Source: Rebecca billardiae RCC1528 (lineage: Eukaryota; Protista; Haptophyta). From it: a DNA stretch of 64,000 nucleotides. Positions 1-64,000 of this stretch are shown one piece after another (position 1 is the first letter of the stretch; the number at the start of each line of letters is the position of its first letter). The position numbers were made by a program, and so were the translations under genes. The stretch spans positions 992,001 through 1,056,000 of the forward strand of contig OZ251247.1 of NCBI GenBank assembly GCA_965240325.2. The letters are read 5' to 3'. The notes under the pieces are model-generated. The model was not told the origin of the DNA. It ran no database searches and was given only the letters and a program-made list of their open reading frames with translations.

Positions 1-3000
1 CAGTGTCGAGGCAGGAGCGCTGCGGCAGCGAGCGCGCCGGCGGGGCGGCCGCAGGCCGTTGTTGAGCTGCGCGAGCGCGCGCTCGCCCTGCTGCGGGCGA
101 GCGGCAGCGAGCGGCGGTGCGAATGGAGCGTGCGGCGAGCACGGCCACGCCGAGTGCGAGCGGCACCGCCACCGCGCGCCGAGGAGGCAGCAGCGGGCGG
201 CGAGCTGTCGAGGCCGGAGCGCGGCGGCGGCGAGCGCGGCGGCGGCGCTGCAGCAGGCTGTGTCGAGCTGCGCGAGCGTGCGCTCACCCTGCTGCGGGCG
301 AGCGGCAGCAAAAGCGAGCGGCGGCGCGAATGGAGCGTGCGGCGAGCACGGCCACGCCGAGTGCACGCGGCACCACCACCGCGTGCTGTGGCGGCAGCAG
401 GCGCAGCGGGCAGCGAGCCGTCGAAACAGGAGCGCGGCAGCAGCGAGCGCGGCGGCAGTGTGGCAGCAGGCTGTTGTTGGGCTGCGCGAGTGCGCGCTCG
501 CCCTGCTGCGGGCGAGCGGCAGCGAGCGGCGGCGCGAATGGAGTGTGCGGCGAGCACGGCCACGCCGAGTGCAAGCGGCACCACCACCGCGTGCTGTGGC
601 GGCAGCAGGCGCAGCGGGCAGCGAGCCGTCGAGGCAGGAGCGCGGCAGCAGCGAGCGCGGCGGCAGTGTGGCAGCAGGCTGTGTCGAGCTGCGCGAGCGT
701 GCGCTCACCCTGCTGCGGCCGAGCGGCAGCAAAAGCGAGCGGCGGCGCGAATGGAGCGTGCGGCGAGCACGGCCACGCCGAGTGCAAGCGGCACCACCAC
801 CGCGTGCTGTGGCGGCAGCAGGCGCAGCGGGCAGCGAGCCGTCGAGGCAGGAGCGCGGCAGCAGCGAGCGCGGCGGCAGTGTGGCAGCAGGCTGTTGTTG
901 GGCTGCGCGAGTGCGCGCTCGCCCTGCTGCGGGCGAGCGGCAGCGAGCGGCGGCGCGAATGGAGCGTGCGGCGAGCACGGCCACGCCGAGTGCAAGCGGC
1001 ACCACCACCGCGTGCTGTGGCGGCAGCAGGCGCAGCGGGCAGCGAGCCGTCGAGGCAGGAGCGCGGCAGCAGCGAGCGCGGCGGCAGTGTGGCAGCAGGC
1101 TGTTGTTGGGCTGCGCGAGTGCGCGCTCGCCCTGCTGCGGGCGAGCGGCAGCGAGCGGCGGCGCGAATGGAGCGTGCGGCGAGCACGGCCACGCCGAGTG
1201 CAAGCGGCACCACCACCGCGTGCTGTGGCGGCAGCAGGCGCAGCGGGCAGCGAGCCGTCGAGGCAGGAGCGCGGCAGCAGCGAGCGCGGCGGCAGTGTGG
1301 CAGCAGGCTGTGTCGAGCTGCGCGAGCGTGCGCTCACCCTGCTGAGGCCGAGCGGCAGCAAAAGCGAGCGGCGGCGCGAATGGAGCGTGCGGCGAGCACG
1401 GCCACGCCGAGTGCAAGCGGCACCACCACCGCGTGCTGTGGCGGCAGCAGGCGCAGCGGGCAGCGAGCCGTCGAGGCAGGAGCGCTGCAGCAGCGAGCGC
1501 GGCGGCAGTGTGGCAGCAGGCTGTTGTTGGGCTGCGCGAGTGCGCGCTCGCCCTGCTGCTGGCGAGCGGCAGCGAGCGGCGGGGCGAATGGAGCGTGCGG
1601 CGAGCACGGCCACGCCGAGTGCAAGCGGCACCACCACCGCGTGCTGTGGCGGCAGCAGGCGCAGCGGGCAGCGAGCCGTCGAGGCAGGAGCGCGGCAGCA
1701 GCGAGCGCGGCGGCAGTGTGGCAGCAGGCTGTTGTTGGGCTGCGCGAGTGCGCGCTCGCCCTGCTGCGGGCGAGCGGCAGCGAGCGGCGGGGCGAATGGA
1801 GCGTGCGGCGAGCACGGCCACGCCGAGTGCAAGCGGCACCACCACCGCGTGCTGTGGCGGCAGCAGGCGCAGCGGGCAGCGAGCCGTCGAGGCAGGAGCG
1901 CGGCAGCAGCGAGCGCGGCGGCAGTGTGGCAGCAGGCTGTTGTTGGGCTGCGCGAGTGCGCGCTCGCCCTGCTGCGGGCGAGCGGCAGCAAAAGCGAGCG
2001 GCGGCGCGAATGGAGCGTGCGGCGAGCACGGCCACGCCGAGTGCACGCGGCACCACCACCGCGTGCTGTGGCGGCAGCAGGCGCAGCGGGCAGCGAGCCG
2101 TCGAGGCAGGAGCGCGGCAGCAGCGAGCGCGGCGGCAGTGTGGCAGCAGGCTGTTGTTGGGCTGCGCGAGTGCGCGCTCGCCCTGCTGCGGGCGAGCGGC
2201 AGCAAAAGCGAGCGGCGGCGCGAATGGAGCGTGCGGCGAGCACGGCCACGCCGAGTGCAAGCGGCACCACCACCGCGTGCTGTGGCGGCAGCAGGCGCAG
2301 CGGGCAGCGAGCCGTCGAGGCAGGAGCGCGGCAGCAGCGAGCGCGGCGGCAGTGTGGCAGCAGGCTGTTGTTGGGCTGCGCGAGTGCGCGCTCGCCCTGC
2401 TGCGGGCGAGCGGCAGCAAAAGCGAGCGGCGGCGCGAATGGAGCGTGCGGCGAGCACGGCCACGCCGAGTGCAAGCGGCACCACCACCGCGTGCTGTGGC
2501 GGCAGCAGGCGCAGCGGGCAGCGAGCCGTCGAGGCAGGAGCGCGGCAGCAGCGAGCGCGGCGGCAGTGTGGCAGCAGGCTGTTGTTGGGCTGCGCGAGTG
2601 CGCGCTCGCCCTGCTGCGGGCGGGCGGCAGCGAGCGACGGCGCGAATGGAGCGGGCGGCGAGCACGGCCACGCCGAGTGCAAGCGGCACCACCACGGCGC
2701 GCCGTGGCGGCGGCAGCAGCGACGACGAGCACGAGCAAACAAGCACCACCACCATCGCGCGCCTGTTGCGTTGTGCGGGCGCGCGCTCGCCCTGCTGCGG
2801 GCGAGCGGCAGCGAGCGGTGGCGCGAATGGAGCGTGTGGCGAGCACGGCCACGCCGAGTGCAAGCGGCACCACCACCACGCGCCGTGGCGGGCCGAGTGC
2901 AAGCGGCACCACCACCGCGCGCCGTGGCGGCGGCAGCAGCGACGACGAGCACGAGCAAACAAGCACCACCACCACCGCGCGCCTGTTGCGTTGTGCGAGC

Positions 3001-3300
3001 GCGCACTCGCCCTGCTGCGGGCGAGCGGCAGCGAGCGGCGGCGCGAATGGAGTGCGCGGCGAGCACGGCCACGCCGAGTGCAAGCGGCACCACCACCGCG
3101 CGCCGTGGCGGCGGCAGCAGCGACGACGAGCACGAGCAAACAAGCACCACCACCATCGCGCGCCTGTTGCGTTGTGTGGGCGCGCGCTCGCCCCGCTGCG
3201 GGCGAGCGGCAGCGAGCGGTGGCGCGAATGGAGTGTGCGGCGAGCACGGCCACGCCGAGTGCGAGCGGCACCACCACCGCGCGCCTTGGCGGCAGCAGCG
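1..3300. repeat. GC-rich tandem satellite: ~13 units of 207-214 bp, then a ~181 bp variant unit; runs off the window start
   Basis: Anchor GAATGGAG recurs at 121, 328, 536, 749, 957, 1165, 1378, 1586, 1794, 2008, 2222, 2436, 2644 (spacings 207-214), then at 2825, 3045, 3226. Units are near-identical. Confidence 0.95.
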
Positions 3301-3678
3301 ACGAGCGAGCGAGCACGAGCAAAGAAGCACGCGACGGCGAAGGAGATGGGGCCTCGTTTGCTGATGATGAGGCAAGGGGCCGACTGGCAGTAACTGATGA
3401 GCAGCTTGTGAGCTCGGCGCGAAAGGTCGTAAAGTGCCGATTTGTGTGAGCTCGACTGGTTAGTTGCTTGATGAACTGGAAAGCTGCCACTCGGATGACT
3501 GCAGATGATCTTGGATATGATCTCGAGCGCCGTACCAGCACGAAGCAACTACCTGCAGGATCAGGTAGACGATGGAGGCCCTTGGCCTTGGCTGTCACGA
3601 CACTGCGACGCATCACCTTCCAGCCTCCCGACACATTCGGTTATAACTGCGTTATAACGCCACATATATATATATATA

Positions 3679-3726
<48 letters not shown>

Positions 3727-4254
3727 TCCTGCATGAAGAGCGACGCGACGCCATTGAGTATGGACGAACATCACCCACATTGTCTGCGTGATGTGCATGC
3801 GAGGGCAGGTAACGAGCACAAGCAAAGAACGCAGAGGAGATGGCGGGACCTCGGGCTTTGCAGATGCGCAGGCCGAAGCAGGGGCTGCCGAGAGATGAGC
3901 AGCTCGGCCCGAAAGGTCGTGTAACCGATGATCGAGCGAGCTCTGCTAGGTGGGCTGCTTGATATGAACTTTGGTAAGTTGCCACGCCGACTTAAGATGA
4001 CCTTGTATATGATCTCGAGCGCCGGATAGTGGAGAGGAGCGGGTACTTACAGAGGAGCCAGTGTGGTTGGCCGATATGAAAGGACCAGCGCCCGCCATGA
4101 TGATGATAAAGGATAGCTCCGTGGCCGATGAGCTCCGGAAATCGACTGCAACTACCTGCAGGACCTAGAAGACGATGGCGGCCCTTGTCCACCAGCTGCG
4201 CGTTGCCTTTCCAGCCTCCCGACACACTCGGTTATAACTCCGTTATAACGCCAC
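3300..4254 (+). repeat. Two diverged direct copies (~3300-3663 and ~3811-4254) of a probable mobile-element end, each abutting a (TA)n tract
   Basis: The 46-bp block TTCCAGCCTCCCGACACA(T/C)TCGGTTATAACT(G/C)CGTTATAACGCCAC occurs at 3618-3663 and 4209-4254, each followed by ATATATA. Shared upstream blocks include GAAAGGTCGT, GATCTCGAGCGCCG and CAACTACCTGCAGGA. Confidence 0.75.
3664..3724. repeat. (TA)n(TG)n compound microsatellite
   Basis: Read directly from sequence. Confidence 0.95.
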
Positions 4255-4273
4255 ATATATATATATATATATA

Positions 4274-5818
4274 GGGCGGGGGGGTCGGCGGGCCGTGCCA
4301 GTGCTGTCGCAATGTATCCTTTGCGGTTTCGCGTCTTTCCACATTCGCTCGTGCCCGTGGGTGACGGACAGTCGAGTGCAAGGACCAGTGACACGTGAAG
4401 TTGGCTCCCCGACGTGATGGACACACGTTTCACGGTCTGATCGGTACTGCTCTTAGAGTATTGTATGCGCATCAGCGAGGCCCACACCCACGAGGGAGTG
4501 TGCAGCACGCGGGGCGGGGCGGGTAGCCCGTTGCTCCGCGCGAGCGCGGGTACGCGCCGTATGTGCCGCATGTCGACCGCGATGGCGTAATCGAGCGCCT
4601 CGCCGCCGACGAAGCCGCCAGAGTAGATCATGTGCATGTCCTCCTGCCGCCAGCCGAGAGCGGTCATCGCGAGGATGCTTGTCGATGTCGGCTCCAGGCA
4701 TGATGGGCTCGGCGCAGGTCGCGTTGACGTCGTGCACGGCCACCACGCTGAGCACGAGCGCGTTGACGTTCACGCGGTCGTCGCTCTGCGCATCTTCGAC
4801 AGGTCTGGCGCTCGCGTGCTCGGCGGCACGAGGAGCTGTTGGTTGTGCGCGCGCGCGCGCACAGCGACAGCGTGTGCCACTCGCGATCGAGAGTGGGCAA
4901 GCGCTGCTCACGCGAGCACACGAATCGCAGCGCATCCGTCACCGGCGTGACGACTTCCGCCTCGTCCCGCAGCGCCTGCGCCATGGACGACGCCATGGCG
5001 CGGCGATGTTGCATGCTCGACGTTTCATCTCTCTGCGAATGGCATCACGGGCTTGTCTGTGTCGCGCTGCGGCGAGGGTCGCCAACTCGCGATGACGCGG
5101 TTGCTGCCACGGCGACAGACCCGGGAGGTGCGTCCGCTGCGCGTCGTACGCCGTTGGCGCTGCGCTTCCGTCGCATTGGTCACCGTCGACGCCATGCAGG
5201 CCGGACGTGGGCTTCGGCTGAGGGACCGGACCGCGAGCAATGACTGAGTCCGGTGCGCGGATTCCGGCGATCGAGTTCAGAAGGCCGCGCCAAATCTTGC
5301 GTCGCGTGCGATGGCGCTTCCCGCCCGCGAGACGCCTCGTGATGAGGGCTTTCTCGCACCGAGCCCGACGCGCGACGGTGGATCGCGCGAGGCGGTCATC
5401 GTGCGCAGCGCATGATGCTATGGCCGGTGCGAGCTTTCGACGTGCACGTCGGGCGAGGATCGCCCCAGGTCTCACGATCGTGTCGACGCGCCGAGCGTAC
5501 CGCTCAAAACGCGTCGATTTAGCCCCCGTTCGACCTGCACGCGAGACGACGAGGGCAGCAATCGCGAATCGGGCGAAAACACGTCTCGGGAATCCCCGCG
5601 CGATGTCCGCGCCGGCGTTGGATTCGGCGCGCGCGGCCCACGCGCTCCGCGCCAGGCGCCATATGGTTTTCGGCCGAGCGTCCCCAGTGGGAGCTGCGAG
5701 GGCGCCCGGTAGTGAGCGAGGCGATTTTCTTTTCTCTGCGTGGCGATTTTCTTTTTTATTTTTCTTTTTCTTATCTTTTTCCGCCCGGGCACTACAAGGG
5801 GCGGACCTACGGCCCGCC
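4274..5818. mobile_element. Putative degenerate DNA transposon between TA tracts
   Basis: GGCGGGCCGT (4287-4296) and its reverse complement ACGGCCCGCC (5809-5818), with (TA)n tracts at both ends of the segment. The interior carries frameshifted coding-like sequence. Confidence 0.35.
4330..5240 (-). pseudogene. Frameshifted coding remnant, weakly Ulp1/SENP (C48) protease-like
   Basis: Protein-like text is spread over three frames (ORFs 4664-5014, 4453-4935, 4152-4667). EDMHMIYSGGFVGGEALDYAI...RVLHTPSWVWASL...QLHVSLVL resembles the Ulp1 pattern D-x-x-x-L-x-x-G-x-W-L-x-D-x-x-I...S-x-F-x-x-x-L...H-W-x-L. Confidence 0.3.
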
Positions 5819-6289
5819 ATATATATTTAACGACGTGGCAGCATCGGACAAGCGTCAGGCTCAGAGTGCAACAGACACATAGAATGCGTCCGCGCCTTCC
5901 GTCCAGGTCAGACAGCCCGCCATATATATATGCTGATATATTAATAATATACGTCGTAGTACTACTCATCAGCAGCAGTAGTATATCATGACGATGATAT
6001 GATGATATATGATCGTCCGACGACTGATGTAATAATATAAATAACAATGACTGCTGCCTACTGATAACCTACTGGTCACTCAGCAGTGCGCTGACACTGG
6101 CGCGCGACACTGTCGTGTCGTGATGATGACGTCCGCTGACTGCTGCTCCACTCGCTCACGTCGTAGTCTGCCAATGGCACGCGCTGTGCAGCGGACAGCA
6201 CCGTGGGGAGCTGTGCGGCCGCTAGTGCTGACTGCTCCAGCACTCACACTGGCACAGTGGTGTGTCAGCAGCGGGCAGCGACCTGCTGC

Positions 6290-7801
6290 TCACCGGAACG
6301 CCGTCCGCAGGGACCCGACCAATGCAGGCGTGGCCACGTGGCTTGGCTCGTCGCCCACAGCCGCGGTGCGGAGGCCGAGGCCGAGCGCGGCTGAGTGCGC
6401 TCCGCACGCGTACACGCTTCCATCCGCCGTCTCAAACAGCGAGTGGCGGTTGCCCATGGCGCAGCGCACCACGCGCGTGCGCGCCATGGCGGATACGCGT
6501 GCAGGAGCCAGCTCGCCTCCATCAGTGCGTCCGGTGCCCAGCATGCCGCCCGATTTGAGCCCGAACGTGTGCACGCTGCCGTCCGCACCCAGCACAGCGC
6601 TGCCCAGGGCGCCAGCGCTGGTGCGCACAGCGCGCACGGCACCGGACAGCGCCTCCACACGCTTGGGCAGGAAGAGCGTGCTGCGATCGCCGTGGCCAAG
6701 GCAGCCACTCCCGCCGTTCCCGAAGGAGTGAACGCCGCCATCCGCGTCCACCACCAGGCTGTGCTCGAAGCCCGCGTTCACGTGCACGGCGCGCACGCCC
6801 GCGAGCGCCTCGATGCGCCTCGGCGTGTGCTGATCCTGCTCGTCGCCGTGGCCGAGCGCGCCGTAGTAGCCAGAGCCACACGAGTAGACGGCACCGCTGG
6901 TCGAGAGAAGCAGCGCGTGCTCGGCCCCTGCCGATACCCCGCCCACGCGCACGCCGTCCAGCGCCTCGATGCGCGTCGGCTCACACCGGTGCTCCGTGTC
7001 GCCGTGGCCGAGCTGGCCGCAGCGGTTGAGGCCCCAGCTGTACGCACAGCCCGCGGCGCTGAGCGCGAGGCTGTGGCAGGCGCCCGCGGCAATGCATACG
7101 ACGTGCTCGTGTGCGAGCGCACGGACGCACCGATACGCCCCCCGCTCAGCGTCGTAATCGTCACCGAGCACGAGATGGCCGTACCTGTTGCCGCCGCAGC
7201 CGTACACCGTCCCAGCATCGCTCAGCGCGAGCAGGTGCTCGTAGCCAGCGGCCACCGCGACCACGCGCACCGCGGAGAGCGAGACCACGCGCATCGGCAC
7301 CACGGGCACGGGCGCACCGGGGCGGCCCAGCGCAGGCGGCGCGACGAACTCACCCGTCTCCCGACCGTCTTCGTCGCGCACCTTCTCCTCGCCGCACGTG
7401 TGCAGCCCGCCCTCCGCGTCCACAAACGCGCTGAAACTGAGACCGCACGCGATCGGGCTCGCGTGCGCGCACGCCAGCAAGTGCACGCGCTGCTCACGTG
7501 CGAACAGCAGCTCGGTCCAGGTGCACATGCCCAGCGGAAGCACGGCCGGGAGCGCGCGCTCGTGGCCGCGCGCGCGTGCACGCTCGCGCAGAGCGCCCTC
7601 GATCGGCGAGCGGCCGGCGGGTGGCGCGCCGCGGAAGAGGCTCGAGGTGGCGTTGGCGGCGGCGAGGTCGTGCACGTCGTCGAGGTGGCTGACGATGCGC
7701 TCCACCAGCTCGACTGGCAGGCGCGCCAGAGGTGATGGCGACGACGAGGCCGTAAGGGCGGGCGGCGGAGCCGCCTCGCGCGCCTGTTGTGTCGTCCGCA
7801 T
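6290..7801 (-). CDS. F-box-like / RCC1-repeat beta-propeller protein, copy 1 (503 aa)
   Basis: N-terminal LARLPVELVERIVSHLDDVHDLAAANATSSLF (F-box-like), then RCC1 repeats (AGxxHsLal...GxVYSWGxNxxGQLGHGD...P.rIEAL). Intact ATG-to-TGA ORF. Confidence 0.92.
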   Translation of the reverse strand: MRTTQQAREAAPPPALTASSSPSPLARLPVELVERIVSHLDDVHDLAAANATSSLFRGAPPAGRSPIEGALRERARARGHERALPAVLPLGMCTWTELLFAREQRVHLLACAHASPIACGLSFSAFVDAEGGLHTCGEEKVRDEDGRETGEFVAPPALGRPGAPVPVVPMRVVSLSAVRVVAVAAGYEHLLALSDAGTVYGCGGNRYGHLVLGDDYDAERGAYRCVRALAHEHVVCIAAGACHSLALSAAGCAYSWGLNRCGQLGHGDTEHRCEPTRIEALDGVRVGGVSAGAEHALLLSTSGAVYSCGSGYYGALGHGDEQDQHTPRRIEALAGVRAVHVNAGFEHSLVVDADGGVHSFGNGGSGCLGHGDRSTLFLPKRVEALSGAVRAVRTSAGALGSAVLGADGSVHTFGLKSGGMLGTGRTDGGELAPARVSAMARTRVVRCAMGNRHSLFETADGSVYACGAHSAALGLGLRTAAVGDEPSHVATPALVGSLRTAFR

Positions 7802-8262
7802 TCCTTCCCGTTCGGCCCTCGACGGGTGCCGCAGTGCGGGCGACGACGGGTGGCCGTTGGCGAGGAATTTTTTGGCGTTATCATTTCTGCTTTTTCTCGA
7901 ATGGCTGCGCCATCAATCCACAATCATCTCCTCCTTACCGAACAGGCAGCCACCGACGCGCGCGGCGCAGAGCTCACTGTGCTCCTGGGAACGAGTGCGG
8001 ACGCAATATAGGAAATGCCAACACACGTGGACATGGAGATATGGAGGGCCGTGCCATATGGAGCGCTTGACGTGGCAGTCGTGCCATTCGCACAGACGAC
8101 ACTGTCGTGTCGTGTGTCGTCTGCTCACGTCTGGCGCTGTCACGTCACTGTCACTGTGGCGCACGCTGTGGGCGGACAGCACTGGGTGGGTGGGGAGCTG
8201 TGCGGCGATCGGACTGCACTCGGGCACTGCGCCGAGGTGTGCAGCGAGCAGCGACCTGCTGC

Positions 8263-9774
8263 TCAGCGGAACGCGGTGCGCAGGGACCCGACCAATGCAG
8301 GCGTGGCCACGTGGCTCCGCTCGTCGTCGCCCACAGCCGTGCGGAGGCCGAGGCCGAGTGCGGCTGAGTGCGCTCCGCACGCATACACGCTTCCATCCAC
8401 CGTCTCAAACAGCGAGTGGCGTTGGCCCATGGCGCAGCGCAGCACGCGCGTGTGCGCCAATGCGGATACGCGTGCAGGAGCCAGCTCGCCTCCATCAGTG
8501 CGTCCGGTGCCCAGCATGCCGCCCGAGTTGAGCCCGAACGCGTGCACGCTGCCGTCCGCGCCCAGCACAGCGCTGCTCGACACGCCAGCGCACGCGCGCA
8601 CCGCACGCACAACACCAGACAGCGCCTCCACACGCTTGGGCAAGTAGAGCCTGCGGCAGTCGCCGTGGCCGAGGCAGCCAGTCCAGCCGCTCCCGAAGGA
8701 GTGCACGCCGCCATCCGCGTCCACCACCAGGCTGTGCGCACCGCCCGCGCTCACGTGCACGGCGCGCACGCCCGCGAGCGCCTCGATGCGCCTCGGCGTG
8801 TGCTGCTCCTGCTCGTCGCCGTGGCCGAGCTGGCCCAGGCCGCCATTGCCACACGAGTAGACCGCCCCGCTGGTCGAGAGCAGCAGAGAGTGCTCGTCCC
8901 CTGCCGACACCCCGCCCACGCGCACGCCGTCCAGCGCCTCGATGCGCGTCGGCTCCCACCGCTGCTCCGTGTCGCCGTGGCCGAGCTGGCCACAGTGGTT
9001 GAGGCCCCAGCTGTACGCGCACCCAGCGGCGGTGAGCGCGAGGCTGTGGCAGGCGCCTGCGGCAATGCATACGACGTGCTCGTGTGCGAGCGCACGGACG
9101 CACCGATACGCCCCCCGCTCAGCGTCGTAATCGTCACCGAGCCCGAGCTGGCCGCACTCGTTGCCGCCGCAGCCGTACACCGTCCCAGCATCGCTCAGCG
9201 CGAGCAGGTGCTCCCAGCCAGCGGCTACTGCGATCACGCGTACTGCGGAGAGCGAGGCCACGCGCATCGGCACCACGAGCACGGGCGCACCGGGGCGGCC
9301 CAGCGCAGGCGGCGCGACGAACTCACCCGTCTCCCGACCGTCTTCGTCGCGCACCTTCTCCTCGCCGCACGTGTGCAGCCCGCCCTCCGCGTCCACAAAC
9401 GCGCTGAAACTGAGACCGCACGCGATCGGGCTCGCGTGCGCGCACGCCAGCAAGTGCACGCGCTGCTCACGCGCGAACAGCAGCTCGGTCCACGTGCACA
9501 CGCCCGGCGGGAGCACGGCCGGGAGCGCGCGCTCGTGGCCGCGCGCGCGTGCACGCTCGCGCAGAGCGCCCTCGATCGGCGAGCGGCCGGCGGGTGGCGC
9601 GCCGCGGAAGAGGCGCGAGGTGGCGTTGGCGGCGGCGAGGTCGTGCACGTCGTCGAGGCGAAAGAGGATGCGGTCCACCAGCTCGACTGGCAGGCGCGCC
9701 AGAGGTGATGACGACGACGAGGTCGTACGGGCGGGCGGCGGAGCCGCCTCGCGCGCCTGTTGTGTCGTCCGCAT
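8263..9774 (-). CDS. F-box-like / RCC1-repeat protein, copy 2 (503 aa from the MRTTQQ ATG; in-frame upstream ATGs exist)
   Basis: Paralog of copy 1, intact ORF; start chosen by homology with the other copies. Confidence 0.92.
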   Translation of the reverse strand: MRTTQQAREAAPPPARTTSSSSSPLARLPVELVDRILFRLDDVHDLAAANATSRLFRGAPPAGRSPIEGALRERARARGHERALPAVLPPGVCTWTELLFAREQRVHLLACAHASPIACGLSFSAFVDAEGGLHTCGEEKVRDEDGRETGEFVAPPALGRPGAPVLVVPMRVASLSAVRVIAVAAGWEHLLALSDAGTVYGCGGNECGQLGLGDDYDAERGAYRCVRALAHEHVVCIAAGACHSLALTAAGCAYSWGLNHCGQLGHGDTEQRWEPTRIEALDGVRVGGVSAGDEHSLLLSTSGAVYSCGNGGLGQLGHGDEQEQHTPRRIEALAGVRAVHVSAGGAHSLVVDADGGVHSFGSGWTGCLGHGDCRRLYLPKRVEALSGVVRAVRACAGVSSSAVLGADGSVHAFGLNSGGMLGTGRTDGGELAPARVSALAHTRVLRCAMGQRHSLFETVDGSVYACGAHSAALGLGLRTAVGDDERSHVATPALVGSLRTAFR

Positions 9775-10246
9775 CCCTCCCATTCGGCCCTCGACGGGTG
9801 CCGCGGTGCCTGCGCGCGACGACGCGGTTGGCCGTTGGCGAGGGATTTTTATTGGCGTTATCATTTCGATCATCTTATTTTTCTTTGTCTGCGCCATCAA
9901 TCCACCACCGCCGGTGCTTTCACCAAACAGGCAGCCACCGACGCGCGCGGCGCAGAGCTCACTGTGGTCCTGGGAACGCGTGCGGACGCAATATGGGAAA
10001 TACTAACGCATATGCGGACATGGCGATATGGAGCAGGGCCGTGCCATATGGAGCGCTTGACGTGGCAGTCGTGCCACTCGCACAGACGACACTGTCGTGT
10101 CGTCGTGTCGTCTGCTCATCACGTCAGACGTCTGGCGCTGTGGCGCACGCAGTGAGCAGACAGCACTGGGTGGGTGGGGAGCTGTGCGGCGATCGGACTG
10201 CACTCGGGCACTGCGCCGAGGTGTGCAGCGGGCAGCGACCTGCTGC

Positions 10247-11761
10247 TCAGCGGAACGCGGTGCGCAGGGACCCGACCAATGCAGGCGTGGCCACGTGGCT
10301 CCGCTCGTCGTCGCCCACAGCCTCAGTGCTGAGGCCGAGGCCGAGCGCGGCTGAGTGCACTCCGCACACGTACACGTCTCCCCCCGCCGTCTCAAACAGC
10401 GAGTGGCGGTGGCCCATGGCGCAGCGCAGCACGCGCGTGTGCGCCAAGGCGGCCACGCACACTGGCACCCGCTGGCACTCCTCCGCGCGTCCGGTGCCCA
10501 GACTGCCGCCCCAGTTGTAGCCGAACGCGTGCACGCTGCCGTCCGTGCCCAGCACAGCGCTGCTCGACACGCCAGCGCACGCGCGCACCGCACGCACAAC
10601 ACCAGACAGCGCCTCCACACGCTTGGGCAAGTAGAGCGTGCTGCCATCGCCATGGCCGAGGCAGCCACTCCAGCCGTCTCCGAAGGAGTGAACGCCACCC
10701 AGCGCATCCACCGCCAGGCTGTGGCGATCGCCCGCGCTCACGTGCACGGCACACACGCCAGCGAGCGCCTCGATGCGCCTCGGCGTGTGCTGATCCTGCT
10801 CGTCGCCGTGGCCGAGCTGGCCCAGGCCGCCATTGCCACACGAGTAGACCGCGCCGCTGGTCGAGAGCAGCAGAGAGTGCTCGGCCCCTGCCGATACCCC
10901 GCCTAAGCGCACGCCGCCCAGCGCCTCGATGCGCGTCGGCTCCCACCGGCCCTCCGTGTCGCCGTGGCCGAGCTGGCCGTAGTTGTTGAGGCCCCAGCTG
11001 TACGCGCACCCAGCGGCGGTGAGCGCGAGGCTGTGGCAGGCGCCTGCGGCAATGCATACGACGTGCTCGTGTGCGAGCGCACGGACGCACCGATACGCCC
11101 CCCGCTCAGCGTCGTAATCGTCACCGAGCACGAGCTGGCCGTACCTGTTGCCGCCGCAGCCGTACACCGTCCCAGCATCGCTCAGCGCGAGCAGGTGCTC
11201 GTAGCCAGCGGCCACCGCGACAACGCGCACTGCAGAGAGCGAGGCAACGCGCGTCGGCACCACGGGCACGAGCGCACCGGAATGGCCCAACGCAGGCGGC
11301 GCGACGAACTCACCCGTCTCCCGACCGTCTTCGTCGTACACCTTCTCCTCGCCGCACGTGTGCAGCCCGCCCTCCGCGTCCACAAACGCGCTGCTGAAAT
11401 TGAGACCGCACGCGATCGGGCTCGCGTGCGCGCACGCCAGCAAGTGCACGCGCTGCTCACGTGCAAACAGCAGCTCGGTCCAGGTGCTCACGCCCGGCGG
11501 GAGCACGGCCGGCAGCGCGCGCTCGTGGCCCCGCGCGCGTGCGCGCTCGCGCAGCGCGTGCTCGACGGGCGAGCGGCCGCCGGGCGCGCCGCGGAAGAGG
11601 CGCGCCGTGGCGTTGGCGGCGGCGAGGTCGTGCACGTCGTCGAGGCGAAAGAGGATGCGGTCCACCAGCTCGACTGGCAGGCGCGCCAGAGGTGATGACG
11701 ACGACGAGGTCGTACGGGCGGGCGGCGGAGCCGCCTCGCGCGCCTGTTGTGTCGTCCGCAT
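10247..11761 (-). CDS. F-box-like / RCC1-repeat protein, copy 3 (504 aa)
   Basis: Paralog, intact ORF. Confidence 0.92.
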   Translation of the reverse strand: MRTTQQAREAAPPPARTTSSSSSPLARLPVELVDRILFRLDDVHDLAAANATARLFRGAPGGRSPVEHALRERARARGHERALPAVLPPGVSTWTELLFAREQRVHLLACAHASPIACGLNFSSAFVDAEGGLHTCGEEKVYDEDGRETGEFVAPPALGHSGALVPVVPTRVASLSAVRVVAVAAGYEHLLALSDAGTVYGCGGNRYGQLVLGDDYDAERGAYRCVRALAHEHVVCIAAGACHSLALTAAGCAYSWGLNNYGQLGHGDTEGRWEPTRIEALGGVRLGGVSAGAEHSLLLSTSGAVYSCGNGGLGQLGHGDEQDQHTPRRIEALAGVCAVHVSAGDRHSLAVDALGGVHSFGDGWSGCLGHGDGSTLYLPKRVEALSGVVRAVRACAGVSSSAVLGTDGSVHAFGYNWGGSLGTGRAEECQRVPVCVAALAHTRVLRCAMGHRHSLFETAGGDVYVCGVHSAALGLGLSTEAVGDDERSHVATPALVGSLRTAFR

Positions 11762-11866
11762 TCCTTCCCGTTCGGCCCTCGACGGGTGCCGCGGTGCCTG
11801 CGCGCGACGACGCGGTTGGCCGTTGGCGAGGGATTTTTATTTTCGCGATCATCTTTTTCTTTGGCT

Positions 11867-12330
11867 TCGAGGCGGAGGAGCGCCGCTGGCTGTCCGTGAG
11901 TGTGCCGGCGCCGCCGCGGCCTGCCGCCCGGGGGCCCCGGGCCCGGGCGGGGCCGCTGTGCTCAGGCGTCGGCCGGGGCAGGGTGCGCCGGGGGGCAGTC
12001 GCGGCGGAAGCGGTCGGCTGCACGACGTGGGCTGCCCTGACCGGCCCCGAAGGTGCGCCTGTCACGCCGAGGGTCGGCCCGCCTGCAGGTACGCTCACTT
12101 TCCGCTTGGTACCCGCGCCGCAAAGGCGAGCTGCTTCCGACTCACATCTCGTCACCGTCCGGTCACTCCGGCGATGCCTGCTGCGAGCGCCGAGCCCGCG
12201 TCCGGCCAGGTATACGCCCACCTAGCGGGGAGGGGCACGGGCGGCGGCGGAGCAGCGACGCGGCAGTCATAACGCGATTAAACCGCCGCGGACTGCCAAA
12301 CCCACCACTCCCGTCGCGTCGGCCATCGCC
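11867..12330. mobile_element. ~464 bp unique insertion ~105 bp upstream of the copy 3 ATG
   Basis: Most other units read TGGCT-GCG-CCATCAATCC here; in this unit ~464 bp of unrelated sequence lies between TTGGCT (11861-11866) and CCATCAATCC (12331). No TIR, TSD or poly(A) seen. Confidence 0.55.
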
Positions 12331-12690
12331 CCATCAATCCACCACCGCCGGTGCTTTCACCAAACAGGCAGCCACCGACGCGCGCGGCGCAGAGCTCACT
12401 GTGGTCCTGCGGGAACGCGTGCGGACGCAATATGGGAAATACTAACGCATATACATGCGGACATGGCGATATGGAGGGCCGTGCCATATGGAGCGCTTGA
12501 TGACGTGGCAGTCGTGCCACTCGCACAGACGACACTACTGTCGTGTCGTCGTGTCGTCTGCTCATCAAGTCAGACGTCTGGCGCTGTGGCGCACGCAGTG
12601 AGCAGACAGCACTGGGTGGGTGGGGAGCTGTGCGGCGATCGGACTGCGTGGGCACTGCACCGAGGTGTACAGCGAGCAGCGACCTGCTGC

Positions 12691-14202
12691 TCAGCGGAAC
12701 GCGGTCCGCAGGGAGCCGACCAATGCAGGCGTGGCCACGTGGCTCCGCTCGTCGCCCACAGCCGCGGTGCTGAGGCCGAGGCCGAGCGCGGCTGAGTGCA
12801 CTCCGCACGCGTACACGCTTCCATCCGCCGTCTCAAACAGCGAGTGGCGGTAGCCCATGGCGCAGCGCAACACGCGCGTGTGCGCCAAGGCGGATACGCG
12901 TGCAGGAGCCAGCTCGCCTCCATCAGTGCGTCCGGTGCCCAGCATGCCGCCCGAGTTGAGCCCGAACGTGTGCACGCTGCCGTCCGCGCCCAGCACAGCG
13001 CTGCTCGTGGCGCCAGCGCTGGTGCGCACAGCGCGCACGGCACCAGACAGCGCCTCCACACGCTTGGGCAGGTAGTGCGTGCTGCGGTTGCCGTGGCCAA
13101 GGCGACCACTCCCGCCGTCCCCGAAGGAGTAAACGCCGCCCACCGCGTCCACCACCAGGCTGTGCTCGAAGCCCGCGTTCACGTGCACGGCGCGCACGCC
13201 CGCGAGCGCCTCGATGCGCCTCGGCGTGTGATGATCCTGCTCGTCGCCGTGGCCGAGCGCGCCGTAGGAGCCAGAGCCACACGAGTAGACGGCACCGCTG
13301 GTCGAGAGAAGCAGCGCGTGCTCGGCCCCTGCCGATACCCCGCCTAAGCGCACGCCGTCCAGCGCCTCGATGCGCGTCGGCTCCCACCGGCCCTCCGTGT
13401 CGCCGTGGCCGAGCTGGCCGTAGTCGTTGAGGCCCCAGCTGTACGCGCACCCAGCGGCGGTGAGCGCGAGGCTGTGGCAGGCGCCTGCGGCAATGCATAC
13501 GACGTGCTCATGTGCGAGCGCACGGACGCACCGATACGCTCCCCACTCAGCGTCGCAATCGTCACCGAGCACGAGCCGGTCGTACCTGTTGTCGCCGCAG
13601 CCGTACACCGTCCCAGCATCGCTCAGCGCGAGCAGGTGCTCAGAGCCAGCGGCCACCGCGACCATGCGCACCGCGGAGAGCGAGACCACGCGCATCGGCA
13701 CCACGGGCACGGGCGCACCGGGGCGGCCCAGCGCAGGCGGCGCGACGAACTCACCCGTCTCCCGACCGTCTTCGTCGCGCACCTTCTCCTCGCCGCACGT
13801 GTGCAGCCCGCCCTCCGCGTCCACAAACGCGCTGAAATTGAGACCGCACGCGTTCGGGCTCGCGTGCGCGCACGCCAGCAAGTGCACGCGCTGCTCACGT
13901 GCGAACAGCAGCTCAGTCCACGTGCACATGCCCAGCGGAAGCACGGCCGGGAGCGCGCGCTCGTGGCCGCGCGCGCGTGCACGCTCGCGCAGAGCGCCCT
14001 CGATCGGCGAGCGGCCGGCGGGTGGCGCGCCGCGGAAGAGGCGCGAGGTGGCGTTGGCGGCGGCGAGGTCGTGCACGTCGTCGAGGTGGCTGACGATGCG
14101 CTCCACCAGCTCGACTGGCAGGCGCGCAAGAGGTGATGGCGACGACGAGGCCGTAAGGGCGGGCGGCGGAGCCGCCTCGCGCGCCTGTTGTGTCGTCCGC
14201 AT
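12691..14202 (-). CDS. F-box-like / RCC1-repeat protein, copy 4 (503 aa)
   Basis: Paralog, intact ORF. Confidence 0.92.
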   Translation of the reverse strand: MRTTQQAREAAPPPALTASSSPSPLARLPVELVERIVSHLDDVHDLAAANATSRLFRGAPPAGRSPIEGALRERARARGHERALPAVLPLGMCTWTELLFAREQRVHLLACAHASPNACGLNFSAFVDAEGGLHTCGEEKVRDEDGRETGEFVAPPALGRPGAPVPVVPMRVVSLSAVRMVAVAAGSEHLLALSDAGTVYGCGDNRYDRLVLGDDCDAEWGAYRCVRALAHEHVVCIAAGACHSLALTAAGCAYSWGLNDYGQLGHGDTEGRWEPTRIEALDGVRLGGVSAGAEHALLLSTSGAVYSCGSGSYGALGHGDEQDHHTPRRIEALAGVRAVHVNAGFEHSLVVDAVGGVYSFGDGGSGRLGHGNRSTHYLPKRVEALSGAVRAVRTSAGATSSAVLGADGSVHTFGLNSGGMLGTGRTDGGELAPARVSALAHTRVLRCAMGYRHSLFETADGSVYACGVHSAALGLGLSTAAVGDERSHVATPALVGSLRTAFR

Positions 14203-14653
14203 TCCTTCCCGTTCGGCCCTCGACGGGTGCCGCAGTGCGCGCGACGACGGGTGGCCGTTGGCGAGGGATTTTTTGGCGTTATCATTTCTTTTTCTCGAAT
14301 GGCTGCGCCATCAATCCACCATCATCTCCTCCTTACCGAACAGGCAGCCACCGACGCGCGCGGCGCAGAGCTCACTGTGCTCCTGGGAACGAGTGCGGAC
14401 GCAATATAGGAAATGCCAACTCACGTGGACATGGAGATATGGAGGGCCGTGTCATATGGAGCGCTTGACGTGGCAGTCGTGCCACTCGCACAGACGACAC
14501 TGCCGTGTCGTGTCGTCTGCTCGCTCACGGGCACTGTGGGCGGAGTGTGGCGCACACAGTGAGCGGACAGCACTGGGTGGGTGGGGAGCTGTGCGGCGAT
14601 CGGACTGCACTCGGGCACTGCGCCGAGGTGTGCAGCGAGCAGCGACCTGCTGC

Positions 14654-16162
14654 TCAGCGGAACGCGGTGCGCAGGGAGCCGACCAATGCAGGCGCGGCCA
14701 CGTGGCTCCGCTCGTCGCCCACAGCCTCAGTGCTGAGGCCGAGGCCGAGAGCGGCTGAGTGCACTCCGCACGCATACACGCTTCCATCCACCGTCTCAAA
14801 CAGCGAGTGGCGTTGGCCCATGGCGCAGCGCAGCACGCGCGTGTGCGCCAATGCGGATACGCGTGCAGGAGCCAGCTCGCCTCCATCAGTGCGTCCGGTG
14901 CCCAGCATGCCGCCCGATTTGAGCCCGAACGTGTGCACGCTGCCGTCCGCACCCAGCACAGCGCTGCTCGACACGCCAGCGCACGCGCGCACCGCACGCA
15001 CAACACCAGACAGCGCCTCCACACGCTTGGGCAAGTAGAGCCTGCGGCAGTCGCCGTGGCCGAGGCAGCCAGACCAGCCGCTCCCGAAGGAGTGCACGCC
15101 GCCATCCGCGTCCACCACCAGGCTGTACGCACCGCCCGCGTTCACGTGCACGGCGCGCACGCCCGCGAGCGCCTCGATGCGCCTCGGCGTGTGCTGATCC
15201 TGCTCGTCGCCGTGGCCGAGCGCGCCGTAGTAGCCAGAGCCACACGAGTAGACGGCACCGCTGGTCGAGAGAAGCAGCGCGTGCTCGGCCCCTGCCGATA
15301 CCCCGCCCACGCGCACGCCGTCCAGCGCCTCGATGCGCGTCGGCTCACACCGGTGCTCCGTGTCGCCGTGGCCGAGCTGGCCGCAGCGGTTGCGGCCCCA
15401 GCTGTACGCGCACCCAGCTGCGCTGAGCGCGAGGCTGTGGTAGGCGCCTGCGGCAATGCATACGATGAGATGCGCCTCGACTCCCCGCACCTGCTCGAAC
15501 ACCTGCCGCTGCGCAGTGTCCCCTAGCCCGAGCTGGCCGTACTCGTTGCCGCCGCAGCCGTACACCGTCCCAGCATCGCCCAGCGCGAGCAGGTGCTCGT
15601 AGCCAGCGGCCACCGCGACAACGCGCACTGCGGAGAGCGAGGCAACGCGCGTCGGCACCACGGGCACGAGCGCACCGGAATGGCCCAGCGCAGGCGGCGC
15701 GACGAACTCACCCGTCTCCCGACCGTCTTCGTCGCGCACCTTCTCCTCGCCGCACGTGTGCAGCCCGCCCTCCGCGTCCACAAACGCGCTGAAACTGAGA
15801 CCGCACGCGATCGGGCTCGCGTGCGCGCACGCCAGCAAGTGCACGCGCTGCTCACGTGCGAACAGCAGCTCGGTCCACGTGCACACGCCCAGCGGAAGCA
15901 CGGCCGGGAGCGCGCGCTCGTGGCCGCGCGCGCGTGCACGCTCGCGCAGAGCGCCCTCGATCGGCGAGCGGCCGGCGGGTGGCGCGCCGCGGAAGAGGCG
16001 CGAGGTGGCGTTGGCGGCGGCGAGGTCGTGCACGTCGTCGAGGTGGCTGACGATGCGCTCCACCAGCTCGACTGGCAGGCGCGCAAGAGGTGATGGCGAC
16101 GACGAGGCCGTACGGGCGGGCGGCGGAGCCGCCTCGCGCGCCTGTTGTGTCGTAGTCCGCAT
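14654..16162 (-). CDS. F-box-like / RCC1-repeat protein, copy 5 (502 aa)
   Basis: Paralog, intact ORF; carries a unique segment GLGDTAQRQVFEQVRGVEAHLIV. Confidence 0.92.
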   Translation of the reverse strand: MRTTTQQAREAAPPPARTASSSPSPLARLPVELVERIVSHLDDVHDLAAANATSRLFRGAPPAGRSPIEGALRERARARGHERALPAVLPLGVCTWTELLFAREQRVHLLACAHASPIACGLSFSAFVDAEGGLHTCGEEKVRDEDGRETGEFVAPPALGHSGALVPVVPTRVASLSAVRVVAVAAGYEHLLALGDAGTVYGCGGNEYGQLGLGDTAQRQVFEQVRGVEAHLIVCIAAGAYHSLALSAAGCAYSWGRNRCGQLGHGDTEHRCEPTRIEALDGVRVGGVSAGAEHALLLSTSGAVYSCGSGYYGALGHGDEQDQHTPRRIEALAGVRAVHVNAGGAYSLVVDADGGVHSFGSGWSGCLGHGDCRRLYLPKRVEALSGVVRAVRACAGVSSSAVLGADGSVHTFGLKSGGMLGTGRTDGGELAPARVSALAHTRVLRCAMGQRHSLFETVDGSVYACGVHSAALGLGLSTEAVGDERSHVAAPALVGSLRTAFR

Positions 16163-16606
16163 TCCTTCCCGTTCGGCCCTCGACGGGTGCCGCAGTGCGC
16201 GCGACGACGGGTGGCCGCTGGCGAGGGCTTTTTTGGCGTTATCATTTCTTTTTCTCGAATGGCTGCGCCATCAGATCCACCACCTCTCCTTTAACGAACA
16301 GGCAGCAAGTGCGCAACCCGGACGCGCGCGGCGCAGAGCTCACTGTGCTCCGAGCGAGTGCGGGCGCAATATAGGAAATGCCAACTCACGTGGACATGGA
16401 GCGATGGCGGGCCGTGTCATATGGAGCGCTTGACTTGGCAGTCGTGCCACTCGCACAGACGACACTGTCGTGTCGTGTCGTCTGCTCAAGTCTGGCGCTG
16501 TGGCGCACGCTGTGGGCGGACAGCACTGGGTGGGTGGGGAGCTGTGTGGCGACCGGACTGCACTCGGGCACTGCGCCGAGGTGTGCAGCGAGCAGCGACC
16601 TGCTGC

Positions 16607-18118
16607 TCAGCGGAACGCGGTGCGCAGGGACCCGACCAATGCAGGCGTGGCCACGTGGCTCCGCTCCTCGCCCACAGCCTCAGTGCTGAGGCCGAGGCCG
16701 AGCGCGGCTGAGTGCACTCCGCACGCGTACACGTCTCCGCACGCCGTCTCAAACAGCGAGTGGCGGTGGCCCATGGCGCAGCGCAGCACGCGCGTGTGCG
16801 CCAAGGCGGCCACGCACACTGGCACCCGCTGGCACTCCTCCGCGCGTCCGGTGCCCAGAATGCCGCCCACGTTGTAGCCGAACGCGTGCACGCTGCCGTC
16901 CGCGCCCAGCACAGCGCTGCTCGACACGCCAGCGCACGCGCGCACCGCACGCACAACACCAGACAGCGCCTCCACACGCTTGGGCAAGTAGAGCGTGCTG
17001 CCATCGCCATGGCCGAGGCAGCCACTCCAGCCGTCACCGAAGTAGTGAACGCCACCCAGCGCATCCACCGCCAGGCTGTGGCGATCGCCCGCGCTCACGT
17101 GCACGGCACACACGCCAGCGAGCGCCTCGATGCGCCTCGGCGTGTGCTGCTCCTGCTCGTCGCCGTGGCCGAGCTGGCCCAGGCCGCCATTGCCACACGA
17201 GTAGACCGCCCCGCTGGTCGAGAGCAGCAGAGAGTGCTCGGCCCCTGCCGATACCCCGCCCACGCGCACGCCGGCCAGCGCCTCGATGCGCGTCGGCTCG
17301 CACCGCTGCTCCGTGTCGCCGTGGCCGAGCTGGCCGCAGCGGTTGAGGCCCCAGCTGTACGCACAGCCCGCTGCGCTGAGCGCGAGGCTGTGGCAGGCGC
17401 CTGCGGCGATGCATACGACGTGCTCGTGTGCGAGCGCACGGACGCACCGATACGCCCCCCGCTCAGCGTCGTAATCGTCACCGAGCACGAGCCGGCCGTA
17501 CCTGTTGCCGCCGCACGGGAACACCGTCCCAGCATCGCTCAGCGCGAGCAGGTGGGCCAAGCCAGCGGCCACCGCGACCACGCGCACCGCGGAGAGCGAG
17601 ACCACGCGCATCGGCACCACGGGCACGGGCGCACCGGGGCGGCCCAGCGCAGGCGGCGCGACGAACTCACCCGTCTCCCGACCGTCTTCGTCGCGCACCT
17701 TCTCCTCGCCGCACGTGTGCACTCCACCCTCCGCGTCCACAAACGCGCTGAAATTGCGACCGCACGCGATCGGGCTGGCGTGCGCGCAAGCCAGCAAGTG
17801 CACGCGCTGCTCACGTGCGAACAGCAGCTCGGTCCACGTGCACATGCCCAGCGGAAGCACGGCCGGGAGCGCGCGCTCGTGGCCGCGCGCGCGTGCACGC
17901 TCGCGCAGAGCGCCCTCGATCGGCGAGCGGCCGGCGGGTGGCGCGCCGCGGAAGAGGCGCGAGGTGGCGTTAGCGGCGACGAGGTCGTGCACGTCGTCGA
18001 GGTGGCTGACGATGCGGTCCACCAGCTCGACTGGCAGGCGCGCAAGAGGTGATGGCGACGACGAGGTCGTAAGGGCGGGCGGCGGAGCCGCCTCGCGCGC
18101 CTGTTGTGTCGTCCGCAT
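16607..18118 (-). CDS. F-box-like / RCC1-repeat protein, copy 6 (503 aa from the MRTTQQ ATG)
   Basis: Paralog, intact ORF; start chosen by homology. Confidence 0.92.
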   Translation of the reverse strand: MRTTQQAREAAPPPALTTSSSPSPLARLPVELVDRIVSHLDDVHDLVAANATSRLFRGAPPAGRSPIEGALRERARARGHERALPAVLPLGMCTWTELLFAREQRVHLLACAHASPIACGRNFSAFVDAEGGVHTCGEEKVRDEDGRETGEFVAPPALGRPGAPVPVVPMRVVSLSAVRVVAVAAGLAHLLALSDAGTVFPCGGNRYGRLVLGDDYDAERGAYRCVRALAHEHVVCIAAGACHSLALSAAGCAYSWGLNRCGQLGHGDTEQRCEPTRIEALAGVRVGGVSAGAEHSLLLSTSGAVYSCGNGGLGQLGHGDEQEQHTPRRIEALAGVCAVHVSAGDRHSLAVDALGGVHYFGDGWSGCLGHGDGSTLYLPKRVEALSGVVRAVRACAGVSSSAVLGADGSVHAFGYNVGGILGTGRAEECQRVPVCVAALAHTRVLRCAMGHRHSLFETACGDVYACGVHSAALGLGLSTEAVGEERSHVATPALVGSLRTAFR

Positions 18119-18585
18119 CCCTCCCATTCGGCCCTCGACGGGTGCCGCGGTGCCTGCGCGCGACGACGCGGTGGCCGTTTGCGAGGGATTTTTATTGATG
18201 GCGTTATCATTATTTCGATCTTTTTCTTTGGGCGCCATCAATCCACCACCACCGGTGCTTTCACCGAACAGGCAGCCACCGACGCGCGCGGCGCAGAGCT
18301 CACTGTGGTCCTGGGAACGAGTGCGGACGCAATATAGGAAATACTAACGCATATGCGGACATGGCGATATGGAGGGCCGTGCCATATGATGGAGCGCTTG
18401 ACGTGGCAGTCGTGCCACTCGCACAGACGACACTGTCGTGTCGTCGTGTCGTCTGCTCATCACGTCAGACGTCTGGCGCTGTGGCGCACGCAGTGAGCAG
18501 ACAGCACTGGGTGGGTGGGGAGCTGTGCGGCGATCGGACTGCGTGGGCACTGCACCGAGGTGTACAGCGAGCAGCGACCTGCTGC

Positions 18586-20100
18586 TCAGCGGAACGCGGT
18601 CCGCAGGGAGCCGACCAATGCAGGCGTGGCCACGTGGCTCCGCTCGTCGCCCACAGCCGCGGTGCTGAGGCCGAGGCCGAGCGCGGCTGAGTGCGCTCCG
18701 CACGCGTACACGCTTCCATCCACCGTCTCAAACAGCGAGTGGCGGTAGCCCATGGCGCAGCGCAACACGCGCGTGTGCGCCAAGGCGGATACGCGTGCAG
18801 GAGCCAGCTCGCCTCCATCAGTGCGTCCGGTGCCCAGCATGCCGCCCGAGTTGAGCCCGAACGCGTGCACGCTGCCGTCCGCGCCCAGCACAGCGCTGCT
18901 CGACACGCCAGCGCACGCGCGCACCGCACGCACAACACCAGACAGCGCCTCCACACGCTTGGGTAAGTAGAGCCTGCGGCAGCTGCCGCCGTGGCCGAGG
19001 CAGCCACCCCAGCCACTCCCAAAGGTGTGCACGTTACCCGCAGCGTCCACCACGAGGCTGTGCGCAACACCCGCGCTCACATGCACGGCGCGCACGCCCG
19101 CGAGCGCCTCGATGCGCCTCGGCGTGTGCTGCTCCTGCTCGTCGCCGTGGCCGAGCTGGCCCAGGCCGCCATTGCCACACGAGTAGACCGCCCCGCTGGT
19201 CGAGAGCAGCAGAGAGTGCTCGTCCCCTGCCGACACCCCGCCCACGCGCACGCCGTCCAGCGCCTCGATGCGCGTCGGCTCCCACCGCTGCTCCGTGTCG
19301 CCGTGGCCGAGCTGGCCGCAGTGGTTGAGGCCCCAGCTGTACGCGCACCCAGCGGCGGTGAGCGCGAGGCTGTGGCAGGCGCCTGCGGCAATGCATACGA
19401 CGTGCTCGTGTGCGAGCGCACGGACGCACCGATACGCCCCCCGCTCAGCGTCGTAATCGTCACCGAGCACGAGATGGCCGCAGCTGTTGCCGCCGCACGC
19501 GTACACCGTCCCAGCATCGCTCAGCGCGAGCAAGTGCTCCCAGCCAGCGGCTACTGCGATCACGCGTACTGCGGAGAGCGAGGCCACGCGCATCGGCACC
19601 ACGGGCACGGGCGCACCGGGGCGGCCCAGCGCAGGCGGCGCGACGAACTCACCCGTCTCCCGACCGTCTTCGTCGCGCACCTTCTCCTCGCCGCACGTGT
19701 GCAGCCCGCCCTCCGCGTCCACAAACGCGCTGAAACTGAGACCGCACGCGATCGGGCTCGCGTGCGCGCACGCCAGCAAGTGCACGCGCTGCTCACGTGC
19801 GAACAGCAGCTCGGTCCACGTGCACACGCCCGGCGGGAGCACGGCCGGGAGCGCGCGCTCGTGGCCGCGCGCGCGTGCACGCTCGCGCAGAGCGCCCTCG
19901 ATCGGCGAGCGGCCGGCGGGCGGCGCGCCGCGGAAGAGGCGCGAGGTGGCGTTAGCGGCGGCGAGGTCGTGCACGTCGTCGAGGTGGCTGACGATGCGCT
20001 CCACCAGCTCGACTGGCAGGCGCGCCAGAGGTGATGGCGACGACGAGGCCGTAAGGGCGGGCGGCGGAGCCGCCTCGCGCGCCTGTTGTGTCGTCCGCAT
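18586..20100 (-). CDS. F-box-like / RCC1-repeat protein, copy 7 (504 aa from the MRTTQQ ATG)
   Basis: Paralog, intact ORF; start chosen by homology. Confidence 0.92.
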   Translation of the reverse strand: MRTTQQAREAAPPPALTASSSPSPLARLPVELVERIVSHLDDVHDLAAANATSRLFRGAPPAGRSPIEGALRERARARGHERALPAVLPPGVCTWTELLFAREQRVHLLACAHASPIACGLSFSAFVDAEGGLHTCGEEKVRDEDGRETGEFVAPPALGRPGAPVPVVPMRVASLSAVRVIAVAAGWEHLLALSDAGTVYACGGNSCGHLVLGDDYDAERGAYRCVRALAHEHVVCIAAGACHSLALTAAGCAYSWGLNHCGQLGHGDTEQRWEPTRIEALDGVRVGGVSAGDEHSLLLSTSGAVYSCGNGGLGQLGHGDEQEQHTPRRIEALAGVRAVHVSAGVAHSLVVDAAGNVHTFGSGWGGCLGHGGSCRRLYLPKRVEALSGVVRAVRACAGVSSSAVLGADGSVHAFGLNSGGMLGTGRTDGGELAPARVSALAHTRVLRCAMGYRHSLFETVDGSVYACGAHSAALGLGLSTAAVGDERSHVATPALVGSLRTAFR

Positions 20101-23100
20101 CCCTCCCATTCGGCCCTCGACGGGTGCCGCGGTGCCTGCGCGCGACGACGACGCGGTGGCCGTTGGCGAGGGATTTTTATGGCGTTATCATTTCGATCTT
20201 TTTCTTTGGCTGCGCCATCAATCCACCACCACCGGTGCTTTCACCGAACAGGCAGCCACCGACGCGCGCGGCGCAGAGCTCACTGTGGTCCTGGGAACGC
20301 GTGCGGACGCAATATAGGAAATACTAACGCATATGCGGACATGGCGATATTAGCCTGGTCCATCCCGATTTTCGCCAGTAAAAAAGCCTTTTCGGATTTT
20401 GGGCGCCTGATTTCTCCCGATTTTTTTTCTCGTCGCTCGTCGCGCTCGTCAAAAATCGCCACCGGCCGTCCGACGGCTCGCCGCGACGAAGGTCGGGAAG
20501 GGGCTCGAGAGCCTCGACTGGACGACTGCGCCGCCTCATGTCAGGTGTAGTGCTGGACACATCGTTCGGGTGCCCCGGTGGTGTGCGTGCACACCTTGAG
20601 CGACATGTCTGCGTTGCTTCCGCCGCCCGCGGTCCGTCGCCAGGTCGACTTCTCGCCTGACGGCGCGCGTCGAACGCTCACCTGCTGGGTTGCGCGGCGC
20701 CTTCGAGACGGGCCACCTCGGGTAATATGCGGGCCACGCGACGGCTCGTGTGGGCCACCGCCTACCCCTAGCATGTACTCGATGCCACCACCAGCGTTGG
20801 GCGCGCTGCGCATCGCCAACGCTTCATCCGGCCAGTCCCGTCACGTTTGCGCATGAGTCGTCCTGAGCGGCGGCTGTCGATTTGTGCTCCTCGTGGAGCT
20901 GTATGACGGGCTGGTGGCGAGCAGGATGGCTCGCCTTGCGGGGCTGGGTGTGTACAGTCGCAGTGTAGTGGCTGCCGGCTGACTCCCATCGCCTGGGTGC
21001 TGCTTTACCGTCATGGCCTTTGCTGCGAGCACAAGGTCGAGGATCGTACCGCGGTCTGCGAGGCAGAGTCGACGGAGTCGTCGCTTGAAGATGGTTGAGA
21101 GCGCGCATACGTCTTCCTTCGTGTCGTGCGGCTACTCCAGCACGCAAGGCTCGCGCTCTGGCACGTGTTTGGTGTCCATGGGTGGCACATTGTGCCATTC
21201 GGGTGGCTCGGAAGCACGTGCTCGGGTGTCTTTCCCGTTTACGCGCGGTGGGCCAAGTCACCACGCACGGCCAGAGCATGTCATGGCACGCAGAGGGTGC
21301 CCATGAACGATCCCCACCCCGGTGGTGGCCGTAGGCGCACTCGAAGCGGTCGCATCGTCACCCGCGGATCACATCAGTCCGCCGTTGAGGCTGTCGGGCG
21401 AGCAAAGACGTGCGATCTGACCCTTGGACGGGCAGCTAGAATCGCGATTATGCCTCATCTAAGGACGCACATGTCGTCGTTGTAGGCAGTACTGATGCCC
21501 CAAGTGAAAGGGCGGGCGTGGCACGCGACTTGACAGCTTGAATGACTCGATGCACGCCGCCATGGACACGCGATCCGGAGGCCATTGCGAACCTGCCGTG
21601 TGGCTCACGGCGGCGCGCGTTGTGCCGCAGATCGGCCAGTTGCCACGCAGGAGATGGTCTCCAGACCAGGTCCAGCACCTGACCGACTGCCGCACGCCTG
21701 GCCGGGTGGGAGTCCGGCCCTCTTCTTGTCTGCAGGAGTGCGCGGAAGGCCAGGCGGAGCCTCGTCCGACCACTGCACCCCGAGCGCCGCACTAATCGTG
21801 CAGCCTGGGACAGCTACCCACCTATGGCGAATATGTAACGACATAGTGGCATTTTAATTATACAGGTCCAGAACTCATACTTATGCGGGTACATTGCCCA
21901 TAATATGCGGGTATAAATTAGGGGGGCCAAAGTGGCACTGTAGCGTTACTGACGGCCACGAGCGCGGGTCCTAGCGAGTGTTTAGAGCTGATTTCGGGCT
22001 GGATCATTTGCCCTCTGGAGGGGTCTGGGCCGGCCATGTAAAAAAATCAGGTGCACATACCCTGATTATAGGGCGTAACGGCTACCATATTTACCTATTA
22101 GAATGAGCCTGAACTTATTGGAAACGGCATGTAACGGCCGTCCTATATGTGACATATAGACCATGTCGACCTCAGTTTGATAGAGCATCTCGGCGAGATC
22201 GTTCTGAGTCCCCAGCAGCAGCAGGTCCCAACATGCGATATAGGCGGTGTACTGGCAGGCTGTCAAATATGTAGTTTCCTGGAAGCCACTGGTCGTTACA
22301 TACCCACCGTGTATATAGGCGCCATGCTGATGAATACAGTCTCGTCTGATCTCGAGCTGCGAGATACGTTTTCAGACTGTGTATACGGCCACGCGTACGG
22401 CGTATTGCAGACATAGTAGACCCAAAGCACCGGCCCCACGTCCTCAGCCCGGGAGTGCTCTCGGTCATAGTCAAGGTTTAAAGTCACTCGAGCCAACCGT
22501 CACCGCTCCCTGGCCGAGACCTACGAGGCAGGTCAAATCTGTCGTCGTCGCAGTGCGGCACAGTGCCGAGCATGCGATTCGGCAGCAAACGCCTGCTCCA
22601 GGCGGTGGCTGGCGTCTCTGCACCAAACCAGGCTGGATGGGATCGGTCCATATAGGTATGCCCTACCCTGTTCCGCGCTATTTCTGGGCTTTGGGGCGGA
22701 TATTCGGCCTACAGAGGCTGATCCGGCGCTGTTCGGCGCTCCTGGCTGGCTGCGCAGAGCCCAACGGCAAGCGCCGGCGTGTGCAAGGTGTCAAGATTGA
22801 GAAGGTCTCTGACGCTCCCGCCGGTCTTGGGCGCACCAGGGTGCATGGGGGCCCATCTGCATCTGCTTCTGCAGGCATGAGCGTCACAGGGGCGCGCTTG
22901 CAGGCACGGTCGAGTGCACGTCGGACCTGTCGAATGAGCCAACCGCTGCCTGCGAGCACGTCCGCGACGTCCTGAGAGGCGAATGGGAGGCGCCCCGACG
23001 CCATCAGCGGGCACACGTGACCCATACCCAACGTACTGACCATCGCAAGTGCCACGGCAGGTGCAAACACGGGCCCTACAAGCGGAACATGACAGTTGCG

Positions 23101-23900
23101 AGCTCCGCGGAGGTGTTGTGCGCGAGCTCGCGCCGGTCTGCTGACGGCGATTCCGGCGCAGTAGGGCAGGTTAGGCGAGCTTGGCATTCACAGACATACA
23201 TGGACGATTGGTCCGAGCATCGATCTCATTGGTCCGAGTTGATCATGCGCCACACCGTGCGGTAGCGTAGCGGGCGTACGCAGCGCACCAATTCAAGCCG
23301 GCCGACGCGCGCCGCGCACGGCGCGAGGTGGCCAAGAAGCGGGTGGTGAGCCGCTGGTGGCGCAAAGGCACGGGCCAGTAGCGCCCACCAGCGTCACGCG
23401 CGCGCGCACCCGAGACCATATCGGCGTCTCAGATGTCGCGAGCGCGCGGCGGTCCACTGCCTCCGGCCGCTCGTGCTCGAGCGGAACCGAGCTCTGAGCG
23501 CCCGAACGCGTCGGAGCTCGGTTTTCGAGCGGGGTCCGAGAAAAAGGCTCCGCGCCACCCTAAAAGGCCGAAGGAGGAGCGAAAATGCGCCGCGGCTTTG
23601 ATTTTCTTTTTAAATGAGCGGTTTGCCCCCCCTATATAAATGGGTAACATAGTCGATCTTGCAGTAGTTGAGTACGGCCACTTGCGCACAGACCACAGCC
23701 CATCCTGACCAGGTCGTTCCCCCTGCACTGGGAATCCGCGGTTTGGACATAAGAGAAAAACAGCCGCAGGACGCACCCGTCGCTACCCGCGAATAAGATT
23801 TCAGGTCTCGCGGGTGCGGATGTGCGTCAATCGATGAGCTGGTCTCGCAATCCCAAAATTGAGCCGCAATGAGATAGATGGTGCAGGGAGCCCCCCCGGT

Positions 23901-25988
23901 GCTTGGGGCGTCAACCCCCGAACCAGTCCGGAGAGATTGCGCCTCCCGGACGGCAACCCTCCCAGTGGTGGGGTGCCGTCCGGGAGGTGAGTCCGGCGCG
24001 CCGCCTCTGCGCCAACGGCGTCAGCCGTTGCGGCGGGCATGGCGCGCGTCATTCTGACTGACGGCCTCCCAGACGGCGTGATCCTCGCGCACGAGGACGG
24101 CGCGCTGTCCGTGTACACTGCCCGCTTCACAGCCGGTGCTGGGGGCGACCTCCGCTTCGCAGGCGCGCCCGCTCCTGGAGCGATTGCGCTCCATGCTGTG
24201 CGCGTGGCGGATTGGTTCCCGACGCCGGCCAAATGCAAGGGCACCGGCGGGTTCCTGCTTCCCGGCGCCGCAGATGCGCTCGACCTCATCGTCGGCTTCG
24301 AGGTGGTCCGCGAGCCCGCCCACTTCCGCTCGATCGAAACCGCGGTTGAGTGGCGCGGCGCTGGCGCCGAGCGGAAGCGGGTGTTTCGAAATGTGCCGAT
24401 GTGGATGCAGCCAGCCCGCGACAGCTGTGTGCGCTGTGCGGCAGCTGCTCGTACGCCCGGCGGTGTGCGCGCTGTCGGCGGCGCACAAGGATGCGCTCAA
24501 GCCTCTCGACGGCCAGGTGACGGCTGGCGACCTGATGCCCGCGCTCGTCGCGGCCGTGGCGCGCCTCTTGCCTGGTCTCGAGGTGCCGACGCCGCCGGCC
24601 GCGGCCGCGCCCGCACAGCACGCGGGTACGGCAGCAGCGGCGAGAGATGGAACCGCCGTCGATGGGCTCGACGCCCACCTAGAAGAAGACGAAGAAGTCC
24701 GGCGCGGGCGATGGCGGCAGCGCGAGCGCGCGCGCGTGCCCCGCGCCAGCGCTGGCACAGTGCACCGCATGCCGCGCGCTCGGCATCTGCGAGTGGGTGA
24801 GGAACGGGCATGCGAGCAGCGCCTGCCCGTGCACGTCACCGCCTCCGGGTGCGTCGTCGAGCGAGATCACGCCACGGCAGGCGGCGGCCAAGCACGAGTC
24901 CGCCATCGCCACCGCGAGGAAGTTCTCGGTCAAGACGGAGACGCGCGCGGACCGTCTGTCGTGCCCGAGCTCACCTCTGCACGGCGCGCGTACTGTGCGC
25001 TTTGGCGCGCCGCTTAAACTACTGTACCGATAAATGTATGTGATGATGAGCGCTGATGACACTGATGCATCAGCAAATCGCGCGCAGTGATGATGACGAT
25101 GTATATGTAAATCAACCAGGCTGTGCAGTCTTATTTTAAAGCGACTACGACGACTATCCGAGCAGGTCGCTACGCGGCCCACGGCCACCGCGTCCGCGGC
25201 ACCGACTACGTCTACTGTACTGTGGCAGGCGGCACGCGCGCGCGCGCGCACGCCACCTACGCCAACAGAGACATAAGGGCCGGTCTGGTGGGTACGAAGT
25301 GGTCGAACGCGAGCGTGCACAGCGGCATCGCCTGCGTCTGGCGTGATGAACTCGGAGCGGAAGGTCGAGAGTCGACAAGGCCCATGTGCCGGGACGTCAC
25401 AGGGCAGAGCCGCTCGGCACTCCTCGGCAGCATCGACGACATAGCAACCCGTATCAGCGTGCCCATGGGGCATCTTGGACCGGGGTACTCACAGACGACC
25501 CCCAGGCTGCGGCTGGCACCGATTCGCCCGCTGGGAAGCGAAGGATGCCTCCATGCAGAGCATACCCTGCGGGCTGCCGCGAGGTGCACCATTCGTGAGT
25601 TACGCGCGCAGTGCGCGAGCACTTGCCAGTGGCAAGGGCGCGCGCAGAACGCCGGGCGCGTGCGCCCGAGCGGTGTATAACATGCGTGCCCACTCGCCCA
25701 TGCCGTGCCCCGACCTTAATTGGCCCTATCCGCGCCGAGCGCGCGCCCTTGGTGCGCGCGCCGGCTCGCTTGGCAGGCGTTGATGGCTTGGCAGCGGGCT
25801 ACTGCGCGCGGCGAGGAGCGCGAGAGGACAGGAAAAGAGGCGCGCGCGGTGCCCACGTGTCCTGTGGACCGCGCCGATCAGCCGCGCCGGCCTGCAGCGC
25901 CGGTAGGCGGGCGCACGCGCGCCTCTCGTGGGCGCGCCATCGTGTCCGGGCCGCTGCGAGCCCGATCTCGGGGGTTGACGCCCCAAGC
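23901..25988. mobile_element. Innermost ~2.09 kb element with a perfect 21-bp TIR and a possible 5-bp TSD
   Basis: GCTTGGGGCGTCAACCCCCGA (23901-23921) / TCGGGGGTTGACGCCCCAAGC (25968-25988). CCGGT lies directly outside both ends (23896-23900, 25989-25993). Confidence 0.55.
24039..25017 (+). pseudogene. Frameshifted gene remnant with a C-terminal Cys/His knuckle-like motif
   Basis: Protein-like text switches frame from ORF 24039 (MARVILTDGLPDG...) to ORF 24136 (...HKDALKPLDGQVTAGDLMPALVAAV...) and then to CTACRALGICEWVRNGHASSACP near 24760-24830. Confidence 0.45.
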
Positions 25989-26089
25989 CCGGTGGCGGCT
26001 CGGCAGGCGAGGGCCGACCAAATCTTGACCTTTGCCCTCGGCGGCAGGGCGGGCAGGCGAAGGCGGCCGAGCGCCGTTGGCGGCCGGCG

Positions 26090-27378
26090 CGCCCGGGGCA
26101 CGGCGCTGCGGGCGCGGATGTGCTCGCGGAGCCGGCTTGCGTGGACAGGCTGTTGCGGGAGAGTATATGGCGCCCTCCTGCGCCGCGCGTCTCGCGCCAC
26201 GCCTCTTTTCGCCGCGGCTCAGGGCAGCGCGCACGCGCGCGCCGCCTCGGAGGCCAGGCCGCACCGTGCCGCGCCGCAGCCGCAACCGCGCGCGCGCCGT
26301 GCGCGGCGTGGTCGGGAAGGAACGGGGGGTGCTGCCGGGCGAGATGACGACATCATGTGCGCACGCCATGCCGCCCCGCGGCGCCGCGAAAGGGCACGAT
26401 AACGGATCCGCACAGCTGTTGACGAGTGCTGATTTCTTGTCGTGCCTGAAGCCAGACCTCGGAGCTCGAAGAAGATGATGAAAGTGTATCCGCGCGAGGA
26501 AAGCGTCGCACCCAGCACGTCTACACGACCACGCGGTGATGAACATTCATGTAAGAGTATCCCGCGTGCCCGCTTGGCACTGTTCTGTGTCTCAATGATC
26601 GTCCCGACAAGGGTCACGACCGCGAGGCCGTGCACACCATTCATAGTGTGACAACTCGAAGAGGCGTGCAAACGGACCAGCGACACGCTCGGCAAGGCGT
26701 GGCGGGGCGGCATGGCGTGCGCACATGATATCGCCATCTCGCCCGGCAGCCGTGCCCGTTCCTTCCCGACCACGCCGCGCACGGCGCGCACGCGGTCGGC
26801 TGCGGCGCAGGCAAGGCTGGCCTTGAGGCGACGCGCCGCGTGCGCGCTGCCCTGAGCCGAGGCGAAAGAGGCGTGGCGCAAGTCGCGCGGTGCAGGAGGG
26901 CGGCAGATACTCTCCCACAACAGCCCGTCCACGCACGCCGGCTCCGCAAGCACATCCGCGCCCGCAGCGCCCTGGCCCGGGCGCGGCCCCCAGCGGTCAC
27001 GACCGCGAGGCCGTGCACGTCATTTGTGACAACTCGAAGAGGCGTGCAAACGGACCAGCGACACGCTCGGCAAGGCGTGGCGGGGCGGCATGGCGTGCGC
27101 ACATGATATCGCCATCTCGCCCGGCAGCCGCGCCCGTTCCTTCCCGACCACGCCGCGCACGGCGCGCGCGCGGTCGGCTGCGGCGCAGGCCGAAGGCTGG
27201 CCTCGGTCGGAGGCGGCGCGCGCGTGCGCGCTGCCCTGAGCCGAGGCGAAAGAGGCGTGGCGCAAGTCGCGCGGCGCAGGAGGGCGGCAGATACTCTCCC
27301 GCAACAGCCCGTCCACGCACGCCGGCTCCGCAAGCACATCCGCGCCCGCAGCGCCATGGCCCGGGCGCGCCCCCCAGC
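26090..27378. repeat. ~280 bp long inverted repeat whose right arm lies within a 383 bp tandem duplication
   Basis: 26090-26380 is a diverged reverse complement of ~26700-26985 and ~27080-27365. The tandem unit starts GGTCACGACCGCGAGGCCGTGCAC at 26612 and 26995. Confidence 0.85.
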
Positions 27379-28308
27379 GCCGGGCCAGCTGCATCGCACT
27401 CGCCGCCAAGCCGCAGGGGGCGGGTCAGAATCGGTGCTCCGCACCCGCGGGAGGGCTCCCGCCGCTCCGGTTGCACGCGAAGAACTCATTTCCAGCGCAT
27501 CGATTTCGTGAGCGGACTATCGCTGACGAGGCTGATTACTGCGTTCCACGGCTTTGCCGCGCTCGGGATTTGGCTTCTCGAATGGAGGATCTGGTTTCGT
27601 CATTTTCAATTGGAAACCTTGATTAGATCGTTCAAGTGGTCTGATAGAGGAAGCGGAACGCTAAATCTGCGTTGCTATGCCGCGGCCTCGCGCTCTGAAT
27701 AGTGCGAAACCGCGGATTCCCAGTGCAGGGGGAACGACCTGGTCAGAATGATGAAAATGTGTGTGTGAGTGTAATGGCCTGTACCAGGGTTCATGCTCGC
27801 CTCGACGTACGCCAATAAGTAAGTTCGTGCGTTTGGGCTCATTTCGGCTAAGTACTTACCCACATTCGGACTGACGATTCTCTATGTGTCCGTAGTTGTC
27901 CGCGGCGCGCGCGCGCACGCTCACGACGGGCCGCGGATGCGATTTTTAGGCCGAAACTTTTGCTGCGCCCGGGCTGGGCCCATTTGTTACGCTGTTTCCG
28001 GGTGTGAGCGCGTGCCTAGGGGCCCGCGTTCATTTGGCGATAAAATCCCCGAAAGTGCTCCAGTGCGTTTGGACCAGGCTAGCGATATGCATATGGAGGG
28101 CCGTGCCATATGGAGCGCTTGACGTGGCAGTCGTGCCACTCGCACAGACGACACTGTCGTGTCGTCGTGTCGTCTGCTCATCACGTCAGACGTCTGGCGC
28201 TGTGGCGCACGCAGTGAGCAGACAGCACTGGGTGGGTGGGGAGCTGTGCGGCGATCGGACTGCACTCGGGCACTGCGCCGAGGTGTGCAGCGGGCAGCGA
28301 CCTGCTGC

Positions 28309-29820
28309 TCAGCGGAACGCGGTGCGCAGGGACCCGACCAATGCAGGCGTGGCCACGTGGCTTGGCTCGTCGCCCACAGCCTCAGTGCTGAGGCCGAGGC
28401 CGAGTGCAGCTGAGTGCTCTCCGCACGCGTACACGTCTCCGCCCACCGTCTCAAACAGTGAGTGGCAGTGGCCCGTGGTGCAGCGCAGCAAGCGCGTGTG
28501 CGCCAAGGCGGCCACGCACACTGGCACCCGCTGGCACTCCTCCGCGCGTCCGGTGCCCAGAATGCCGCCCAAGTCGTAGCCGAACGCGTGCACGCTGCCG
28601 TCCGCGCCCAGCACGGCGCTGCTCGACACGCCAGCGCACGCGCGCGCCGCACGCACAACACCAGACAGCGCCTCCACACGCTTGGGCAAGTAGAGCGTGC
28701 TGCCATCGCCGTGACCCAGGCAGCCACTCCAGCCGTCTCCGAAGGAGTGAACGCCACCCCGCGCATCCACCGCCAGGCTGTGGCGAAAGCCCGCGCTCAC
28801 GTGCACGGCACACACGCCAGCGAGCGCCTTGATGCGCCTCGGCGTGTGCTGATCCTGCTCGTCGCCGTGGCCGAGCTGGCCCAGGCCGCCATTGCCACAC
28901 GAGTAGACCGCGCCGCTGGTCGAGAGCAGCAGCGCGTGATCGTCCCCTGCCGATACCCCGCCCACGCGCACGCCGTCCAGCGCCTCGATGCGCGTCGGCT
29001 CGCACCGCTGCTCCGTGTCGCCGTGGCCGAGCTGGCCGCAGTGGTTGAGGCCCCAGCTGTACGCGCACCCAGCGGCGGTGAGCGCGAGGCTGTGGCAGGC
29101 GCCTGCGGCAATGCATACGACGTGCTCGTGCGCGAGCGCACGGACGCACCGATACGCCCCCCGCTCAGCGTCGTAATCGTCACCGAGCACGAGCTGGCCG
29201 TACTCGTTGCCGCCGCAGCCGTACACCGTCCCAGCATCGCTCAGCGCGAGCAGGTGCTCGTAGCCAGCGGCCACCGCGACCACGCGCACCGCGGAGAGCG
29301 AGACCACGCGCATCGGCACGACGGGCACGGGCGCACCGGGGCGGCCCAACGCAGGCGGCGCGACGAACTCACCCGTCTCCCGACCGTCTTCGTCGCGCAC
29401 CTTCTCCTCGCCGCACGTGTGCAGCCCGCCCTCCGCGTCCACAAACGCGCTGAAGTTGTACGCGCACGCGATCGGGCTCGCGTGCGCGCACGCCAGCAAG
29501 TGCACGCGCTGCTCACGTGCGAACAGCAGCTCGGTCCACGTGCACACGCCCGGCGGGAGCACGGCCGGGAGCGCGCGCTCGTGGCCGCGCGCGCGTGCAC
29601 GCTCGCGCAGAGCGCCCTCGATCGGCGAGCGGCCGGCGGGTGGCGCGCCGCGGAAGAGGCGCGAGGTGGCGTTGGCGGCGGCGAGGTCGTGCACGTCGTC
29701 GAGGTGGCTGACGATGCGATCCACCAGCTCGACTGGGAGGCGCGCCAGAGGTGATGGCGACGACGAGGTCGAAAGGGCGGGCGGCGGAGCCGCCTCGCGC
29801 GCCTGTTGTGTCGTCCGCAT
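28309..29820 (-). CDS. F-box-like / RCC1-repeat protein, copy 8 (503 aa)
   Basis: Paralog, intact ORF. Confidence 0.92.
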   Translation of the reverse strand: MRTTQQAREAAPPPALSTSSSPSPLARLPVELVDRIVSHLDDVHDLAAANATSRLFRGAPPAGRSPIEGALRERARARGHERALPAVLPPGVCTWTELLFAREQRVHLLACAHASPIACAYNFSAFVDAEGGLHTCGEEKVRDEDGRETGEFVAPPALGRPGAPVPVVPMRVVSLSAVRVVAVAAGYEHLLALSDAGTVYGCGGNEYGQLVLGDDYDAERGAYRCVRALAHEHVVCIAAGACHSLALTAAGCAYSWGLNHCGQLGHGDTEQRCEPTRIEALDGVRVGGVSAGDDHALLLSTSGAVYSCGNGGLGQLGHGDEQDQHTPRRIKALAGVCAVHVSAGFRHSLAVDARGGVHSFGDGWSGCLGHGDGSTLYLPKRVEALSGVVRAARACAGVSSSAVLGADGSVHAFGYDLGGILGTGRAEECQRVPVCVAALAHTRLLRCTTGHCHSLFETVGGDVYACGEHSAALGLGLSTEAVGDEPSHVATPALVGSLRTAFR

Positions 29821-30274
29821 TCCTTCCCGTTCGGCCCTCGACGGGTGCCGCAGTGCGGGCGACGACGGGTGGCCGTTGGCGAGGGATTTTTATGGCGTTA
29901 TCATTTCGATCTTTTTCTTTGGCTGCGCCATCAATCCACCACCACCGGTGCTTTCACCGAACAGGCAGCCACCGACGCGCGCGGCGCAGAGCTCACTGTG
30001 GTCCTGGGAACGCGTGCGGACGCAATATAGGAAATGCCAACTCACGTACGTGTACATGGAGATATGGAGGGCCGTGTCATATGGAGCGCTTGACGTGGCA
30101 GTCGTGCCACTCGCACAGACGACACTGTCGTGTCGTGTGTCGTCTGCTCACGTCTGGCGCTGTCACTGTGGCGCACGCTGTGGGCGGACAGCACTGGGTG
30201 GGTGGGGAGCTGTGCGGCGATCGGACTGCACTCGGGCACTGCGCCGAGGTGTGCAGCGAGCAGCGACCTGCTGC

Positions 30275-31753
30275 TCAGCGGAACGCGGTGCGCAGGGACC
30301 CGACCAATGCAGGCGTGGCCACGTGGCTCCGCTCGTCGTCGCCCACAGCGGTGCGGAGGCCGAGGCCGAGCGCGGCTGAGTGCACTCCGCACGCGTACAC
30401 GTCTCCGCACGCCGTCTCAAACAGCGAGTGGCAGTTGCCCATGGCGCAGCGGACCACGCGCGTGCGCGCCATGGCGGATACGCGTGCAGGAGCCAGCTCG
30501 CCTCCATCAGTGCGTCCGGTGCCCAGCATGCCGCCCGAGTTGAGCCCGAACTCGTGCACGCTGCCGTCCGCGCCCAGCACGGCGCTGCTAGAGGCGCCAG
30601 CGCTGGTGCGCACAGCGCGCACGGCACCAGACAGCGCCTCCATACGTTTGGGCAGGTAGAGCCTGCTGTCATCGCCGTGGCCCAGGCAGCCAGTCAAGCC
30701 ACTCCCAAAGGTGTGCACGTTACCCGCAGCGTCCACCACGAGGCTGTGCGCAACACCCGCGCTCACATGCACGGCGCGCACGCCCGCGAGCGCCTCGATG
30801 CGCCTCGGCGTGTGCTGATCCTGCTCGTCGCCGTGGCCGAGCTGGCCCAGGCCGCCATTGCCACACGAGTAGACCGCGCCACTGGTCGAGACCAGCAGAG
30901 CGTGCTCGTCCCCTCCCGATACCCCACCCACGCGCACGCCGTCCAGCGCCTCGATGCGCGTCGGCTCCCACCGGTCCTCCGTGTCGCCGTGGCCGAGCTG
31001 GCCGCAGCTGTTGTAGCCCCAGCTGTACGCACAGCCCGCGGCAGTGAGCGCGAGGCTGTGGCAGGCGCCTGCGGCAATGCATACGACGTGCTCGTGTGCG
31101 AGCGCACGGACGCACCGATATGCCCCCCGCTCAGCGTCGTAATCGTCACCGAGCACGAGATGGCCGTACTCGTTGCCGCCGCAGCCGTACACCGTCCCAG
31201 CATCGCTCAGCGCGAGCAGGTGCTCGTAGCCAGCGGCCACCGCGACCATGCGCACCGCGGAGAGCGAGACCACGCGCATCGGCACGACGGGCACGGGCGC
31301 ATCGGGGCGGCCCAACGCAGGCGGCGCGACGAACTCACCCGTCTCCCAACCGTCTTCGTCGCGCACCTTCTCCTCGCCGCACGTGTGCAGCCCGCCCTCC
31401 GCGTCCACAAACGCGCTGAAACTGAGACCGCACGCGATCGGGCTGGCGTGCGCGCACGCGAGCGAGTGCACGCGCTCACGCAAGAGAAGCAGCTCAGTCC
31501 ACGTGCACACGCTGGGCGGGAGCACGGCCGGCAGCGCGCGCTCGTGGCCCCGCGCGCGTGCGCGCTCGCGCAGCGCACGCTCGACCGGCGAGCGGCCGCC
31601 AGGCGCGCCGCGGAAGAGGCGCGCCGTGGCGTTGGCGGCGGCAAGGTCGTGCACGTCGTCGAGGCGAAAGAGGATGCGGTCCACCAGCTCGACTGGCAGA
31701 CGCGCCAGCGGTGGTGGCGGCGAGGGCGAGGTCGCGCAGTGTAGTGTCCGCAT
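30275..31753 (-). CDS. F-box-like / RCC1-repeat protein, copy 9 (492 aa), distinct N-terminus and upstream region
   Basis: Paralog starting MRTLHCATSPSPPPPLARLPVEL; its upstream 130 bp is unlike the shared spacer. Confidence 0.9.
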   Translation of the reverse strand: MRTLHCATSPSPPPPLARLPVELVDRILFRLDDVHDLAAANATARLFRGAPGGRSPVERALRERARARGHERALPAVLPPSVCTWTELLLLRERVHSLACAHASPIACGLSFSAFVDAEGGLHTCGEEKVRDEDGWETGEFVAPPALGRPDAPVPVVPMRVVSLSAVRMVAVAAGYEHLLALSDAGTVYGCGGNEYGHLVLGDDYDAERGAYRCVRALAHEHVVCIAAGACHSLALTAAGCAYSWGYNSCGQLGHGDTEDRWEPTRIEALDGVRVGGVSGGDEHALLVSTSGAVYSCGNGGLGQLGHGDEQDQHTPRRIEALAGVRAVHVSAGVAHSLVVDAAGNVHTFGSGLTGCLGHGDDSRLYLPKRMEALSGAVRAVRTSAGASSSAVLGADGSVHEFGLNSGGMLGTGRTDGGELAPARVSAMARTRVVRCAMGNCHSLFETACGDVYACGVHSAALGLGLRTAVGDDERSHVATPALVGSLRTAFR

Positions 31754-31882
31754 CGTCGTTGGTTATTGGCGTTGAAGCAGAAGACGGTTGGCCGCCCTGA
31801 TATGCCATTATTATTTTCTGAATTTCTGCTGACGATCGATATTTCTTTATTGGCGCGGAAGGAAAGGATGGCGACGCCGCCC

Positions 31883-34800
31883 TCAGCCCGCGAAGACAAA
31901 GGCGAGCGCGTCGAGGCCGGCGCGCGCGCCGCGCACGAGGCGCGTCTCGGCCAGCCTGCCCAGCGCCTGCGTCGCGCCGAGCGCGCGTACCAGCATGGGC
32001 GCGAGCTGCGGCAGCGCGTGCAGCAGCGGCTCCTCGAGCCCGAACGTTCCGAGAAGCGACCCGCCCCACGCGGCGAGCATCGCCTCGGTGCGCGCGCGGC
32101 CGAAGAGGCGTCCGTACACGATCACGAGCGCGCACAGGCCTGCGTACGCGCCCAGCATCGCCGCCCAGCCGAGCGGCGCGCGCGCCCAGCGCGGCGGCGG
32201 CGGGCACGGGCAGAGCGCGCGCGCCCACGCGCGCGCGCGCCGCTCGGCGGCGGCGCGGCGCGCGAGCCAGATTGCAATCTCCGCCTCGCCCACGCTGAGC
32301 TCGCGGCGGCGATCGAGATCTCGCAGCAGCCGCCGCCGCTCGTGCGGCAGCAGCGGGTCGCCCAGCTCGGCCATGATCAGCCCGACGCCCGCCTCGTCCA
32401 CGCGCCCGTCGCCCGCCGAGTCGCACACAGCAAACGCGGCGCGGAGCGCGGCCAGCTCGGCGGCGCTGAGCTCCGGCCGGGCGCGGAGCAGCAGGCTGGC
32501 GCTGCGGGTGCTGCTGCTGCCGCGGCTGCTGCTGCGCGCGCTGCGGGAGCTGCTCTGCCGCGGCGGGCGCGGCGCCACCGCCGCGCCGCCGCCGCGCCCG
32601 CCGGCGGGCGCGCGCGCGGGCGAGGGCGCCGCCATGCGCTGCCGCTGCCACGCGGCGCGCCACGAGCCGCTGCCAGCGGCCCACCAGCGCGCGCTGCCGC
32701 CGCCGCCGCCGGTGCCGCCGGTGCCGGCGTGGCCGCCGCCGGTGCCGGCCGGCGCGGTACCGAGGGGCGGCACCGGCGGCGGCGCGGCGGCGGCGGGCGC
32801 GCCTCCTTCGCCGCCTCCGCCCCGCGGCGCCCGCCGCGGCGTGGGCGGCGTGCGCGCGCCGCCGGTCTCGGGCGCGACGAGCGTCGAGGGGCGGCGCGGC
32901 GCGGCCACAACGGGCGACGCCTCGCACGAGCTGGGCAGCAGCGTGGGCGGGCGGCGCGGGCCGAGCGCCACTGCGCCATCACCGCCGCCGCCGTCGTCGT
33001 CCGCGTGCGTGGCCGCAGCCGCGTTGGCGTCCGCGCACGCCGCGCCGGGCGCGGCGGCGCGCGGCGGCGGCGAGGCGCGCGGCGGCGAGGGCGGCGGCGA
33101 CTCGGCCGCCGCAGCCGCGCCGCCGCCGTCGTCGCTCAGGAGCGCGGCGGGCGCGCGCGGCGAGAGGCGCGCGCACCCGCCGCCGCCGTCGCCCGCGGCC
33201 GCCGCGCCGGCCGGCGCGGCGCCGCCTGCGAGCAGCCGCTCCGCCGACGCGCCGAGCACCGGCGCGGCGAGATTGCAATCTCCCCACTCGGCCGACGCGC
33301 TGAGCACGGGCGCGGCGACGCGCGGCCGCGCCGACGAGGCGAACGAGGCGGCGGACTCGGTGGGCGAGCCCGCCTCCTCCTCCGCCGCGCCGCCATTGCC
33401 GGCATGGCTGCCAGCATGGCCGCCGCCGCCGCCGCCAGCATGGCCGCCAGCATGGCCGCCGCCGCCGCTGCCGGCGCTCGCGGGGCGGCGGAAGGAGCCT
33501 CGGGCGGACGAGGCGGCGGAGGCGGCGGCGGACGGCGGCGGCAGCGCGACGACTGGCGGCTGGAAGCCTGGCGGCTCGGCGGCGGCGGCGGCGGACGGGC
33601 CAGCGCCGTGGTGCGTGGGCGGGGGGCTGGCAGGGGTAGGGTTGGGGGTAGGGTTGGGCCCGGCTGGCGGCGGGCCGCCCGCCGCCGCCGCGCCCGCCGC
33701 GCCGCCGCTACCGCCGCCGCCGCCATCGGCCGCGGCGGCGGCGGCGGCGCGCGGCCGCGCGGCGGCGGGCGCGCCCGCGCCGAGCGCGCCGCCGCTCCGC
33801 AGCGGCGCGACGATGCCGCAGCCGCTCGTCGGCACGTTGGGCACGCGCACGCGGCGGCGCGCGCTGCCTCCCGCGCGCGCGCAGCCGCGGCGGGGCGCGC
33901 CTTCGCCTTCGCCTTCGCCGTCGTCGTCGGCGGCGCGCGCCAGCGCCGCCGTCGGCTCGGCCGGCGCCTCGGGGCTGGCGCCGAGCGGCGGCGGCGGCGG
34001 TGCGCGCGGCCGCGGCTGCGCGCCGCCGGCCGCGCCGAACGCGAACGGCGCGGGCCCGGCGTCGGCGCTCTGCGGCGCGCCGCCGACGCCCGGCGGCGCG
34101 CCGCCGACGCCCGGCGGCGCGCGGAGCTCCGCCGCGGATGAAGCAGCGCTCAGGCCGCCGCTGCCGCCGCTGCTGCTGCTGCGGCCGGTGCGCACGGTGC
34201 TGCAGCTGGCGCGCGCGCACGCGCCCTTTGCGTGCGCGCGCGACGGCGGCGGGCGCAGCAGCAGCCGCTCGGCGCGCGCGAGCGTCTCGCCGAGCGCGGC
34301 CGCCTCGGCCGCGCGCGCGCGCACCGCGCCCCGACCCAGCCCCGAGTGCGGCTGCGGCTGCGACGGCGCCTGTAGCTGCATTTGTAACCGCAGCTGCGCC
34401 TGCAGCTGCTGCCGCGCGCTGCCCGCGCGGCGCACCGCGCCGTGCAGCCGGCTCGCGGGCGTCGCGCGCGCCTCGTCCCCGTGCGCCGCGAGCCGCCACG
34501 CCGCCTTGAAAAAAAACAGCGCAGGGAGCGCCAGCGCGGCGCCGAGCAGCGCGTACAGTGCGGTGCCCAGCGCCGAGATTGCAATCTCGCCGCCGCCGCC
34601 GGAGCCGCCGCCCTCGGGCTCGGCCGCGCGGTGCAGCGCGCACTCGAGCGCGGCTGTGAGCGCGAGCGTGTTGAACACCACCTGCACCGCCTCCGCGCGG
34701 CGCAGCCCGCGCTCGGGCGGCGTGAGCAGCAGCGCCAGCAGCGTGTGCCGATCCAAAACCGCCTCGGCCGCGGCGCGCGCGCGCGCGAGCGCGCACACGC

Positions 34801-37800
34801 GGCGCGACGCGCACGCGCCGAGCGTGCCGCGCGCGGGCGGCGCGGCGGAGAAGCGACGGCCGAGGTCGTGGTGCGCGGCGATCTCGGCGGCGATCTCGGC
34901 GGCGGCGGCGGGCGAGATGGCGCTCTCGGCGGCGGCGGTGGCCGCGGCGGTAGCGGTAGCGGCGGGCGTGCGCGCGGGCAGCACGCGCCCGCAGCGCGCG
35001 CCGCCGCCGCCGCCGCCGCCGCTGGCCGCCGATGCGGCGGCGGAGGAGGCGGCGGAGGCGGCGCTGTGCCGCGTGCGCCGCGCCTCGCGCGGCGGCGGCG
35101 GCGCGGGCGCGGGCGCGGGCGCGGCCGGCGCAGCGGCCGGCGCCGCCGCCGCCACCAACCCCGCCGCCGCCGCGCCCTCCGCCGCCGCGCCGCCCGGCTC
35201 GTCGGCGCCGGCGGCGAGATTGCAATCTCCGCCGCCCGGCTCGTCGGCGACGGTGCGCGCGCCCAGGTACGCGTCGAGCGCGGCGCTCGCCTCCGCCTCG
35301 GCGGCGGCGGCGGCGGCGGCGGCCGCCTTGCGCGCGCGCAGCCGCGCGACGGTGGTCGTGGGCTCCGCCGCGGCGCGCGGCGGCCCGGGCGGCGGCGGCG
35401 CGCCGCCGCTGCCGCGGCCGCTGCCAAAGCTGCCGCCGCCGCCGCCGCCGCCCGCGTCGCTCGCGCGCGCCGAGCCGGCCGCGCTGCGCGGCGGCGAGTG
35501 CGCCGAGCCGGGCGGCGCCGCCGAGCCGGGCGCCTCGGCGCCGGCTGCGCTGCGGCGGCGGCGGTGCCGCGAGGTGGCGGCGGCGGCGGCGGCCAGCGCG
35601 GCGGCGCTGCCGCCGGAGCTGCTGCTGCGCCAGCTGCCGCCGTCGAGCCCCGCCGCCGCCCGCTCCGCCTTGGCGCGCCACCCGCCCCGCGCCGGACTCT
35701 CCCGGACTGCCGCCCCCGAATGTCCGGACGTCGCCTTCTCGGACGCGTGCCAGCGCGCGTACTCGGCGCGCGCGCGCCGGTCGGCCGCGGCGGCGAGCAG
35801 CAGGCACAGCGCGTTGAGGCCGGAGAGGAGGTAGACTAGGCGGTACACCGTCGGGTTCTCGCGGAGGCCCTCCGCGGGCGTGGCGAGCACCGACGCGGCC
35901 TCGGCCGCGCTGAACGTGTTCACGCGCACGGACGCCGCCTCGTCCGCCGCCGCCTCGCGACTGGCGGGCACCGACAGCGCGGCAAAGTCGGTGAGGTGGG
36001 TGCACGCGCAGTAGAGCAGCGAGGGGTCGGCGCCGTCGGGCGGCGCGGGCAGCGTCGTGCACCCCTCCGCCGACCACTCGCCCCGCGCCTCGTCCCACCA
36101 GTGGCACGCGTCCACGCGGCCGCACTCGGTCCCGTGGTACGGCGGCTCGCACTCGCAGCCGCGCAGCCCGGCGCGCAGCTCGACGCACGCGCCGCGCGCG
36201 CCGCACGGCGCCGCCGCGCCGTCGGCGGCGGCGGCGGCGGCGGCGCACGACGCGGACGGCTCGATGGCCGCCGCCGCCTCTCGCGCGGGCGGCAGCCCGA
36301 GCACGACCGGCTCGCGCAGCCCCGAGATTGCAATCTCGGCGCCGGCCGTCGGGTCGCGCAGCTGCGCGCGCAGCACGGCCGTGCGCAGCGGGCCGAGCAG
36401 CGCGCCGCCGCTCTGGTTGGCGGGCTCGGCATGCACATTCGGCCCGAAGGCGATGAGCACCACGTCGACGGGCGCGTCGGGCGCGGGCGCGCCGCCGCCG
36501 CCGCCGCCGCCGCCGCCCCACAGCGCCGCAGGCAGCGCGAGCGCGCCGCCGCCGCCCGCGCCGCGGAGCGTTGCGTTGGACGCGAGCGCCGCCGCCGTGC
36601 GCCGCGCCACGCTCACGTTGACGCGCGCCGACAGCGCCTCGGCGGGCAGCTCGCCCGGGACGGCGCCGGCGAGCAGCGCGAGCGCCAGGCCCGACGCCGC
36701 CTCGAGCGCCGCGCCGCCCAGCGCCACCGCCTCCTCCGCCGTGAGCGCGCCGCCGCCGCCGCCGCCGGGCGCGCCGAGCGCGCGGTCGACCGAGTTGAGC
36801 AGCGCGCTCGCCGTGCCGCCGTCGACGCCGCCGGCCGCGGCGGCCGCGCTCGCGAGCGCGGCCGCGTGCGCGAGCCCAGCGGCGCGCGTGGGCGCGTCGA
36901 GGCGCACCGGCGCGCCCAGCGCCGCCGCGAGCGCCGCCGCCGACTGCGCGCGCGCCTCGGCGGTGGGCGGCGCGACCGCCGCGCCGTCGGCCGCGGTGAG
37001 GAGCCTTACAATCTGGGCGACGAGCGCGCTGCCGTTGCCTGCCGCGAGCGCGCGCGCGCCAGCCGGCTCCTCGGCGAGCGCGTGCGCGAGCCCGTCGAGC
37101 AGCTGCATCGCCTCCGCGTGGTCTCCGCGCCCGAGCGCGGCGCGCGCGCGGCCGAGCGCGCCCGCGAGCGCCTCCCCGCCACCGTCGTCGTCGGGAGGTT
37201 CGACGGTGACAAGCACGGCGGGCGCGCTCGCGCGCGCGCCCACCGCGTCCTCGACGGTGAGCTGCAGCGCGCGCGGCCCCGCTGGCAGCAGCACGGACGC
37301 ACTGGGCGACGCGCCCGCCACGCCGAGCGGCGTGGCCGTGCGCTCGGCCGCGCCGCCCTCGCCGCCGCCGCCGCCACTCGCGGTGGCCGCGCGGCGCTGC
37401 GCGAACGCATAGCTCAGCGGCAGCTCGTCGGAGCGCCAGCCCTCCGCGTGGACGCGGAAGTGCGTGCGCAGCGCGATGCCGCCCGCGCTCGGCGCGGCGC
37501 TGAGCGCGCCGCCGTACGGCGGCCGGCTGATCGGCACGACGATGGACGCGCGCGCAACCTGCTGCTGCTGCCGCGCCGCCGAGCCGCCGCCGCCGCCGCC
37601 GCCGCCGCCGCCCGCCGCCTGCGTCACTGTCAGCTCGAACGCATACGTCGCGCCGGGCGTGAGCGCGCCCGAGCGGAAGGCGAGCGTGTGCCCCGACCCG
37701 CCGGTCGTCGTGACGGCGGCCGTGTCGTCCAGCTCGAGCCCCGCGTCGCCCTCGGGGGCGCCGCCCGCGCCGACGAGCCGCGCGCGCCAGCGCAGCGTGT

Positions 37801-40800
37801 ACGACGCAGCGCCGCTCGCCCGGCGCGCGGCCGACTCGGCGTCGAGCGCGGTGGCGAGGGCAAGCCGCGCGCTCGGCGCGGACCAGACCGCGCTGTACGC
37901 CGCGCGGCCGAGCGGGGCGAAGGTGATCGTCGGGACGGGCGCGGCGACGAGCGTCAGCCGCACCGCCGCGCTCGCGCCCTGCGGCAGCTCGGCCGCCGCC
38001 GCCGCGCTCGGGCGCGCGTCTGTGGGCTGCCCCTTGCTCACCGCCAGCGAAACCTCGTACTCGCCCGCGGCCAGCGCGCCCGGCGGCAGCAGCAGCACGG
38101 AGGCGTTGGTCGGCACGGCCGGCGGCAGCGGCTCGGCGGCGGGCGCGGAGCCGTTCGCCCCGCCGCCGCCGCCGCGCCCGCCCGCGCCCACCGCCACCAC
38201 GCGCCACGCAAACCGCAGCCCGTCCGCCGAGCCGGTGTTCGGGTCGAGCGTCGCGGACGCGTCCAGCCGCACGGGCCGCGCGGCGGCCATGCTGCGGTCG
38301 CCGCCGGCGATGGTCGCGCGCAGCGGCAGCTGCTCGACGCGCACGCGCACGCGCGCGCTCGCCGCCGCGCCGCCGTCCGCCGCCATCGCCGCCACCACCT
38401 GCAGCTCATACGTGTGCAGCGGCGACAGGCTGAACGGCGGCAGCAGCAGCGTCGGCGCGGACGCGGAGGCGCCGCCCAGCGCCGCCGGCCGCGCGGCGCC
38501 GCCGTCCGCGGGCTCGGCGCTGCCGGTGCGCGTGACGCCGAGCAGCGACCAGCTGAAGCGCACGCGCGCGTCCGCACCCGCCCAGCAGCCCGCGACCGCC
38601 GCCGCCGCGCTGAGCAGCGTCGGCGCCTCGGCGCGCGCCACCCGGAGCGCGGGGCCGTCGACCGCGACCGTCGGCGCGCCTTCGGCGCGCGCGCGCCACA
38701 CCGTGTGCGCTGCCGGCTCGGAGAGCGAGCCGAGCATCGCCGAGCGCACGCGGAGCGCAAAGGTGAGCGCGCTCGCGCGCGGCGCGAGCGCGCCCAGCCC
38801 GGGCAGCTCGAGCGCCGCGCCGCGCTCCGCGCGCAGCCGCGCGCTCAGAGCCGCCGCCTCGGCCTCGGACACGCCGGCCGATCGGCTCCGGTCGAGCGCC
38901 CACTCGTAGGCCAGACCCGCCGCGCCGCCGCCGGCCGAGGCGGAGCCGTCCAGCCGGAGCGTGGCGTCGGGGCAGCGCGAGAGCGTGTCGGGGCCCGAGA
39001 GCGCGGCGAGCGGCGTCGGGCACGGCACGCCGACGCCGCACGGCGCGTCCGCGTCGATGGTGGCGGCGCCGGCCGCCGCGAGCGCGGACGGGTCGCACGG
39101 CGGCGAGCAGACCGAGGCCGCCGGGCGCACCGCGCCCGCGCGCAGCGCCAGCGCCGAGCCCGGGCGCACGGCGGTGCCCACGCCGAGCTGCACCACCAGC
39201 GTCGACGCAGAGGGCCAGTAGCACGCCGGCTGCTCACCCAAGTTAGGGCTAGGCTGGTCAGGGTTAGGGTTAGGGTTAGGGTTAGGGCTCGTCCGGTTGG
39301 GCCCGGCGACGAGCGCGAGCGTACCGTCGTCGAGGGCGCGCGCGCACGCGCCGAGCGCGCCGCCCATGCCCGCGCGGTCGGTCGGCTGCGCGTCGAAGCG
39401 CAGCACGACGGACGTGGCGCTGCCGTCGAGGGACGCCGACACGAGCCGCGGCGCGTGCGCACCAATAAACGCAAACGCCACGCGCGCCGCGCCCGCCTCC
39501 GCATCCTCGTCGGGCGTGAACTGCTGCCCGTTGAGCGACACGCGCACCGCCGCGGGCGCGCCACCCTCCGCGCCGCCGTAGCTCGAGCGCACGTGCACGC
39601 GCGAGTCGGTGGCGTTGGTGGGCGGCGGCGCGAGCGCGTCGCCAAAGGCCACGCGGAGCAGACCGCCGAGCCCCGCGCCGTGCAGCGCGCCAAAGCACTC
39701 GCCCTCGATCGCTGTCGGCTCGCCCGCGCCGCCCTGCGCCGGGCGGATCGAGTGCAGCGCCGGCGGCGCGTAGTAGCGGAATGGCATGCCGTCGGCGGTG
39801 GTCGTGTGCGCGCTGCCGTTGCCCAGCGAGAGCTCGAGCGCGAGCGCGAGCGCGCCGCCGCGCGCGGGCGCGGGCTCGGACGCGGGCAGCGGCGGCAGCG
39901 TGCAGCGCGCGCGCGTGCTGCCGTCCGCGCCGTCAGGCAGCATGCTCGCGCGCGCCGCGCAGCCGCCGCCGCCGTCGCCACCACCACCACCCCGCAGCAC
40001 GCAGCACAGCTCGCCCTCGCCGTACTCGGCGAAGCCAACACCCTCGAGCGTCACCACCGTGCCGCCGCCCACCGGCCCGGCGGGCGGGTGCAGCGCGGCC
40101 ACGCGCACCGCGCCCATCTCGTACAGCGAGATTGCAATCTCGTCGCCAAACAGCGAGGGCGCGGAATACGCGCCGCCGTCGAGGCGCAGGCGGACGGCGT
40201 ACCGGCCGGCGGGCAGCGCGGAGCCGTCGGCCGCGGCGGAGGGCACCGCGCACGCCGCGGCGTGCGCGCTCAGCACGGCGGCGGGCGTGCTCGCCCCCGC
40301 GCCCGCGCCGCCGCCCGCGCGCGAAAACTCGCACGCCGCGGGCCCGAGGCCGCCGCCGCCACCGCCGCCACCGTCAGCGCCGACGCCCGCCGGGCCGACA
40401 AAGCCGTCGCCGCGCAGCGTGAGCACGGCCGCCGCGCCGAGCGGCGCGCCGAGCGGCGCGCTGCCGTGCACGACGGCGCGGATGGCGGGCGGCGGCGGCG
40501 GCGCGGCCGGAGGCGAGCTCGGCGGGCGCGGCGGCGGGAACGGAAGCTGGCGCGGCGGCGGCGGCGGCGACGGCGGGCGCGGCGGCGGCGGCTGGCGTGG
40601 CGGCGGCTGGCGTGGCGGCGCGCGCGGCGGCGGCGGCGGCGGCGGCGGGCGCGAGGGCGGCGGGCTCGGCGGCGACGACGGCGGAGCGCCCGGCGGCGGC
40701 GGCTGCGCCACGCACCCACCATCGTCCACCTCCGCCGCCGAGTCGTAGTTGCGCGCGCTCGGCTCCGTGCAGCCCTGCACCACCGGCACCGGCGGCGCGA

Positions 40801-43800
40801 GGACGCCCAGGGAGAGCCGCGCCGAGAGCTGCTCGAGCGTCCTCGCCTGCAGACGGCTGAGCACGTCGTCCGCGCCGCCGCCGGCGCTCGGCGTGAAGTA
40901 CGCAAGCACGACGCGCGCAGAGGCGGGCGCGACCGAGTGCACCCGCACCCAGCCCGTGGGCACGCCCGCCTCCTCGGCGACGGCGGCGGCGAGCTGCTGC
41001 TGCGCGGAGGGCGCGCCGAGGGCGTCGACGGAGGCGTCGACCGTGAGGGCCAGGTAGCCCTCCGAGCCCGGCGGCGGCGAGGGCGGTGGCGAGGGCGGCG
41101 GCGAGGGCGGCGGCGAGGGCGGCGGCGAGCTCGGCGGTAGCGACGGTGGCGGGCTTGCCAGTGGGCTTGGCGGTAGCGCCGGTGGCGGGCTCGGCGGTGA
41201 GCTCGGCGGCATGCCTGGTACCGCCGATGGCGGTGGCGAGGGCGGCGGGCTCGGCAGCAGCATGGGCGGCGGGCTCGGCGGCGGTGACGGCGGAGGGCTC
41301 GGTGGTGGGCTCGGAAGTAGCGACGGTGGCGGGCTCTGCGGTGGGCTCGGCGGAGGCGACGGTGGTGGGCTCGGCGGTGGGCCTGGCGGCAGCAATGGCG
41401 GAGGGCTCGGCGGTGGGCTTGGCGGCAGCGACGGCGGAGGGCTCGGCGGTGGGCTGGGCGCTGGCGACGGTGGTGGGCTCGGCGGCGGGCTCGGCGGCAC
41501 GCCTGGCACCAACGATGGCGGTGGCGAGGGCGGCGGGCTCGGCAGCAGCATGGGCGGCGGGCTCGGCGGAAGCAATGGCGGAGGGCTCGGCGGTGGGCTC
41601 GGAAGTAGCGACGGTGGCGGCCTCGGCGGTGGGCTTGGCGGCAGCGACGGTGGCGGGTTTGGCGGTGGGCTTGGCGGCAGCGACGGTGGCGGGCTTGGCG
41701 GTGGGCTCGGCGGCAGCGACGGCGGAGGGCTCGGCGGTGGGCTTAGCGGCAGCGACGGTGGCGGGCTCGGCGGCGGGCTCGGCGGAGGCGAAGGTGGCGG
41801 CCTCGGCGGTGGGCTTGGCGGCAGCGACGGTGGCGGGTTTGGCGGTGGGCTTGGCGGCAGCGACGGCGGAGGGCCCGGCGGTGGGCTCGGCGGCAGCGAC
41901 GGCGGAGGGCTCGGCGGTGGGCTTAGCGGCAGCGACGGTGGCGGGCTCGGCGGTGGGCTTGGCGGCAGCGACGGTGGCGGGCTTGCCAGTGGGCTTGGCG
42001 GTAGCGCCGGTGGCGGGCTCGGCGGTGGGCTCGGCGGCAGCGACGGCGGCGGGCTCGGCGGTGGGCTTGGCGGCACGCCTGGCACCACCGATGGCGGTGG
42101 CGAGGGCGGCGGGCTCGGCAGCAGCGTGGGCGGCGGGCTCGGCGGCAGCAATGGCGGAGGGCTCGGCGGTGGGCTTGGCGGCAGCGACGGCGGCGGGCTC
42201 GGCGGTGGGCTTGGCGGCACGCCTGGCACCACCGATGGCGGTGGCGAGGGCGGCGGGCTCGGCAGCAGCGTGGGCGGCGGGCTCGGCGGCGGTGACGGCG
42301 GAGGGCTCGGCGGCGGGCTCAGCGGAGGCGACGGTGGCGGGCTCGGCGGCGGGCTTGGCGGCAGCGACGGCGGAGGGCTCGGCGGTGGGCTTGGCGGCAG
42401 TGACGGCGGAGGGCTCGGTGGTGGGCTCGGAAGTAGCGACGGTGGCGGGCTCTGCGGTGGGCTCGGCGGAGGCGACGGTGGTGGGCTGGGCGGTGGGATG
42501 GGCGTTAGCGACGGTGGCGGGCTTGCCAGTGGGCTTGGCGGTAGCGCCGGTGGCGGGCTCGGCGGTGGGCTCGGCGGCAGCGACGGCGGCGGGCTCGGCG
42601 GTGGGCTTGGCGGCACGCCTGGCACCACCGATGGCGGTGGCGAGGGCGGCGGGCTCGGCAGCAGCGTGGGCGGCGGGCTCGGCGGCAGCAATGGCGGAGG
42701 GCTCGGCGGTGGGCTTGGCGGCAGCGACGGCGGCGGGCTCGGCGGTGGGCTTGGCGGCACGCCTGGCACCACCGATGGCGGTGGCGAGGGCGGCGGGCTC
42801 GGCAGCAGCGTGGGCGGCGGGCTCGGCGGCGGTGACGGCGGAGGGCTCGGCGGCGGGCTCAGCGGAGGCGACGGTGGCGGGCTCGGCGGCGGGCTTGGCG
42901 GCAGCGACGGCGGAGGGCTCGGCGGTGGGCTTGGCGGCAGTGACGGCGGAGGGCTCGGTGGTGGGCTCGGAAGTAGCGACGGTGGCGGGCTCTGCGGTGG
43001 GCTCGGCGGAGGCGACGGTGGTGGGCTGGGCGGTGGGATGGGCGTTAGCGACGGTGGCGGGCTCGGCGGTGGGCTTGGCGGCAGTGACGGCGGAGGGCTC
43101 GGTGGTGGGCTCGGAAGTAGCGACGGTGGCGGGTTCTGCGGTGGGCTCGGAGGAGGCGACGGTGGTGGGCTCGGCGGAGGGCCTGGCGGCAGCAATGGCG
43201 GAGGGCTCGGCGGTGGGCTTGGCGGCAGCGACGGCGGAGGGCTCGGCGGTGGGCTTGGCGCTGGCGACGGTGGTGGGCTCGGCGGCATGCCTGGTACCAA
43301 CGATGGCGGTGGCGAGGGCGGCGGGCTCGGCAGCAGCATGGGCGGCGGGCTCGGCGGAAGCAATGGCGGAGGGCTCGGCGGTGGGCTTGGCGGCAGCGAC
43401 GGTGGCGGGCTTGGCGGTGGGCTCGGCGGCAGCGACGGCGGCGGGCTCGGCGGTGGGCTCGGCGGCATGCCTGGTACCAACGATGGCGGTGGCGAGGGCG
43501 GCGGGCTCGGCAGCAGCATGGGCGGCGGGCTCGGCGGCGATGACGGCGGAGGGCTCGGCGGCGGGCTCGGCGGAGGCGAAGGTGGCGGCCTCGGTGGTGG
43601 GCTTGGCGGCAGCGACGGTGGCGGGTTTGGCGGTGGGCTTGGCGGCAGCGACGGTGGCGGGCCCGGCGGCGGGCTTGGCGGCAGTGACGGTGGCGGGCTC
43701 GGCGGTGGGATGGGCGTTAGCGACGGTGGCGGGCTCGGCGGTGGGCTTGGTGGCAGTGACGGCGGCGGGCTTGACGGTGGGCTGGGCGGTGGCGACGGTG

Positions 43801-46800
43801 GTGGGCTCGGCGGTGGGCTCGGCGGCACGCCTGGCACCACCGATGGCGGTTGCGAGGGCGGCGGGCTCGGCAGCAGCGTGGGCGGCGGGCTCGGCGGCGG
43901 TGAGGGCGGAGGGCTCGGCGGTGGGCTCGGAAGTAGCGACGGTGGCGGGCTCGGCGGCGGGCTCGGTGGTGGCGGCTGCGGCGGTGGGCTCGGTGGCGGC
44001 GGCTGCGGCAGTGGGCTCGGTGGCGGCGATGGCGGCGGGCTCGGTGGCGGCGGCACGGGCGGTGGGCTCGGCGGCGGGCTCGGCGGCGGGCGCGGTGGCA
44101 GCGGCACGGGCGGCGGGCTCGGAGGCGGGCGCGGCGGCGGGCTCGGTGGCGGCGGCTGCGGCGGTGGGCTCGGTGGCGGCGATGGCGGCGGGCTCGGTGG
44201 CGGCGGCACGGGCGGTGGGCTCGGCGGCGGGCTCGGCGGCGGGCGCGGTGGCAGCGGCGCGGGCGTTGGGCTCGGAGGCGGGCTCGGCGGCGGGCTCGGT
44301 GGCGGCGGCTGCGGCGGTGGTGATGGTGGCGGGCTCGGCAGCGGGCTCGGTGGTGGCGGCGCGGGCGGTGGGCTGGGCGGCGGGCTCGGCGGCGGGCTCG
44401 GTGGCGGTGGCTGCGGCGGTGGTGATGGTGGCGGGCTGGGCGGCGGGCTCGGTGGCAGCGGCTGCGGCGGTGGGCTCGGTGGCGGCGATGGCGGCGGGCT
44501 CGGTGGCGGCGGCGCGGGCGGTGGGCTCGGCGGCGGGCTCGGCGGCGGCCTGGGTGGCGGCGGCGCGGGCGGTGGGCTGGGCGGCGGGCTCGGCGGCGGG
44601 CTCGGTGGCAGTGGCTGCGGCGGTGGTGATGGCGGCGGGCTGGGCGGCGGGCTCGGTGGCGGCGGCTGCGGCGGTGGGCTCGGTGGCGGCGATGGCGGCT
44701 GGCTCGGCGGCGACGGCGCGGGCAGCGGGCTCGGCGGCGGGCTTGGCGGCGGGCTCGGTGGCGGCGGCGCAGGCGGTGGGCTCGGCGGCGGGCTCGGCGG
44801 CGGGCTCGGCGGCGGGCTCGGTGGCGGCGGCTGCGGCGGTGGGCTCGGTGGCGGCGATGGCGGCGGGCTCGGTGGCGGCGGCACGGGCGGTGGGCTCGGC
44901 GGCGGGCTCGGCGGCGGGCGCGGTGGCAGCGGCACGGGCGGCGGGCTCGGAGGCGGGCGCGGCGGCGGGCTCGGTGGCGGCGGCTGCGGCGGTGGGCTCG
45001 GTGGCGGCGATGGCGGCTGGCTCGGCGGCGGCGGCGCGGGCGGTGGGCTCGGCGGCGGGCTCGGCGGCGGGCTCGGTGGCGGCGGGCTGGGCGGCGGGCT
45101 CGGTGGCGGCGGCTGCGGCGGTGGGCTCGGTGGCGGCGATGGCGGCGGGCTCGGTGGCGGCGGCACGGGCGGTGGGCTCGGCGGCGGGCTCGGCGGCGGG
45201 CGCGGTGGCAGCGGCACGGGCGGCGGGCTCGGAGGCGGGCGCGGCGGCGGGCTCGGTGGCGGCGGCTGCGGCGGTGGGCTCGGTGGCGGCGATGGCGGCT
45301 GGCTCGGCGGCGGCGGCGCGGGCGGTGGGCTCGGCGGCGGGCTCGGCGGCGGGCTCGGTGGCGGCGGGCTGGGCGGCGGGCTCGGTGGCGGCGGCTGCGG
45401 CGGTGGGCTCGGTGGCGGCGATGGCGGCGGGCTCGGTGGCGGCGGCGCGGGCGGTGGGCTCGGCGGCGGGCTCGGCGGCGGCCTGGGTGGCGGCGGCGCG
45501 GGCGGTGGGCTGGGCGGCGGGCTCGGCGGCGGGCTCGGTGGCAGTGGCTGCGGCGGTGGTGATGGCGGCGGGCTGGGCGGCGGGCTCGGTGGCGGCGGCT
45601 GCGGCGGTGGGCTCGGTGGCGGCGATGGCGGCTGGCTCGGCGGCGACGGCGCGGGCAGCGGGCTCGGCGGCGGGCTTGGCGGCGGGCTCGGTGGCGGCGG
45701 CGCAGGCGGTGGGCTCGGCGGCGGGCTCGGCGGCGGGCTCGGCGGCGGGCTCGGTGGCGGCGGCTGCGGCGGTGGGCTCGGTGGCGGCGATGGCGGCGGG
45801 CTCGGTGGCGGCGGCGCGGGCGTTGGGCTCGGAGGCGGGCTCGGCGGCGGGCTCGGTGGCGGCGGCTGTGGCGGCGGCGATGGCGGCGGGCTCGGTGGCG
45901 GCGGCGCGGGCGGTGGGCTCGGCGGCGGGCTCGGCGGCGGGCGCGGTGGCAGCGGCGCGGGCGGCGGGCTCGGAGGCGGGCGCGGCGGCGGGCTCGGTGG
46001 CGGCGGCTGCGGCGGTGGGCTCGGTGGCGGCGATGGCGGCGGGCTCGGGGGCGGCGGCGCGGGCGGTGGGCTCGGCGGCGGCGATGGCGGCGGGCTCGGT
46101 GGCGGCATCGCGGGCGGTGGGCTCGGCGGCGGCGATGGCGGCGGGCTCGGTGGTGGCGGCGCGGGCGGTGGGCTCGGCGGCGGGCTCGGCGGCGGGCTCG
46201 GTGGCGGTGGCTGCGGCGGTGGTGATGGTGGCGGGCTGGGCGGCGGGCTCGGTGGCGGCGGCGCGGGCGGTGGGCTCGGCGGCGGCGATGGCGGCGGGCG
46301 CGGTGGCGGCAGCGCGGGCGGTGAACTCGGTGGCGGGCTCGGCGGCGGGCTCGGGGGCGGCGGCGCGGGCGGTGGGCTCGGCGGCGGCGATGGCGGCGGG
46401 CTCGGTGGCGGCGGCGCGGGCGGTGGGCTCGGCGGCGGCGATGGCGGCGGGCTCGGTGGCGGCGGCGCGGGCGATGGGCTCGGCGGCGGCGATGGCGGCG
46501 GGCTCGGTGGTGGCGGTGCAGGCGGTGGGCTCGGCGGCGGCGATGGCGGCGGGCTCGGTGGCGGCAGCTGCGGCGGTGGGCTCGGTGGCGGGCTCGGCGG
46601 CGGGCTCGGTGGCGGCGGCGCGGGCGGTGGGCTCGGCGGCGGCGATGGCGGCGGGCGCGGTGGCGGCAGCGCGGGCGGTGGACTCGGTGGCGGGCTCGGC
46701 GGCGGGCTCGGTGGCGGCGGCGCGGGCGGTGGGCTCGGCGGCGGCGACGGCGGCGGGCTCGGTGGTGGCGGTGCGGGCGGTGGGCTCGGCGGCGGCGATG

Positions 46801-49800
46801 GCGGCGGGCTCGGTGGCGGCAGCTGCGGCGGTGGGCTCGGTGGCGGGCTCGGCGGCGGGCTCGGTGGCGGCGGCGCGGGCGGTGGGCTCGGCGGCGGCGA
46901 TGGCGGCGGGCTCGGTGGTGGCGGTGCGGGCGGTGGGCTCGGCGGCGGCGATGGCGGAGGGCGCGGTGGCGGCAGCGCGGGCGGTGGGCTCGGTGGCGGG
47001 CTCGGCGGCGGGCTCGGTGGCGGCGGCGCGGGCGGTGGGCTCGGCGGCGGCGATGGCGGTGGGCGCGGTGGCGGCAGCGCGGGCGGTGGACTCGGTGGCG
47101 GGCTCGGCGGCGGGCTCGGGGGCGGCGGCGCGGGCGGTGGGCTCGGCGGCGGCGATGGCGGCGGGCTCGGAGGCGGCGGCGCCGGCGGTGGGCTCGGCGG
47201 CGGCGATGGCGGCGGGCTCGGTGGCTGCGGCGCGGGCGGTGGGCTCGGCGGCGGCGATGGCGGCGGGCTCGGTGGCGGCAGCGCGGGCGGTGGGCTCGGC
47301 GGCGGCGATGGCGGCGGACTCGGTGGCGGCGGCGCGGGCGGTGGGCTCGGCGGCGGCGATGGCGGCGGGCGCGGTGGCGGCAGCGCGGGCGGTGGACTCG
47401 GTGGCGGGCTCGGCGGCGGGCTCGGGGGCGGCGGCGCGGGCGGTGGGCTCGGCGGCGGCGATGGCGGCGGGCTCGGTGGCGGCGGCGCGGGCGGTGGGCT
47501 CGGCGGCGGCGATGGCGGCGGGCTCGGTGGCGGCGGCGCGGGCGGTGGGCTCGGCGGCGGCGATGGCGGCGGGCTCGGTGGCGGCGGCGCGGGCGGTGGG
47601 CTCGGCGGCGGCGATGGCGGCGGGCTCGGTGGTGGCGGTGCAGGCGGTGGGCTCGGCGGCGGCGATGGCGGCGGGCTCGGTGGCGGCAGCTGCGGCGGTG
47701 GGTTCGGTGGCGGGCTCGGCGGCGGGCTCGGTGGCGGCGGCGCGGGCGGTGGGCTCGGCGGCGGCGATGGCGGCGGGCGCGGTGGCGGCAGCGCGGGCGG
47801 TGGACTCGGTGGCGGGCTCGGCGGCGGGCTCGGTGGCGGCGGCGCGGGCGGTGGGCTCGGCGGCGGCGATGGCGGCGGGCTCGGTGGTGGCGGTGCGGGC
47901 GGTGGGCTCGGCGGCGGCGATGGCGGCGGGCTCGGTGGCGGCAGCTGCGGCGGTGGGCTCGGTGGCGGGCTCGGCGGCGGGCTCGGTGGCGGCGGCGCGG
48001 GCGGTGGGCTCGGCGGCGGCGATGGCGGCGGGCTCGGTGGTGGCGGTGCGGGCGGTGGGCTCGGCGGCGGCGATGGCGGCGGGCGCGGTGGCAGCAGCGC
48101 GGGCGGTGGGCTCGGTGGCGGGCTCGGCGGCGGGCTCGGTGGCGGCGGCGCGGGCGGTGGGCTCGGCGGCGGCGATGGCGGCGGGCGCGGTGGCGGCAGC
48201 GCGGGCGGTGGACTCGGTGGCGGGCTCGGCGGCGGGCTCGGTGGCGGCGGCGCGGGCGGTGGGCTCGGCGGCGGCGATGGCGGCGGGCTCGGTGGCGGCA
48301 GCTGCGGCGGTGGGCTCGGTGGCGGGCTCGGCGGCGGGCTCGGTGGTGGCGGTGCGGGCGGTGGGCTCGGCGGCGGCGATGGCGGCGGGCGCGGTGGCGG
48401 CAGCGCGGGCGGTGGGCTCGGTGGCGGGCTCGGCGGCGGGCTCGGGGGCGGCGGCGCGGGCGGTGGGCTCGGCGGCGGCGATGGCGGCGGGCTCGGTGGC
48501 GGCGGCGCGGGCGGTGGGCTCGGCGGCGGCGATGGCGGCGGGCTCGGTGGCGGCGGTGCGGGCGGTGGGCTCGGCGGCGGCGATGGCGGCGGGCTCGGTG
48601 GCGGCGGCTGCGGCGGTGGGCTCGGCGGCGGCGATGGCGGCGGGCTCGGTGGCGGCGGCTGCGGCGGTGGGCTCGGTGGCGGCGATGGCGGCGGGCTCGG
48701 TGGCGGCGGCGCGGGCGGTGGGCTCGGCGGCGGCGATGGCGACGGGCTCGGTGGCGGCGGCGCGGGCGGTGGGCTCGGCGGCGGCGATGGCGGCGGGCTC
48801 GGTGGTGGCGGTGCGGGCGGTGGGCTCGGCGGTGGCGATGGCGGCGGGCTCGGTGGTGGCGGCGCGGGCGGTGGGCTCGGCGGCGGGCTCGGCGGCGGGC
48901 TCGGTGGCGGTGGCTGCGGCGGTGGTGATGGTGGCGGGCTCGGCGGCGGGCTCGGTGGCGGCGGCGCGGGCGGTGGGCTCGGCGGCGGCGATGGCGGCGG
49001 GCTCGGTGGCGGCGGCGCGGGCGGTGGTGATGGTGGCGGGCTCGGCGGCGGGCTCGGAGGCGGCGGCGCCGGCGGTGGGCTCGGCGGCGGCGATGGCGGC
49101 GGGCTCGGTGGCGGTGGCTGCGGCGGTGGTGATGGTGGCGGGCTCGGCAGCGGGCTCGGTGGCGGCGGCGCGGGTGGTGGGCTCGGCGGCGGCGATGGCG
49201 GCGGGCTCGGTGGCGGCGGCGCCGGCGGTGGGCTCGGCGGCGGCGATGGCGGCGGGCTCGGTGGCGGCGGCGCGGGCCGTGGGCTCGGCGGTGGCGATGG
49301 CGGCGGGCTCGGTGGTGGCGGCGCGGGCGGTGGGCTCGGCGGCGGGCTCGGCGGCGGGCTCGGTGGCGGTGGCTGCGGCGGTGGTGATGGTGGCGGGCTC
49401 GGCGGCGGGCTCGGTGGCGGCGGCGCGGGCGGTGGGCTCGGCGGCGGCGATGGCGGCGGGCTCGGTGGCGGCGGCGCGGGCGGTGGGCTCGGCGGCGGCG
49501 ATGGCGGCGTGCTCGGTGGCGGCGGCCTCGGCGGCGGCCTCGGCGGCGGCCTCGGCGGCGGCCTCGGCGGCGGCCTCGGCGGCGGCGAGAAGGGCGGGAG
49601 CGCGTCGCACGGCGCGCGCAGGTCCAGCCGGAGGGCACCGTCAGCGGCCGAGGCGTCGCCGTTGTGAAGGTGGACGGGGCGCGCGTCGTAGCAGCTGGGG
49701 CAGCTGAGCGCGAGGACGAGCGTGCTCAGGTTGGCGCACCAGCGCAGCGGCGGCGCGGGCAGCGCCGCCGGCCCGCCGCCGCCGCCCAGCTCGAGCGTCG

Positions 49801-50035
49801 TACTCACATTTACCCACGCGCCCGGCAGCGCGTACTGGAGCGGGTAATCGGGGTATTCGGTGGCGGGGTCCGTGAGGTTGAAGCGCGCGAGTGCGACGGC
49901 CTCGTCGCACGCGGCGCCCTCGTGCGGCGCGGCGCACAGCCAGCCGCGCAGCCCGAGCGCCCAGTAGAACGGCGCGACGCCATCGTTACTCACGTGCGCG
50001 CCCAATCGGAGCGCGGCGGGCGCGGCCGGCTCGGA

Positions 50036-50069
<34 letters not shown>

Positions 50070-51178
50070 AGCGGCGTCAGCGTCACACGCGCGACGCCGA
50101 GCGCGTAGCCGAGGCGCTCGGCGCCGGCCTCGGCGCGCGCGCGCTCCTCGTCGTCCGTGTACAGCCCCGCCAGCGCGTGCGCGTTCACCAGGAACGACGC
50201 GTGCGTCTCGTTCACCGCCAGCTCGAACGGCTGCGCCGTGACCGGGTCGGCGACGAGGGGCGGCGCGGCCGCGTACGCGTCGGTGAAGACCTGCGGCTGG
50301 AGTCCGGGGGAGAGCTCGCCGCCGATGATGCGCGTGTGCCACTGCGTGTACGGCGCGCGCCCGTAGAACGCGTTGAAGTCCCAGATCTGCGTGAGGAAGA
50401 ACCACGGGACCGACGGCGCATAAGTCGACCAGCAAAAAGAATCGTCATGGAAGCCCGTCGTGTGCTCGAGCACAGAGACGGCGGTGCGCGTCTGCACGTG
50501 CGTGGCGGCGGTGAAGTTGGCGGCGTACGCGTCGAGCACCGCCGCGCGCGTGCTCGGCGGCGCGAACAGCCCGTCGTTCGGCCACGTGTGCCACTCGCCC
50601 CAGTGACCCAGCAGCCCCGCCTGCACGACCGCGACGCGCGGATCGAGATTGTATCTCGCGCCGAGCTGGGCGATGAAGTGGACGAGGCAGGCGACGAGCG
50701 CGGGGTCGGCGTAGTCGGGCGACTGCCCGCCGCCGTGCTCCGTGTACGCCGTCATCCCCAGCCCGCCGTCCAGCAGGTACTGCGGCACGCCCGTGAAACT
50801 TCCGGGAAGGTCCAGCCAGAAGCGCGCGACCACGTGGCGCGCCTTGGCGGCGGCGGCGTCGAGCTTGGCGTCGAAGGCGGACCAGTCGTAGGCGCGCTCG
50901 GCCGTCACCACCTCGCGCACGGGCACCATCAGCAGGTCGAGCGACGCGTCCCACACGCCCGCGTCCCACCAGTCGTGCGGGTTGGTCAGGAACCCCTGGT
51001 ACGGGTTGGACCGGTGCGGCAGTCCGGTCCGGTTGGGCGGGCCGAGGTCCGGGGAGAGCTCGACGGGCGGGAGCGTGTCGCCCGCGCGCGCCGGCGCGGG
51101 CGTGCGCGCGGCGCCGAGCACGAGCACGAGCGCCGCCGCGGCGCGCGCGCGGGGGCGCGGCGCGGCGTGATGCGGCAT
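31883..51178 (-). CDS. Giant (~6,431 aa) polycystin-1/REJ-like membrane protein with DUF4832-like glycoside-hydrolase head, extensin-like stalk, GPS site and EF-hands
   Basis: ATG at 51178 followed by a signal-like AAAALVLVLGAA. GH-like NPYQGF..YDWSAFD..SPDYADP..GLLGHWGEWH..GFHDDSF..LGY..NDGVAPFYW (~49620-51010). SPPP repeats. GCTEPSARNYDSAAEVDDGGC. IPT-like LHPPAGPVGGGTVVTLEG and VSLNGQQFT. REJ-like LDASATLDPN and RPPYGG..F.V.A.GW..LPLSYAF. EGF-like CGARGAC..CECEPPYHGTEC. GPS CHWW..W..EGC..CACTHLTDFA (~35980-36108). PKD1-like TM segments (HTLLALL..R; VYGRLFG..EEPL). EF-hand-like AFAVCDSAGDGRVDEAGV. Small in-frame introns cannot be excluded. Confidence 0.88.
32269..32280. repeat. Palindrome core AGATTGCAATCT (13/14 match to GAGATTGCAATCTC), coding EIAIW
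   Basis: Read directly from sequence. Confidence 0.85.
33269..33282. repeat. 14-bp palindrome GAGATTGCAATCTC (coding GDCNL) at a tandem-duplication junction
   Basis: Flanking 32-bp direct repeats at 33239-33270 and 33287-33318. Confidence 0.95.
34575..34588. repeat. 14-bp palindrome GAGATTGCAATCTC (coding EIAIS)
   Basis: Adjacent to a (GCC)n tract. Confidence 0.95.
35216..35229. repeat. 14-bp palindrome GAGATTGCAATCTC (coding GDCNL) at a tandem-duplication junction
   Basis: Exact 20-bp direct repeats at 35188-35207 and 35230-35249. Confidence 0.95.
36324..36337. repeat. 14-bp palindrome GAGATTGCAATCTC (coding EIAIS); symmetry extends to 18 bp
   Basis: CCGAGATTGCAATCTCGG at 36322-36339. 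Confidence 0.95.
39264..39287 (+). repeat. Interstitial telomere-like (TTAGGG)4, in frame in the giant ORF (PNPNPNPN)
   Basis: Read directly; one more unit at 39243-39248. Confidence 0.9.
40128..40141. repeat. 14-bp palindrome GAGATTGCAATCTC (coding EIAIS)
   Basis: Read directly from sequence. Confidence 0.95.
41070..49600 (-). repeat. Coding minisatellite encoding ~2,840 aa of Ser-Pro3-4 (extensin/pherophorin-like) repeats
   Basis: Continuous GGCGGCGGGCTC-type repeats in two zones (SPPP(A/Q)PPPP at ~43960-49600; SLPP/VVPGVPP/LTPIPP at ~41070-43960). Exact 540-bp tandem duplication near 41970-43060. Confidence 0.95.
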
Positions 51179-51698
51179 GGCTACGAGCTGCTGGGCTCTC
51201 CGTGGCTGCCACTGAAGGGACGAACTTGCCGCCCGAGAAGTGATCGGCTGAACATAGTTAAAAATAGACTGACCGCGCAAACCGAAATGGCGCGCCTGGC
51301 GCTGATTGGCTCAGCGCGAACGACATGTGAACCCCGAGTACTCGTCGCTTGCATCAATCAAGATCGTCGTAGTTGATGCTGATGATCATTGTCGGTCCGG
51401 GCGTGAGGCGGCGGAAGGAATCTCGCACGAAGGACGACCCGCGAACGAAGCAGTGCGCGCGATGATCGCCGACGCCACGGCCCACGCCACGCCTTGCTTA
51501 GGAGCTGCGCTCGTCGGCTCATCTCGCTGCCCGTCGGCTGGCAGGCTGCGTCAGCTAGAGTAGTCAGCCGCGCCGCCCGGCGCTGCTTAACCAGCTATAG
51601 TAGCACGCGGGCAGCGTGCGGGCCGCCGCCATGCTGCGCACACGCCGACGGCAGCTGATGCCAGGTACTGAATGACCCGCGCCAAGCGCGGCCCGCGG

Positions 51699-52680
51699 CT
51701 ACTGCGCCCCCTCCGGCGTGCCACCGCCGGAGGGAGGCGAAGGAGCGGCGCCCCCCTGCTGCTGCGGCTCCTCCGAGCTCGGCCCGTCGTCGTCGTCGGC
51801 CGCGTCCTCCGCGGCGGCGGCGGCGGCAGGCTCCAGCGGCGCCCCCTGGCCCATCAGCCCGGCGAGCGCACCGCCCTCCGCCTCCGCCGCCGCCAAGTCC
51901 GCGTCCGCGACGGCGAGGCGCAGCCGCCCAAGCCAGAACGACACGTGCCCGGCGCACAGGCAAAAGTCGAGCGGCGCGCCGCGCGCGCGCGCCCACGGCT
52001 CGTCGCGCCGCGTGCGAAGCCAGTGCTGCCACCCGAGCCGCGCGTCGTTGACGAGAGAGGTCACGATGGTCGGCGCTGCGGTGTTTGGTCCGTTCGCCGC
52101 GCCGGCGGCGGCGTCGGCGGCGGCGCGCACGACGGCCTCCGCGCTCTCCCAGCGGCGCAGCACGTACCCCGGCGCCGCGCGCTCCTCCGGACTCGTCACC
52201 ATCACCATCTCCGGCTGCGCGTGCTGGACGAGCTCGTGCGCGAGCGCGCTCGCGGCGCGCGCGCGCTCGCCGCTCGGCGCGCGCGCGTCCGCGAGCAGCA
52301 GGACGAGCGCCTCGAGCGCGGCGGTGACGTACGCGCCTGGCTCGAGCACGCCGCGCTCGCCGCGGCCCGTGAGCGCCCCCAGCTTGAGCCCGTCCAGCGC
52401 GTCGAGGCACTGCAGTAGCAGCCCATGCGACACAGCGAACGACTCGACAGTGCACAGCGCGTCTGCCGCCGTGCCCATCGCCCAGTCCGCCGCGCAGCCG
52501 GTGCGCGCGGCCTGGTACGCGGAGAGCGCGCAGAGCTCGCGGCTCACGTTGCACAGGCCCGCGTGCACGCACAGCGCGAACATGCGCAGCGCGCCGTGCA
52601 GCGCGCACGCGGCGCGGCGGAAGCTCGCGGGGACGTCCACCTCAGCCGCCGCCGCCGAGATTGCAATCTCGGCCGCCGCC

Positions 52681-52718
<38 letters not shown>

Positions 52719-54116
52719 CGGCTGGCCGCCACCGCCGTCCGCGGCAGCGGCGGCGCCGCCGCCGCCGCCACCAGGCACGCCCGCCACAGCCCCGCCCGCG
52801 GCGGCGGGCATTGGCTGGGCGCCCGCCGCCATCGCGGCCAGGAGCTGAGGCTGGGGGCCCGGCGCCATCGCGGCCAGCGCCGGCGGCTGGGCGCCCGCCG
52901 CCATCGCGGCCAGGAGCTGAGGCTGGGGGCCCGGCGCCATTGCGGCCAGCGCCGGCGGCTGGGCGCCCGCCGCCATCGCGGCCAGGAGCATTGGCTGGGG
53001 GCCCGGCGCCATCGCGGCCAGCGCCGGCGGCACGCTCCGGAACGGCCCGAGCAGCCGGCACGCCAGGCAGGAGAGCGCCTGGAGCGCGGCGGCGCGCTCG
53101 GCGGCGCCGCCGGCGCAGCCGCCCGGGCCGGAGAGGTTAGGGTTAGGGTTAGGGTTGGGGTGGTTAGGGGCAGGAGGAGGGGGAGGGGTCGTCCCTGCGA
53201 GAAGCAGCCGGACATCCTCGCACGCCTCGCAGGCGTGCTGGAGCTCGAGCACGCCGTCGTCGAAGGCGATCGTGTACGGCGGCGCAGCGTCGCCACCCGC
53301 GCCGCCGCCGCCGCCACCGCCGCCGTCGGCCGCGGCGCCCGCGGGCGCGGGCGGCGGCGCGAGCGCGCACAGACCGATTGGCACAAAGCGCGCCGCGCGC
53401 AGCCGGCCGCAGCCATCCGCGCCGCCGGCCTCGTCGTGCAGCGCGTCGACGCCAGCCTCGTCCGGCTGCGCGTGCGCGAGCAGCGCGCCCTCGGGGGGCT
53501 CGGGCGCCACCGGCTCCGGCTCGCCGCCCGCCCCGGGCTCGGGCGCCACCGGCTCCGGCTCGCCGCCCGCCACCGCCTCGCGCAGCGCGAGCGACCGGAA
53601 CGTTGCAGCGAAGAGCACGCACGCGCGGAAGTAGCGCTCGTCGGCCGGGAGCGCGGCGACGCCAGCGCCGCGCGGCGGCGTGCTGCGTGGCGGGGGTAGC
53701 TGTAGCTGCGGCTGCTCGGCCGCGGGGCTCGGCCCCGCGCCGCCGCCGCGCGCCGCCGCCGCGGCGGCCGCCTCCGCCTGTAGCTGCGCGCTCACTTGGA
53801 GCAAGCGCGCGCGCGCGGCCTCGCGCAGGCCGCGCAGCGCCCGGCGCAGCGCGGGCTTGGACGCGCCGCAGTGGAGCATCTCGGCGCGCTGCGTCACCAT
53901 GCCCCGCGGCCACGCCAAGGCGAAGCACGTGCGGTTGACGCAGCCGAACGCGAGCACGGGCGCTAGGTCGCACACGCCGTGCCGCGCGGGGTCGGGCGCG
54001 GGCAGGAGGCGCAGGATGGCGGCCGCGAGGTCGGGCGTGTTGAAGACGAGCTGCGCGAGCCCGCGCGACGGCGCGTCGGCCGCGTGAGGCGAGGCTGCTC
54101 GCGTCGGGGCCGCCAT
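51699..54116 (-). CDS. Uncharacterised protein (~805 aa) with an N-terminal F-box-like motif
   Basis: ATG at 54116. VFNTPDLAAAILRLL...DLAPVLAFGCVNRTC resembles an F-box. Host-like GC3-rich codons. Three internal LAAMAPGPQPxLLAAMAAGAQP repeats, an in-frame TTAGGG tract and the palindrome. Confidence 0.75.
52657..52670. repeat. 14-bp palindrome GAGATTGCAATCTC inside a poly-Ala codon tract; symmetry extends to 20 bp
   Basis: GCCGAGATTGCAATCTCGGC at 52654-52673. Confidence 0.95.
53137..53169 (+). repeat. Interstitial telomere-like TTAGGG tract, in frame (PNHPNPNPNPN)
   Basis: Three consecutive perfect units, then TTGGGG and a further TTAGGG. Confidence 0.85.
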
Positions 54117-54375
54117 CGCGCCCTTCGGGGTTGCGAGGGCCGAGGCGCGGCTTGTGGTGGTGGGGGCTTTTGCCTTTTGGGCCAGTCCGAGGCTCCGGGC
54201 GACAGGATGTGAGAGCCAATCGATAATATTTCCGTCGTATCGGTCGCATTTCTTCATCAATAATACCAGATAAACTCTACATACGAGCGCCGATCGATGA
54301 TTTCCGTCGTATCGGTCCTTCCAGTAGTGGGCAAAGAGCTGGCAGTGCTCTTCCTTTCATGTTGAACCACTGGGA

Positions 54376-56911
54376 ATGTGTATTGATGGCCGGCGGTTCA
54401 TTCTTCAAATCAAGGTACCCGAAAAGTTCGTCGCGAGAATGGATTCGGGCGCTTGTTATTACAGTGTCGGTATTAATTCATCGAATGAGAAACGGGTAGA
54501 TCGACCAAACCGAGCTCAGAACCGGAGTGTACCGAGCTCAGGCGATGTACCATGGTACATTTTGGTACACTTTGGTACAGGTTGGTACATTTTTCAAGTG
54601 TACCAACGTGTACCAAAATGCTGTACCAAACGTATCGAAGTGTACCAGTTCGCACCCAGATATGTACCAGGTGTACCAAATCCGACCCAAATGTACCAAC
54701 TCGTCCAAAGAATGTACCAACGTATCCTAAAAGGTACCAAAAATGTACCAAATGTACCAACTCTCCTGCAAATGTACCAGCAACGGAGCGTGGCGTCGCA
54801 AGCGGCGCATTCCACGCCCGTGCCTGGCCGGTCGACTGCACGCTCGCGCGGTCGAGCATGTGCTGGGCTGCGTACGCTGCAGCACACACGCGTCGTGCAG
54901 CGCGCGGTGTGCGCCCGCTCCCCGCCCCTGCTCCCGACGCAAGGGCCGCTGCGGCGGTCGTGGCTGCGTGCCGAGCCACGTGCACGCCTGGCACGAGTGA
55001 AAAGGCCCGGTGCGTGGGTGCGCGCACACAGTCACGCGCAGTGGCGCGGGCGCAGCGCATTCGAGCGATCGCGCACGCGTGCGCGTTCCGCTCGCCCACC
55101 GCGCGCGGCCCGCTGAGCGCGCACGCGCGCGCATGACGGCATCTGCCGGCTGGCGACCGCTGCGGCGGTGCCCGTGGCGACGCACACGCGGCGCATCAGG
55201 CAGGCGCATCAGGCCGGCGCGGCCGACCTAGGCCTGTGCGTCGTCCGCCGGCGGCCGCGCCACATCTGCCCTTAGGCCGGGCGCAGCAGCGGGCACGCCA
55301 CCTGTCGTGTGCGGCATGCTGGTGGCTGGCTGCTGCAGCAGCCAAGCCGCCGCGTGCCTCGCGCTGCCGTAGTCAGCTTGCCGGGTGGCCAGGCGCGAGT
55401 AGAGAGGGGTGAGCACGGCATCGGCTTTCCCACCCTCCTTAGCCGTCCCCAAGCTTGCGAAGACGGGGTGAGTCGGCGGATGTCCGCCGTCATCATGACG
55501 GCCTCGACACTGGTGTCGCGCTGTTAAACTTGGAGGGATTGCTCGAGCTCTGATGCTTATTAGGATAGCGCCCGCTCGCGGCACCCGCTCGGCCTCCCGC
55601 AGGGGCTCGTCGTGCTTGAGCTCGGGGTCAAAGTGGTCGTCCCACGTAACGTCGTCGATGTCGAGCGTGCCCGCCATAAAGACTGGCCGCAGCAGAGAGC
55701 CTCGATGGAGGCCGTTTTGAACGCGCTCGCGCGCGGCGAGGTGAGCTGTGTAGGGTCGTTCGGCGCTGTGGGCGCCTCGAGGGCGTCAAGGTAGACCGCG
55801 CCCAAGCGGCTGTCGCCCCCTGGATCGGCCTCTCCGCGCCGTGCGAGGCCGCGGCGCGCGGGCGGTAGACGACCTCCTGTCTGACGGCCGAAGGTCCGAG
55901 TGGTCAAGCCCCAGTGCGTTTCGCCAGCGGCGCACGCCAGCCTGACGGGCGGCCGGGCCCCGCGTTTCCGCAAATGCGCGAAAATCTTTTTTTGCGTCGA
56001 TTTCACGGTAGGCGACCACTCGGACCTGGCGCAGTCAGGAACAAGCTATGAGAGAGCCGCCGAAGCGGCCAGTCTTTATGTCGATGATGGGCGCACTCGT
56101 GCCCCGCACGACTCGTCTAGTACATTGGGAAGCAGCCGAGTCAGCCGCGATCGCGGTCCGGCACCTTGATGTCCTGGTACACTCATGAAGTGTACCAGCT
56201 CAGAATCGCTGGCTGCTGCTGTGGTACATTTTGGTCGTACATCTTGGGGATGAGTTGGCGGTACATTTGGTACATTTCTAGGCGACGTTGGTACATGTTG
56301 GTACATTCTTGGGAGGAGTTGGTACATTGTGGGAGCGCGGAGTTGGTACATTAAAAAATGTATACCAAAGTGTACCAAAGTGTACCGGCCATGGTACACC
56401 CAATGGCGCATTTGCTGGTACATCATTGTCAGGATGCGTTGGTACACATTGGTACACCATTGGTACACTACCATTATTGATGGTACATTTGGTACATCAT
56501 CTCTGACATGTACCAATATAGTGTACGACCAATATTCTGTACCAAAGTGTACCATGGTACATCCGCTGAGCTCGGTACACTCCTCATTCTGAGCTCGGTT
56601 TGGTGCCAACTCCCAATGAGAAACGCCAGGAGCGCAAGGCGGCGCGGCTGGCGGCCTCTCTGCCCGAAGCACCTGCGCCTGCTCCAGCTGCTGTCCCCCA
56701 CGCGGACCGAGACTCGTCCATGGACGACGACTCGGACGACGAGGATGCGCAGCAGTCGGGGGCAAAGCGTACCCTGCACGCCGCAGCAGCGCCAGCCGCC
56801 GCCAGCAAGCCAGCTGAGCAGAGCGGCAAGCGCGCACCCACGGCCGCGCAGGGCACACTCGGGGACGACTACATCACCGCCGGATCACCCGCCAGGGCCC
56901 AGCTCGGCTGA
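54376..56911 (+). pseudogene. Small ORF split by the 54494-56614 element (~134 aa if rejoined)
   Basis: The left flank reads ...VGINSSNEKR and the right flank NEKRQERKAARLAASLPE...MDDDSDDEDAQ, with the TSD read in the same phase on both sides. Confidence 0.35.
54494..56614. mobile_element. 2,121 bp Mutator/Foldback-like element with long TIRs and a 10-bp TSD; no intact transposase seen
   Basis: TSD AATGAGAAAC at 54484-54493 and 56615-56624. Termini GGG...CCC. TIR core ACCAAACCGAGCTCAGAA..GGAGTGTACCGAGCTCAG..GATGTACCATGGTACA. Dense TGTACCA/TGGTACA subterminal repeats at ~54530-54780 and ~56170-56580. Confidence 0.88.
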
Positions 56912-57571
56912 GACGGCCGTCTGACATCCGGACCTGCACCCTCGCGCTCGCTCGGGGCACAGCAGGTCCATGTGAGCCGCGCAGCGCAGGTGGATCGCGC
57001 TCCAGCAGCCGAAGGCCGCGCTCAAGCCGCCATTCGATCGTGGTCACTGACACGGTCACTGGCTATGCTCTGCCACCAGCGCCGACTTCGTGTCGACGAT
57101 CGGGCACTGCCGCCGCCCGACGAATCAGGCGGGGATCGACCGCCCGCGTCGTCCTACCTGTGTCGACATTAAATCATATATGTGGGGTTATTGGTACAAT
57201 AACTGATTGTCTAAGAGGACGACAAGAACGCCGGGCGCCAGCGCCGCTCATCAGCCACATCGCCCTCTACCAGACCATCGCCTCAAAGGGCGCTGCTCCC
57301 GGACAAACAGTCTGTCCGGGTTGTTCTGCCGCCCACCAGGAGATCGGTTTCCGGCGCCGGCCTCTGCCGCCTGCTTCGCCAGGCGCGGCGTGCGAGATGG
57401 CACCAGCCAAGCTCGTCCTGCGTCGCCGGCGGCGGCGGCTCGCACGCGGGTGGCGCGTCGCGTGCACCGACCGTAGGAACACACGCAGCCGCCGCCTCTG
57501 CATCGACATGCCAGGCGGCGTGCCCACCTTCGGCCAGCAGTTGGCGTCGGCGTTCACGAGGACGGCTAGAC

Positions 57572-57618
<47 letters not shown>

Positions 57619-57623
<5 letters not shown>

Positions 57624-59337
57624 GACGTCAGTTGTATTGCCGCTTTGGATAGTGTGGTCAGTTGTATTGCCAAAAGCACGTTATGACTACCGTGGTCAGT
57701 TGTATTGATTGCCGTTTTCAGTAGTATGGGTCAAGAATATTGCCGCCGCTTTTGGATAGTGTGTCAACAATATTATTGCCCCTCGAATACTGGTTTCAAA
57801 CCAATGACCCTTTCACACTACTTGGTTCACGAATATTGCCGTTTTCGAGCTTGAACATAGTCTGCTCAGAAATATTGCCGCCCTTATTTCCATAACTATG
57901 TGTCGATCAGTTGTATTCAGCCGCCAGCAGCTGGTGGCTGGGGCACGACTCGCACTCAGACAAGAGACTCACGCAGCCAGGGTGCGCGTGCGTGCAGAGC
58001 TGCGACTGCCTGCGCGCGGCATGCAGGATACGCGACTGCAACCAACCGACATGCCATCATCATGCGGCCTGCGTAGCTCATCTTGACTTCCAGTAGCAGT
58101 CGGCGCTTCCCGTCGCCGTCGCGCTTGCCGCCCGCCGGCGGCCGGCCGCCAGCGCCATCGGGACTGCTGCTACTTCAGCGGCCACGTGAGCCGCATCGCG
58201 TCCCATGCCGCTGCACGCGCCGCCTCAAGCTGCGACCGCGCTCGCCAAGCCTGCCACTCGGGTTCCAGCAGCAGCAGGAAGCGTCGCCTGCCCCTCCTGC
58301 TTGCTGGCTCGTCGAGGCGCGCGCGGCGCACCGCCCGCCGGTCGGTGCGTTGTGTCCCAGCTGGCAGCACGCCTTGGACTTCCTCCTCCACGGGCCAATC
58401 AGCCTGCGTTGACGAGTGCGCCTGGCGCACGGTCAGCCACCTGCACACGGTTGGCCACAGGGCAGTCTGCTGTTGGAGTGATGACAATCGCAAAAAGGCA
58501 CGCGCCAGCAGTGTTGCACGAGCGAGAGCGACGCGCGTTGGTTGATCGCCACGGTTTGAATGACAGTTGATGGCAGGCAGTGAGGGGGACGCGCGTCGCG
58601 TTGGTCAAGCTCCTTGGGGCCGTTGTGCACGTTCGACTCCCGCGAATCGGGGCGCAGCAACACACGCTCACCCTGCTTCACGCATGCACCTGCATGCGCT
58701 GCCGTCGCAATGTCATCGACTGCGCGCTAGACGGTCCCGGAGTCGAAGTGAGCACGGAGCAACGCCGATTCGATAGAAGTCGCGACGGATTCTCGCCCGT
58801 CTCCGCGTAGACGGCGAGTAGCCCGAGGTGCACGCGCGTGTTGCACTGCGCGCGCATGCGGCAGCGTTTGTGCAGATTCCGGTCCACGGTTCAGGTCGTC
58901 GTTCGGCTTGATGATGTCAAGGAACACGGCGCTACCCCGGCAAAGATCGTCGTCGTTGAACCTCACTCTTCTGGCCTGGGATCAGCTAGGCCTTCTCAAG
59001 GGCACGCCGCGCACGCCGGCGGCGCGTGGGCGCCAGCGCCATCATCAGCGCGTGGGCGATCGCGGCAACAAACCTGAATCAAAGATGCGCGCAAACGGCA
59101 ACACAACTGACCCACACTACAGTACGCGGGGCAATACAGCTGGACAAAGTATTGGGCCATCATCATCCATCACGGCAATACACCTGACACAAGTATTCGA
59201 CGTTGGCAACACGATTGACACGTGCTGATTCTCAAACATGGGAAACGGCAATACAACTGACCACGGTAGTCAAAACGTGCGTTTGGCAATACACCTGACC
59301 ACACTTTCCAAAACGGCAATACAGCTGACATTATCTC
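57619..59337. mobile_element. ~1.7 kb Mutator-like element with ~100 bp TIRs, sitting in TA/GA microsatellites
   Basis: Left end GAGACGACGTCAGTTGTATTGCCGCTTTGGATAGTGTGGTCAGTTGTATTGCCAAAAGCACG; right end reverse-complemented GAGATAATGTCAGCTGTATTGCCGTTTTGGAAAGTGTGGTCAGGTGTATTGCCAAACGCACG. Repeated TATTGCC motif. Flanked by (TA)n(GA)n at 57572-57618 and (TA)n at 59338-59360. Confidence 0.85.
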
Positions 59338-59499
59338 ATATATATATATATATATATATAGAATAGAATAATATGATGATGATGACGATGATGATGATCG
59401 ACGATATGTATGAGTTATTCATCGCACGCATTGCGGTCGCATGCTCAATCGGTCACACAGCAGCATCATCAACGATATTTCTGCTGCTTTTTTAAAGCG

Positions 59500-60950
59500 T
59501 CCGCGCGGCCCGGTGGCGCGGCCTGCGGCGCGGCCGGCGGCGCGGCTGACAGCGCGGGCGATGGCGCGCCAGGTGGCGGCGCGTCCGACGGCGGCACGCC
59601 CGACAACTGCGCGCCAGGCGGCGGTGCGCCCGGCGACGCGGCCGGACGCGGCCGGCGGCGCGGCTGGCAATGCGCCTGCGGGCGCGGGTGCTGGCGGCGG
59701 CGCGGGCGGCGCGGGCGGCAGCTGCAGTGGCGTGGCTGGCGGCACAGCTGGCGCTGGCGTCCGCGCGGCTGGAGGCGCGGCCGGAGGTGCGGCCGGCAGC
59801 GCGGACAGCGGCGCGGCTGACAGCGCTGGCGATCGCGCGGCCGGCGGCGGCGCGGCCGGCGGCGGCGCGGCCGGCGGTGGCGCGGCCGGCGGCGGCGCGG
59901 CCGGTGCGGGCGGCAGCAGCAGCACTGGTGGCAGCAGCAGCGGCAGCTGCGTGGCTGGCGGCACCGCTGGCGCTGACGTCCGCGCGGCCGGTGGCGCGGC
60001 CGGCGGCGCGGCCGGCGGCGCGGCCGGGGGCGCGGCTGGCAACGCGGGCGCGGGCGCGGGCGCGGGCGGCGGCGTGGGCGGCGCGGCCGGCAGTGGCAGC
60101 GGCGTGGCTAGCGGCACAGCCGGTGCTGGCGTCCGCGTGGCCGGTGGCGCGGCATGTGGCGCGGCCAGCGGCGCGGCTGACAGTGCGGGTGGTGGTGCGG
60201 CTGGTGGCGGCGTGGCCGGCGGCGGCGCGGCCGGCGGCGGCGCGCAGCAGCGCGGCCTCGGTGGCAGCACTGCCTCGGCAGGCGGCAGCGCGGCCGGCGG
60301 CGGTTTTGGCGGCGGCGCCGAGGCGGCCGACTACGCGGAGGAGCAGAAGGCCATCGTGGCGTACACCGGCGCTTACGTCAGCCTCGCCAGCCTCGCCGAC
60401 CAGGGCTCGCACAACGTCCCACCGCTCCGCTTCAACGTCTGGGCGGTCACGGAGGCGGGCGGCGCAGGCGGCGTCTCGCCTCAGGCGGCGGGGGCGCCTC
60501 GTGCAGCTCGCGGACGAGCAGGTGCAGGGGCATTTCGTGCAGGTGACCAAGCGCGCGATACCGCTCGTGCACGCGCGCACGTCACTCGACGCATTCGTCC
60601 ACAAGTACGCCGAGGGGAAGAAGTCGACGGCGGAGCCGCATTCATCTCGACGGTCGCGCAGCTCGTGCGCCGCGTGTCGCTGGCGACGTGGGCAGAGGAG
60701 TTCGGCGACAAGGTGCGGCGGCTCTGGCTGTGAACTGAGAAGTACTCGGCGCCAAGCGGCAGCGCGCGAATGGCAGCGCAGGGCGGAGACAGTGACGCGA
60801 TCGACCTGATCGCGGAGTGCATCACGGCGCGCAAGCTCCTGCGCGAGGAGGCTGGGCTTCCGGAGAAGGAGTTTATTTCGTAGTCGGCACTCAGGAGCAA
60901 ATTGATGATGGCTGCGCGCTCGGACCGCTCGGTGACGGTACGTACGTAGT
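59500..60950 (+). pseudogene. Disrupted gene with a Gly/Ala low-complexity N-part and a globular C-part
   Basis: Protein-like text passes through frameshifts and stops: DYAEEQKAIVAYTGAYVSL.. / LVQLADEQVQGHFVQVTKRAIPL.. / FISTVAQLVRRVSLATWAEEFGDKVRRLWL*TEKYSAP..IDLIAECITARKLLREEAGLPEKEFIS*. Confidence 0.5.
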
Positions 60951-61282
60951 GATTTACGGCGCGCGGACGATGATGCCGCGCGAGACGGCAGCGGGGCTGG
61001 GTAGCGGCAATGGGGCCGTCTGACGCATTGCGCCGCGCAGGCATGGCAAGGCGGGGGACCAGCCGCGTCGGCCGCCGCCGCGCGCGCGCCGCCTCCTACT
61101 AGGTGCGCGCGCGCAGCGCATAGCAGACGACATTATTATTTTTTGAATAATCTGCTAATAAAGTTAATAATAATAATAATATAATAATAATACATCTGGC
61201 CGCTGGACACGCTGTAATAACGCGCGGCCGCGCTTTAATGAAAAAGAATAATAAGTCGTTGCTGTGTGCGTTTTCGTCATCA

Positions 61283-62132
61283 TCACTGCGCGCGGTGTTG
61301 CAGCGCCTCCGCCTGCGGATGGCTCGGCGCGCCCGGAGGCGGCTGCATCCCGCACCCGTACCCCGCCGCCGCCGCCGCCATCGCCGCGTGCGCGGCGCCG
61401 CCGGGCGGCGCGCCCATGCCCGCGCCGAGCGGCAGCGGCGGCTGCAGCGGCCCCACCGCCACGCCGAGCTGCGGCTGCGCGTGCTGCGCGTGCGGCGGCG
61501 GCTGCGCGTACGGGTGCGGCGCGCCGTGCGGCGGCGGCCCGCCGCCGGCCATCGGCGGCTGCAGCAGCGGCGGCGGCGGCTGGCGGAGCAGCTGGCGCTG
61601 CTGCAGCAGCGCGGGGTGCAGGTGCGCCGCCCCCTGCGCCGCGTGCTGCTGCTGCTGCTGCTGCTGCGCGGCCGCGGCGGCGTGCGCGTGCGCCGCCGCC
61701 GCCGCGTGCGCGTGCGCCGCCGCCTGCGCCTGCGCCTGCTGCTGCTGCGCCGCGGCCGCGTGCGCGTGCGCCGCGGCGTGCGCGTGCGCGGCCGCCGCGT
61801 GCTGCTGCGCGTGCGTCACGCCGAGCGCCGGCGGCTGCTGCGCCGCGCGGTGCGCACCCCCCGGCGAGCGCGGCGGCGGCTGCTGCGGCTGCGCGCCGCC
61901 CGCGTAGTCCGGGTAATCCGGGTAATCCGGGTGGCCGCCGGGCGGCGGCGCGAGCCCGAGCGCGCCGAGCGCGCCGCCGAGCGCCTCGTCCGCCACGCCG
62001 CCGCCGCCGCCGCCGAGCGCGGCCGAGCGCGCGTGCTGCTGCTGCTGCGCCGCCCACGCGCCGCCACCGCCGCCGCCACCGCCGCCGCAGAGGTGGTGCG
62101 CGCCCGGCTGCAAGCTCGCGGCGACCCACGCG

Positions 62133-62171
<39 letters not shown>

Positions 62172-62383
62172 AGCGCGGCGCGCGGCGGCGGCGGCGGCAT
62201 CAGCCGCTGCTGCTGCTGCTGCTGCTCGGCGGCGGCGGCGGCGGCTGCGTCAAGCTGTGCCTGCTGCTGCTGCTGCATCAGCTGCTGCTGCTGCTGCATC
62301 AGCTGCGCCTGCGCCTGCGCCTGCGCGTCGGCCGGCGGCGCGGGCGGCACGCCGCCGCCGCCGCCGCCGCCGGGAGCGACGGC

Positions 62384-62419
<36 letters not shown>

Positions 62420-63917
62420 GGTCGCCGCCTCGTGCTCGCGCCGCTGCCGCTCCGCCTGCTGCCGCGCCTGCGCGCGCGCGCGCGCCACGCCGGCGGCGCG
62501 GTGTGTGCGCACGGGGGCGGCGCGGGCGCGGGCGCGGGGCACGAAGGGAGGGCAGGCGGTGAGCGCGAGATTGCAATCTCGCGCGCGCCGGCGCGCAGTT
62601 GCACCCTCGCGCGCGGCGCGGCGCGCGCGGCGCCGCGCGCGAGATTGCAATCTCGCGCACACCTGCGCGAGCGCCGCGGGCGCCTCCGCCTCGCGCGCCG
62701 CCTCGTCCGCCGCGTTGGCCGCGCCGATCTCCGCCGCCACGTCCGGCGCGTCCGCCACCGCCGCCACGTCGAACGAGTCCGGGGAAAGTCCGGACGCGTG
62801 CCGGTCCCACGCGTGCGCGAGCGACTCCTCCCACTCCGCCACCCACGCGCGCGTGTTGAACAGCGGCGTGCTGAGCCGGTTGGCCCACAGCCGCGCGCGC
62901 AGCTCGGCATACGACCCCAGGTCTGTCGCCCAGCGCACCGCCTTCTCCTCATACTCGCGCATCGACTCGGCCACCATCTCCGGGCAGCCGATCGCGTGGC
63001 ACAGCGACGCCGCCACGCGCGAGCTCATGTGCGCCTGCATGCACGTGAGCATCGGCACCCCGCTCCACAGACAGTCGGTGCCGGTGGTGTGGCCGTTACA
63101 CACCGGCGTGTCGAGGAACAGGTGCGCCACGCACGAGCGCGCGATGTAGTGCGCCTTCTCGGCGACGTTGGTGAAGACGACGCGCTCGCGCGGCACGCCG
63201 CGCGCCTCCGCCTCGCAGTGCACCGCCGCCTGCGCCTGCGGCGGGAAGCGCAGCAGCCACAGGTACGAATGCGGCACGCGGCGCAGCACCGCGCACCACA
63301 CGTCAAACGTCGCCGGGTCGAGCTTGTACAGCTGGTTGAAGCAGCAGAATAAAAAGCCGGTGGGCGGGAGGCCGAGCTCGAGCCGCCGGCCCGCCACGTC
63401 CGCCGCGCCCGCGAGGCCGGTGCCCGCGGTGGGCGGCGGCGGCGGCGGCTGCGGCGCGCCCGCGGCCGCGGCGGCGGCGGCGGCGGCGGTCGCGGCCGTG
63501 ATCGCCTGCGAACCCGCCGCGCCCGCGTGCGGGCCCACGCCCGCCGGTCCGGCGTGCGCCGCCGCGGCGGCCGCGGCGCGCGCCGCGGCGACAAACGGCG
63601 CCGCGGCGGGCAGCGGGCTCGGCGCGCTCGGCGGCGCCGCGCGCCCAAAGTCGTCCGGGCGCACGCACGCCTCGGGACGCAGCAGCGGCAGCGCGCGCTC
63701 ATCGTACGCCTGCCGGTGGTCGTTGACGAAATACGAGTGCGGCATCCGAATGATCTTCTCGCCGTACGCCCACTCGAGCTCGGGCGGCGTGACGACGCGG
63801 TCGCTCACCAGGTAGTCGATGTACGCGGCGCCCATCGTCGCGGGGAATCCCATGTACAGCAGCTGCACGCGCGCGGGGCGGAGCGCGAAGATCTCGTTGC
63901 GCGCGCCCTTTGTGTAG
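61283..63917 (-). CDS. OGT: O-GlcNAc transferase (GT41, SEC/OGT type), 3' exons; 5' part lies beyond the window
   Basis: YTKGARNEIFALRPARVQLLYMGFPATMGAAYIDYLVSD..YGEKIIRMPHSYFVNDH; FCCFNQLYKLDP..W..VLRRVPHSYLWLLRFP; LFLDTPVCNGHTTGTDCLWSGVPMLT..SRVAAS. Acceptor CAG at 63920-63918. Probable 195-nt intron at 62468-62662. Confidence 0.93.
62468..62662 (-). other. Probable 195-nt GT-AG intron in OGT holding two copies of the palindrome (62567-62580, 62641-62654)
   Basis: Minus strand reads GCGCAG|GTGTGC...GCGCAG|GCG. Removing it deletes an Arg/Ala-rich, non-protein-like stretch and joins ALAQ to ARQQAERQRREHE in frame. Confidence 0.7.
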
Positions 63918-64000
63918 CTGCGCGCGCGGGGCGGTGTGTGTGTGTGTGTGTGTGTGTGTAGGGGTGTAGTAGGTAGGGGTAGGGGTAGGGTTGGGGTGGT
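63918..64000 (-). other. 3' part of an OGT intron with a (CA)n microsatellite and degenerate telomere-like repeats
   Basis: (TG)n at ~63934-63958 and GTAGGG-type repeats on the + strand, upstream of the acceptor. Confidence 0.75.

Follow-up and report, generated by a model that had tools for sequence, protein, structure and literature searches.

A nine-gene F-box-like/RCC1 array in a haptophyte alga, with variation concentrated on one propeller face, as a probable cluster of SCF substrate receptors

An array of nine F-box-like/RCC1 genes, in which the differences between copies are concentrated at recurrent positions, is confirmed as real in the 64-kb window analysed here (the whole stretch of DNA, 64,000 nucleotides). 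We suggest that these genes are a single cluster within a large family specific to this lineage, the products of which are probably substrate receptors of SCF ubiquitin ligases. Shown here are which domains the proteins carry, where the variable sites lie, and the signals of selection and recombination; every functional step of this reading is one that we infer from these observations.

Nine complete, intronless ORFs (ATG to stop) of 492–504 aa, all on the minus strand, span positions 6290–31753. They are copy 1 (6290..7801, 503 aa), copy 2 (8263..9774, 503 aa), copy 3 (10247..11761, 504 aa), copy 4 (12691..14202, 503 aa), copy 5 (14654..16162, 502 aa), copy 6 (16607..18118, 503 aa), copy 7 (18586..20100, 504 aa counted from the common MRTTQQ start), copy 8 (28309..29820, 503 aa), and copy 9 (30275..31753, 492 aa). 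All are intact. Full-length family copies in the window number exactly nine by tblastn, which found no family pseudogene fragments across the 64 kb. Since 8.2 kb of DNA devoid of family members lies between copies 7 and 8 (interruption at 20350..28090, with local repeats), the array is not continuous, and the preliminary description of nine intact head-to-tail paralogs stands for the intact same-strand ORFs and fails for the unbroken row. Spacer 3 is 929 bp long and not ~450 bp. ORFs in the interruption and in the left flank gave no Pfam match, and neither Rfam families nor tRNAs were found across the whole window. Identity to copy 1 is 84–93% among the paralogs, with a mean of 91% per column in the nine-copy alignment, in agreement with the near-invariant scaffold noted earlier; the claim that all indels keep the frame likewise holds across the nine copies.

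In each protein a helical linker joins an F-box-like motif of three helices, at the N-terminus, to a seven-bladed RCC1 propeller. The propeller of copy 1 covers residues 117–494 (6320..7453, minus strand; DSSP strands of the AF2 model), with a C-terminal strand closing the ring. Copy 1 matches Pfam RCC1 (PF00415) six times at E 4e-56 and WD40_RLD (PF25390) at E 7e-70, and its AF2 model reaches a pLDDT of 86.5 and a pTM of 0.85. Scores for PF25390 are 232–237 bits vs. a cut-off of 150. In Foldseek searches UVR8 is the nearest fold (TM 0.93 by target), then the HERC2 RLDs, RPGR, and RCC1, with TM values of 0.8–0.93 by target for UVR8, HERC2, and RPGR. Pfam, AF2, and Foldseek thus agree on the seven RCC1 repeats and seven-bladed propeller of the RLD superfamily, and RCC1 itself matches more distantly than UVR8 or the HERC RLDs.

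The hallmark of UVR8 as a photoreceptor is the GWRHT Trp triad W233, W285, and W337 of blades 5–7, together with R286 and R338. In the algal proteins this triad is missing, and the aligned positions vary between copies (FE/GA/DR/VA/FR, AL/VS/AT/AS, and NR/QR/HR/YR/HC/NC); the C27/VP motif is absent as well, and an F-box, which UVR8 lacks, is added. The plant UV-B receptor (PDB 4d9s, 4dnw, 7vgg) is nevertheless the closest solved structure (~30% identity) and, besides being the best fold match, the top sequence match among solved structures (E 4e-71). The chance that the array encodes UVR8-like UV-B photoreceptors is, in our judgement, negligible. UVR8 is a ligand of a ligase, whereas the algal proteins are predicted to be receptor subunits of one.

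Variation in every blade is focused on two residues before the His and on a four-residue loop past the next strand pair. Every variant string listed in the preliminary description is present in the nine copies: the pre-His pairs are YE/WE/SE/LA, AE/DE/DD, FE/GA/DR/VA/FR, and NR/QR/HR/YR/NC (plus HC), and the loops are GNRY/GNEC/DNRY/GNSC, LNRC/LNHC/LNNY/LNDY/RNRC/YNSC, NGGS/SGWT/DGWS/DGGS/SGWG/SGLT, and LKS/LNS/YNW/YNV/YDL. Among the most variable positions are the pair before the blade 5 His (copy 1 residues 345–346, 6764..6769, minus strand), which aligns with UVR8 W233-R234, and the residue before the blade 2 His (copy 1 Y187, 7241..7243, minus strand), which is Y, W, S, or L in different copies. 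In each blade about five residues vary, namely the pre-His pair plus three of the four loop residues in G-x-G/N-x-x-G, which gives roughly 35 putative specificity positions. These keep the same register from blade to blade, and Tyr, Asn, Asp, Ser, and Trp are frequent among them.

Both classes of position lie on the same face of the propeller, as had been proposed, with the face assigned from strand topology and the UVR8 alignment rather than from coordinates. Columns with at least three residue states number 28, 21 of them in loops of this face (which cover ~149 of the 507 alignment columns), with three on the other face, three in strands, and one in the N-terminal part. Fast sites off the face are few; the strong one is column 356, in the blade 5 hairpin turn on the opposite face. 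By phmmer alignment the pre-His pairs correspond to UVR8 D129/S130, A181/E182, and W233/R234, and the loop cores to R146-N149, W198-Y201, and W250-Y253, residues which belong to the UVR8 dimer interface and to interface II with the E3 ligase COP1 (PMC9020657, PMC5091643, PMC4501546). By alignment, then, the variable positions appear to be those that the closest solved relative uses for partner binding.

Gene conversion among the copies is, by sequence criteria, pervasive: the PHI test gives p≤0.001, incompatible pairs make up 49% of the informative site pairs, the nearest-neighbour map of the copies is a mosaic, and spacers diverge by 5–13%, similar to dS. No two copies combine the blade signatures in the same way (nine combinations in all), with 4–8 signatures available per blade. 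Old, maintained variants, as they would be read from raised synonymous divergence, were considered and set aside as inconsistent, with pS at 0.23 in the pre-His pairs and 0.07 in the loop cores.

Against this background, the copies seem to differ faster than neutral mainly at the loop positions that align with the partner-binding residues of UVR8, a pattern to be expected of a repertoire of adaptors for target recognition. Pairwise dN/dS is 1.83 [1.13–3.71] at 42 codons of the position class, a class that is post hoc in that it was first proposed from these same nine copies, compared to 0.44 [0.35–0.55] elsewhere. Fixed-class maximum likelihood gives an omega of 1.5–1.6 vs. 0.32 and rejects omega=1 (p 0.0045 and 0.0014), so that over methods the range is 1.5–1.8 at the class codons and 0.3–0.45 elsewhere. 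In the site model, which like the other codon models was run in our own code and not in PAML or HyPhy, 3–4% of codons have an omega of ~5. The LRT of M2a vs. M1a is 38.1, 30.5, 17.0, and 9.2 with 4, 8, 16, and 24 segment trees, respectively, fitted with branch lengths per segment, and a separate run agrees for 4 and 8 trees; this steady drop as the number of trees rises, together with null simulations with recombination that reach an LRT of up to 16.8 on four trees, indicates that recombination inflates the site-model statistic. Chi-square p-values from one or four trees are unreliable because of these recombinant nulls. On 16 trees, where matched null simulations (n=12) stay at or below 2.5, the real LRT is 17.0, and the expectation of dN/dS >1 at the variable positions is thereby borne out under a recombination-aware control. 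Nine of the 11 sites with a posterior >0.8 are on the variable face and one weaker selected site falls in the N-terminal tail. Column 347, of the blade 5 pair, has a posterior for omega>1 of 0.97–1.00 under every partition, and the blade 2 residue one of 0.87–0.99.

The same data could be read as drift, under relaxed constraint, of tandem duplicates of recent origin. The surface loops would then simply be least constrained, no recognition repertoire would be selected, and omega>1 would be spurious, produced by gene conversion, by multi-nucleotide or CpG mutation, and by choosing the sites post hoc. Consistent with weakly constrained loops, variability in 36 outside relatives also peaks at these positions (3.07 vs. 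1.5–1.7 bits, p 3e-16); several variable codons involve CpG sites (e.g. CGC/CAC/TGC), gene-wide omega is only 0.37–0.55, and the falling LRT shows how far recombination can inflate the test. Relaxed constraint, however, predicts an omega near 1, and not a class omega of 1.5–1.8 with omega=1 rejected, in a protein the rest of which is clearly constrained (0.32–0.44). The omega of the selected class also holds at 3–5 under every partition, the matched nulls on 16 trees fall well short of the observed value, and many changes are multi-step transversions, as in the blade 2 pre-His codons (TAC/TGG/TCT/TTG) and the blade 5 set TTC/GGT/GAT/GTT. We therefore consider drift of this kind unlikely.

Selection for diverse recognition would fit a ligase receptor if the constant end of the protein docks a ligase, and the N-terminus is, at family level, a sequence homologue of the F-box. 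In copy 1 the motif (residues 24–57, LP-x-E-L-V...L-F; 7631..7732, minus strand) has model helices at 24–27, 30–38, and 43–57 (AF2) and matches PF12937 over residues 25–57 with a score of 19–22.6 bits vs. the Pfam cut-off of 24.3. Single copies score 12.6–22.6 bits, all below the gathering score, in matches limited to profile positions 1–32 of 47. Across 32 family members, PF12937 is matched at E≤0.01 in 29 and PF00646 in 17, and a profile of the N-terminal module built from the same 32 retrieves 16 solved chains at E≤10, F-box proteins only, with FBXO31 best (E 2.3e-5) and FBXW7, AnkB, FBXO22, and cyclin F among the others. A profile-recognisable F-box of ~40–50 residues is thus present at family level and borderline in individual copies, followed by a C-terminal protein-interaction domain in the form of the seven-bladed propeller. 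The F-box of the preliminary description is upheld at this level, and the N-terminal part (dN/dS 0.44) is more conserved than the variable loops. The F-box end is under purifying selection and sites of the recognition domain under positive selection, a contrast that carries the caveats of own code, recombination, and a post-hoc class. The motif likely serves to dock a ubiquitin ligase.

The sub-threshold score of every copy would also suit F-box-like helices that are a relic or have some other use, with the propeller acting as a scaffold or small-GTPase exchange factor and the paralogs tuned to different endogenous partners; RCC1-like domains do serve non-ligase roles (RCC1, RPGR, Nek8/9, SERGEF). 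The exclusive match of the N-terminal profile to F-box proteins argues against this, as do an LP-x-E-L...L...D-L core that is invariant in nine copies and conserved in relatives, and homologous propellers in other relatives that are joined to BTB or U-box modules, which are other E3-ligase parts. FBXO24, an animal protein of the same F-box plus RCC1 architecture, is able to assemble an SCF complex: it co-precipitates SKP1, CUL1, and RBX1 and promotes MIWI ubiquitylation (PMC10932545). Taken together, this makes a role outside SCF ligases quite improbable.

As probable SCF receptors, the proteins would dock Skp1-Cul1-Rbx1 through the constant F-box, while the helical linker would hold a propeller presenting the variable residues on one face, and each paralog would bind its own target and mark it for ubiquitylation. 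Given the unique blade-signature combination of each paralog, a different target is expected for each. Selection would favour point substitutions at the face positions, and frequent gene conversion would both keep scaffold, F-box, and spacers alike among units and reshuffle blade-sized segments into new combinations. Candidate targets are foreign (viral or transposon) proteins or fast-evolving endogenous partners. The earlier reading as a library of variable receptors is supported in part, through its sequence-level predictions of F-box homology, one variable face, and dN/dS >1. A bolder and doubtful version would credit this marine alga with innate immunity inside the cell: dozens of F-box/RCC1 receptors, diversified by selection and with their blades shuffled by gene conversion, would each send a giant-virus or transposon protein that they recognise to the proteasome, and the repertoire, encoded in the germline and built on propellers, would parallel the diversity of plant NLRs or lamprey VLRs. 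No link of the array to viruses was found in the window, and searches of viral and JGI metagenome contigs with the nine-copy alignment matched patterns, none of them confirmed as relatives, and gave no viral target. SCF adaptors could also be caught in an internal arms race, as selfish or incompatibility elements of the kind seen in some newborn nematode F-box genes, or as regulators of fast-evolving endogenous proteins such as those of mating or the life cycle, and not as a defence against viruses or transposons. PMC11573670 and PMC12951971 provide precedents: some genes of the Caenorhabditis F-box expansions bring about degradation of host enzymes in hybrids, and families of ubiquitin-ligase adaptors are reported to drive the genomic divergence behind hybrid incompatibility. 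The same sequence pattern is expected from any arms race, and we regard this particular one as very unlikely.

The array fits among fast-evolving F-box adaptor families, which in nematodes and plants have been suggested to defend the cell from within, and brings the RCC1 propeller as a new recognition domain. With the adaptively evolving families of F-box (and MATH-BTB) adaptors described from nematodes and plants (Thomas 2006, PMC1524861, cited in PMC8120010, a study of C. elegans wild isolates), it shares lineage-specific tandem expansion, here to nine copies in the window, a conserved F-box end, positive selection only in the substrate-recognition domain, and proposed targeting of foreign or fast-changing proteins. 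The algal array differs in having an RCC1 propeller in place of FTH, FBA, Kelch, or LRR, in selected sites recurring at the same two positions per blade, in its GC-rich algal host, and in the visible shuffling of its variable parts by gene conversion at the scale of blades. FBXO24 shares the two-domain make-up but is reported in PMC10932545 as a single named gene, conserved in mammals, and does not form an array of diversifying copies. It does not appear among the top 30 Swiss-Prot fold hits for the algal protein, a list that gives no hint of specific kinship, and the architecture probably arose independently in the two. HERC1/2/3/4 (HECT) and RCBTB1/2 (BTB) use a seven-bladed RLD as a protein-binding module of ubiquitin ligases, as proposed here, but as matched here are not known as tandem diversifying families. 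A full-text literature search yielded no paper on haptophyte F-box/RCC1 arrays and no description of fast-evolving F-box adaptor families in marine algae.

The algal family is readable in that its scaffold is rigid and confidently modelled and its variable positions align with a known partner-binding face; since the genes are short and intronless, they are swappable, expressible, and usable as baits. Viral targets would open a view on the giant-virus resistance of bloom-forming algae, endogenous ones a case study of gene conversion and selection jointly building binding diversity, and the propeller may offer a design scaffold for targeted protein degradation.

The nearest outside relative shares just 53% identity. 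A precomputed F-box-like match is on record for about a dozen full-length relatives, and the contigs of two outside relatives (P0002 and P0115) hold a single family copy each, so that no array shows up on them. The nine copies have a GC3 of 0.85, compared to a spacer GC of 0.62, in a host alga that is very GC-rich; together with the intactness of all nine, this supports constrained, protein-coding genes. Blade 1 carries a hairpin insertion (residues 139–153). In copy 9 the first ~15 residues and the upstream DNA are unlike those of other copies, and a patch of copy 5 at ~15353–15622 diverges by 19–21% from all other copies in the window.

Nine complete minus-strand ORFs of 492–504 codons lie within positions 6290–31753 of the window, and their products share 84–93% protein identity. 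A tblastn search of the window with copy 1 (6290–7801) as the query recovered exactly nine full-length copies, as claimed in the preliminary description, and zero fragments of the family. The GC content of the window is very high (0.6–0.87). The contrast between a GC3 of 0.85 in the genes and a GC of 0.61–0.69 in the spacers, together with nine intact frames, provides a strong coding signature, and no introns are needed as the products can be aligned over their full length with outside relatives. Pfam recognizes six RCC1 repeats in the products (E 4e-56 to 5e-61), and its RCC1-like domain model also scores above cut-off. The AlphaFold2 model of copy 1 (pLDDT 86.5, pTM 0.85) begins with three short helices, continues through two linker helices, and ends in a seven-bladed propeller closed by the C-terminal strand. 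Its nearest solved fold is UVR8 (TM 0.93 by target), followed by the HERC1/2 RLDs, RPGR, RCC2, and RCC1; in Swiss-Prot the nearest folds are UVR8, HERC3/4, and RCBTB1/2.

The presence of an F-box, also proposed earlier, holds at the family level and is borderline for single copies, in which an F-box-like match at residues 25–57 reaches 12.6–22.6 bits, just below the cut-off of 24.3. A profile of the N-terminal module, built from an alignment of residues 1 to ~90 in three copies of the window and 29 outside relatives, matched 16 solved chains at E≤10. F-box proteins account for every one of them, including FBXO31 (E 2.3e-5), FBXW7, Legionella AnkB, FBXO22, cyclin F, and FBXO3, with further matches to FBXO4, FBXL2, FBXL5, FBH1, and FBXW8. 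PF12937 is matched by 29/32 members of this alignment and PF00646 by 17/32 (E≤0.01). At E≤1e-10, 300 cluster representatives out of 1.84 billion contain the F-box with its conserved linker, which therefore marks a distinct family of moderate size. About a dozen sequence relatives have a precomputed F-box-like hit, and in others a similar propeller is joined to BTB or U-box modules; the propeller is thus a recurrent binding part of E3 ligases.

Differences between the copies affect 157 of 507 alignment columns, 28 of which have three or more residue states. Loops were sorted into faces by the strands of the copy 1 model. The turn preceding the conserved His shares face X with the long loop that follows the next pair of strands, and the hairpin turn between these two shares face Y with the loop carrying a short helix. 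By this assignment, 21 of the 28 multi-state columns fall in face X loops, three on face Y, three in strands, and one in the N-terminal part, agreeing with the suggestion that variable sites occupy one side of the propeller; the variant strings listed in the preliminary description are all present in the copies. Tyr, Asn, Trp, Asp, and Ser are enriched at the variable positions, and there are nine signature combinations, each unique to its copy. Further to that, the 42 core positions (in each of seven blades, the pair before His and the four-residue loop core) are by far the most variable in 36 outside relatives, with an entropy of 3.07 bits compared to 1.5–1.7 in the rest of the propeller (p 3e-16); loop position 2, a conserved Gly or Asn, is the exception.

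In the alignment to UVR8, the pre-His pairs correspond to D129/S130, A181/E182, and W233/R234, and the loop cores to R146–N149, W198–Y201, and W250–Y253. Residues D129, R146, Q148, N149, R200, R234, and R286, as well as R338, K304, W250, K252, Y253, and W302, form the UVR8 homodimer and COP1 interface II (PMC9020657), salt bridges connect R146 with E182 and R234 with E182 (PMC5091643), and the GWRHT triad is located at the dimer interface (PMC4501546). Both variable classes therefore share the blade register of a face proven to bind partners. The blade 1 face X loop carries a beta-hairpin insertion (7343–7387, copy 1 residues 139–153) at the same place in all copies. It is nearly invariant across the nine, with variable loops next to it, and may be a constant contact element.

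Gene-wide omega is 0.55 (Nei-Gojobori) or 0.37–0.41 (maximum likelihood). Pairwise dN/dS at the 42 face X core codons is 1.83 (bootstrap 1.13–3.71) compared to 0.44 (0.35–0.55) at all other codons, which are under constraint on face Y (0.34), in the N-terminal part (0.44), and in the strands (0.40) alike. A fixed-class codon model returned a core omega of 1.5–1.6 versus 0.32 for the rest, with omega=1 rejected for the core at p 0.0045 (seven blades) and p 0.0014 (blades 2–7). In an unsupervised comparison of site models without and with positive selection (M1a and M2a), 3–4% of codons were placed in a class with omega ~5.

Exchange between units is pervasive: PHI indicates heavy recombination (p≤0.001), incompatibility affects 49% of informative site pairs, and the identity of the nearest copy switches every few hundred bases along the alignment. 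Because of this, a separate tree was used for each alignment segment and the tests were calibrated by simulation. The likelihood ratio (LRT) of M2a over M1a was 38.1, 30.5, 17.0, and 9.2 with 4, 8, 16, and 24 trees, respectively. Null data (16-block mosaic, no positive selection) gave values of up to 16.8 in the four-tree analysis, and chi-square p-values obtained with few trees are therefore untrustworthy. At the same time, twelve null sets (16- and 32-block mosaics) analysed with 16 trees never exceeded 2.5, compared to 17.0 in the real data. With this recombination-aware control, the predicted dN/dS above 1 at variable positions holds. Eleven sites had a posterior >0.8 under any partition: nine are on face X, column 356 belongs to face Y, and the remaining site to the N-terminal tail. 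In the 16-tree analysis, 10/13 sites with a posterior >0.5 were on face X. The selection signal is real, yet more modest than the raw LRTs imply. It depends on our own codon-model code, applied to nine sequences, and on a position class first spotted in the same nine copies; independent support comes from the entropy in the outside family, the UVR8 interface, and the unsupervised site model. A patch of copy 5 at ~15353–15622 (codons ~181–270) is 19–21% diverged from every other window copy. It lacks 2 codons, has a more canonical RCC1 loop, and probably came from a family member that lies outside the window.

We suggest that the F-box would dock on Skp1, leaving the variable propeller face to bind targets, and that the nine signature combinations, none shared between copies, may each confer a different specificity. 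Gene conversion could homogenize the scaffold and also shuffle blade-sized cassettes, which would generate new combinations faster than mutation alone. FBXO24, an animal protein with the same two domains, assembles with SKP1, CUL1, and RBX1 (PMC10932545), and the F-box and RCC1 architecture can therefore work as proposed. An antiviral role is a candidate reading for these copies, as an attractive idea only. Tandem families of nematodes and plants have been described in which the F-box is under purifying selection and the recognition domain under positive selection (Thomas 2006, as cited in PMC8120010), and the same pattern is seen within C. elegans populations (PMC8120010). New in the present copies are the use of an RCC1 propeller for recognition, the strict blade-by-blade periodicity of the selected positions, their match to the interface known from a solved relative (UVR8), and the algal host. 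A full-text literature search returned no paper describing haptophyte F-box/RCC1 arrays.

The spacers belong to the repeat unit: among regular units, the upstream 460 bases are 5–13% and the downstream 200 bases 0–13% diverged, close to the mean dS of the genes (0.13). The longest identical stretch shared by any two units is 259 bp, and the window also contains an 8 kb proline-codon repeat and a 3 kb satellite; this limited identity and repeats beyond short-read assembly argue for a long-read based assembly, in which the copies would be real. The array is broken at two places. Spacer 3, between copies 3 and 4, measures 929 bp instead of the usual ~450, its ~490 bp of extra sequence (11839–12327) being unmatched elsewhere in the window. 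Between copies 7 and 8 lie 8.2 kb that are free of family copies and gave no match in Pfam, Rfam, or tRNA searches. This interruption holds a 385 bp tandem duplication (26612–26995 and 26995–27379, 94% identical) and an inverted partial copy of it (26074–26385, 87–89% identical), and the ORFs there have no Pfam match. A 44-base inverted repeat (23701–23744 and 27707–27750, 97.7% identical) flanks ~4 kb of the interruption and may represent the terminal inverted repeats of a non-autonomous mobile element, a candidate for which no ORF resembling a transposase was found.

The closest outside relative (53% identical) is a single family copy on a 5469 bp contig of 70% GC from Logan ERR14847148, which suggests a related GC-rich organism where the gene may not be arrayed. 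At the left window edge, a satellite of ~208 bp (also read as 421 bp) occupies 5–3117 in ~13 copies, 91–94% identical, followed by AT and TG microsatellites (3664–3724). Copy 9 (30275–31753) has a 5' end and upstream region unlike those of the other copies. Directly upstream of it is a minus-strand ORF of 6465 codons (31883–51280), with ~2,800 residues of PPSPPP-type repeats and GC up to 0.87. The 14-base palindrome GAGATTGCAATCTC has eight exact copies in the window (33269, 34575, 35216, 36324, 40128, 52657, 62567, and 62641), with 0 expected by chance. All eight are outside the array, and several are within the 6465-codon ORF, where their in-frame translation is EIAIS or DCNL.

What the first reader, a model, noticed from the sequence alone, without database searches (positions are those of the whole stretch)
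32269..62654. Highly iterated 14-bp palindrome GAGATTGCAATCTC embedded in unrelated genes
Seen: exact copies at 33269, 34575, 35216, 36324, 40128, 52657, 62567 and 62641, a 13/14 copy at 32268-32281, and a near copy GAGATTGTATCTC at 50645. It is an AT-rich word in extremely GC-rich DNA. It occurs in three unrelated genes, is read in two frames in exons (EIAIS, GDCNL) and also lies in an intron, so it is a DNA-level signal rather than a protein motif. Symmetry often extends into the flanks (up to 22 bp). I saw no copy in the satellite, RCC1 array or transposons. Established: cyanobacterial HIP1 and bacterial DNA uptake sequences are short words iterated inside genes regardless of frame. Inference: a eukaryotic analogue, such as a repair or transposition scar, a recombination site, or a binding or methylation site for a dimeric protein.
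Basis: partly seen in the sequence, partly recalled or inferred. Interest (0 to 1): 0.88.

Follow-up and report, generated by a model that had tools for sequence, protein, structure and literature searches.

The report
Iterated palindrome written in place into genes
An AT-rich 14-16 bp palindrome recurs exactly in three unrelated, extremely GC-rich algal genes, and in conserved protein segments it replaces the ancestral codons rather than being inserted, so it looks like a eukaryotic counterpart of the cyanobacterial HIP1 word.

Summary
There are 8 exact copies of GAGATTGCAATCTC and one 13/14 copy, against none expected by chance. The 50645 near copy is only borderline.

All copies lie in three unrelated minus-strand genes: a giant REJ/GPS receptor, an unknown protein and an O-GlcNAc transferase.

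The main new result concerns origin. In conserved segments of the receptor the word was not inserted. Homologues (35-41% identity) align across the word-encoded EIAIS without a five-residue gap at four sites. A telomere-repeat segment in the same gene shows up as a clear 19-residue insertion, so the method does detect insertions.

The best homologue reads GAG CTC GAC ATC TCG where the window reads GAG ATT GCA ATC TCG. The 13/14 copy misses only where a conserved Trp codon forbids the word. The word uses codons that are rare elsewhere (ATT, GCA).

There are no clearly decayed copies, and the palindrome extends into the flanks more than chance allows.

Other contexts exist. Two copies sit between 24-33 nt direct duplications in low-complexity linkers. 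Two sit in a candidate intron, where they pair into a roughly 100-nt hairpin.

Best reading: a HIP1-like, DNA-level word made and kept by sequence-directed conversion. The mechanism is not established.

The scan noted this word before in at least five other stretches of this genome. One earlier follow-up read it as a ready-made insertion; that does not hold for the conserved-segment copies here. No sequencing run was listed, so there is no read evidence.

The parts
32268..32281 (-). 13/14 copy. It is read as GAG ATT GCA ATC TGG (EIAIW) in the helix after an EF-hand loop. The single mismatch is the last base.
   Evidence: Six homologues align gaplessly (a seventh lacks this segment). The Glu and Trp are conserved, so the mismatch lies in the conserved Trp codon.
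33269..33282 (-). Exact copy in the GDCNL frame, in a low-complexity linker, lying between two direct duplications (an A-P-A arrangement with a 48-nt period).
33236..33316 (.). 33-nt direct duplication (33236-33268 and 33284-33316, 4 mismatches) flanking the copy at 33269.
34575..34588 (-). Exact copy in the EIAIS frame at the start of a transmembrane helix. The palindrome is 16 bp including flanks.
   Evidence: It aligns to GVVVT of the single covering homologue, P0249, with no gap across the word; a 2-residue gap lies just after it.
35216..35229 (-). Exact copy in the GDCNL frame, in a linker, between direct duplications (A-P-A, 42-nt period).
35188..35253 (.). 24-nt direct duplication (35188-35211 and 35230-35253, 1 mismatch) flanking the copy at 35216.
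36324..36337 (-). Exact copy in the EIAIS frame, in an ordered segment of the GAIN/GPS region. The palindrome is 18 bp including flanks.
   Evidence: gapless against 12 homologues (E-L-D-I-S, V-L-A-I-S and similar); the orthologous DNA reads GAG CTC GAC ATC TCG and GAG CTC GCG CTC TCG; the model has pLDDT about 87 in this block.
40128..40141 (-). Exact copy in the EIAIS frame, in the last strand of an IPT/TIG-like domain. The palindrome is 16 bp including flanks.
   Evidence: six homologues align with only a 1-residue gap next to the word. The two Ile match the V/F strand positions.
50645..50657 (-). Possible constrained near copy (12/14 with one gap), lying in the conserved GARY(D/N)xDPR motif of the head domain and using the rare codons AGA and AAT.
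   Evidence: It is gapless against 6 homologues. Its significance is borderline.
52657..52670 (-). Exact copy in the EIAIS frame within a poly-Ala/Gly stretch of an unknown protein. The palindrome is 20 bp including flanks.
   Evidence: No homologues were found, so its origin cannot be classified.
62468..62662 (-). Candidate 195-nt intron of the O-GlcNAc transferase gene (CAG|GTGTGC ... pyrimidine tract ... GCGCAG|G) holding two exact copies.
   Evidence: Inferred from sequence only.
62641..62654 (-). Exact copy at positions +9 to +22 of the candidate intron. The palindrome is 22 bp including flanks.
62567..62580 (-). Exact copy in the middle of the intron, just upstream of the pyrimidine tract. 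The palindrome is 22 bp including flanks.
62560..62662 (-). Hairpin of about 100 nt formed by pairing of the two intronic copies and their flanks. It starts at the first base of the candidate intron.
   Evidence: whole-intron fold of -133 kcal/mol, z = -4.8; only sub-threshold resemblances to miRNA-precursor shapes.
62595..62608 (-). Possible decayed third copy between the two intronic copies (GAGGGTGCAACTGC on the minus strand; 9/14 on the core, 17/22 when the GCGC flanks are counted).
   Evidence: Compared by eye; not statistically separable from background.

Best explanation
The word is a lineage-specific, DNA-level iterated palindrome. Its core is GAGATTGCAATCTC, usually extended to CGAGATTGCAATCTCG or longer. 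It behaves like cyanobacterial HIP1.

Shown: in conserved coding segments it was written in place, by replacing a few central nucleotides of pre-existing codons, and it persists wherever the protein can accept E-I-A-I-S. Shown: in unconstrained sequence (low-complexity linkers, an intron) it also occurs with duplicated flanks or as a paired hairpin.

Inferred: a sequence-directed conversion process makes and keeps it, working against the genome's strong GC pressure. That process could be either biased repair of heteroduplex toward the word or copying of a short templated patch at breaks. The word is probably recognised as a symmetric site by a dimeric protein, or as a hairpin. Protein-level selection then filters where it survives. 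The enzyme, the template and any benefit to the cell are unknown.
For: - The word is present far above chance, and the mismatch spectrum is bimodal: 8 copies at 0 mismatches, 1 at 1, none at 2, and control levels at 3-5.
- In-place origin: homologues align across the word with no five-residue gap at 36324 (12 homologues, gapless), 32268 (6, gapless), 40128 (6, with a 1-residue gap beside the word) and 34575 (1).
- A positive control in the same protein, the telomere-repeat NPNPNP segment, shows as a 19-residue insertion.
- The orthologous DNA reads GAG CTC GAC ATC TCG GGG CTG in the best homologue and GAG CTC GCG CTC TCG in Diacronema lutheri, against GAG ATT GCA ATC TCG GGG CTG here. Against the best homologue the changes are clustered in the central 6 nt.
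- The only mismatch of the 13/14 copy falls in a conserved Trp codon.
- The word's codons are off-bias: ATT is 13% of Ile and GCA 2% of Ala elsewhere. All five E-I-A-I-[S/W] peptides in the three genes are encoded by the word.
- There are no copies in the 8.6-kb proline stalk. I assume, but did not test, that this stalk would tolerate insertions.
- Flank symmetry exceeds chance, p about 0.004.
- The word is absent from 48 kb of five homologous loci in relatives, and neither metagenome nor viral collections hold a multi-copy contig.
Against: - No enzyme, template, methylation or read data are available.
- A step-by-step mismatch-repair drive should start from near-cognate sites, and these are rare. 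Apart from the eight exact copies, which fit the pattern by construction, only two sites in 64 kb fit GAG-N6-ATCTC or its reverse complement. The high density of the word is therefore hard to reach by point changes alone.
- Two copies with duplicated flanks and two intronic copies look like insertions, so more than one route is needed.
- An earlier follow-up on another piece of this genome read the word as an insertion.
- The sample is ten copies in one window.
- The relatives are distant (about 40% identity), so ancestral states are approximate.
Confidence: 0.5

Rival explanations
1. The word is a functional cis-element: a binding or modification site for a dimeric DNA-binding protein, or an RNA hairpin in the transcript. 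In this reading ordinary natural selection keeps it at a certain density in these genes, and the copies arose by whatever mutations happened to occur.
For: - The copies are exact and there are no intermediates.
- The palindrome extends into the flanks.
- Copies occur in exons and in a candidate intron of transcribed genes only.
- Five copies are roughly 0.6-1.3 kb apart in the receptor's 3' part.
- Rare codons are kept against a GC3 of 0.94.
Against: Each in-place copy needs three to four specific changes, some of them non-synonymous. No partial sites are visible that could supply a selective gradient. Nine paralogous F-box/RCC1-like genes in the same window have no copy. No function was tested.
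Confidence: 0.25
2. The word is a ready-made mobile insertion or a transposon excision footprint. In this reading it lands in genes and survives only in tolerant places such as linkers and new introns. This was the reading of the earlier follow-up.
For: - Copies at 33269 and 35216 sit exactly between 24-33 nt direct duplications that keep the frame (periods 48 and 42 nt).
- Two copies lie in a candidate intron, the first at +9, and they form a TIR-like hairpin.
Against: - Four copies in conserved segments show no five-residue insertion relative to homologues, whereas a true insertion in the same gene is seen clearly.
- Those copies have no target duplications.
- The proline stalk, which should tolerate insertions, has none.
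- 5% of random positions in these genes also have flanking repeats this strong.
- No element with these ends occurs elsewhere in the window.
Confidence: 0.1
3. The word is an adapter, linker, assembly or base-calling artefact.
For: Independent libraries could not be checked; no run was listed.
Against: - A 14-nt artefact would break reading frames, but the frame is kept at every copy.
- The encoded residues fit conserved positions of homologues, and the one mismatch respects a conserved Trp.
- The word has been noted in many windows of the genome.
Confidence: 0.02

Closest known systems
HIP1 (GCGATCGC), the highly iterated palindrome of cyanobacteria (Elhai 2015, PMC4390886; Rodriguez-Cruz et al. 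2026, PMC13756078)
   Same: It is a short palindrome far above chance and dispersed inside unrelated genes. One-off deviants sit at the outermost base. Its origin is attributed to a repair-type process rather than transposition. That HIP1 is also read in different frames and in place is from my own knowledge, not from the abstracts read here.
   Different: This word is eukaryotic and nuclear. It is 14-22 bp rather than 8, and AT-rich in an 80-85% GC background rather than GC-rich. It also occurs with duplicated flanks and in an intron. No cognate methyltransferase is known, and natural transformation is not expected to apply.
Rickettsia palindromic elements (RPE; from my own knowledge: Ogata et al. 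2000)
   Same: They are palindromic repeats found in frame inside protein-coding genes and are translated.
   Different: RPEs are 100-150 bp mobile insertions that appear as extra segments in alignments. Here the copies in conserved segments add no five-residue segment and the unit is 14-16 bp.
Very-short-patch (Vsr/Dcm-type) repair bias (from my own knowledge; the related model for HIP is in PMC4390886)
   Same: A sequence-specific repair activity can enrich its own recognition word in place and deplete one-off variants.
   Different: The known systems are bacterial, tied to 5mC deamination and act on one mismatch at a time. Here several clustered changes per site are needed, and no enzyme is known.
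Introner-type and MITE-type elements of algae that create introns (from my own knowledge)
   Same: One candidate intron starts with a roughly 100-nt hairpin whose arms contain the word.
   Different: No second copy of that hairpin occurs in the window, and no target duplication was seen. Most copies here are exonic and in place.

Membership tests
HIP-type highly iterated palindrome | A short palindromic word is strongly over-represented against base composition. | tested here: met
   There are 8 exact copies against 0.00 in shuffles. Forty control palindromes of the same composition gave 0.
HIP-type highly iterated palindrome | The word is dispersed within unrelated coding sequences in more than one frame. 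| tested here: met
   It occurs in three unrelated genes, in the EIAIS and GDCNL frames, and in the GDCNL and RLQS frames inside a candidate intron.
HIP-type highly iterated palindrome | The word occupies pre-existing positions (substitution) rather than being a mobile insertion. | tested here: met
   Alignments to homologues show no five-residue gap at 4 sites, and a positive control for insertion was detected. This is not met for the two copies with duplicated flanks.
HIP-type highly iterated palindrome | A cognate DNA methyltransferase recognises the word or its core. | not testable with these tools
   No genome-wide gene set or base-modification data are available for this organism.
HIP1 proper (cyanobacterial GCGATCGC) | The sequence is GCGATCGC in a cyanobacterial chromosome. 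| tested here: not met
   The word is different. The host has spliceosomal-type gene structure, TTAGGG repeats, and homologues in the haptophyte Diacronema lutheri.
Transposon, MITE or excision footprint | The copy appears as an insertion relative to orthologues and has a target-site duplication of fixed length. | tested here: not met
   There is no five-residue gap at 4 sites and no consistent flanking direct repeat. Only 2 of 10 copies have flanking repeats, of different lengths.
Transposon, MITE or excision footprint | A parent element exists whose termini carry the word. | tested here: inconclusive
   None was found in this window apart from the single intronic hairpin 62560-62662. The rest of the genome could not be searched.
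Rickettsia-type palindromic element in genes | An in-frame inserted segment of about 100-150 bp is visible as an extra loop in alignments. | tested here: not met
   The unit is 14-16 bp and adds no five-residue segment in conserved regions.
Introner-like element | A repeated element supplies splice sites and is found at many intron positions. | tested here: inconclusive
   There is one candidate intron with the word at +9. No RNA evidence was available, and there is no second copy in the window.

The most novel reading that the evidence does not exclude
A eukaryote may possess an active 'word-writing' system. This would be a trans-acting, sequence-directed conversion machine that overwrites short stretches of genes with one fixed 14-16-nt palindrome. 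It could work through biased heteroduplex repair, or through a polymerase or reverse transcriptase copying a fixed short template. It would act in place at near-cognate sites and as filler at breaks, and it would hold the word against GC-biased conversion.
Probability: 0.2. Interest if true: 0.95.

Novelty: new variant of a known kind. Interest (0 to 1): 0.8.

Why it matters
Highly iterated palindromes written into genes are known from cyanobacteria, and their origin is still debated. Here a nuclear eukaryotic genome shows the same behaviour with a much longer and more specific word, and several nucleotides change together at conserved codons. That points to a directed DNA-conversion or maintenance activity not described in eukaryotes.

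The system would be experimentally tractable: it has a long unique word and clear before/after states in orthologues. It could be used to study sequence-specific biased gene conversion, its interplay with extreme GC-biased conversion, and how DNA-level drives reshape protein sequence, since Leu/Val/Phe positions were turned into Ile here. It also warns annotators that these AT-rich islands are translated, not introns or errors.

Tried and rejected
- **Read evidence.** The look-up of sequencing runs listed no run, so read laying was never used.
- **Same organism or close kin in protein databases.** The best O-GlcNAc transferase hits were 44-56% identical. The unknown gene had no homologue at all, so copy 52657 could not be classified.
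- **Metagenome scan** with GC-flanked word. It gave 46 single-copy loci. Most look bacterial to me (terminator-like hairpins and one recurring conserved gene). None of the nine GC-rich loci tested resembled the window beyond low-complexity matches.
- **Viral scans.** They gave 0 hits with GC flanks and 94 stretches without (80 listed, each with a single copy). I rejected a viral source or a widespread shared element.
- **Target-site duplications.** I searched at every copy and found flanking repeats at only two.
- **Decayed copies.** I searched at 1-5 mismatches and found none above control level.
- **A parent transposon in the window.** Only weak half-word resemblances turned up at 23840-23945; I rejected these as chance.
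- **Short in-frame introns around exonic copies.** The 62-nt candidate at 33269 would break the frame, and the homologue alignments show the word-encoded residues are part of the protein.
- **Rfam search of the intronic hairpin.** Only far sub-threshold resemblances to miRNA-precursor shapes.
- **Literature.** The word itself is not in the paper library. A search for 'highly iterated palindrome' plus 'eukaryot' returned only cyanobacterial papers.
- **Absence from the nine F-box/RCC1-like genes (GC3 0.85).** I considered this as evidence for a link to extreme GC3. I dropped it because the nine genes are recent paralogues and so not independent.
Full report
**Observation.** The word GAGATTGCAATCTC occurs exactly eight times, at 33269, 34575, 35216, 36324, 40128, 52657, 62567 and 62641. 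A 13/14 copy lies at 32268. Dinucleotide-preserving shuffles give 0.00 exact copies and 0.01 copies with up to two mismatches. The hexamer TTGCAA occurs nine times in the 64 kb, each time inside the word. The DNA around the copies is 78-86% GC.

The mismatch spectrum is sharply bimodal. There are eight copies at 0 mismatches, one at 1 and none at 2. Counts at 3-5 mismatches match those of forty control palindromes of the same composition. The near copy at 50645 is a 12/14 match with one gap. My rough chance expectation for such a match is about 0.05 per window, so I treat it as borderline.

**Gene context.** All copies lie in three minus-strand genes:
- The first is a giant ORF at 31883-51280, with REJ and GPS domains and a DUF4874-like head.
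- The second is an ORF at 51699-54260 with no Pfam match and no homologue.
- The third is the C-terminal part of a GT41 O-GlcNAc transferase, at 61283-63868.

The position of highest GC (the third codon position) is the same on both sides of every copy in the giant ORF, so the word is read in frame. It is read as E-I-A-I-S four times and E-I-A-I-W once, and as G-D-C-N-L twice.

The two copies at 62567 and 62641 lie in a 195-nt stretch with the signals of an intron. On the minus strand it runs CAG|GTGTGC, then a pyrimidine tract, then GCGCAG|G. This is inferred from sequence only.

**The word is a DNA-level feature.** Outside the word, ATT makes up 5 of 38 Ile codons and GCA 25 of 1273 Ala codons, and GC3 is 0.94. 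All five in-frame EIAI copies nevertheless use ATT and GCA. Every E-I-A-I-[S/W] peptide in the three genes is encoded by the word. The palindrome extends beyond 14 bp in six of eight exact copies, to 16, 16, 18, 20, 22 and 22 bp. The mean extension is 1.9 against 0.56 for random positions, p about 0.004. On the coding strand the base after CTC is G in all nine 14-nt copies. Allowing for codon context, I estimate p at about 0.01.

**Insertion or in place?** An exhaustive profile search with 1200 residues of the receptor found homologues at 35-41% identity.
- At 36324, the window's G-A-E-I-A-I-S-G-L-R-E-P aligns without any gap to twelve homologues, which read for example A-S-E-L-D-I-S-G-L-S-Q-P or G-S-V-L-A-I-S-G-L-A-T-P.
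- At 32268, E-A-E-I-A-I-W-L aligns gaplessly to six homologues (a seventh lacks this segment). The Glu, which by my reading of the alignment is the last residue of an EF-hand loop, and the Trp are conserved. The single mismatch of this copy (CTG instead of CTC) therefore falls in the conserved Trp codon.
- At 40128, the word encodes the last strand of an IPT/TIG-like domain. Six homologues align with only a one-residue gap beside it, and the two Ile fall on their V/L/F positions.
- At 34575, the one covering homologue has G-V-V-V-T opposite E-I-A-I-S.

As a control for the method, the telomere-repeat-encoded segment S-P-N-P-N-P-N-P-N-P-D-Q-P-S-P-N-L-G-E of the same protein appears as a 19-residue insertion against six homologues. 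An AlphaFold model of the GAIN/GPS region has mean pLDDT 83. It places the 36324 copy in a confidently modelled segment (pLDDT about 87), not in a floppy linker.

**Orthologous DNA.** The contig encoding the best homologue is 74% GC. It reads GAG CTC GAC ATC TCG GGG CTG where the window reads GAG ATT GCA ATC TCG GGG CTG. Diacronema lutheri reads GAG CTC GCG CTC TCG. That contig is JAGTXO010000018.1, and the accession is confirmed in PMC8379373.

In the best homologue the outer parts of the word were therefore already present, and the changes lie in the central six nucleotides. Five homologous loci from relatives, 48 kb in all at 67-75% GC, contain no copy of the word and no other iterated AT-containing palindrome. 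Metagenome and viral collections hold only single, chance-level copies. The word therefore appears specific to this lineage.

**Random insertion plus tolerance does not fit.** The 8.6-kb proline-rich stalk of the receptor (about 41000-49700) has no copy. I assume, but did not test, that it would tolerate insertions. Meanwhile four to five copies sit in conserved segments. None of those copies has a flanking direct repeat above background.

**Not all copies fit in-place origin.** The copies at 33269 and 35216, both in the GDCNL frame and both in low-complexity linkers, sit exactly between direct duplications. These are 33 nt with 4 mismatches and 24 nt with 1 mismatch, giving frame-keeping periods of 48 and 42 nt. 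This looks like a break with filled-in overhangs sealed around the word. However, 5% of random positions in these repeat-rich genes have flanking repeats as strong.

The two intronic copies, with their flanks, pair into a hairpin of about 100 nt that starts at the first base of the candidate intron. The whole intron folds at -133 kcal/mol, z = -4.8. Rfam gives only far sub-threshold resemblances to miRNA-precursor shapes. A possible decayed third copy lies between them at 62595-62608.

**Mechanism.** Shown:
- The word is a DNA-level feature.
- In conserved segments it arose in place.
- Where it occurs in conserved segments it respects protein constraint.
- It is lineage-specific, lacks intermediates and has extended symmetry.

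Inferred: a sequence-directed conversion process writes and keeps the word against strong GC pressure. Two forms fit the data.
- One is biased repair of heteroduplex toward the word, as in Elhai's model for HIP1 (PMC4390886). This explains the constrained 13/14 copy and the lack of one-off variants. It struggles with supply, because near-cognate precursors are rare.
- The other is short templated patches copied at breaks from a common donor. These would be guided by microhomology at near-cognate sites and captured as filler elsewhere. This covers both classes of copy, and it explains a tract ending inside the word at 32268. No donor is known.

A purely selective origin for a binding site remains possible. 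It would need several specific changes per site with no visible gradient. I put about 0.5 on the conversion reading as a whole, 0.25 on a selected cis-element, 0.1 on insertion as the main origin and 0.02 on artefact.

**Comparison with what is known.** The closest known thing is HIP1 of cyanobacteria. It is over-represented inside unrelated genes, its deviants sit at the outer bases, and its proposed origin is a repair-type process (PMC4390886; PMC13756078). That HIP1 is read in several frames and in place is from my own knowledge.

The differences are that this word is nuclear and eukaryotic, is 14-22 bp, is AT-rich in extreme GC, also occurs in insertion-like and intronic contexts, and has no known methyltransferase. 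It is not a Rickettsia-type palindromic element or a MITE footprint, because the defining insertion signature was tested and not met for the conserved-segment copies. The word is absent from the paper library, and a search for 'highly iterated palindrome' plus 'eukaryot' returned only cyanobacterial work.

**Relation to earlier notes of this scan.** The same word was noted in at least five other stretches of this genome. One follow-up (s1-332039) read it as a young ready-made insertion at intron starts and in floppy linkers, and not HIP1-like. In this window that reading fits at most four copies: two in linkers and two in the intron. It is contradicted for the four conserved-segment copies. 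Note s1-363309, which places the word at the junction of in-frame tandem duplications, is confirmed for 33269 and 35216.

**Limits.** There are ten copies in one window. The relatives are only about 40% identical. There are no reads, population data or modification data. The organism is not identified beyond having homologues in a pavlovophyte haptophyte and TTAGGG repeats.

Noticed in passing
window 39264-39284 and 53132-53156: Telomere repeats, (TTAGGG) three or more times over, lie in frame inside exons of two genes and are read as N-P-N-P-N-P. The one in the receptor is part of a 19-residue insertion relative to six homologues. This is consistent with break healing or capture of telomeric DNA in coding sequence.
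   Followed up: partly
window 6290-31753: Nine paralogous minus-strand genes of about 500 residues share the N-terminus MRTTQQAREAAPPP...LARLPVELV. Earlier notes of this scan describe the neighbouring genes as F-box/RCC1; I did not run a domain search on them. Their GC3 is 0.83-0.86, against 0.91-0.95 in the word-bearing genes, and they carry no copy of the word.
   Followed up: partly
window 62560-62662 (minus strand): A hairpin of about 100 nt starts at the first base of a candidate O-GlcNAc transferase intron. Its arms are GTG(T/A)GCGC plus the word plus GCGC. It is possibly an introner-like or MITE-like unit that supplies the GT donor.
   Followed up: partly
window 50645-50657: A near copy of the word lies in the conserved GARY(D/N)xDPR motif of the DUF4874-like head. 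It uses the very rare Arg codon AGA (2 of 380 elsewhere) and AAT (5 of 61). It may be a half-site-wise approach to the word under protein constraint, or it may be chance.
   Followed up: partly
window 31883-51280; loci L047, L050: The giant REJ/GPS/EF-hand receptor has full-length homologues in Diacronema lutheri (JAGTXO010000018.1) and in GC-rich metagenomic contigs at about 40% identity. The protein family is thus shared with pavlovophyte haptophytes.
   Followed up: partly
window 41000-49700: An 8.6-kb proline-rich tandem array (periods of 12, 15 and 36 nt, strong G-over-C skew on the plus strand) forms the receptor's stalk. It carries no word copies.
   Followed up: no
window 23840-23945: Half-word-like strings (TCTCGCAATC and GAGAGATTGCGC) occur about 80 nt apart in a lower-GC region that I take to be transposon-like. 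This is probably chance, but it is the only place outside the genes with GAGATTG.
   Followed up: partly

What the first reader, a model, noticed from the sequence alone, without database searches (positions are those of the whole stretch)
31883..51178. Giant polycystin-1-like receptor with a glycoside-hydrolase-like head on a ~2,800-residue proline stalk
Seen: one 19.3 kb open frame in the order signal peptide, GH-like domain, SPPP stalk, SEA-like segment, GC..NY..DDG.C motif, IPT, REJ, EGF, GPS (HL/T), TMs, EF-hands, TMs. Established: REJ plus GPS with HL/T autoproteolysis characterises PKD1-family proteins; Ser-Pro repeats are hydroxyproline glycosylation substrates in plants and green algae; polyproline II rises ~0.31 nm per residue. 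Inference: a fully extended stalk would be ~0.9 micrometre, presenting a glycan-binding or glycan-cutting head far from the membrane (surface filament, adhesion or prey sensing). The ORF ends without a recognisable TRP-like channel domain. I do not know of this architecture being described.
Basis: partly seen in the sequence, partly recalled or inferred. Interest (0 to 1): 0.8.

Follow-up and report, generated by a model that had tools for sequence, protein, structure and literature searches.

The report
Giant stalked half-polycystin surface receptor
A very GC-rich haptophyte-type alga has one uninterrupted 19.3 kb reading frame for a 6,431-residue surface protein: a sugar-cutting-type enzyme domain at the tip of a Ser-Pro rod up to about 0.9 micrometre long, anchored by the self-cleaving front half of a polycystin-1-type receptor that has no channel half. 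Expression has not been shown.

Summary
Window 31883-51178 (minus strand) is one stop-free frame of 6,431 codons, and its codon bias stays in phase from end to end.

Confirmed parts:
- a glycoside-hydrolase-fold head (DUF4874/DUF4832 family)
- a 2,843-residue Ser-Pro-Pro-Pro stalk
- three IPT/TIG domains
- a REJ module
- a GAIN/GPS domain with the HL/T motif
- five predicted membrane helices
- no PLAT or channel domain

The EF-hand pair is homologous to canonical ones in relatives but degenerate here. The "SEA-like" segment is conserved but unproven.

The organism is not a green alga. The closest relatives (about 40% identity) are REJ/EF-hand proteins of Pavlovales haptophytes. In Diacronema lutheri the genomic frame also starts with a signal peptide and about 2,000 residues of SPPP repeats, which the public gene model leaves out. 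The stalk-plus-REJ-GPS design is therefore a conserved family; so far the enzyme head is peculiar to this gene.

The general idea, a hydroxyproline-type rod on a polycystin-like anchor, was published for Chlamydomonas MST3 in 2024. That protein uses a different anchor.

This scan had already noted two paralogues on other pieces of this genome.

No sequencing run was listed, so transcript continuity, glycosylation, cleavage and location remain untested. I file it as a new variant of a known kind.

The parts
51080..51178 (-). Start codon and signal-peptide-like N-terminus (aa 1-33: basic stretch, Ala/Leu/Val core, ARA|G)
   Evidence: Read from the translation. No predictor was run.
49595..51079 (-). 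Head, aa 34-528: DUF4874/DUF4832-family (beta/alpha)8 glycoside-hydrolase-like domain with a C-terminal beta-sandwich. The family-invariant glutamates E195 (WGEWH) and E288 (IGGE) are kept.
   Evidence: Model pLDDT 78, pTM 0.82. Foldseek matches GH35 at E 3e-8. VIA Z 14-17 to GH14/GH35/GH5/GH42. A bacterial relative sits in a sugar-transporter/melibiase operon.
41069..49597 (-). Stalk, aa 528-3370 (2,843 aa): SPPP tetrapeptide array. The distal part (about aa 573-2345) is a regular 17-residue unit, SPPPSPPPSPPP[A/Q]PPPP (51 nt, about 112 copies). The proximal part (about aa 2400-3370) is more varied, with Leu/Val-containing inserts.
40775..41065 (-). Conserved post-stalk alpha/beta module, aa 3372-3468 ('SEA-like'). 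It lacks the G/SVVV-type site.
   Evidence: Conserved in D. lutheri, P0029 and P0031. No Pfam SEA hit. No Atlas lead.
40706..40774 (-). GC..NY..DDG.C two-cysteine motif, aa 3469-3491
   Evidence: Present in the sequence; also in P0031 and, degenerate, in D. lutheri.
40487..40705 (-). Second proline-rich linker, aa 3492-3564 (73 aa)
39464..40480 (-). Three IPT/TIG-type Ig-like domains, aa 3567-3905
   Evidence: Weak Pfam TIG hit. 37% identity, E 1e-58, to the TIG-positive region of D. lutheri P0178.
37097..39463 (-). REJ module, aa about 3906-4694
   Evidence: Pfam REJ at 92 and 76 bits. phmmer gives 43% identity over 1,142 aa to the Pavlovales REJ proteins.
35954..37096 (-). GAIN-like region, aa about 4695-5075: helical part, EGF-like insert (aa about 4978-5023) and GPS. 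The predicted cleavage site HL|T is at aa 5061-5063 (nt 35990-35998).
   Evidence: Pfam GPS 29.8 bits, above cut-off; EGF_2 weak. The motif is conserved in 12 of 15 relatives. The family profile hits adhesion-GPCR GAIN domains at E 1e-11 to 1e-5.
35780..35848 (-). Membrane helix 1, aa 5111-5133
   Evidence: Hydropathy; conserved in the family.
34505..34699 (-). Membrane helices 2 and 3, aa about 5494-5558, with the family motifs HTLL..RAE..Q..F...EC.L and AL.(L/I)PAL
32264..32467 (-). Cytosolic EF-hand pair, aa about 6238-6305. It is homologous to canonical pairs in relatives, but both loops are degenerate here.
   Evidence: Pfam 18.4 bits, below the cut-off of 30. Relatives score 34-46 bits. 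The family profile matches calmodulin at E 1e-22 or better.
31883..32176 (-). Membrane helices 4 and 5 (aa about 6335-6395, with the conserved EEP motif), a short tail and the stop codon
   Evidence: The C-terminus aligns with the ends of the D. lutheri and CCMP2436 proteins.

Best explanation
This is one intron-poor gene of a Pavlovales-type haptophyte. It encodes a very large multi-pass surface glycoprotein.

Shown by sequence: after a signal peptide the chain runs in this order:
- a glycoside-hydrolase-fold head with both family-invariant glutamates
- 2,843 residues of Ser-Pro-Pro-Pro repeats
- a small conserved module with a two-cysteine motif
- a 73-residue Pro linker
- three IPT/TIG domains
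- a REJ module
- a GAIN/GPS domain with the HL/T motif
- five membrane helices, with large disordered cytosolic loops and a degenerate EF-hand pair

Inferred: the Ser-Pro array is hydroxylated and O-glycosylated and forms a stiff polyproline-II rod up to about 0.9 micrometre long. The rod holds the enzyme-type head far outside the cell or flagellar membrane. The ectodomain is cut at HL/T and stays non-covalently attached, as in polycystin-1 and adhesion GPCRs. Pulling or binding at the head then loads the GAIN joint, and the signal or shedding event passes to the 5-helix part and its cytosolic loops, or to a partner protein.

The gene belongs to a lineage-specific family of stalked REJ-GPS receptors whose heads differ: none in the D. 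lutheri relative, other heads in paralogues of this genome. It shares only the front half of polycystin-1.
For: - Single frame with phase-locked codon bias and no stops.
- In the stalk the third codon position varies most (entropy 1.46 against 1.13 and 0.99), while positions 1-2 keep Pro and Ser. This is what a coding repeat gives.
- Head homology, fold and conserved glutamates. A bacterial relative lies in a sugar-utilisation operon.
- REJ and GPS score above Pfam's cut-offs. GAIN is supported by the profile search against solved adhesion-GPCR GAIN domains. HL/T is conserved across the family.
- Family membership: 43% identity over 1,142 aa to D. lutheri and CCMP2436 proteins, with the same order IPT-REJ-EGF-GPS-helix-EF-hand-helices.
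- Independent support for stalk and receptor being one gene: the D. lutheri genomic frame L002:4144-21816 (5,890 aa) starts with a signal peptide and about 2,000 aa of SPPP, in frame with the same module order. A second, unnamed contig (L001) has an in-frame P/S-rich run reaching the contig end, just upstream of the same post-stalk module.
- A relative is transcribed: an MMETSP transcript belongs to the cluster of P0043.
- Rod behaviour of long glycosylated polyproline helices, and their use on a polycystin-type anchor, is experimentally shown for Chlamydomonas MST3 (PMC11015965).
- Haptophytes carry ExAD-like GT47 genes (PMC5371791).
Against: - There is no RNA or read evidence for this gene; no run was listed.
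- The annotated D. lutheri model has three in-frame, stop-free introns of 99-213 nt. Similar short introns could hide in the low-complexity loops here.
- The stalk length depends on correct assembly of 8.5 kb of repeats.
- Hydroxyproline glycosylation is not documented for haptophytes in what I read.
- The EF-hand loops of this copy are degenerate, and the IQ-like helix of relatives is missing, so the cytosolic signalling part may be decayed.
- The head is below Pfam's gathering score for DUF4874 (27.7 against 30.1), and its substrate is unknown.
- No relative with the same head on a stalk was found.
Confidence: 0.6

Rival explanations
1. The protein is the core of a single-molecule flagellar or haptonemal hair. 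The glycosylated rod is the hair itself, possibly coated by partner proteins on the more varied proximal repeats, and the REJ-GPS base anchors it in the ciliary membrane. This would be a functional analogue of the Chlamydomonas mastigoneme core MST3, with an enzyme at its tip.
For: - The rod length of about 0.88 micrometre is close to the roughly 0.8-0.9 micrometre mastigoneme built on MST3, which also joins a hydroxyproline-rich helix to a polycystin-type membrane part (PMC11015965).
- REJ/GPS proteins of brown algae are candidate receptors of male gametes, whose lectin-like receptor sits on the anterior flagellum (PMC4700764).
- From my own memory, not checked here: Pavlovales flagella bear fine non-tubular hairs.
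- A follow-up note on a paralogue reached the same idea (s1-343718), but this is not independent evidence.
Against: - Nothing here shows localisation.
- The anchor is not homologous to MST3's PKD2-like domain: no PKD_channel match.
- No MST1-like partner was looked for.
- An enzyme head has no counterpart in mastigonemes.
Confidence: 0.25
2. The head is used as a binding module, not an enzyme. On this reading the protein is an adhesion or recognition receptor for prey, substrate, mates or bacteria, in the manner of sea-urchin REJ and brown-algal REJ proteins, with the rod only giving reach.
For: - REJ-family receptors with carbohydrate-binding heads act in gamete recognition (PMC4700764).
- Chlamydomonas PKD-type proteins often carry carbohydrate-binding domains (PMC11015965).
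- A paralogue in this genome is reported to carry a lectin array instead (s1-363204; not checked by me).
Against: Both family-invariant glutamates, and the other invariant residues of the DUF4832 family, are retained. This is not expected if catalysis had been given up. The two readings are not exclusive.
Confidence: 0.2
3. The giant frame is partly an artefact. Possible forms are two neighbouring genes joined by a stop-free GC-rich satellite, a mis-assembled repeat, or a gene no longer expressed.
For: - At 80-87% GC, long ORFs arise in all frames; ORFs of 2,800-3,000 codons lie on both strands over the repeat.
- No reads were available.
- Degenerate EF-hands and microsatellite-filled loops hint at relaxed constraint in the tail.
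Against: - Only this frame is open over all 19.3 kb.
- All recognised domains lie in it, in the order seen in relatives.
- Two relatives from other organisms have the same in-frame stalk upstream of the same module.
- The head ends directly in the repeat, with no stop, no drop in GC3 and no new start or signal peptide after the stalk.
Confidence: 0.1

Closest known systems
Pavlovales REJ/EF-hand proteins (Diacronema lutheri KAG8459354.1 and KAG8462819.1; Pavlovales sp. CCMP2436 KAJ1635852.1 and KAJ1633484.1)
   Same: True homologues: about 40% identity over more than 1,100 aa. They share the order IPT/TIG-REJ-EGF-GPS(HLT)-helix 1-helices 2/3-EF-hand pair-helices 4/5. The D. lutheri locus has the same signal peptide, SPPP stalk, post-stalk module and Cys motif in its genomic frame.
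   Different: None of them has the glycosidase-type head. The D. lutheri stalk starts straight after the signal peptide and is about 2,000 aa. The D. lutheri protein has about ten extra repeated domains before the IPTs. Their EF-hands are canonical and they have an IQ-like helix after helix 1. The public models are truncated and carry only domain-based or 'hypothetical' names.
Chlamydomonas reinhardtii MST3 (also called Mstax), the mastigoneme axial protein (PMC11015965)
   Same: A giant hydroxyproline-rich-type protein whose polyproline-II helix spans hundreds of nanometres. It is tied to the membrane by a polycystin-family part and has a long disordered cytosolic region. The overall length is similar.
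   Different: MST3 is anchored by a PKD2-like channel domain that lacks helix S1 and is completed by SIP. It has no REJ or GPS according to that paper's text. Here the anchor is REJ-GAIN/GPS plus 5 helices, with no channel-like match. MST3 has no enzyme head. Any similarity is of design, not demonstrated homology.
Polycystin-1 / sea-urchin REJ / PKDREJ family
   Same: A REJ module directly followed by a GAIN/GPS domain with HL/T, then the first membrane helix. All have a very large modular ectodomain.
   Different: There is no PLAT domain after helix 1. There are five helices rather than eleven. There is no PKD-channel-like last six helices. It lacks the LRR, C-type lectin and PKD repeats. It has an EF-hand inside a cytosolic loop.
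Ectocarpus Esi0130_0068 (REJ+GPS male-gamete receptor candidate, PMC4700764)
   Same: An algal REJ+GPS membrane protein outside animals.
   Different: It is 1,427 aa, has no stalk and no enzyme head, and has 6-7 helices with a reported polycystin-channel signature.
Extensins, algal HRGPs and the pond glycofibril TLP-4 (PMC11725842)
   Same: Ser-Pro(3) tetrapeptide periodicity. [quoted passage not shown]
   Different: The stalk has no Tyr cross-link motifs, the lineage is different, and the modification state is unknown. The protein behind TLP-4 is unknown.
Bacterial DUF4832/DUF4874 proteins
   Same: The head is 34-39% identical to them and keeps all 24 invariant residues of the alignment.
   Different: They are free-standing proteins of about 460 aa, several with lipoprotein-like signals. 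One lies in a sugar-uptake operon. Here the domain is fused to a eukaryotic receptor.

Membership tests
Polycystin-1 (PKD1) family | REJ module | tested here: met
   Pfam PF02010 at 92 and 76 bits against a cut-off of 25.
Polycystin-1 (PKD1) family | GPS/GAIN with the HL/T autoproteolysis motif just before the first membrane helix | tested here: met
   PF01825 at 29.8 bits, above the 22.5 cut-off. CxCxHLT at aa 5057-5063. Profile hits to solved GAIN domains. Cleavage itself was not tested.
Polycystin-1 (PKD1) family | PLAT/LH2 domain in the first cytosolic loop | tested here: not met
   No PLAT hit at E<=1 in the window protein, or at E<=0.1 in four relatives.
Polycystin-1 (PKD1) family | Eleven membrane helices, the last six forming a PKD/TRP-channel-like domain | tested here: not met
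   Five hydrophobic helices. No PKD_channel or Ion_trans hit. The PDB profile and the fold search of a relative's tail gave only EF-hand matches. That model was of low confidence (pLDDT 61).
Adhesion GPCR | GAIN domain followed by a secretin-type seven-helix domain | tested here: not met
   GAIN-like region: yes. No 7tm hit, and only five helices.
Glycoside hydrolase (clan GH-A-like, DUF4832/DUF4874) | Sequence membership in the family | tested here: met
   phmmer E 3e-55 to 1e-38 against proteins carrying PF16116 and PF16173. The window's own Pfam hit to DUF4874 is just under the cut-off (27.7 against 30.1), with no direct DUF4832 hit.
Glycoside hydrolase (clan GH-A-like, DUF4832/DUF4874) | (beta/alpha)8 barrel with two carboxylates at strand ends | tested here: met
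   Model pTM 0.82. Z 14-17 to GH14/GH35/GH5/GH42 barrels. The invariant glutamates of WGEWH and IGGE sit at strand ends. Their catalytic roles are inferred.
Glycoside hydrolase (clan GH-A-like, DUF4832/DUF4874) | Measured hydrolytic activity and substrate | not testable with these tools
   I found no characterised member in the papers searched.
Extensin / hydroxyproline-rich glycoprotein | Ser-Pro(3-5) repeats | tested here: met
   431 SPPP units in 2,843 aa.
Extensin / hydroxyproline-rich glycoprotein | Prolyl hydroxylation with Hyp-arabinosides and Ser-galactose | not testable with these tools
   Only indirect: ExAD-like GT47 genes are reported in haptophytes (PMC5371791).
Extensin / hydroxyproline-rich glycoprotein | Tyr-containing cross-link motifs | tested here: not met
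   No Tyr codon among the stalk codons.
MST3-type mastigoneme core | PKD2-like membrane domain completed by SIP; MST1 coat; ciliary location | tested here: not met
   No PKD-channel-like domain was detected. Partners and location were not tested.
SEA domain | Pfam SEA profile / G|SVVV site | tested here: not met
   No SEA hit at E<=1. The window has ...ASARVVLAYF... at the place where two relatives have SVVV/SIVV-like strings. The fold was not predicted.
EF-hand calcium sensor | Canonical 12-residue loops | tested here: inconclusive
   Homologous to canonical pairs in relatives. Here it scores 18.4 bits against a cut-off of 30. Loop 1 has Ala at position 3 and Gly at position 12; loop 2 has Arg at position 3 and Leu at position 6.

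The most novel reading that the evidence does not exclude
The fine, non-tubular hairs of pavlovophyte flagella (or a comparable surface fuzz) may be single molecules of this family. Each hair would be one glycosylated Ser-Pro rod rooted in the membrane by a self-cleaving REJ-GAIN joint, with interchangeable tips: none, lectin arrays, or here a working glycosidase. The cell would then carry enzymes and sensors about a micrometre out into the boundary layer and could feel or shed them through the GPS cut. This would be a second, independent invention of the polycystin-anchored hydroxyproline rod seen in the Chlamydomonas mastigoneme.
Probability: 0.2. Interest if true: 0.85.

Novelty: new variant of a known kind. 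Interest (0 to 1): 0.6.

Why it matters
- It extends the idea of a stiff glycoprotein rod on a polycystin-type anchor from one green alga to a distant lineage, with a different anchor (REJ-GAIN/GPS rather than a PKD2-like channel). That points to a general way for protists to build micrometre-long surface appendages from a single polypeptide.
- An enzyme-fold domain at the tip of such a rod, behind a force-sensitive self-cleaving joint, is an unusual combination. It gives a concrete, testable candidate for the molecular identity of haptophyte flagellar or surface hairs.
- It gives an uncharacterised DUF family a context in which to look for a substrate.
- It shows that public haptophyte gene models cut these proteins at the repeat. 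The family and its stalks are therefore invisible in protein databases: the whole-length search found nothing, while the domain search found 537 relatives.

Tried and rejected
- **Sequencing runs:** none was listed for window:35000-41000. Read laying was therefore not used, and continuity, splicing and expression could not be tested.
- **Whole-length word search** (3,540-11,250 aa candidates) on residues 3400-5150: nothing. This is explained by truncated public models.
- **Third word search** on a relative's C-terminal region: it was swamped by low-complexity candidates and returned only itself and one D. lutheri protein. The taxonomic range of the 5-helix/EF-hand module stays unknown.
- **PDB sequence search with the head:** only chance hits.
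- **Fold of the C-terminal region:** done on the compact D. lutheri relative. It was of low confidence (pLDDT 61) and matched only calmodulin-like EF-hands. Absence of a channel fold is therefore supported but not proven.
- **ESM Atlas on the post-stalk module:** no usable lead.
- **Exact look-up of a neighbouring RCC1 protein:** not on record. The genome itself is not in the collection, and the species was not identified beyond 'Pavlovales-like'.
- **Green-alga origin:** considered at first because of the Ser-Pro repeats and high GC, then rejected on the identity of all close relatives.
- **Names for the closest head relatives:** looked up, none given. Gene transfer from bacteria is plausible but untested, and no tree was built.
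- **The repeat finder on the stalk**: it only restated the tandem array.

Full report
**1. Is the frame real?**

The window is extremely GC-rich, 80-87% over 32-50 kb. ORFs of thousands of codons therefore appear in several frames on both strands.

One frame stands apart. 31883..51280 (-) has 6,465 codons with no stop, while the other five frames over the same DNA have 17-59 stops. From the first ATG (51178) it encodes 6,431 aa. In 100-codon blocks, GC3 is 0.86-0.98 and GC2 is the lowest position throughout the non-repeat parts, from the first block to the last. The coding phase is therefore kept over the whole length, with no room for a frame-shifting intron.

In the repeat, positions 1-2 are nearly fixed as CC, AG or TC. 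Position 3 varies most, with entropy 1.46 against 1.13 and 0.99. CCA makes up 25% of Pro codons there, against 2% elsewhere. This fits a translated repeat rather than a neutral satellite.

**2. What are the parts?** (coordinates)

*Head, aa 34-528.*
- Its relatives are proteins of about 460 aa carrying PF16116 (DUF4832) and PF16173 (DUF4874), at E 3e-55 to 1e-38 and 34-39% identity.
- The few named ones are bacterial, and several have lipoprotein-type signals.
- One sits next to a melibiase and a sugar ABC transporter.
- In an alignment of 28 sequences, 24 columns are invariant. They include the Glu of WGEWH and the Glu of IGGE, which are aa 195 and 288 of the protein.
- The AlphaFold model (pLDDT 78, pTM 0.82) is a (beta/alpha)8 barrel plus a beta-sandwich. 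It matches GH35 beta-galactosidases by Foldseek (E 3e-8) and GH14, GH35, GH5 and GH42 barrels at Z 14-17.
- 'GH-like head' is therefore confirmed at the level of fold and family. No member has a measured activity in the papers I searched.

*Stalk, aa 528-3370.*
- It has 2,843 residues, 70% Pro and 18% Ser, with 431 SPPP units.
- The distal two-thirds is a 51-nt (17-aa) unit in about 112 copies at 85% match.
- The proximal third is more varied, with Leu/Val-containing inserts.
- At 0.31 nm per residue this gives 881 nm. That is the figure the MST3 paper uses: 429 residues for 133 nm.

*Base of the ectodomain.*
- A 97-aa module and a two-cysteine GC..NY..DDG.C motif follow the stalk. Both are conserved in relatives. 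They have no Pfam SEA hit and gave no Atlas lead.
- Next comes a 73-aa Pro linker.
- Then come three IPT/TIG domains. They are weak in Pfam, but 37% identical (E 1e-58) to the TIG-positive region of the D. lutheri protein.
- Next is the REJ module at 92 bits.
- After it comes a helical stretch, a weak EGF hit, and GPS above Pfam's cut-off.
- A profile of this region from ten family members hits the GAIN domains of solved adhesion GPCRs at E 1e-11 to 1e-5.
- CxCxHLTxF is conserved in 12 of 15 relatives.

*Membrane part.*
- Alignment of the tails shows a conserved plan: helix 1; an IQ-like helix (absent in the window protein); helices 2 and 3; a variable disordered loop; an EF-hand pair; helices 4 and 5 with an EEP motif; then the end.
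- The window protein ends where the relatives end, so the gene is complete at its 3' end.
- I found no PLAT, PKD_channel or seven-helix domain in it or in four relatives.
- The PDB profile search and the fold search of the compact D. lutheri tail returned only EF-hands, and that model was weak.
- The window's EF-hand loops are degenerate. Its cytosolic loops are inflated with Ala/Gly/Pro-rich, microsatellite-like sequence.

**3. Whose gene is it, and is the design conserved?**

An exhaustive phmmer search with aa 4000-5150 found 537 relatives, 24 of them at E<=1e-30. The best named ones are from Diacronema lutheri and Pavlovales sp. CCMP2436, both haptophytes.

D. lutheri has 73% GC and 45% single-exon genes (PMC8379373), which matches the look of this window. 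The window's genome itself is not in the collections.

The key result is at the D. lutheri locus. There the genomic frame L002:4144-21816 has 5,890 codons. It starts with a signal peptide and runs straight into about 2,000 residues of SPPP repeats. The same post-stalk module, Cys motif, Pro linker, IPT, REJ, EGF, GPS, helices and EF-hand follow. The deposited model (3,751 aa) starts after the stalk.

A second contig from an unnamed run shows an in-frame P/S-rich run up to the contig end, just before the same module.

The stalk and the receptor therefore belong together in at least three organisms. None of these relatives has the enzyme head.

Two earlier notes of this scan describe paralogues on other pieces of the same genome with other heads or two rods. 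I did not check them.

**4. How it probably works.**

Shown: the domain order, the conserved catalytic-type residues, the conserved HL/T motif and the topology.

Inferred:
- The rod is hydroxylated and glycosylated, and stiff. This is by analogy with extensins and MST3; haptophytes have ExAD-like GT47 genes (PMC5371791).
- The ectodomain is cut at the GPS and held non-covalently.
- Load or ligand at the head acts on that joint.
- With five helices and no channel half, any ion flux would need a partner.

The MST3 paper proposes that dense, regular proline runs make free rods, while more intricate patterns bind partners. On that rule the distal 17-mer array would be a bare rod, and the varied proximal third could carry a coat.

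**5. Comparison with what is known.**

The protein works like a polycystin-1 or adhesion-GPCR front half on an extensin-type rod. It is not a member of the PKD1 family in the strict sense, because PLAT and the channel-like helices were tested and not found. It is not homologous to MST3's anchor.

It is a member of an undescribed Pavlovales family that databases label 'EF-hand domain-containing' or 'REJ domain-containing'. In the papers searched I found none that describes this family, its stalks, or a glycosidase-fold head on such a receptor.

**6. Limits.**

- No reads were available, so expression, splicing, repeat length, cleavage, glycosylation and location are all untested.
- Short in-frame introns cannot be excluded. 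The D. lutheri model has three, of 99-213 nt, all stop-free, although the first of them looks like a predictor's way round a Pro linker.
- The species is inferred only from relatives.

Noticed in passing
L002:4144-21816 (Diacronema lutheri JAGTXO010000041.1): The public model KAG8459354.1 (3,751 aa) is truncated. The genomic frame has 5,890 codons and begins with a signal peptide plus about 2,000 aa of SPPP repeats that no gene model covers. The model's first 'intron' (213 nt, in frame, stop-free) removes a Pro-rich linker and looks like a prediction artefact.
   Followed up: partly
window 6290-20109 and 28309-31753, minus strand: A tandem array of nine genes of about 500 aa, each with an F-box-like N-terminus and an RCC1 propeller. 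They are spaced about 2 kb apart and end 130 nt downstream of the giant gene. The array is interrupted by an 8 kb stretch of lower GC (20-28 kb) with no Pfam hits.
   Followed up: partly
window 61283-63868, minus strand: An ORF of 861 aa with a strong GT41 (O-GlcNAc transferase / SPINDLY-type) match, E 4e-76, about 10 kb upstream of the giant Ser-rich glycoprotein gene. Whether the proximity means anything is unknown.
   Followed up: no
window 5-3330: A GC-rich satellite with a 208/421-nt period and at least 13 copies at 91-94% match, running off the window start. It generates long spurious ORFs in all frames.
   Followed up: no
window 41069-49597: The stalk DNA has a strong strand asymmetry: GC skew +0.33 to +0.38 and AT skew down to -0.66 on the plus strand. 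It uses CCA for a quarter of its Pro codons, against 2% in the rest of the gene.
   Followed up: partly
window 32162-35607: The cytosolic loops of the receptor are filled with short in-frame microsatellite-like repeats (periods 12-66 nt). The IQ-like helix found after helix 1 in relatives is missing.
   Followed up: partly
L003:162-6419 (Logan SRR31343320 contig): A bacterial DUF4832/DUF4874 gene lies directly after two ABC sugar permeases, a solute-binding protein and a melibiase-family gene. This is a context clue that the uncharacterised family acts on galactoside-type sugars.
   Followed up: no
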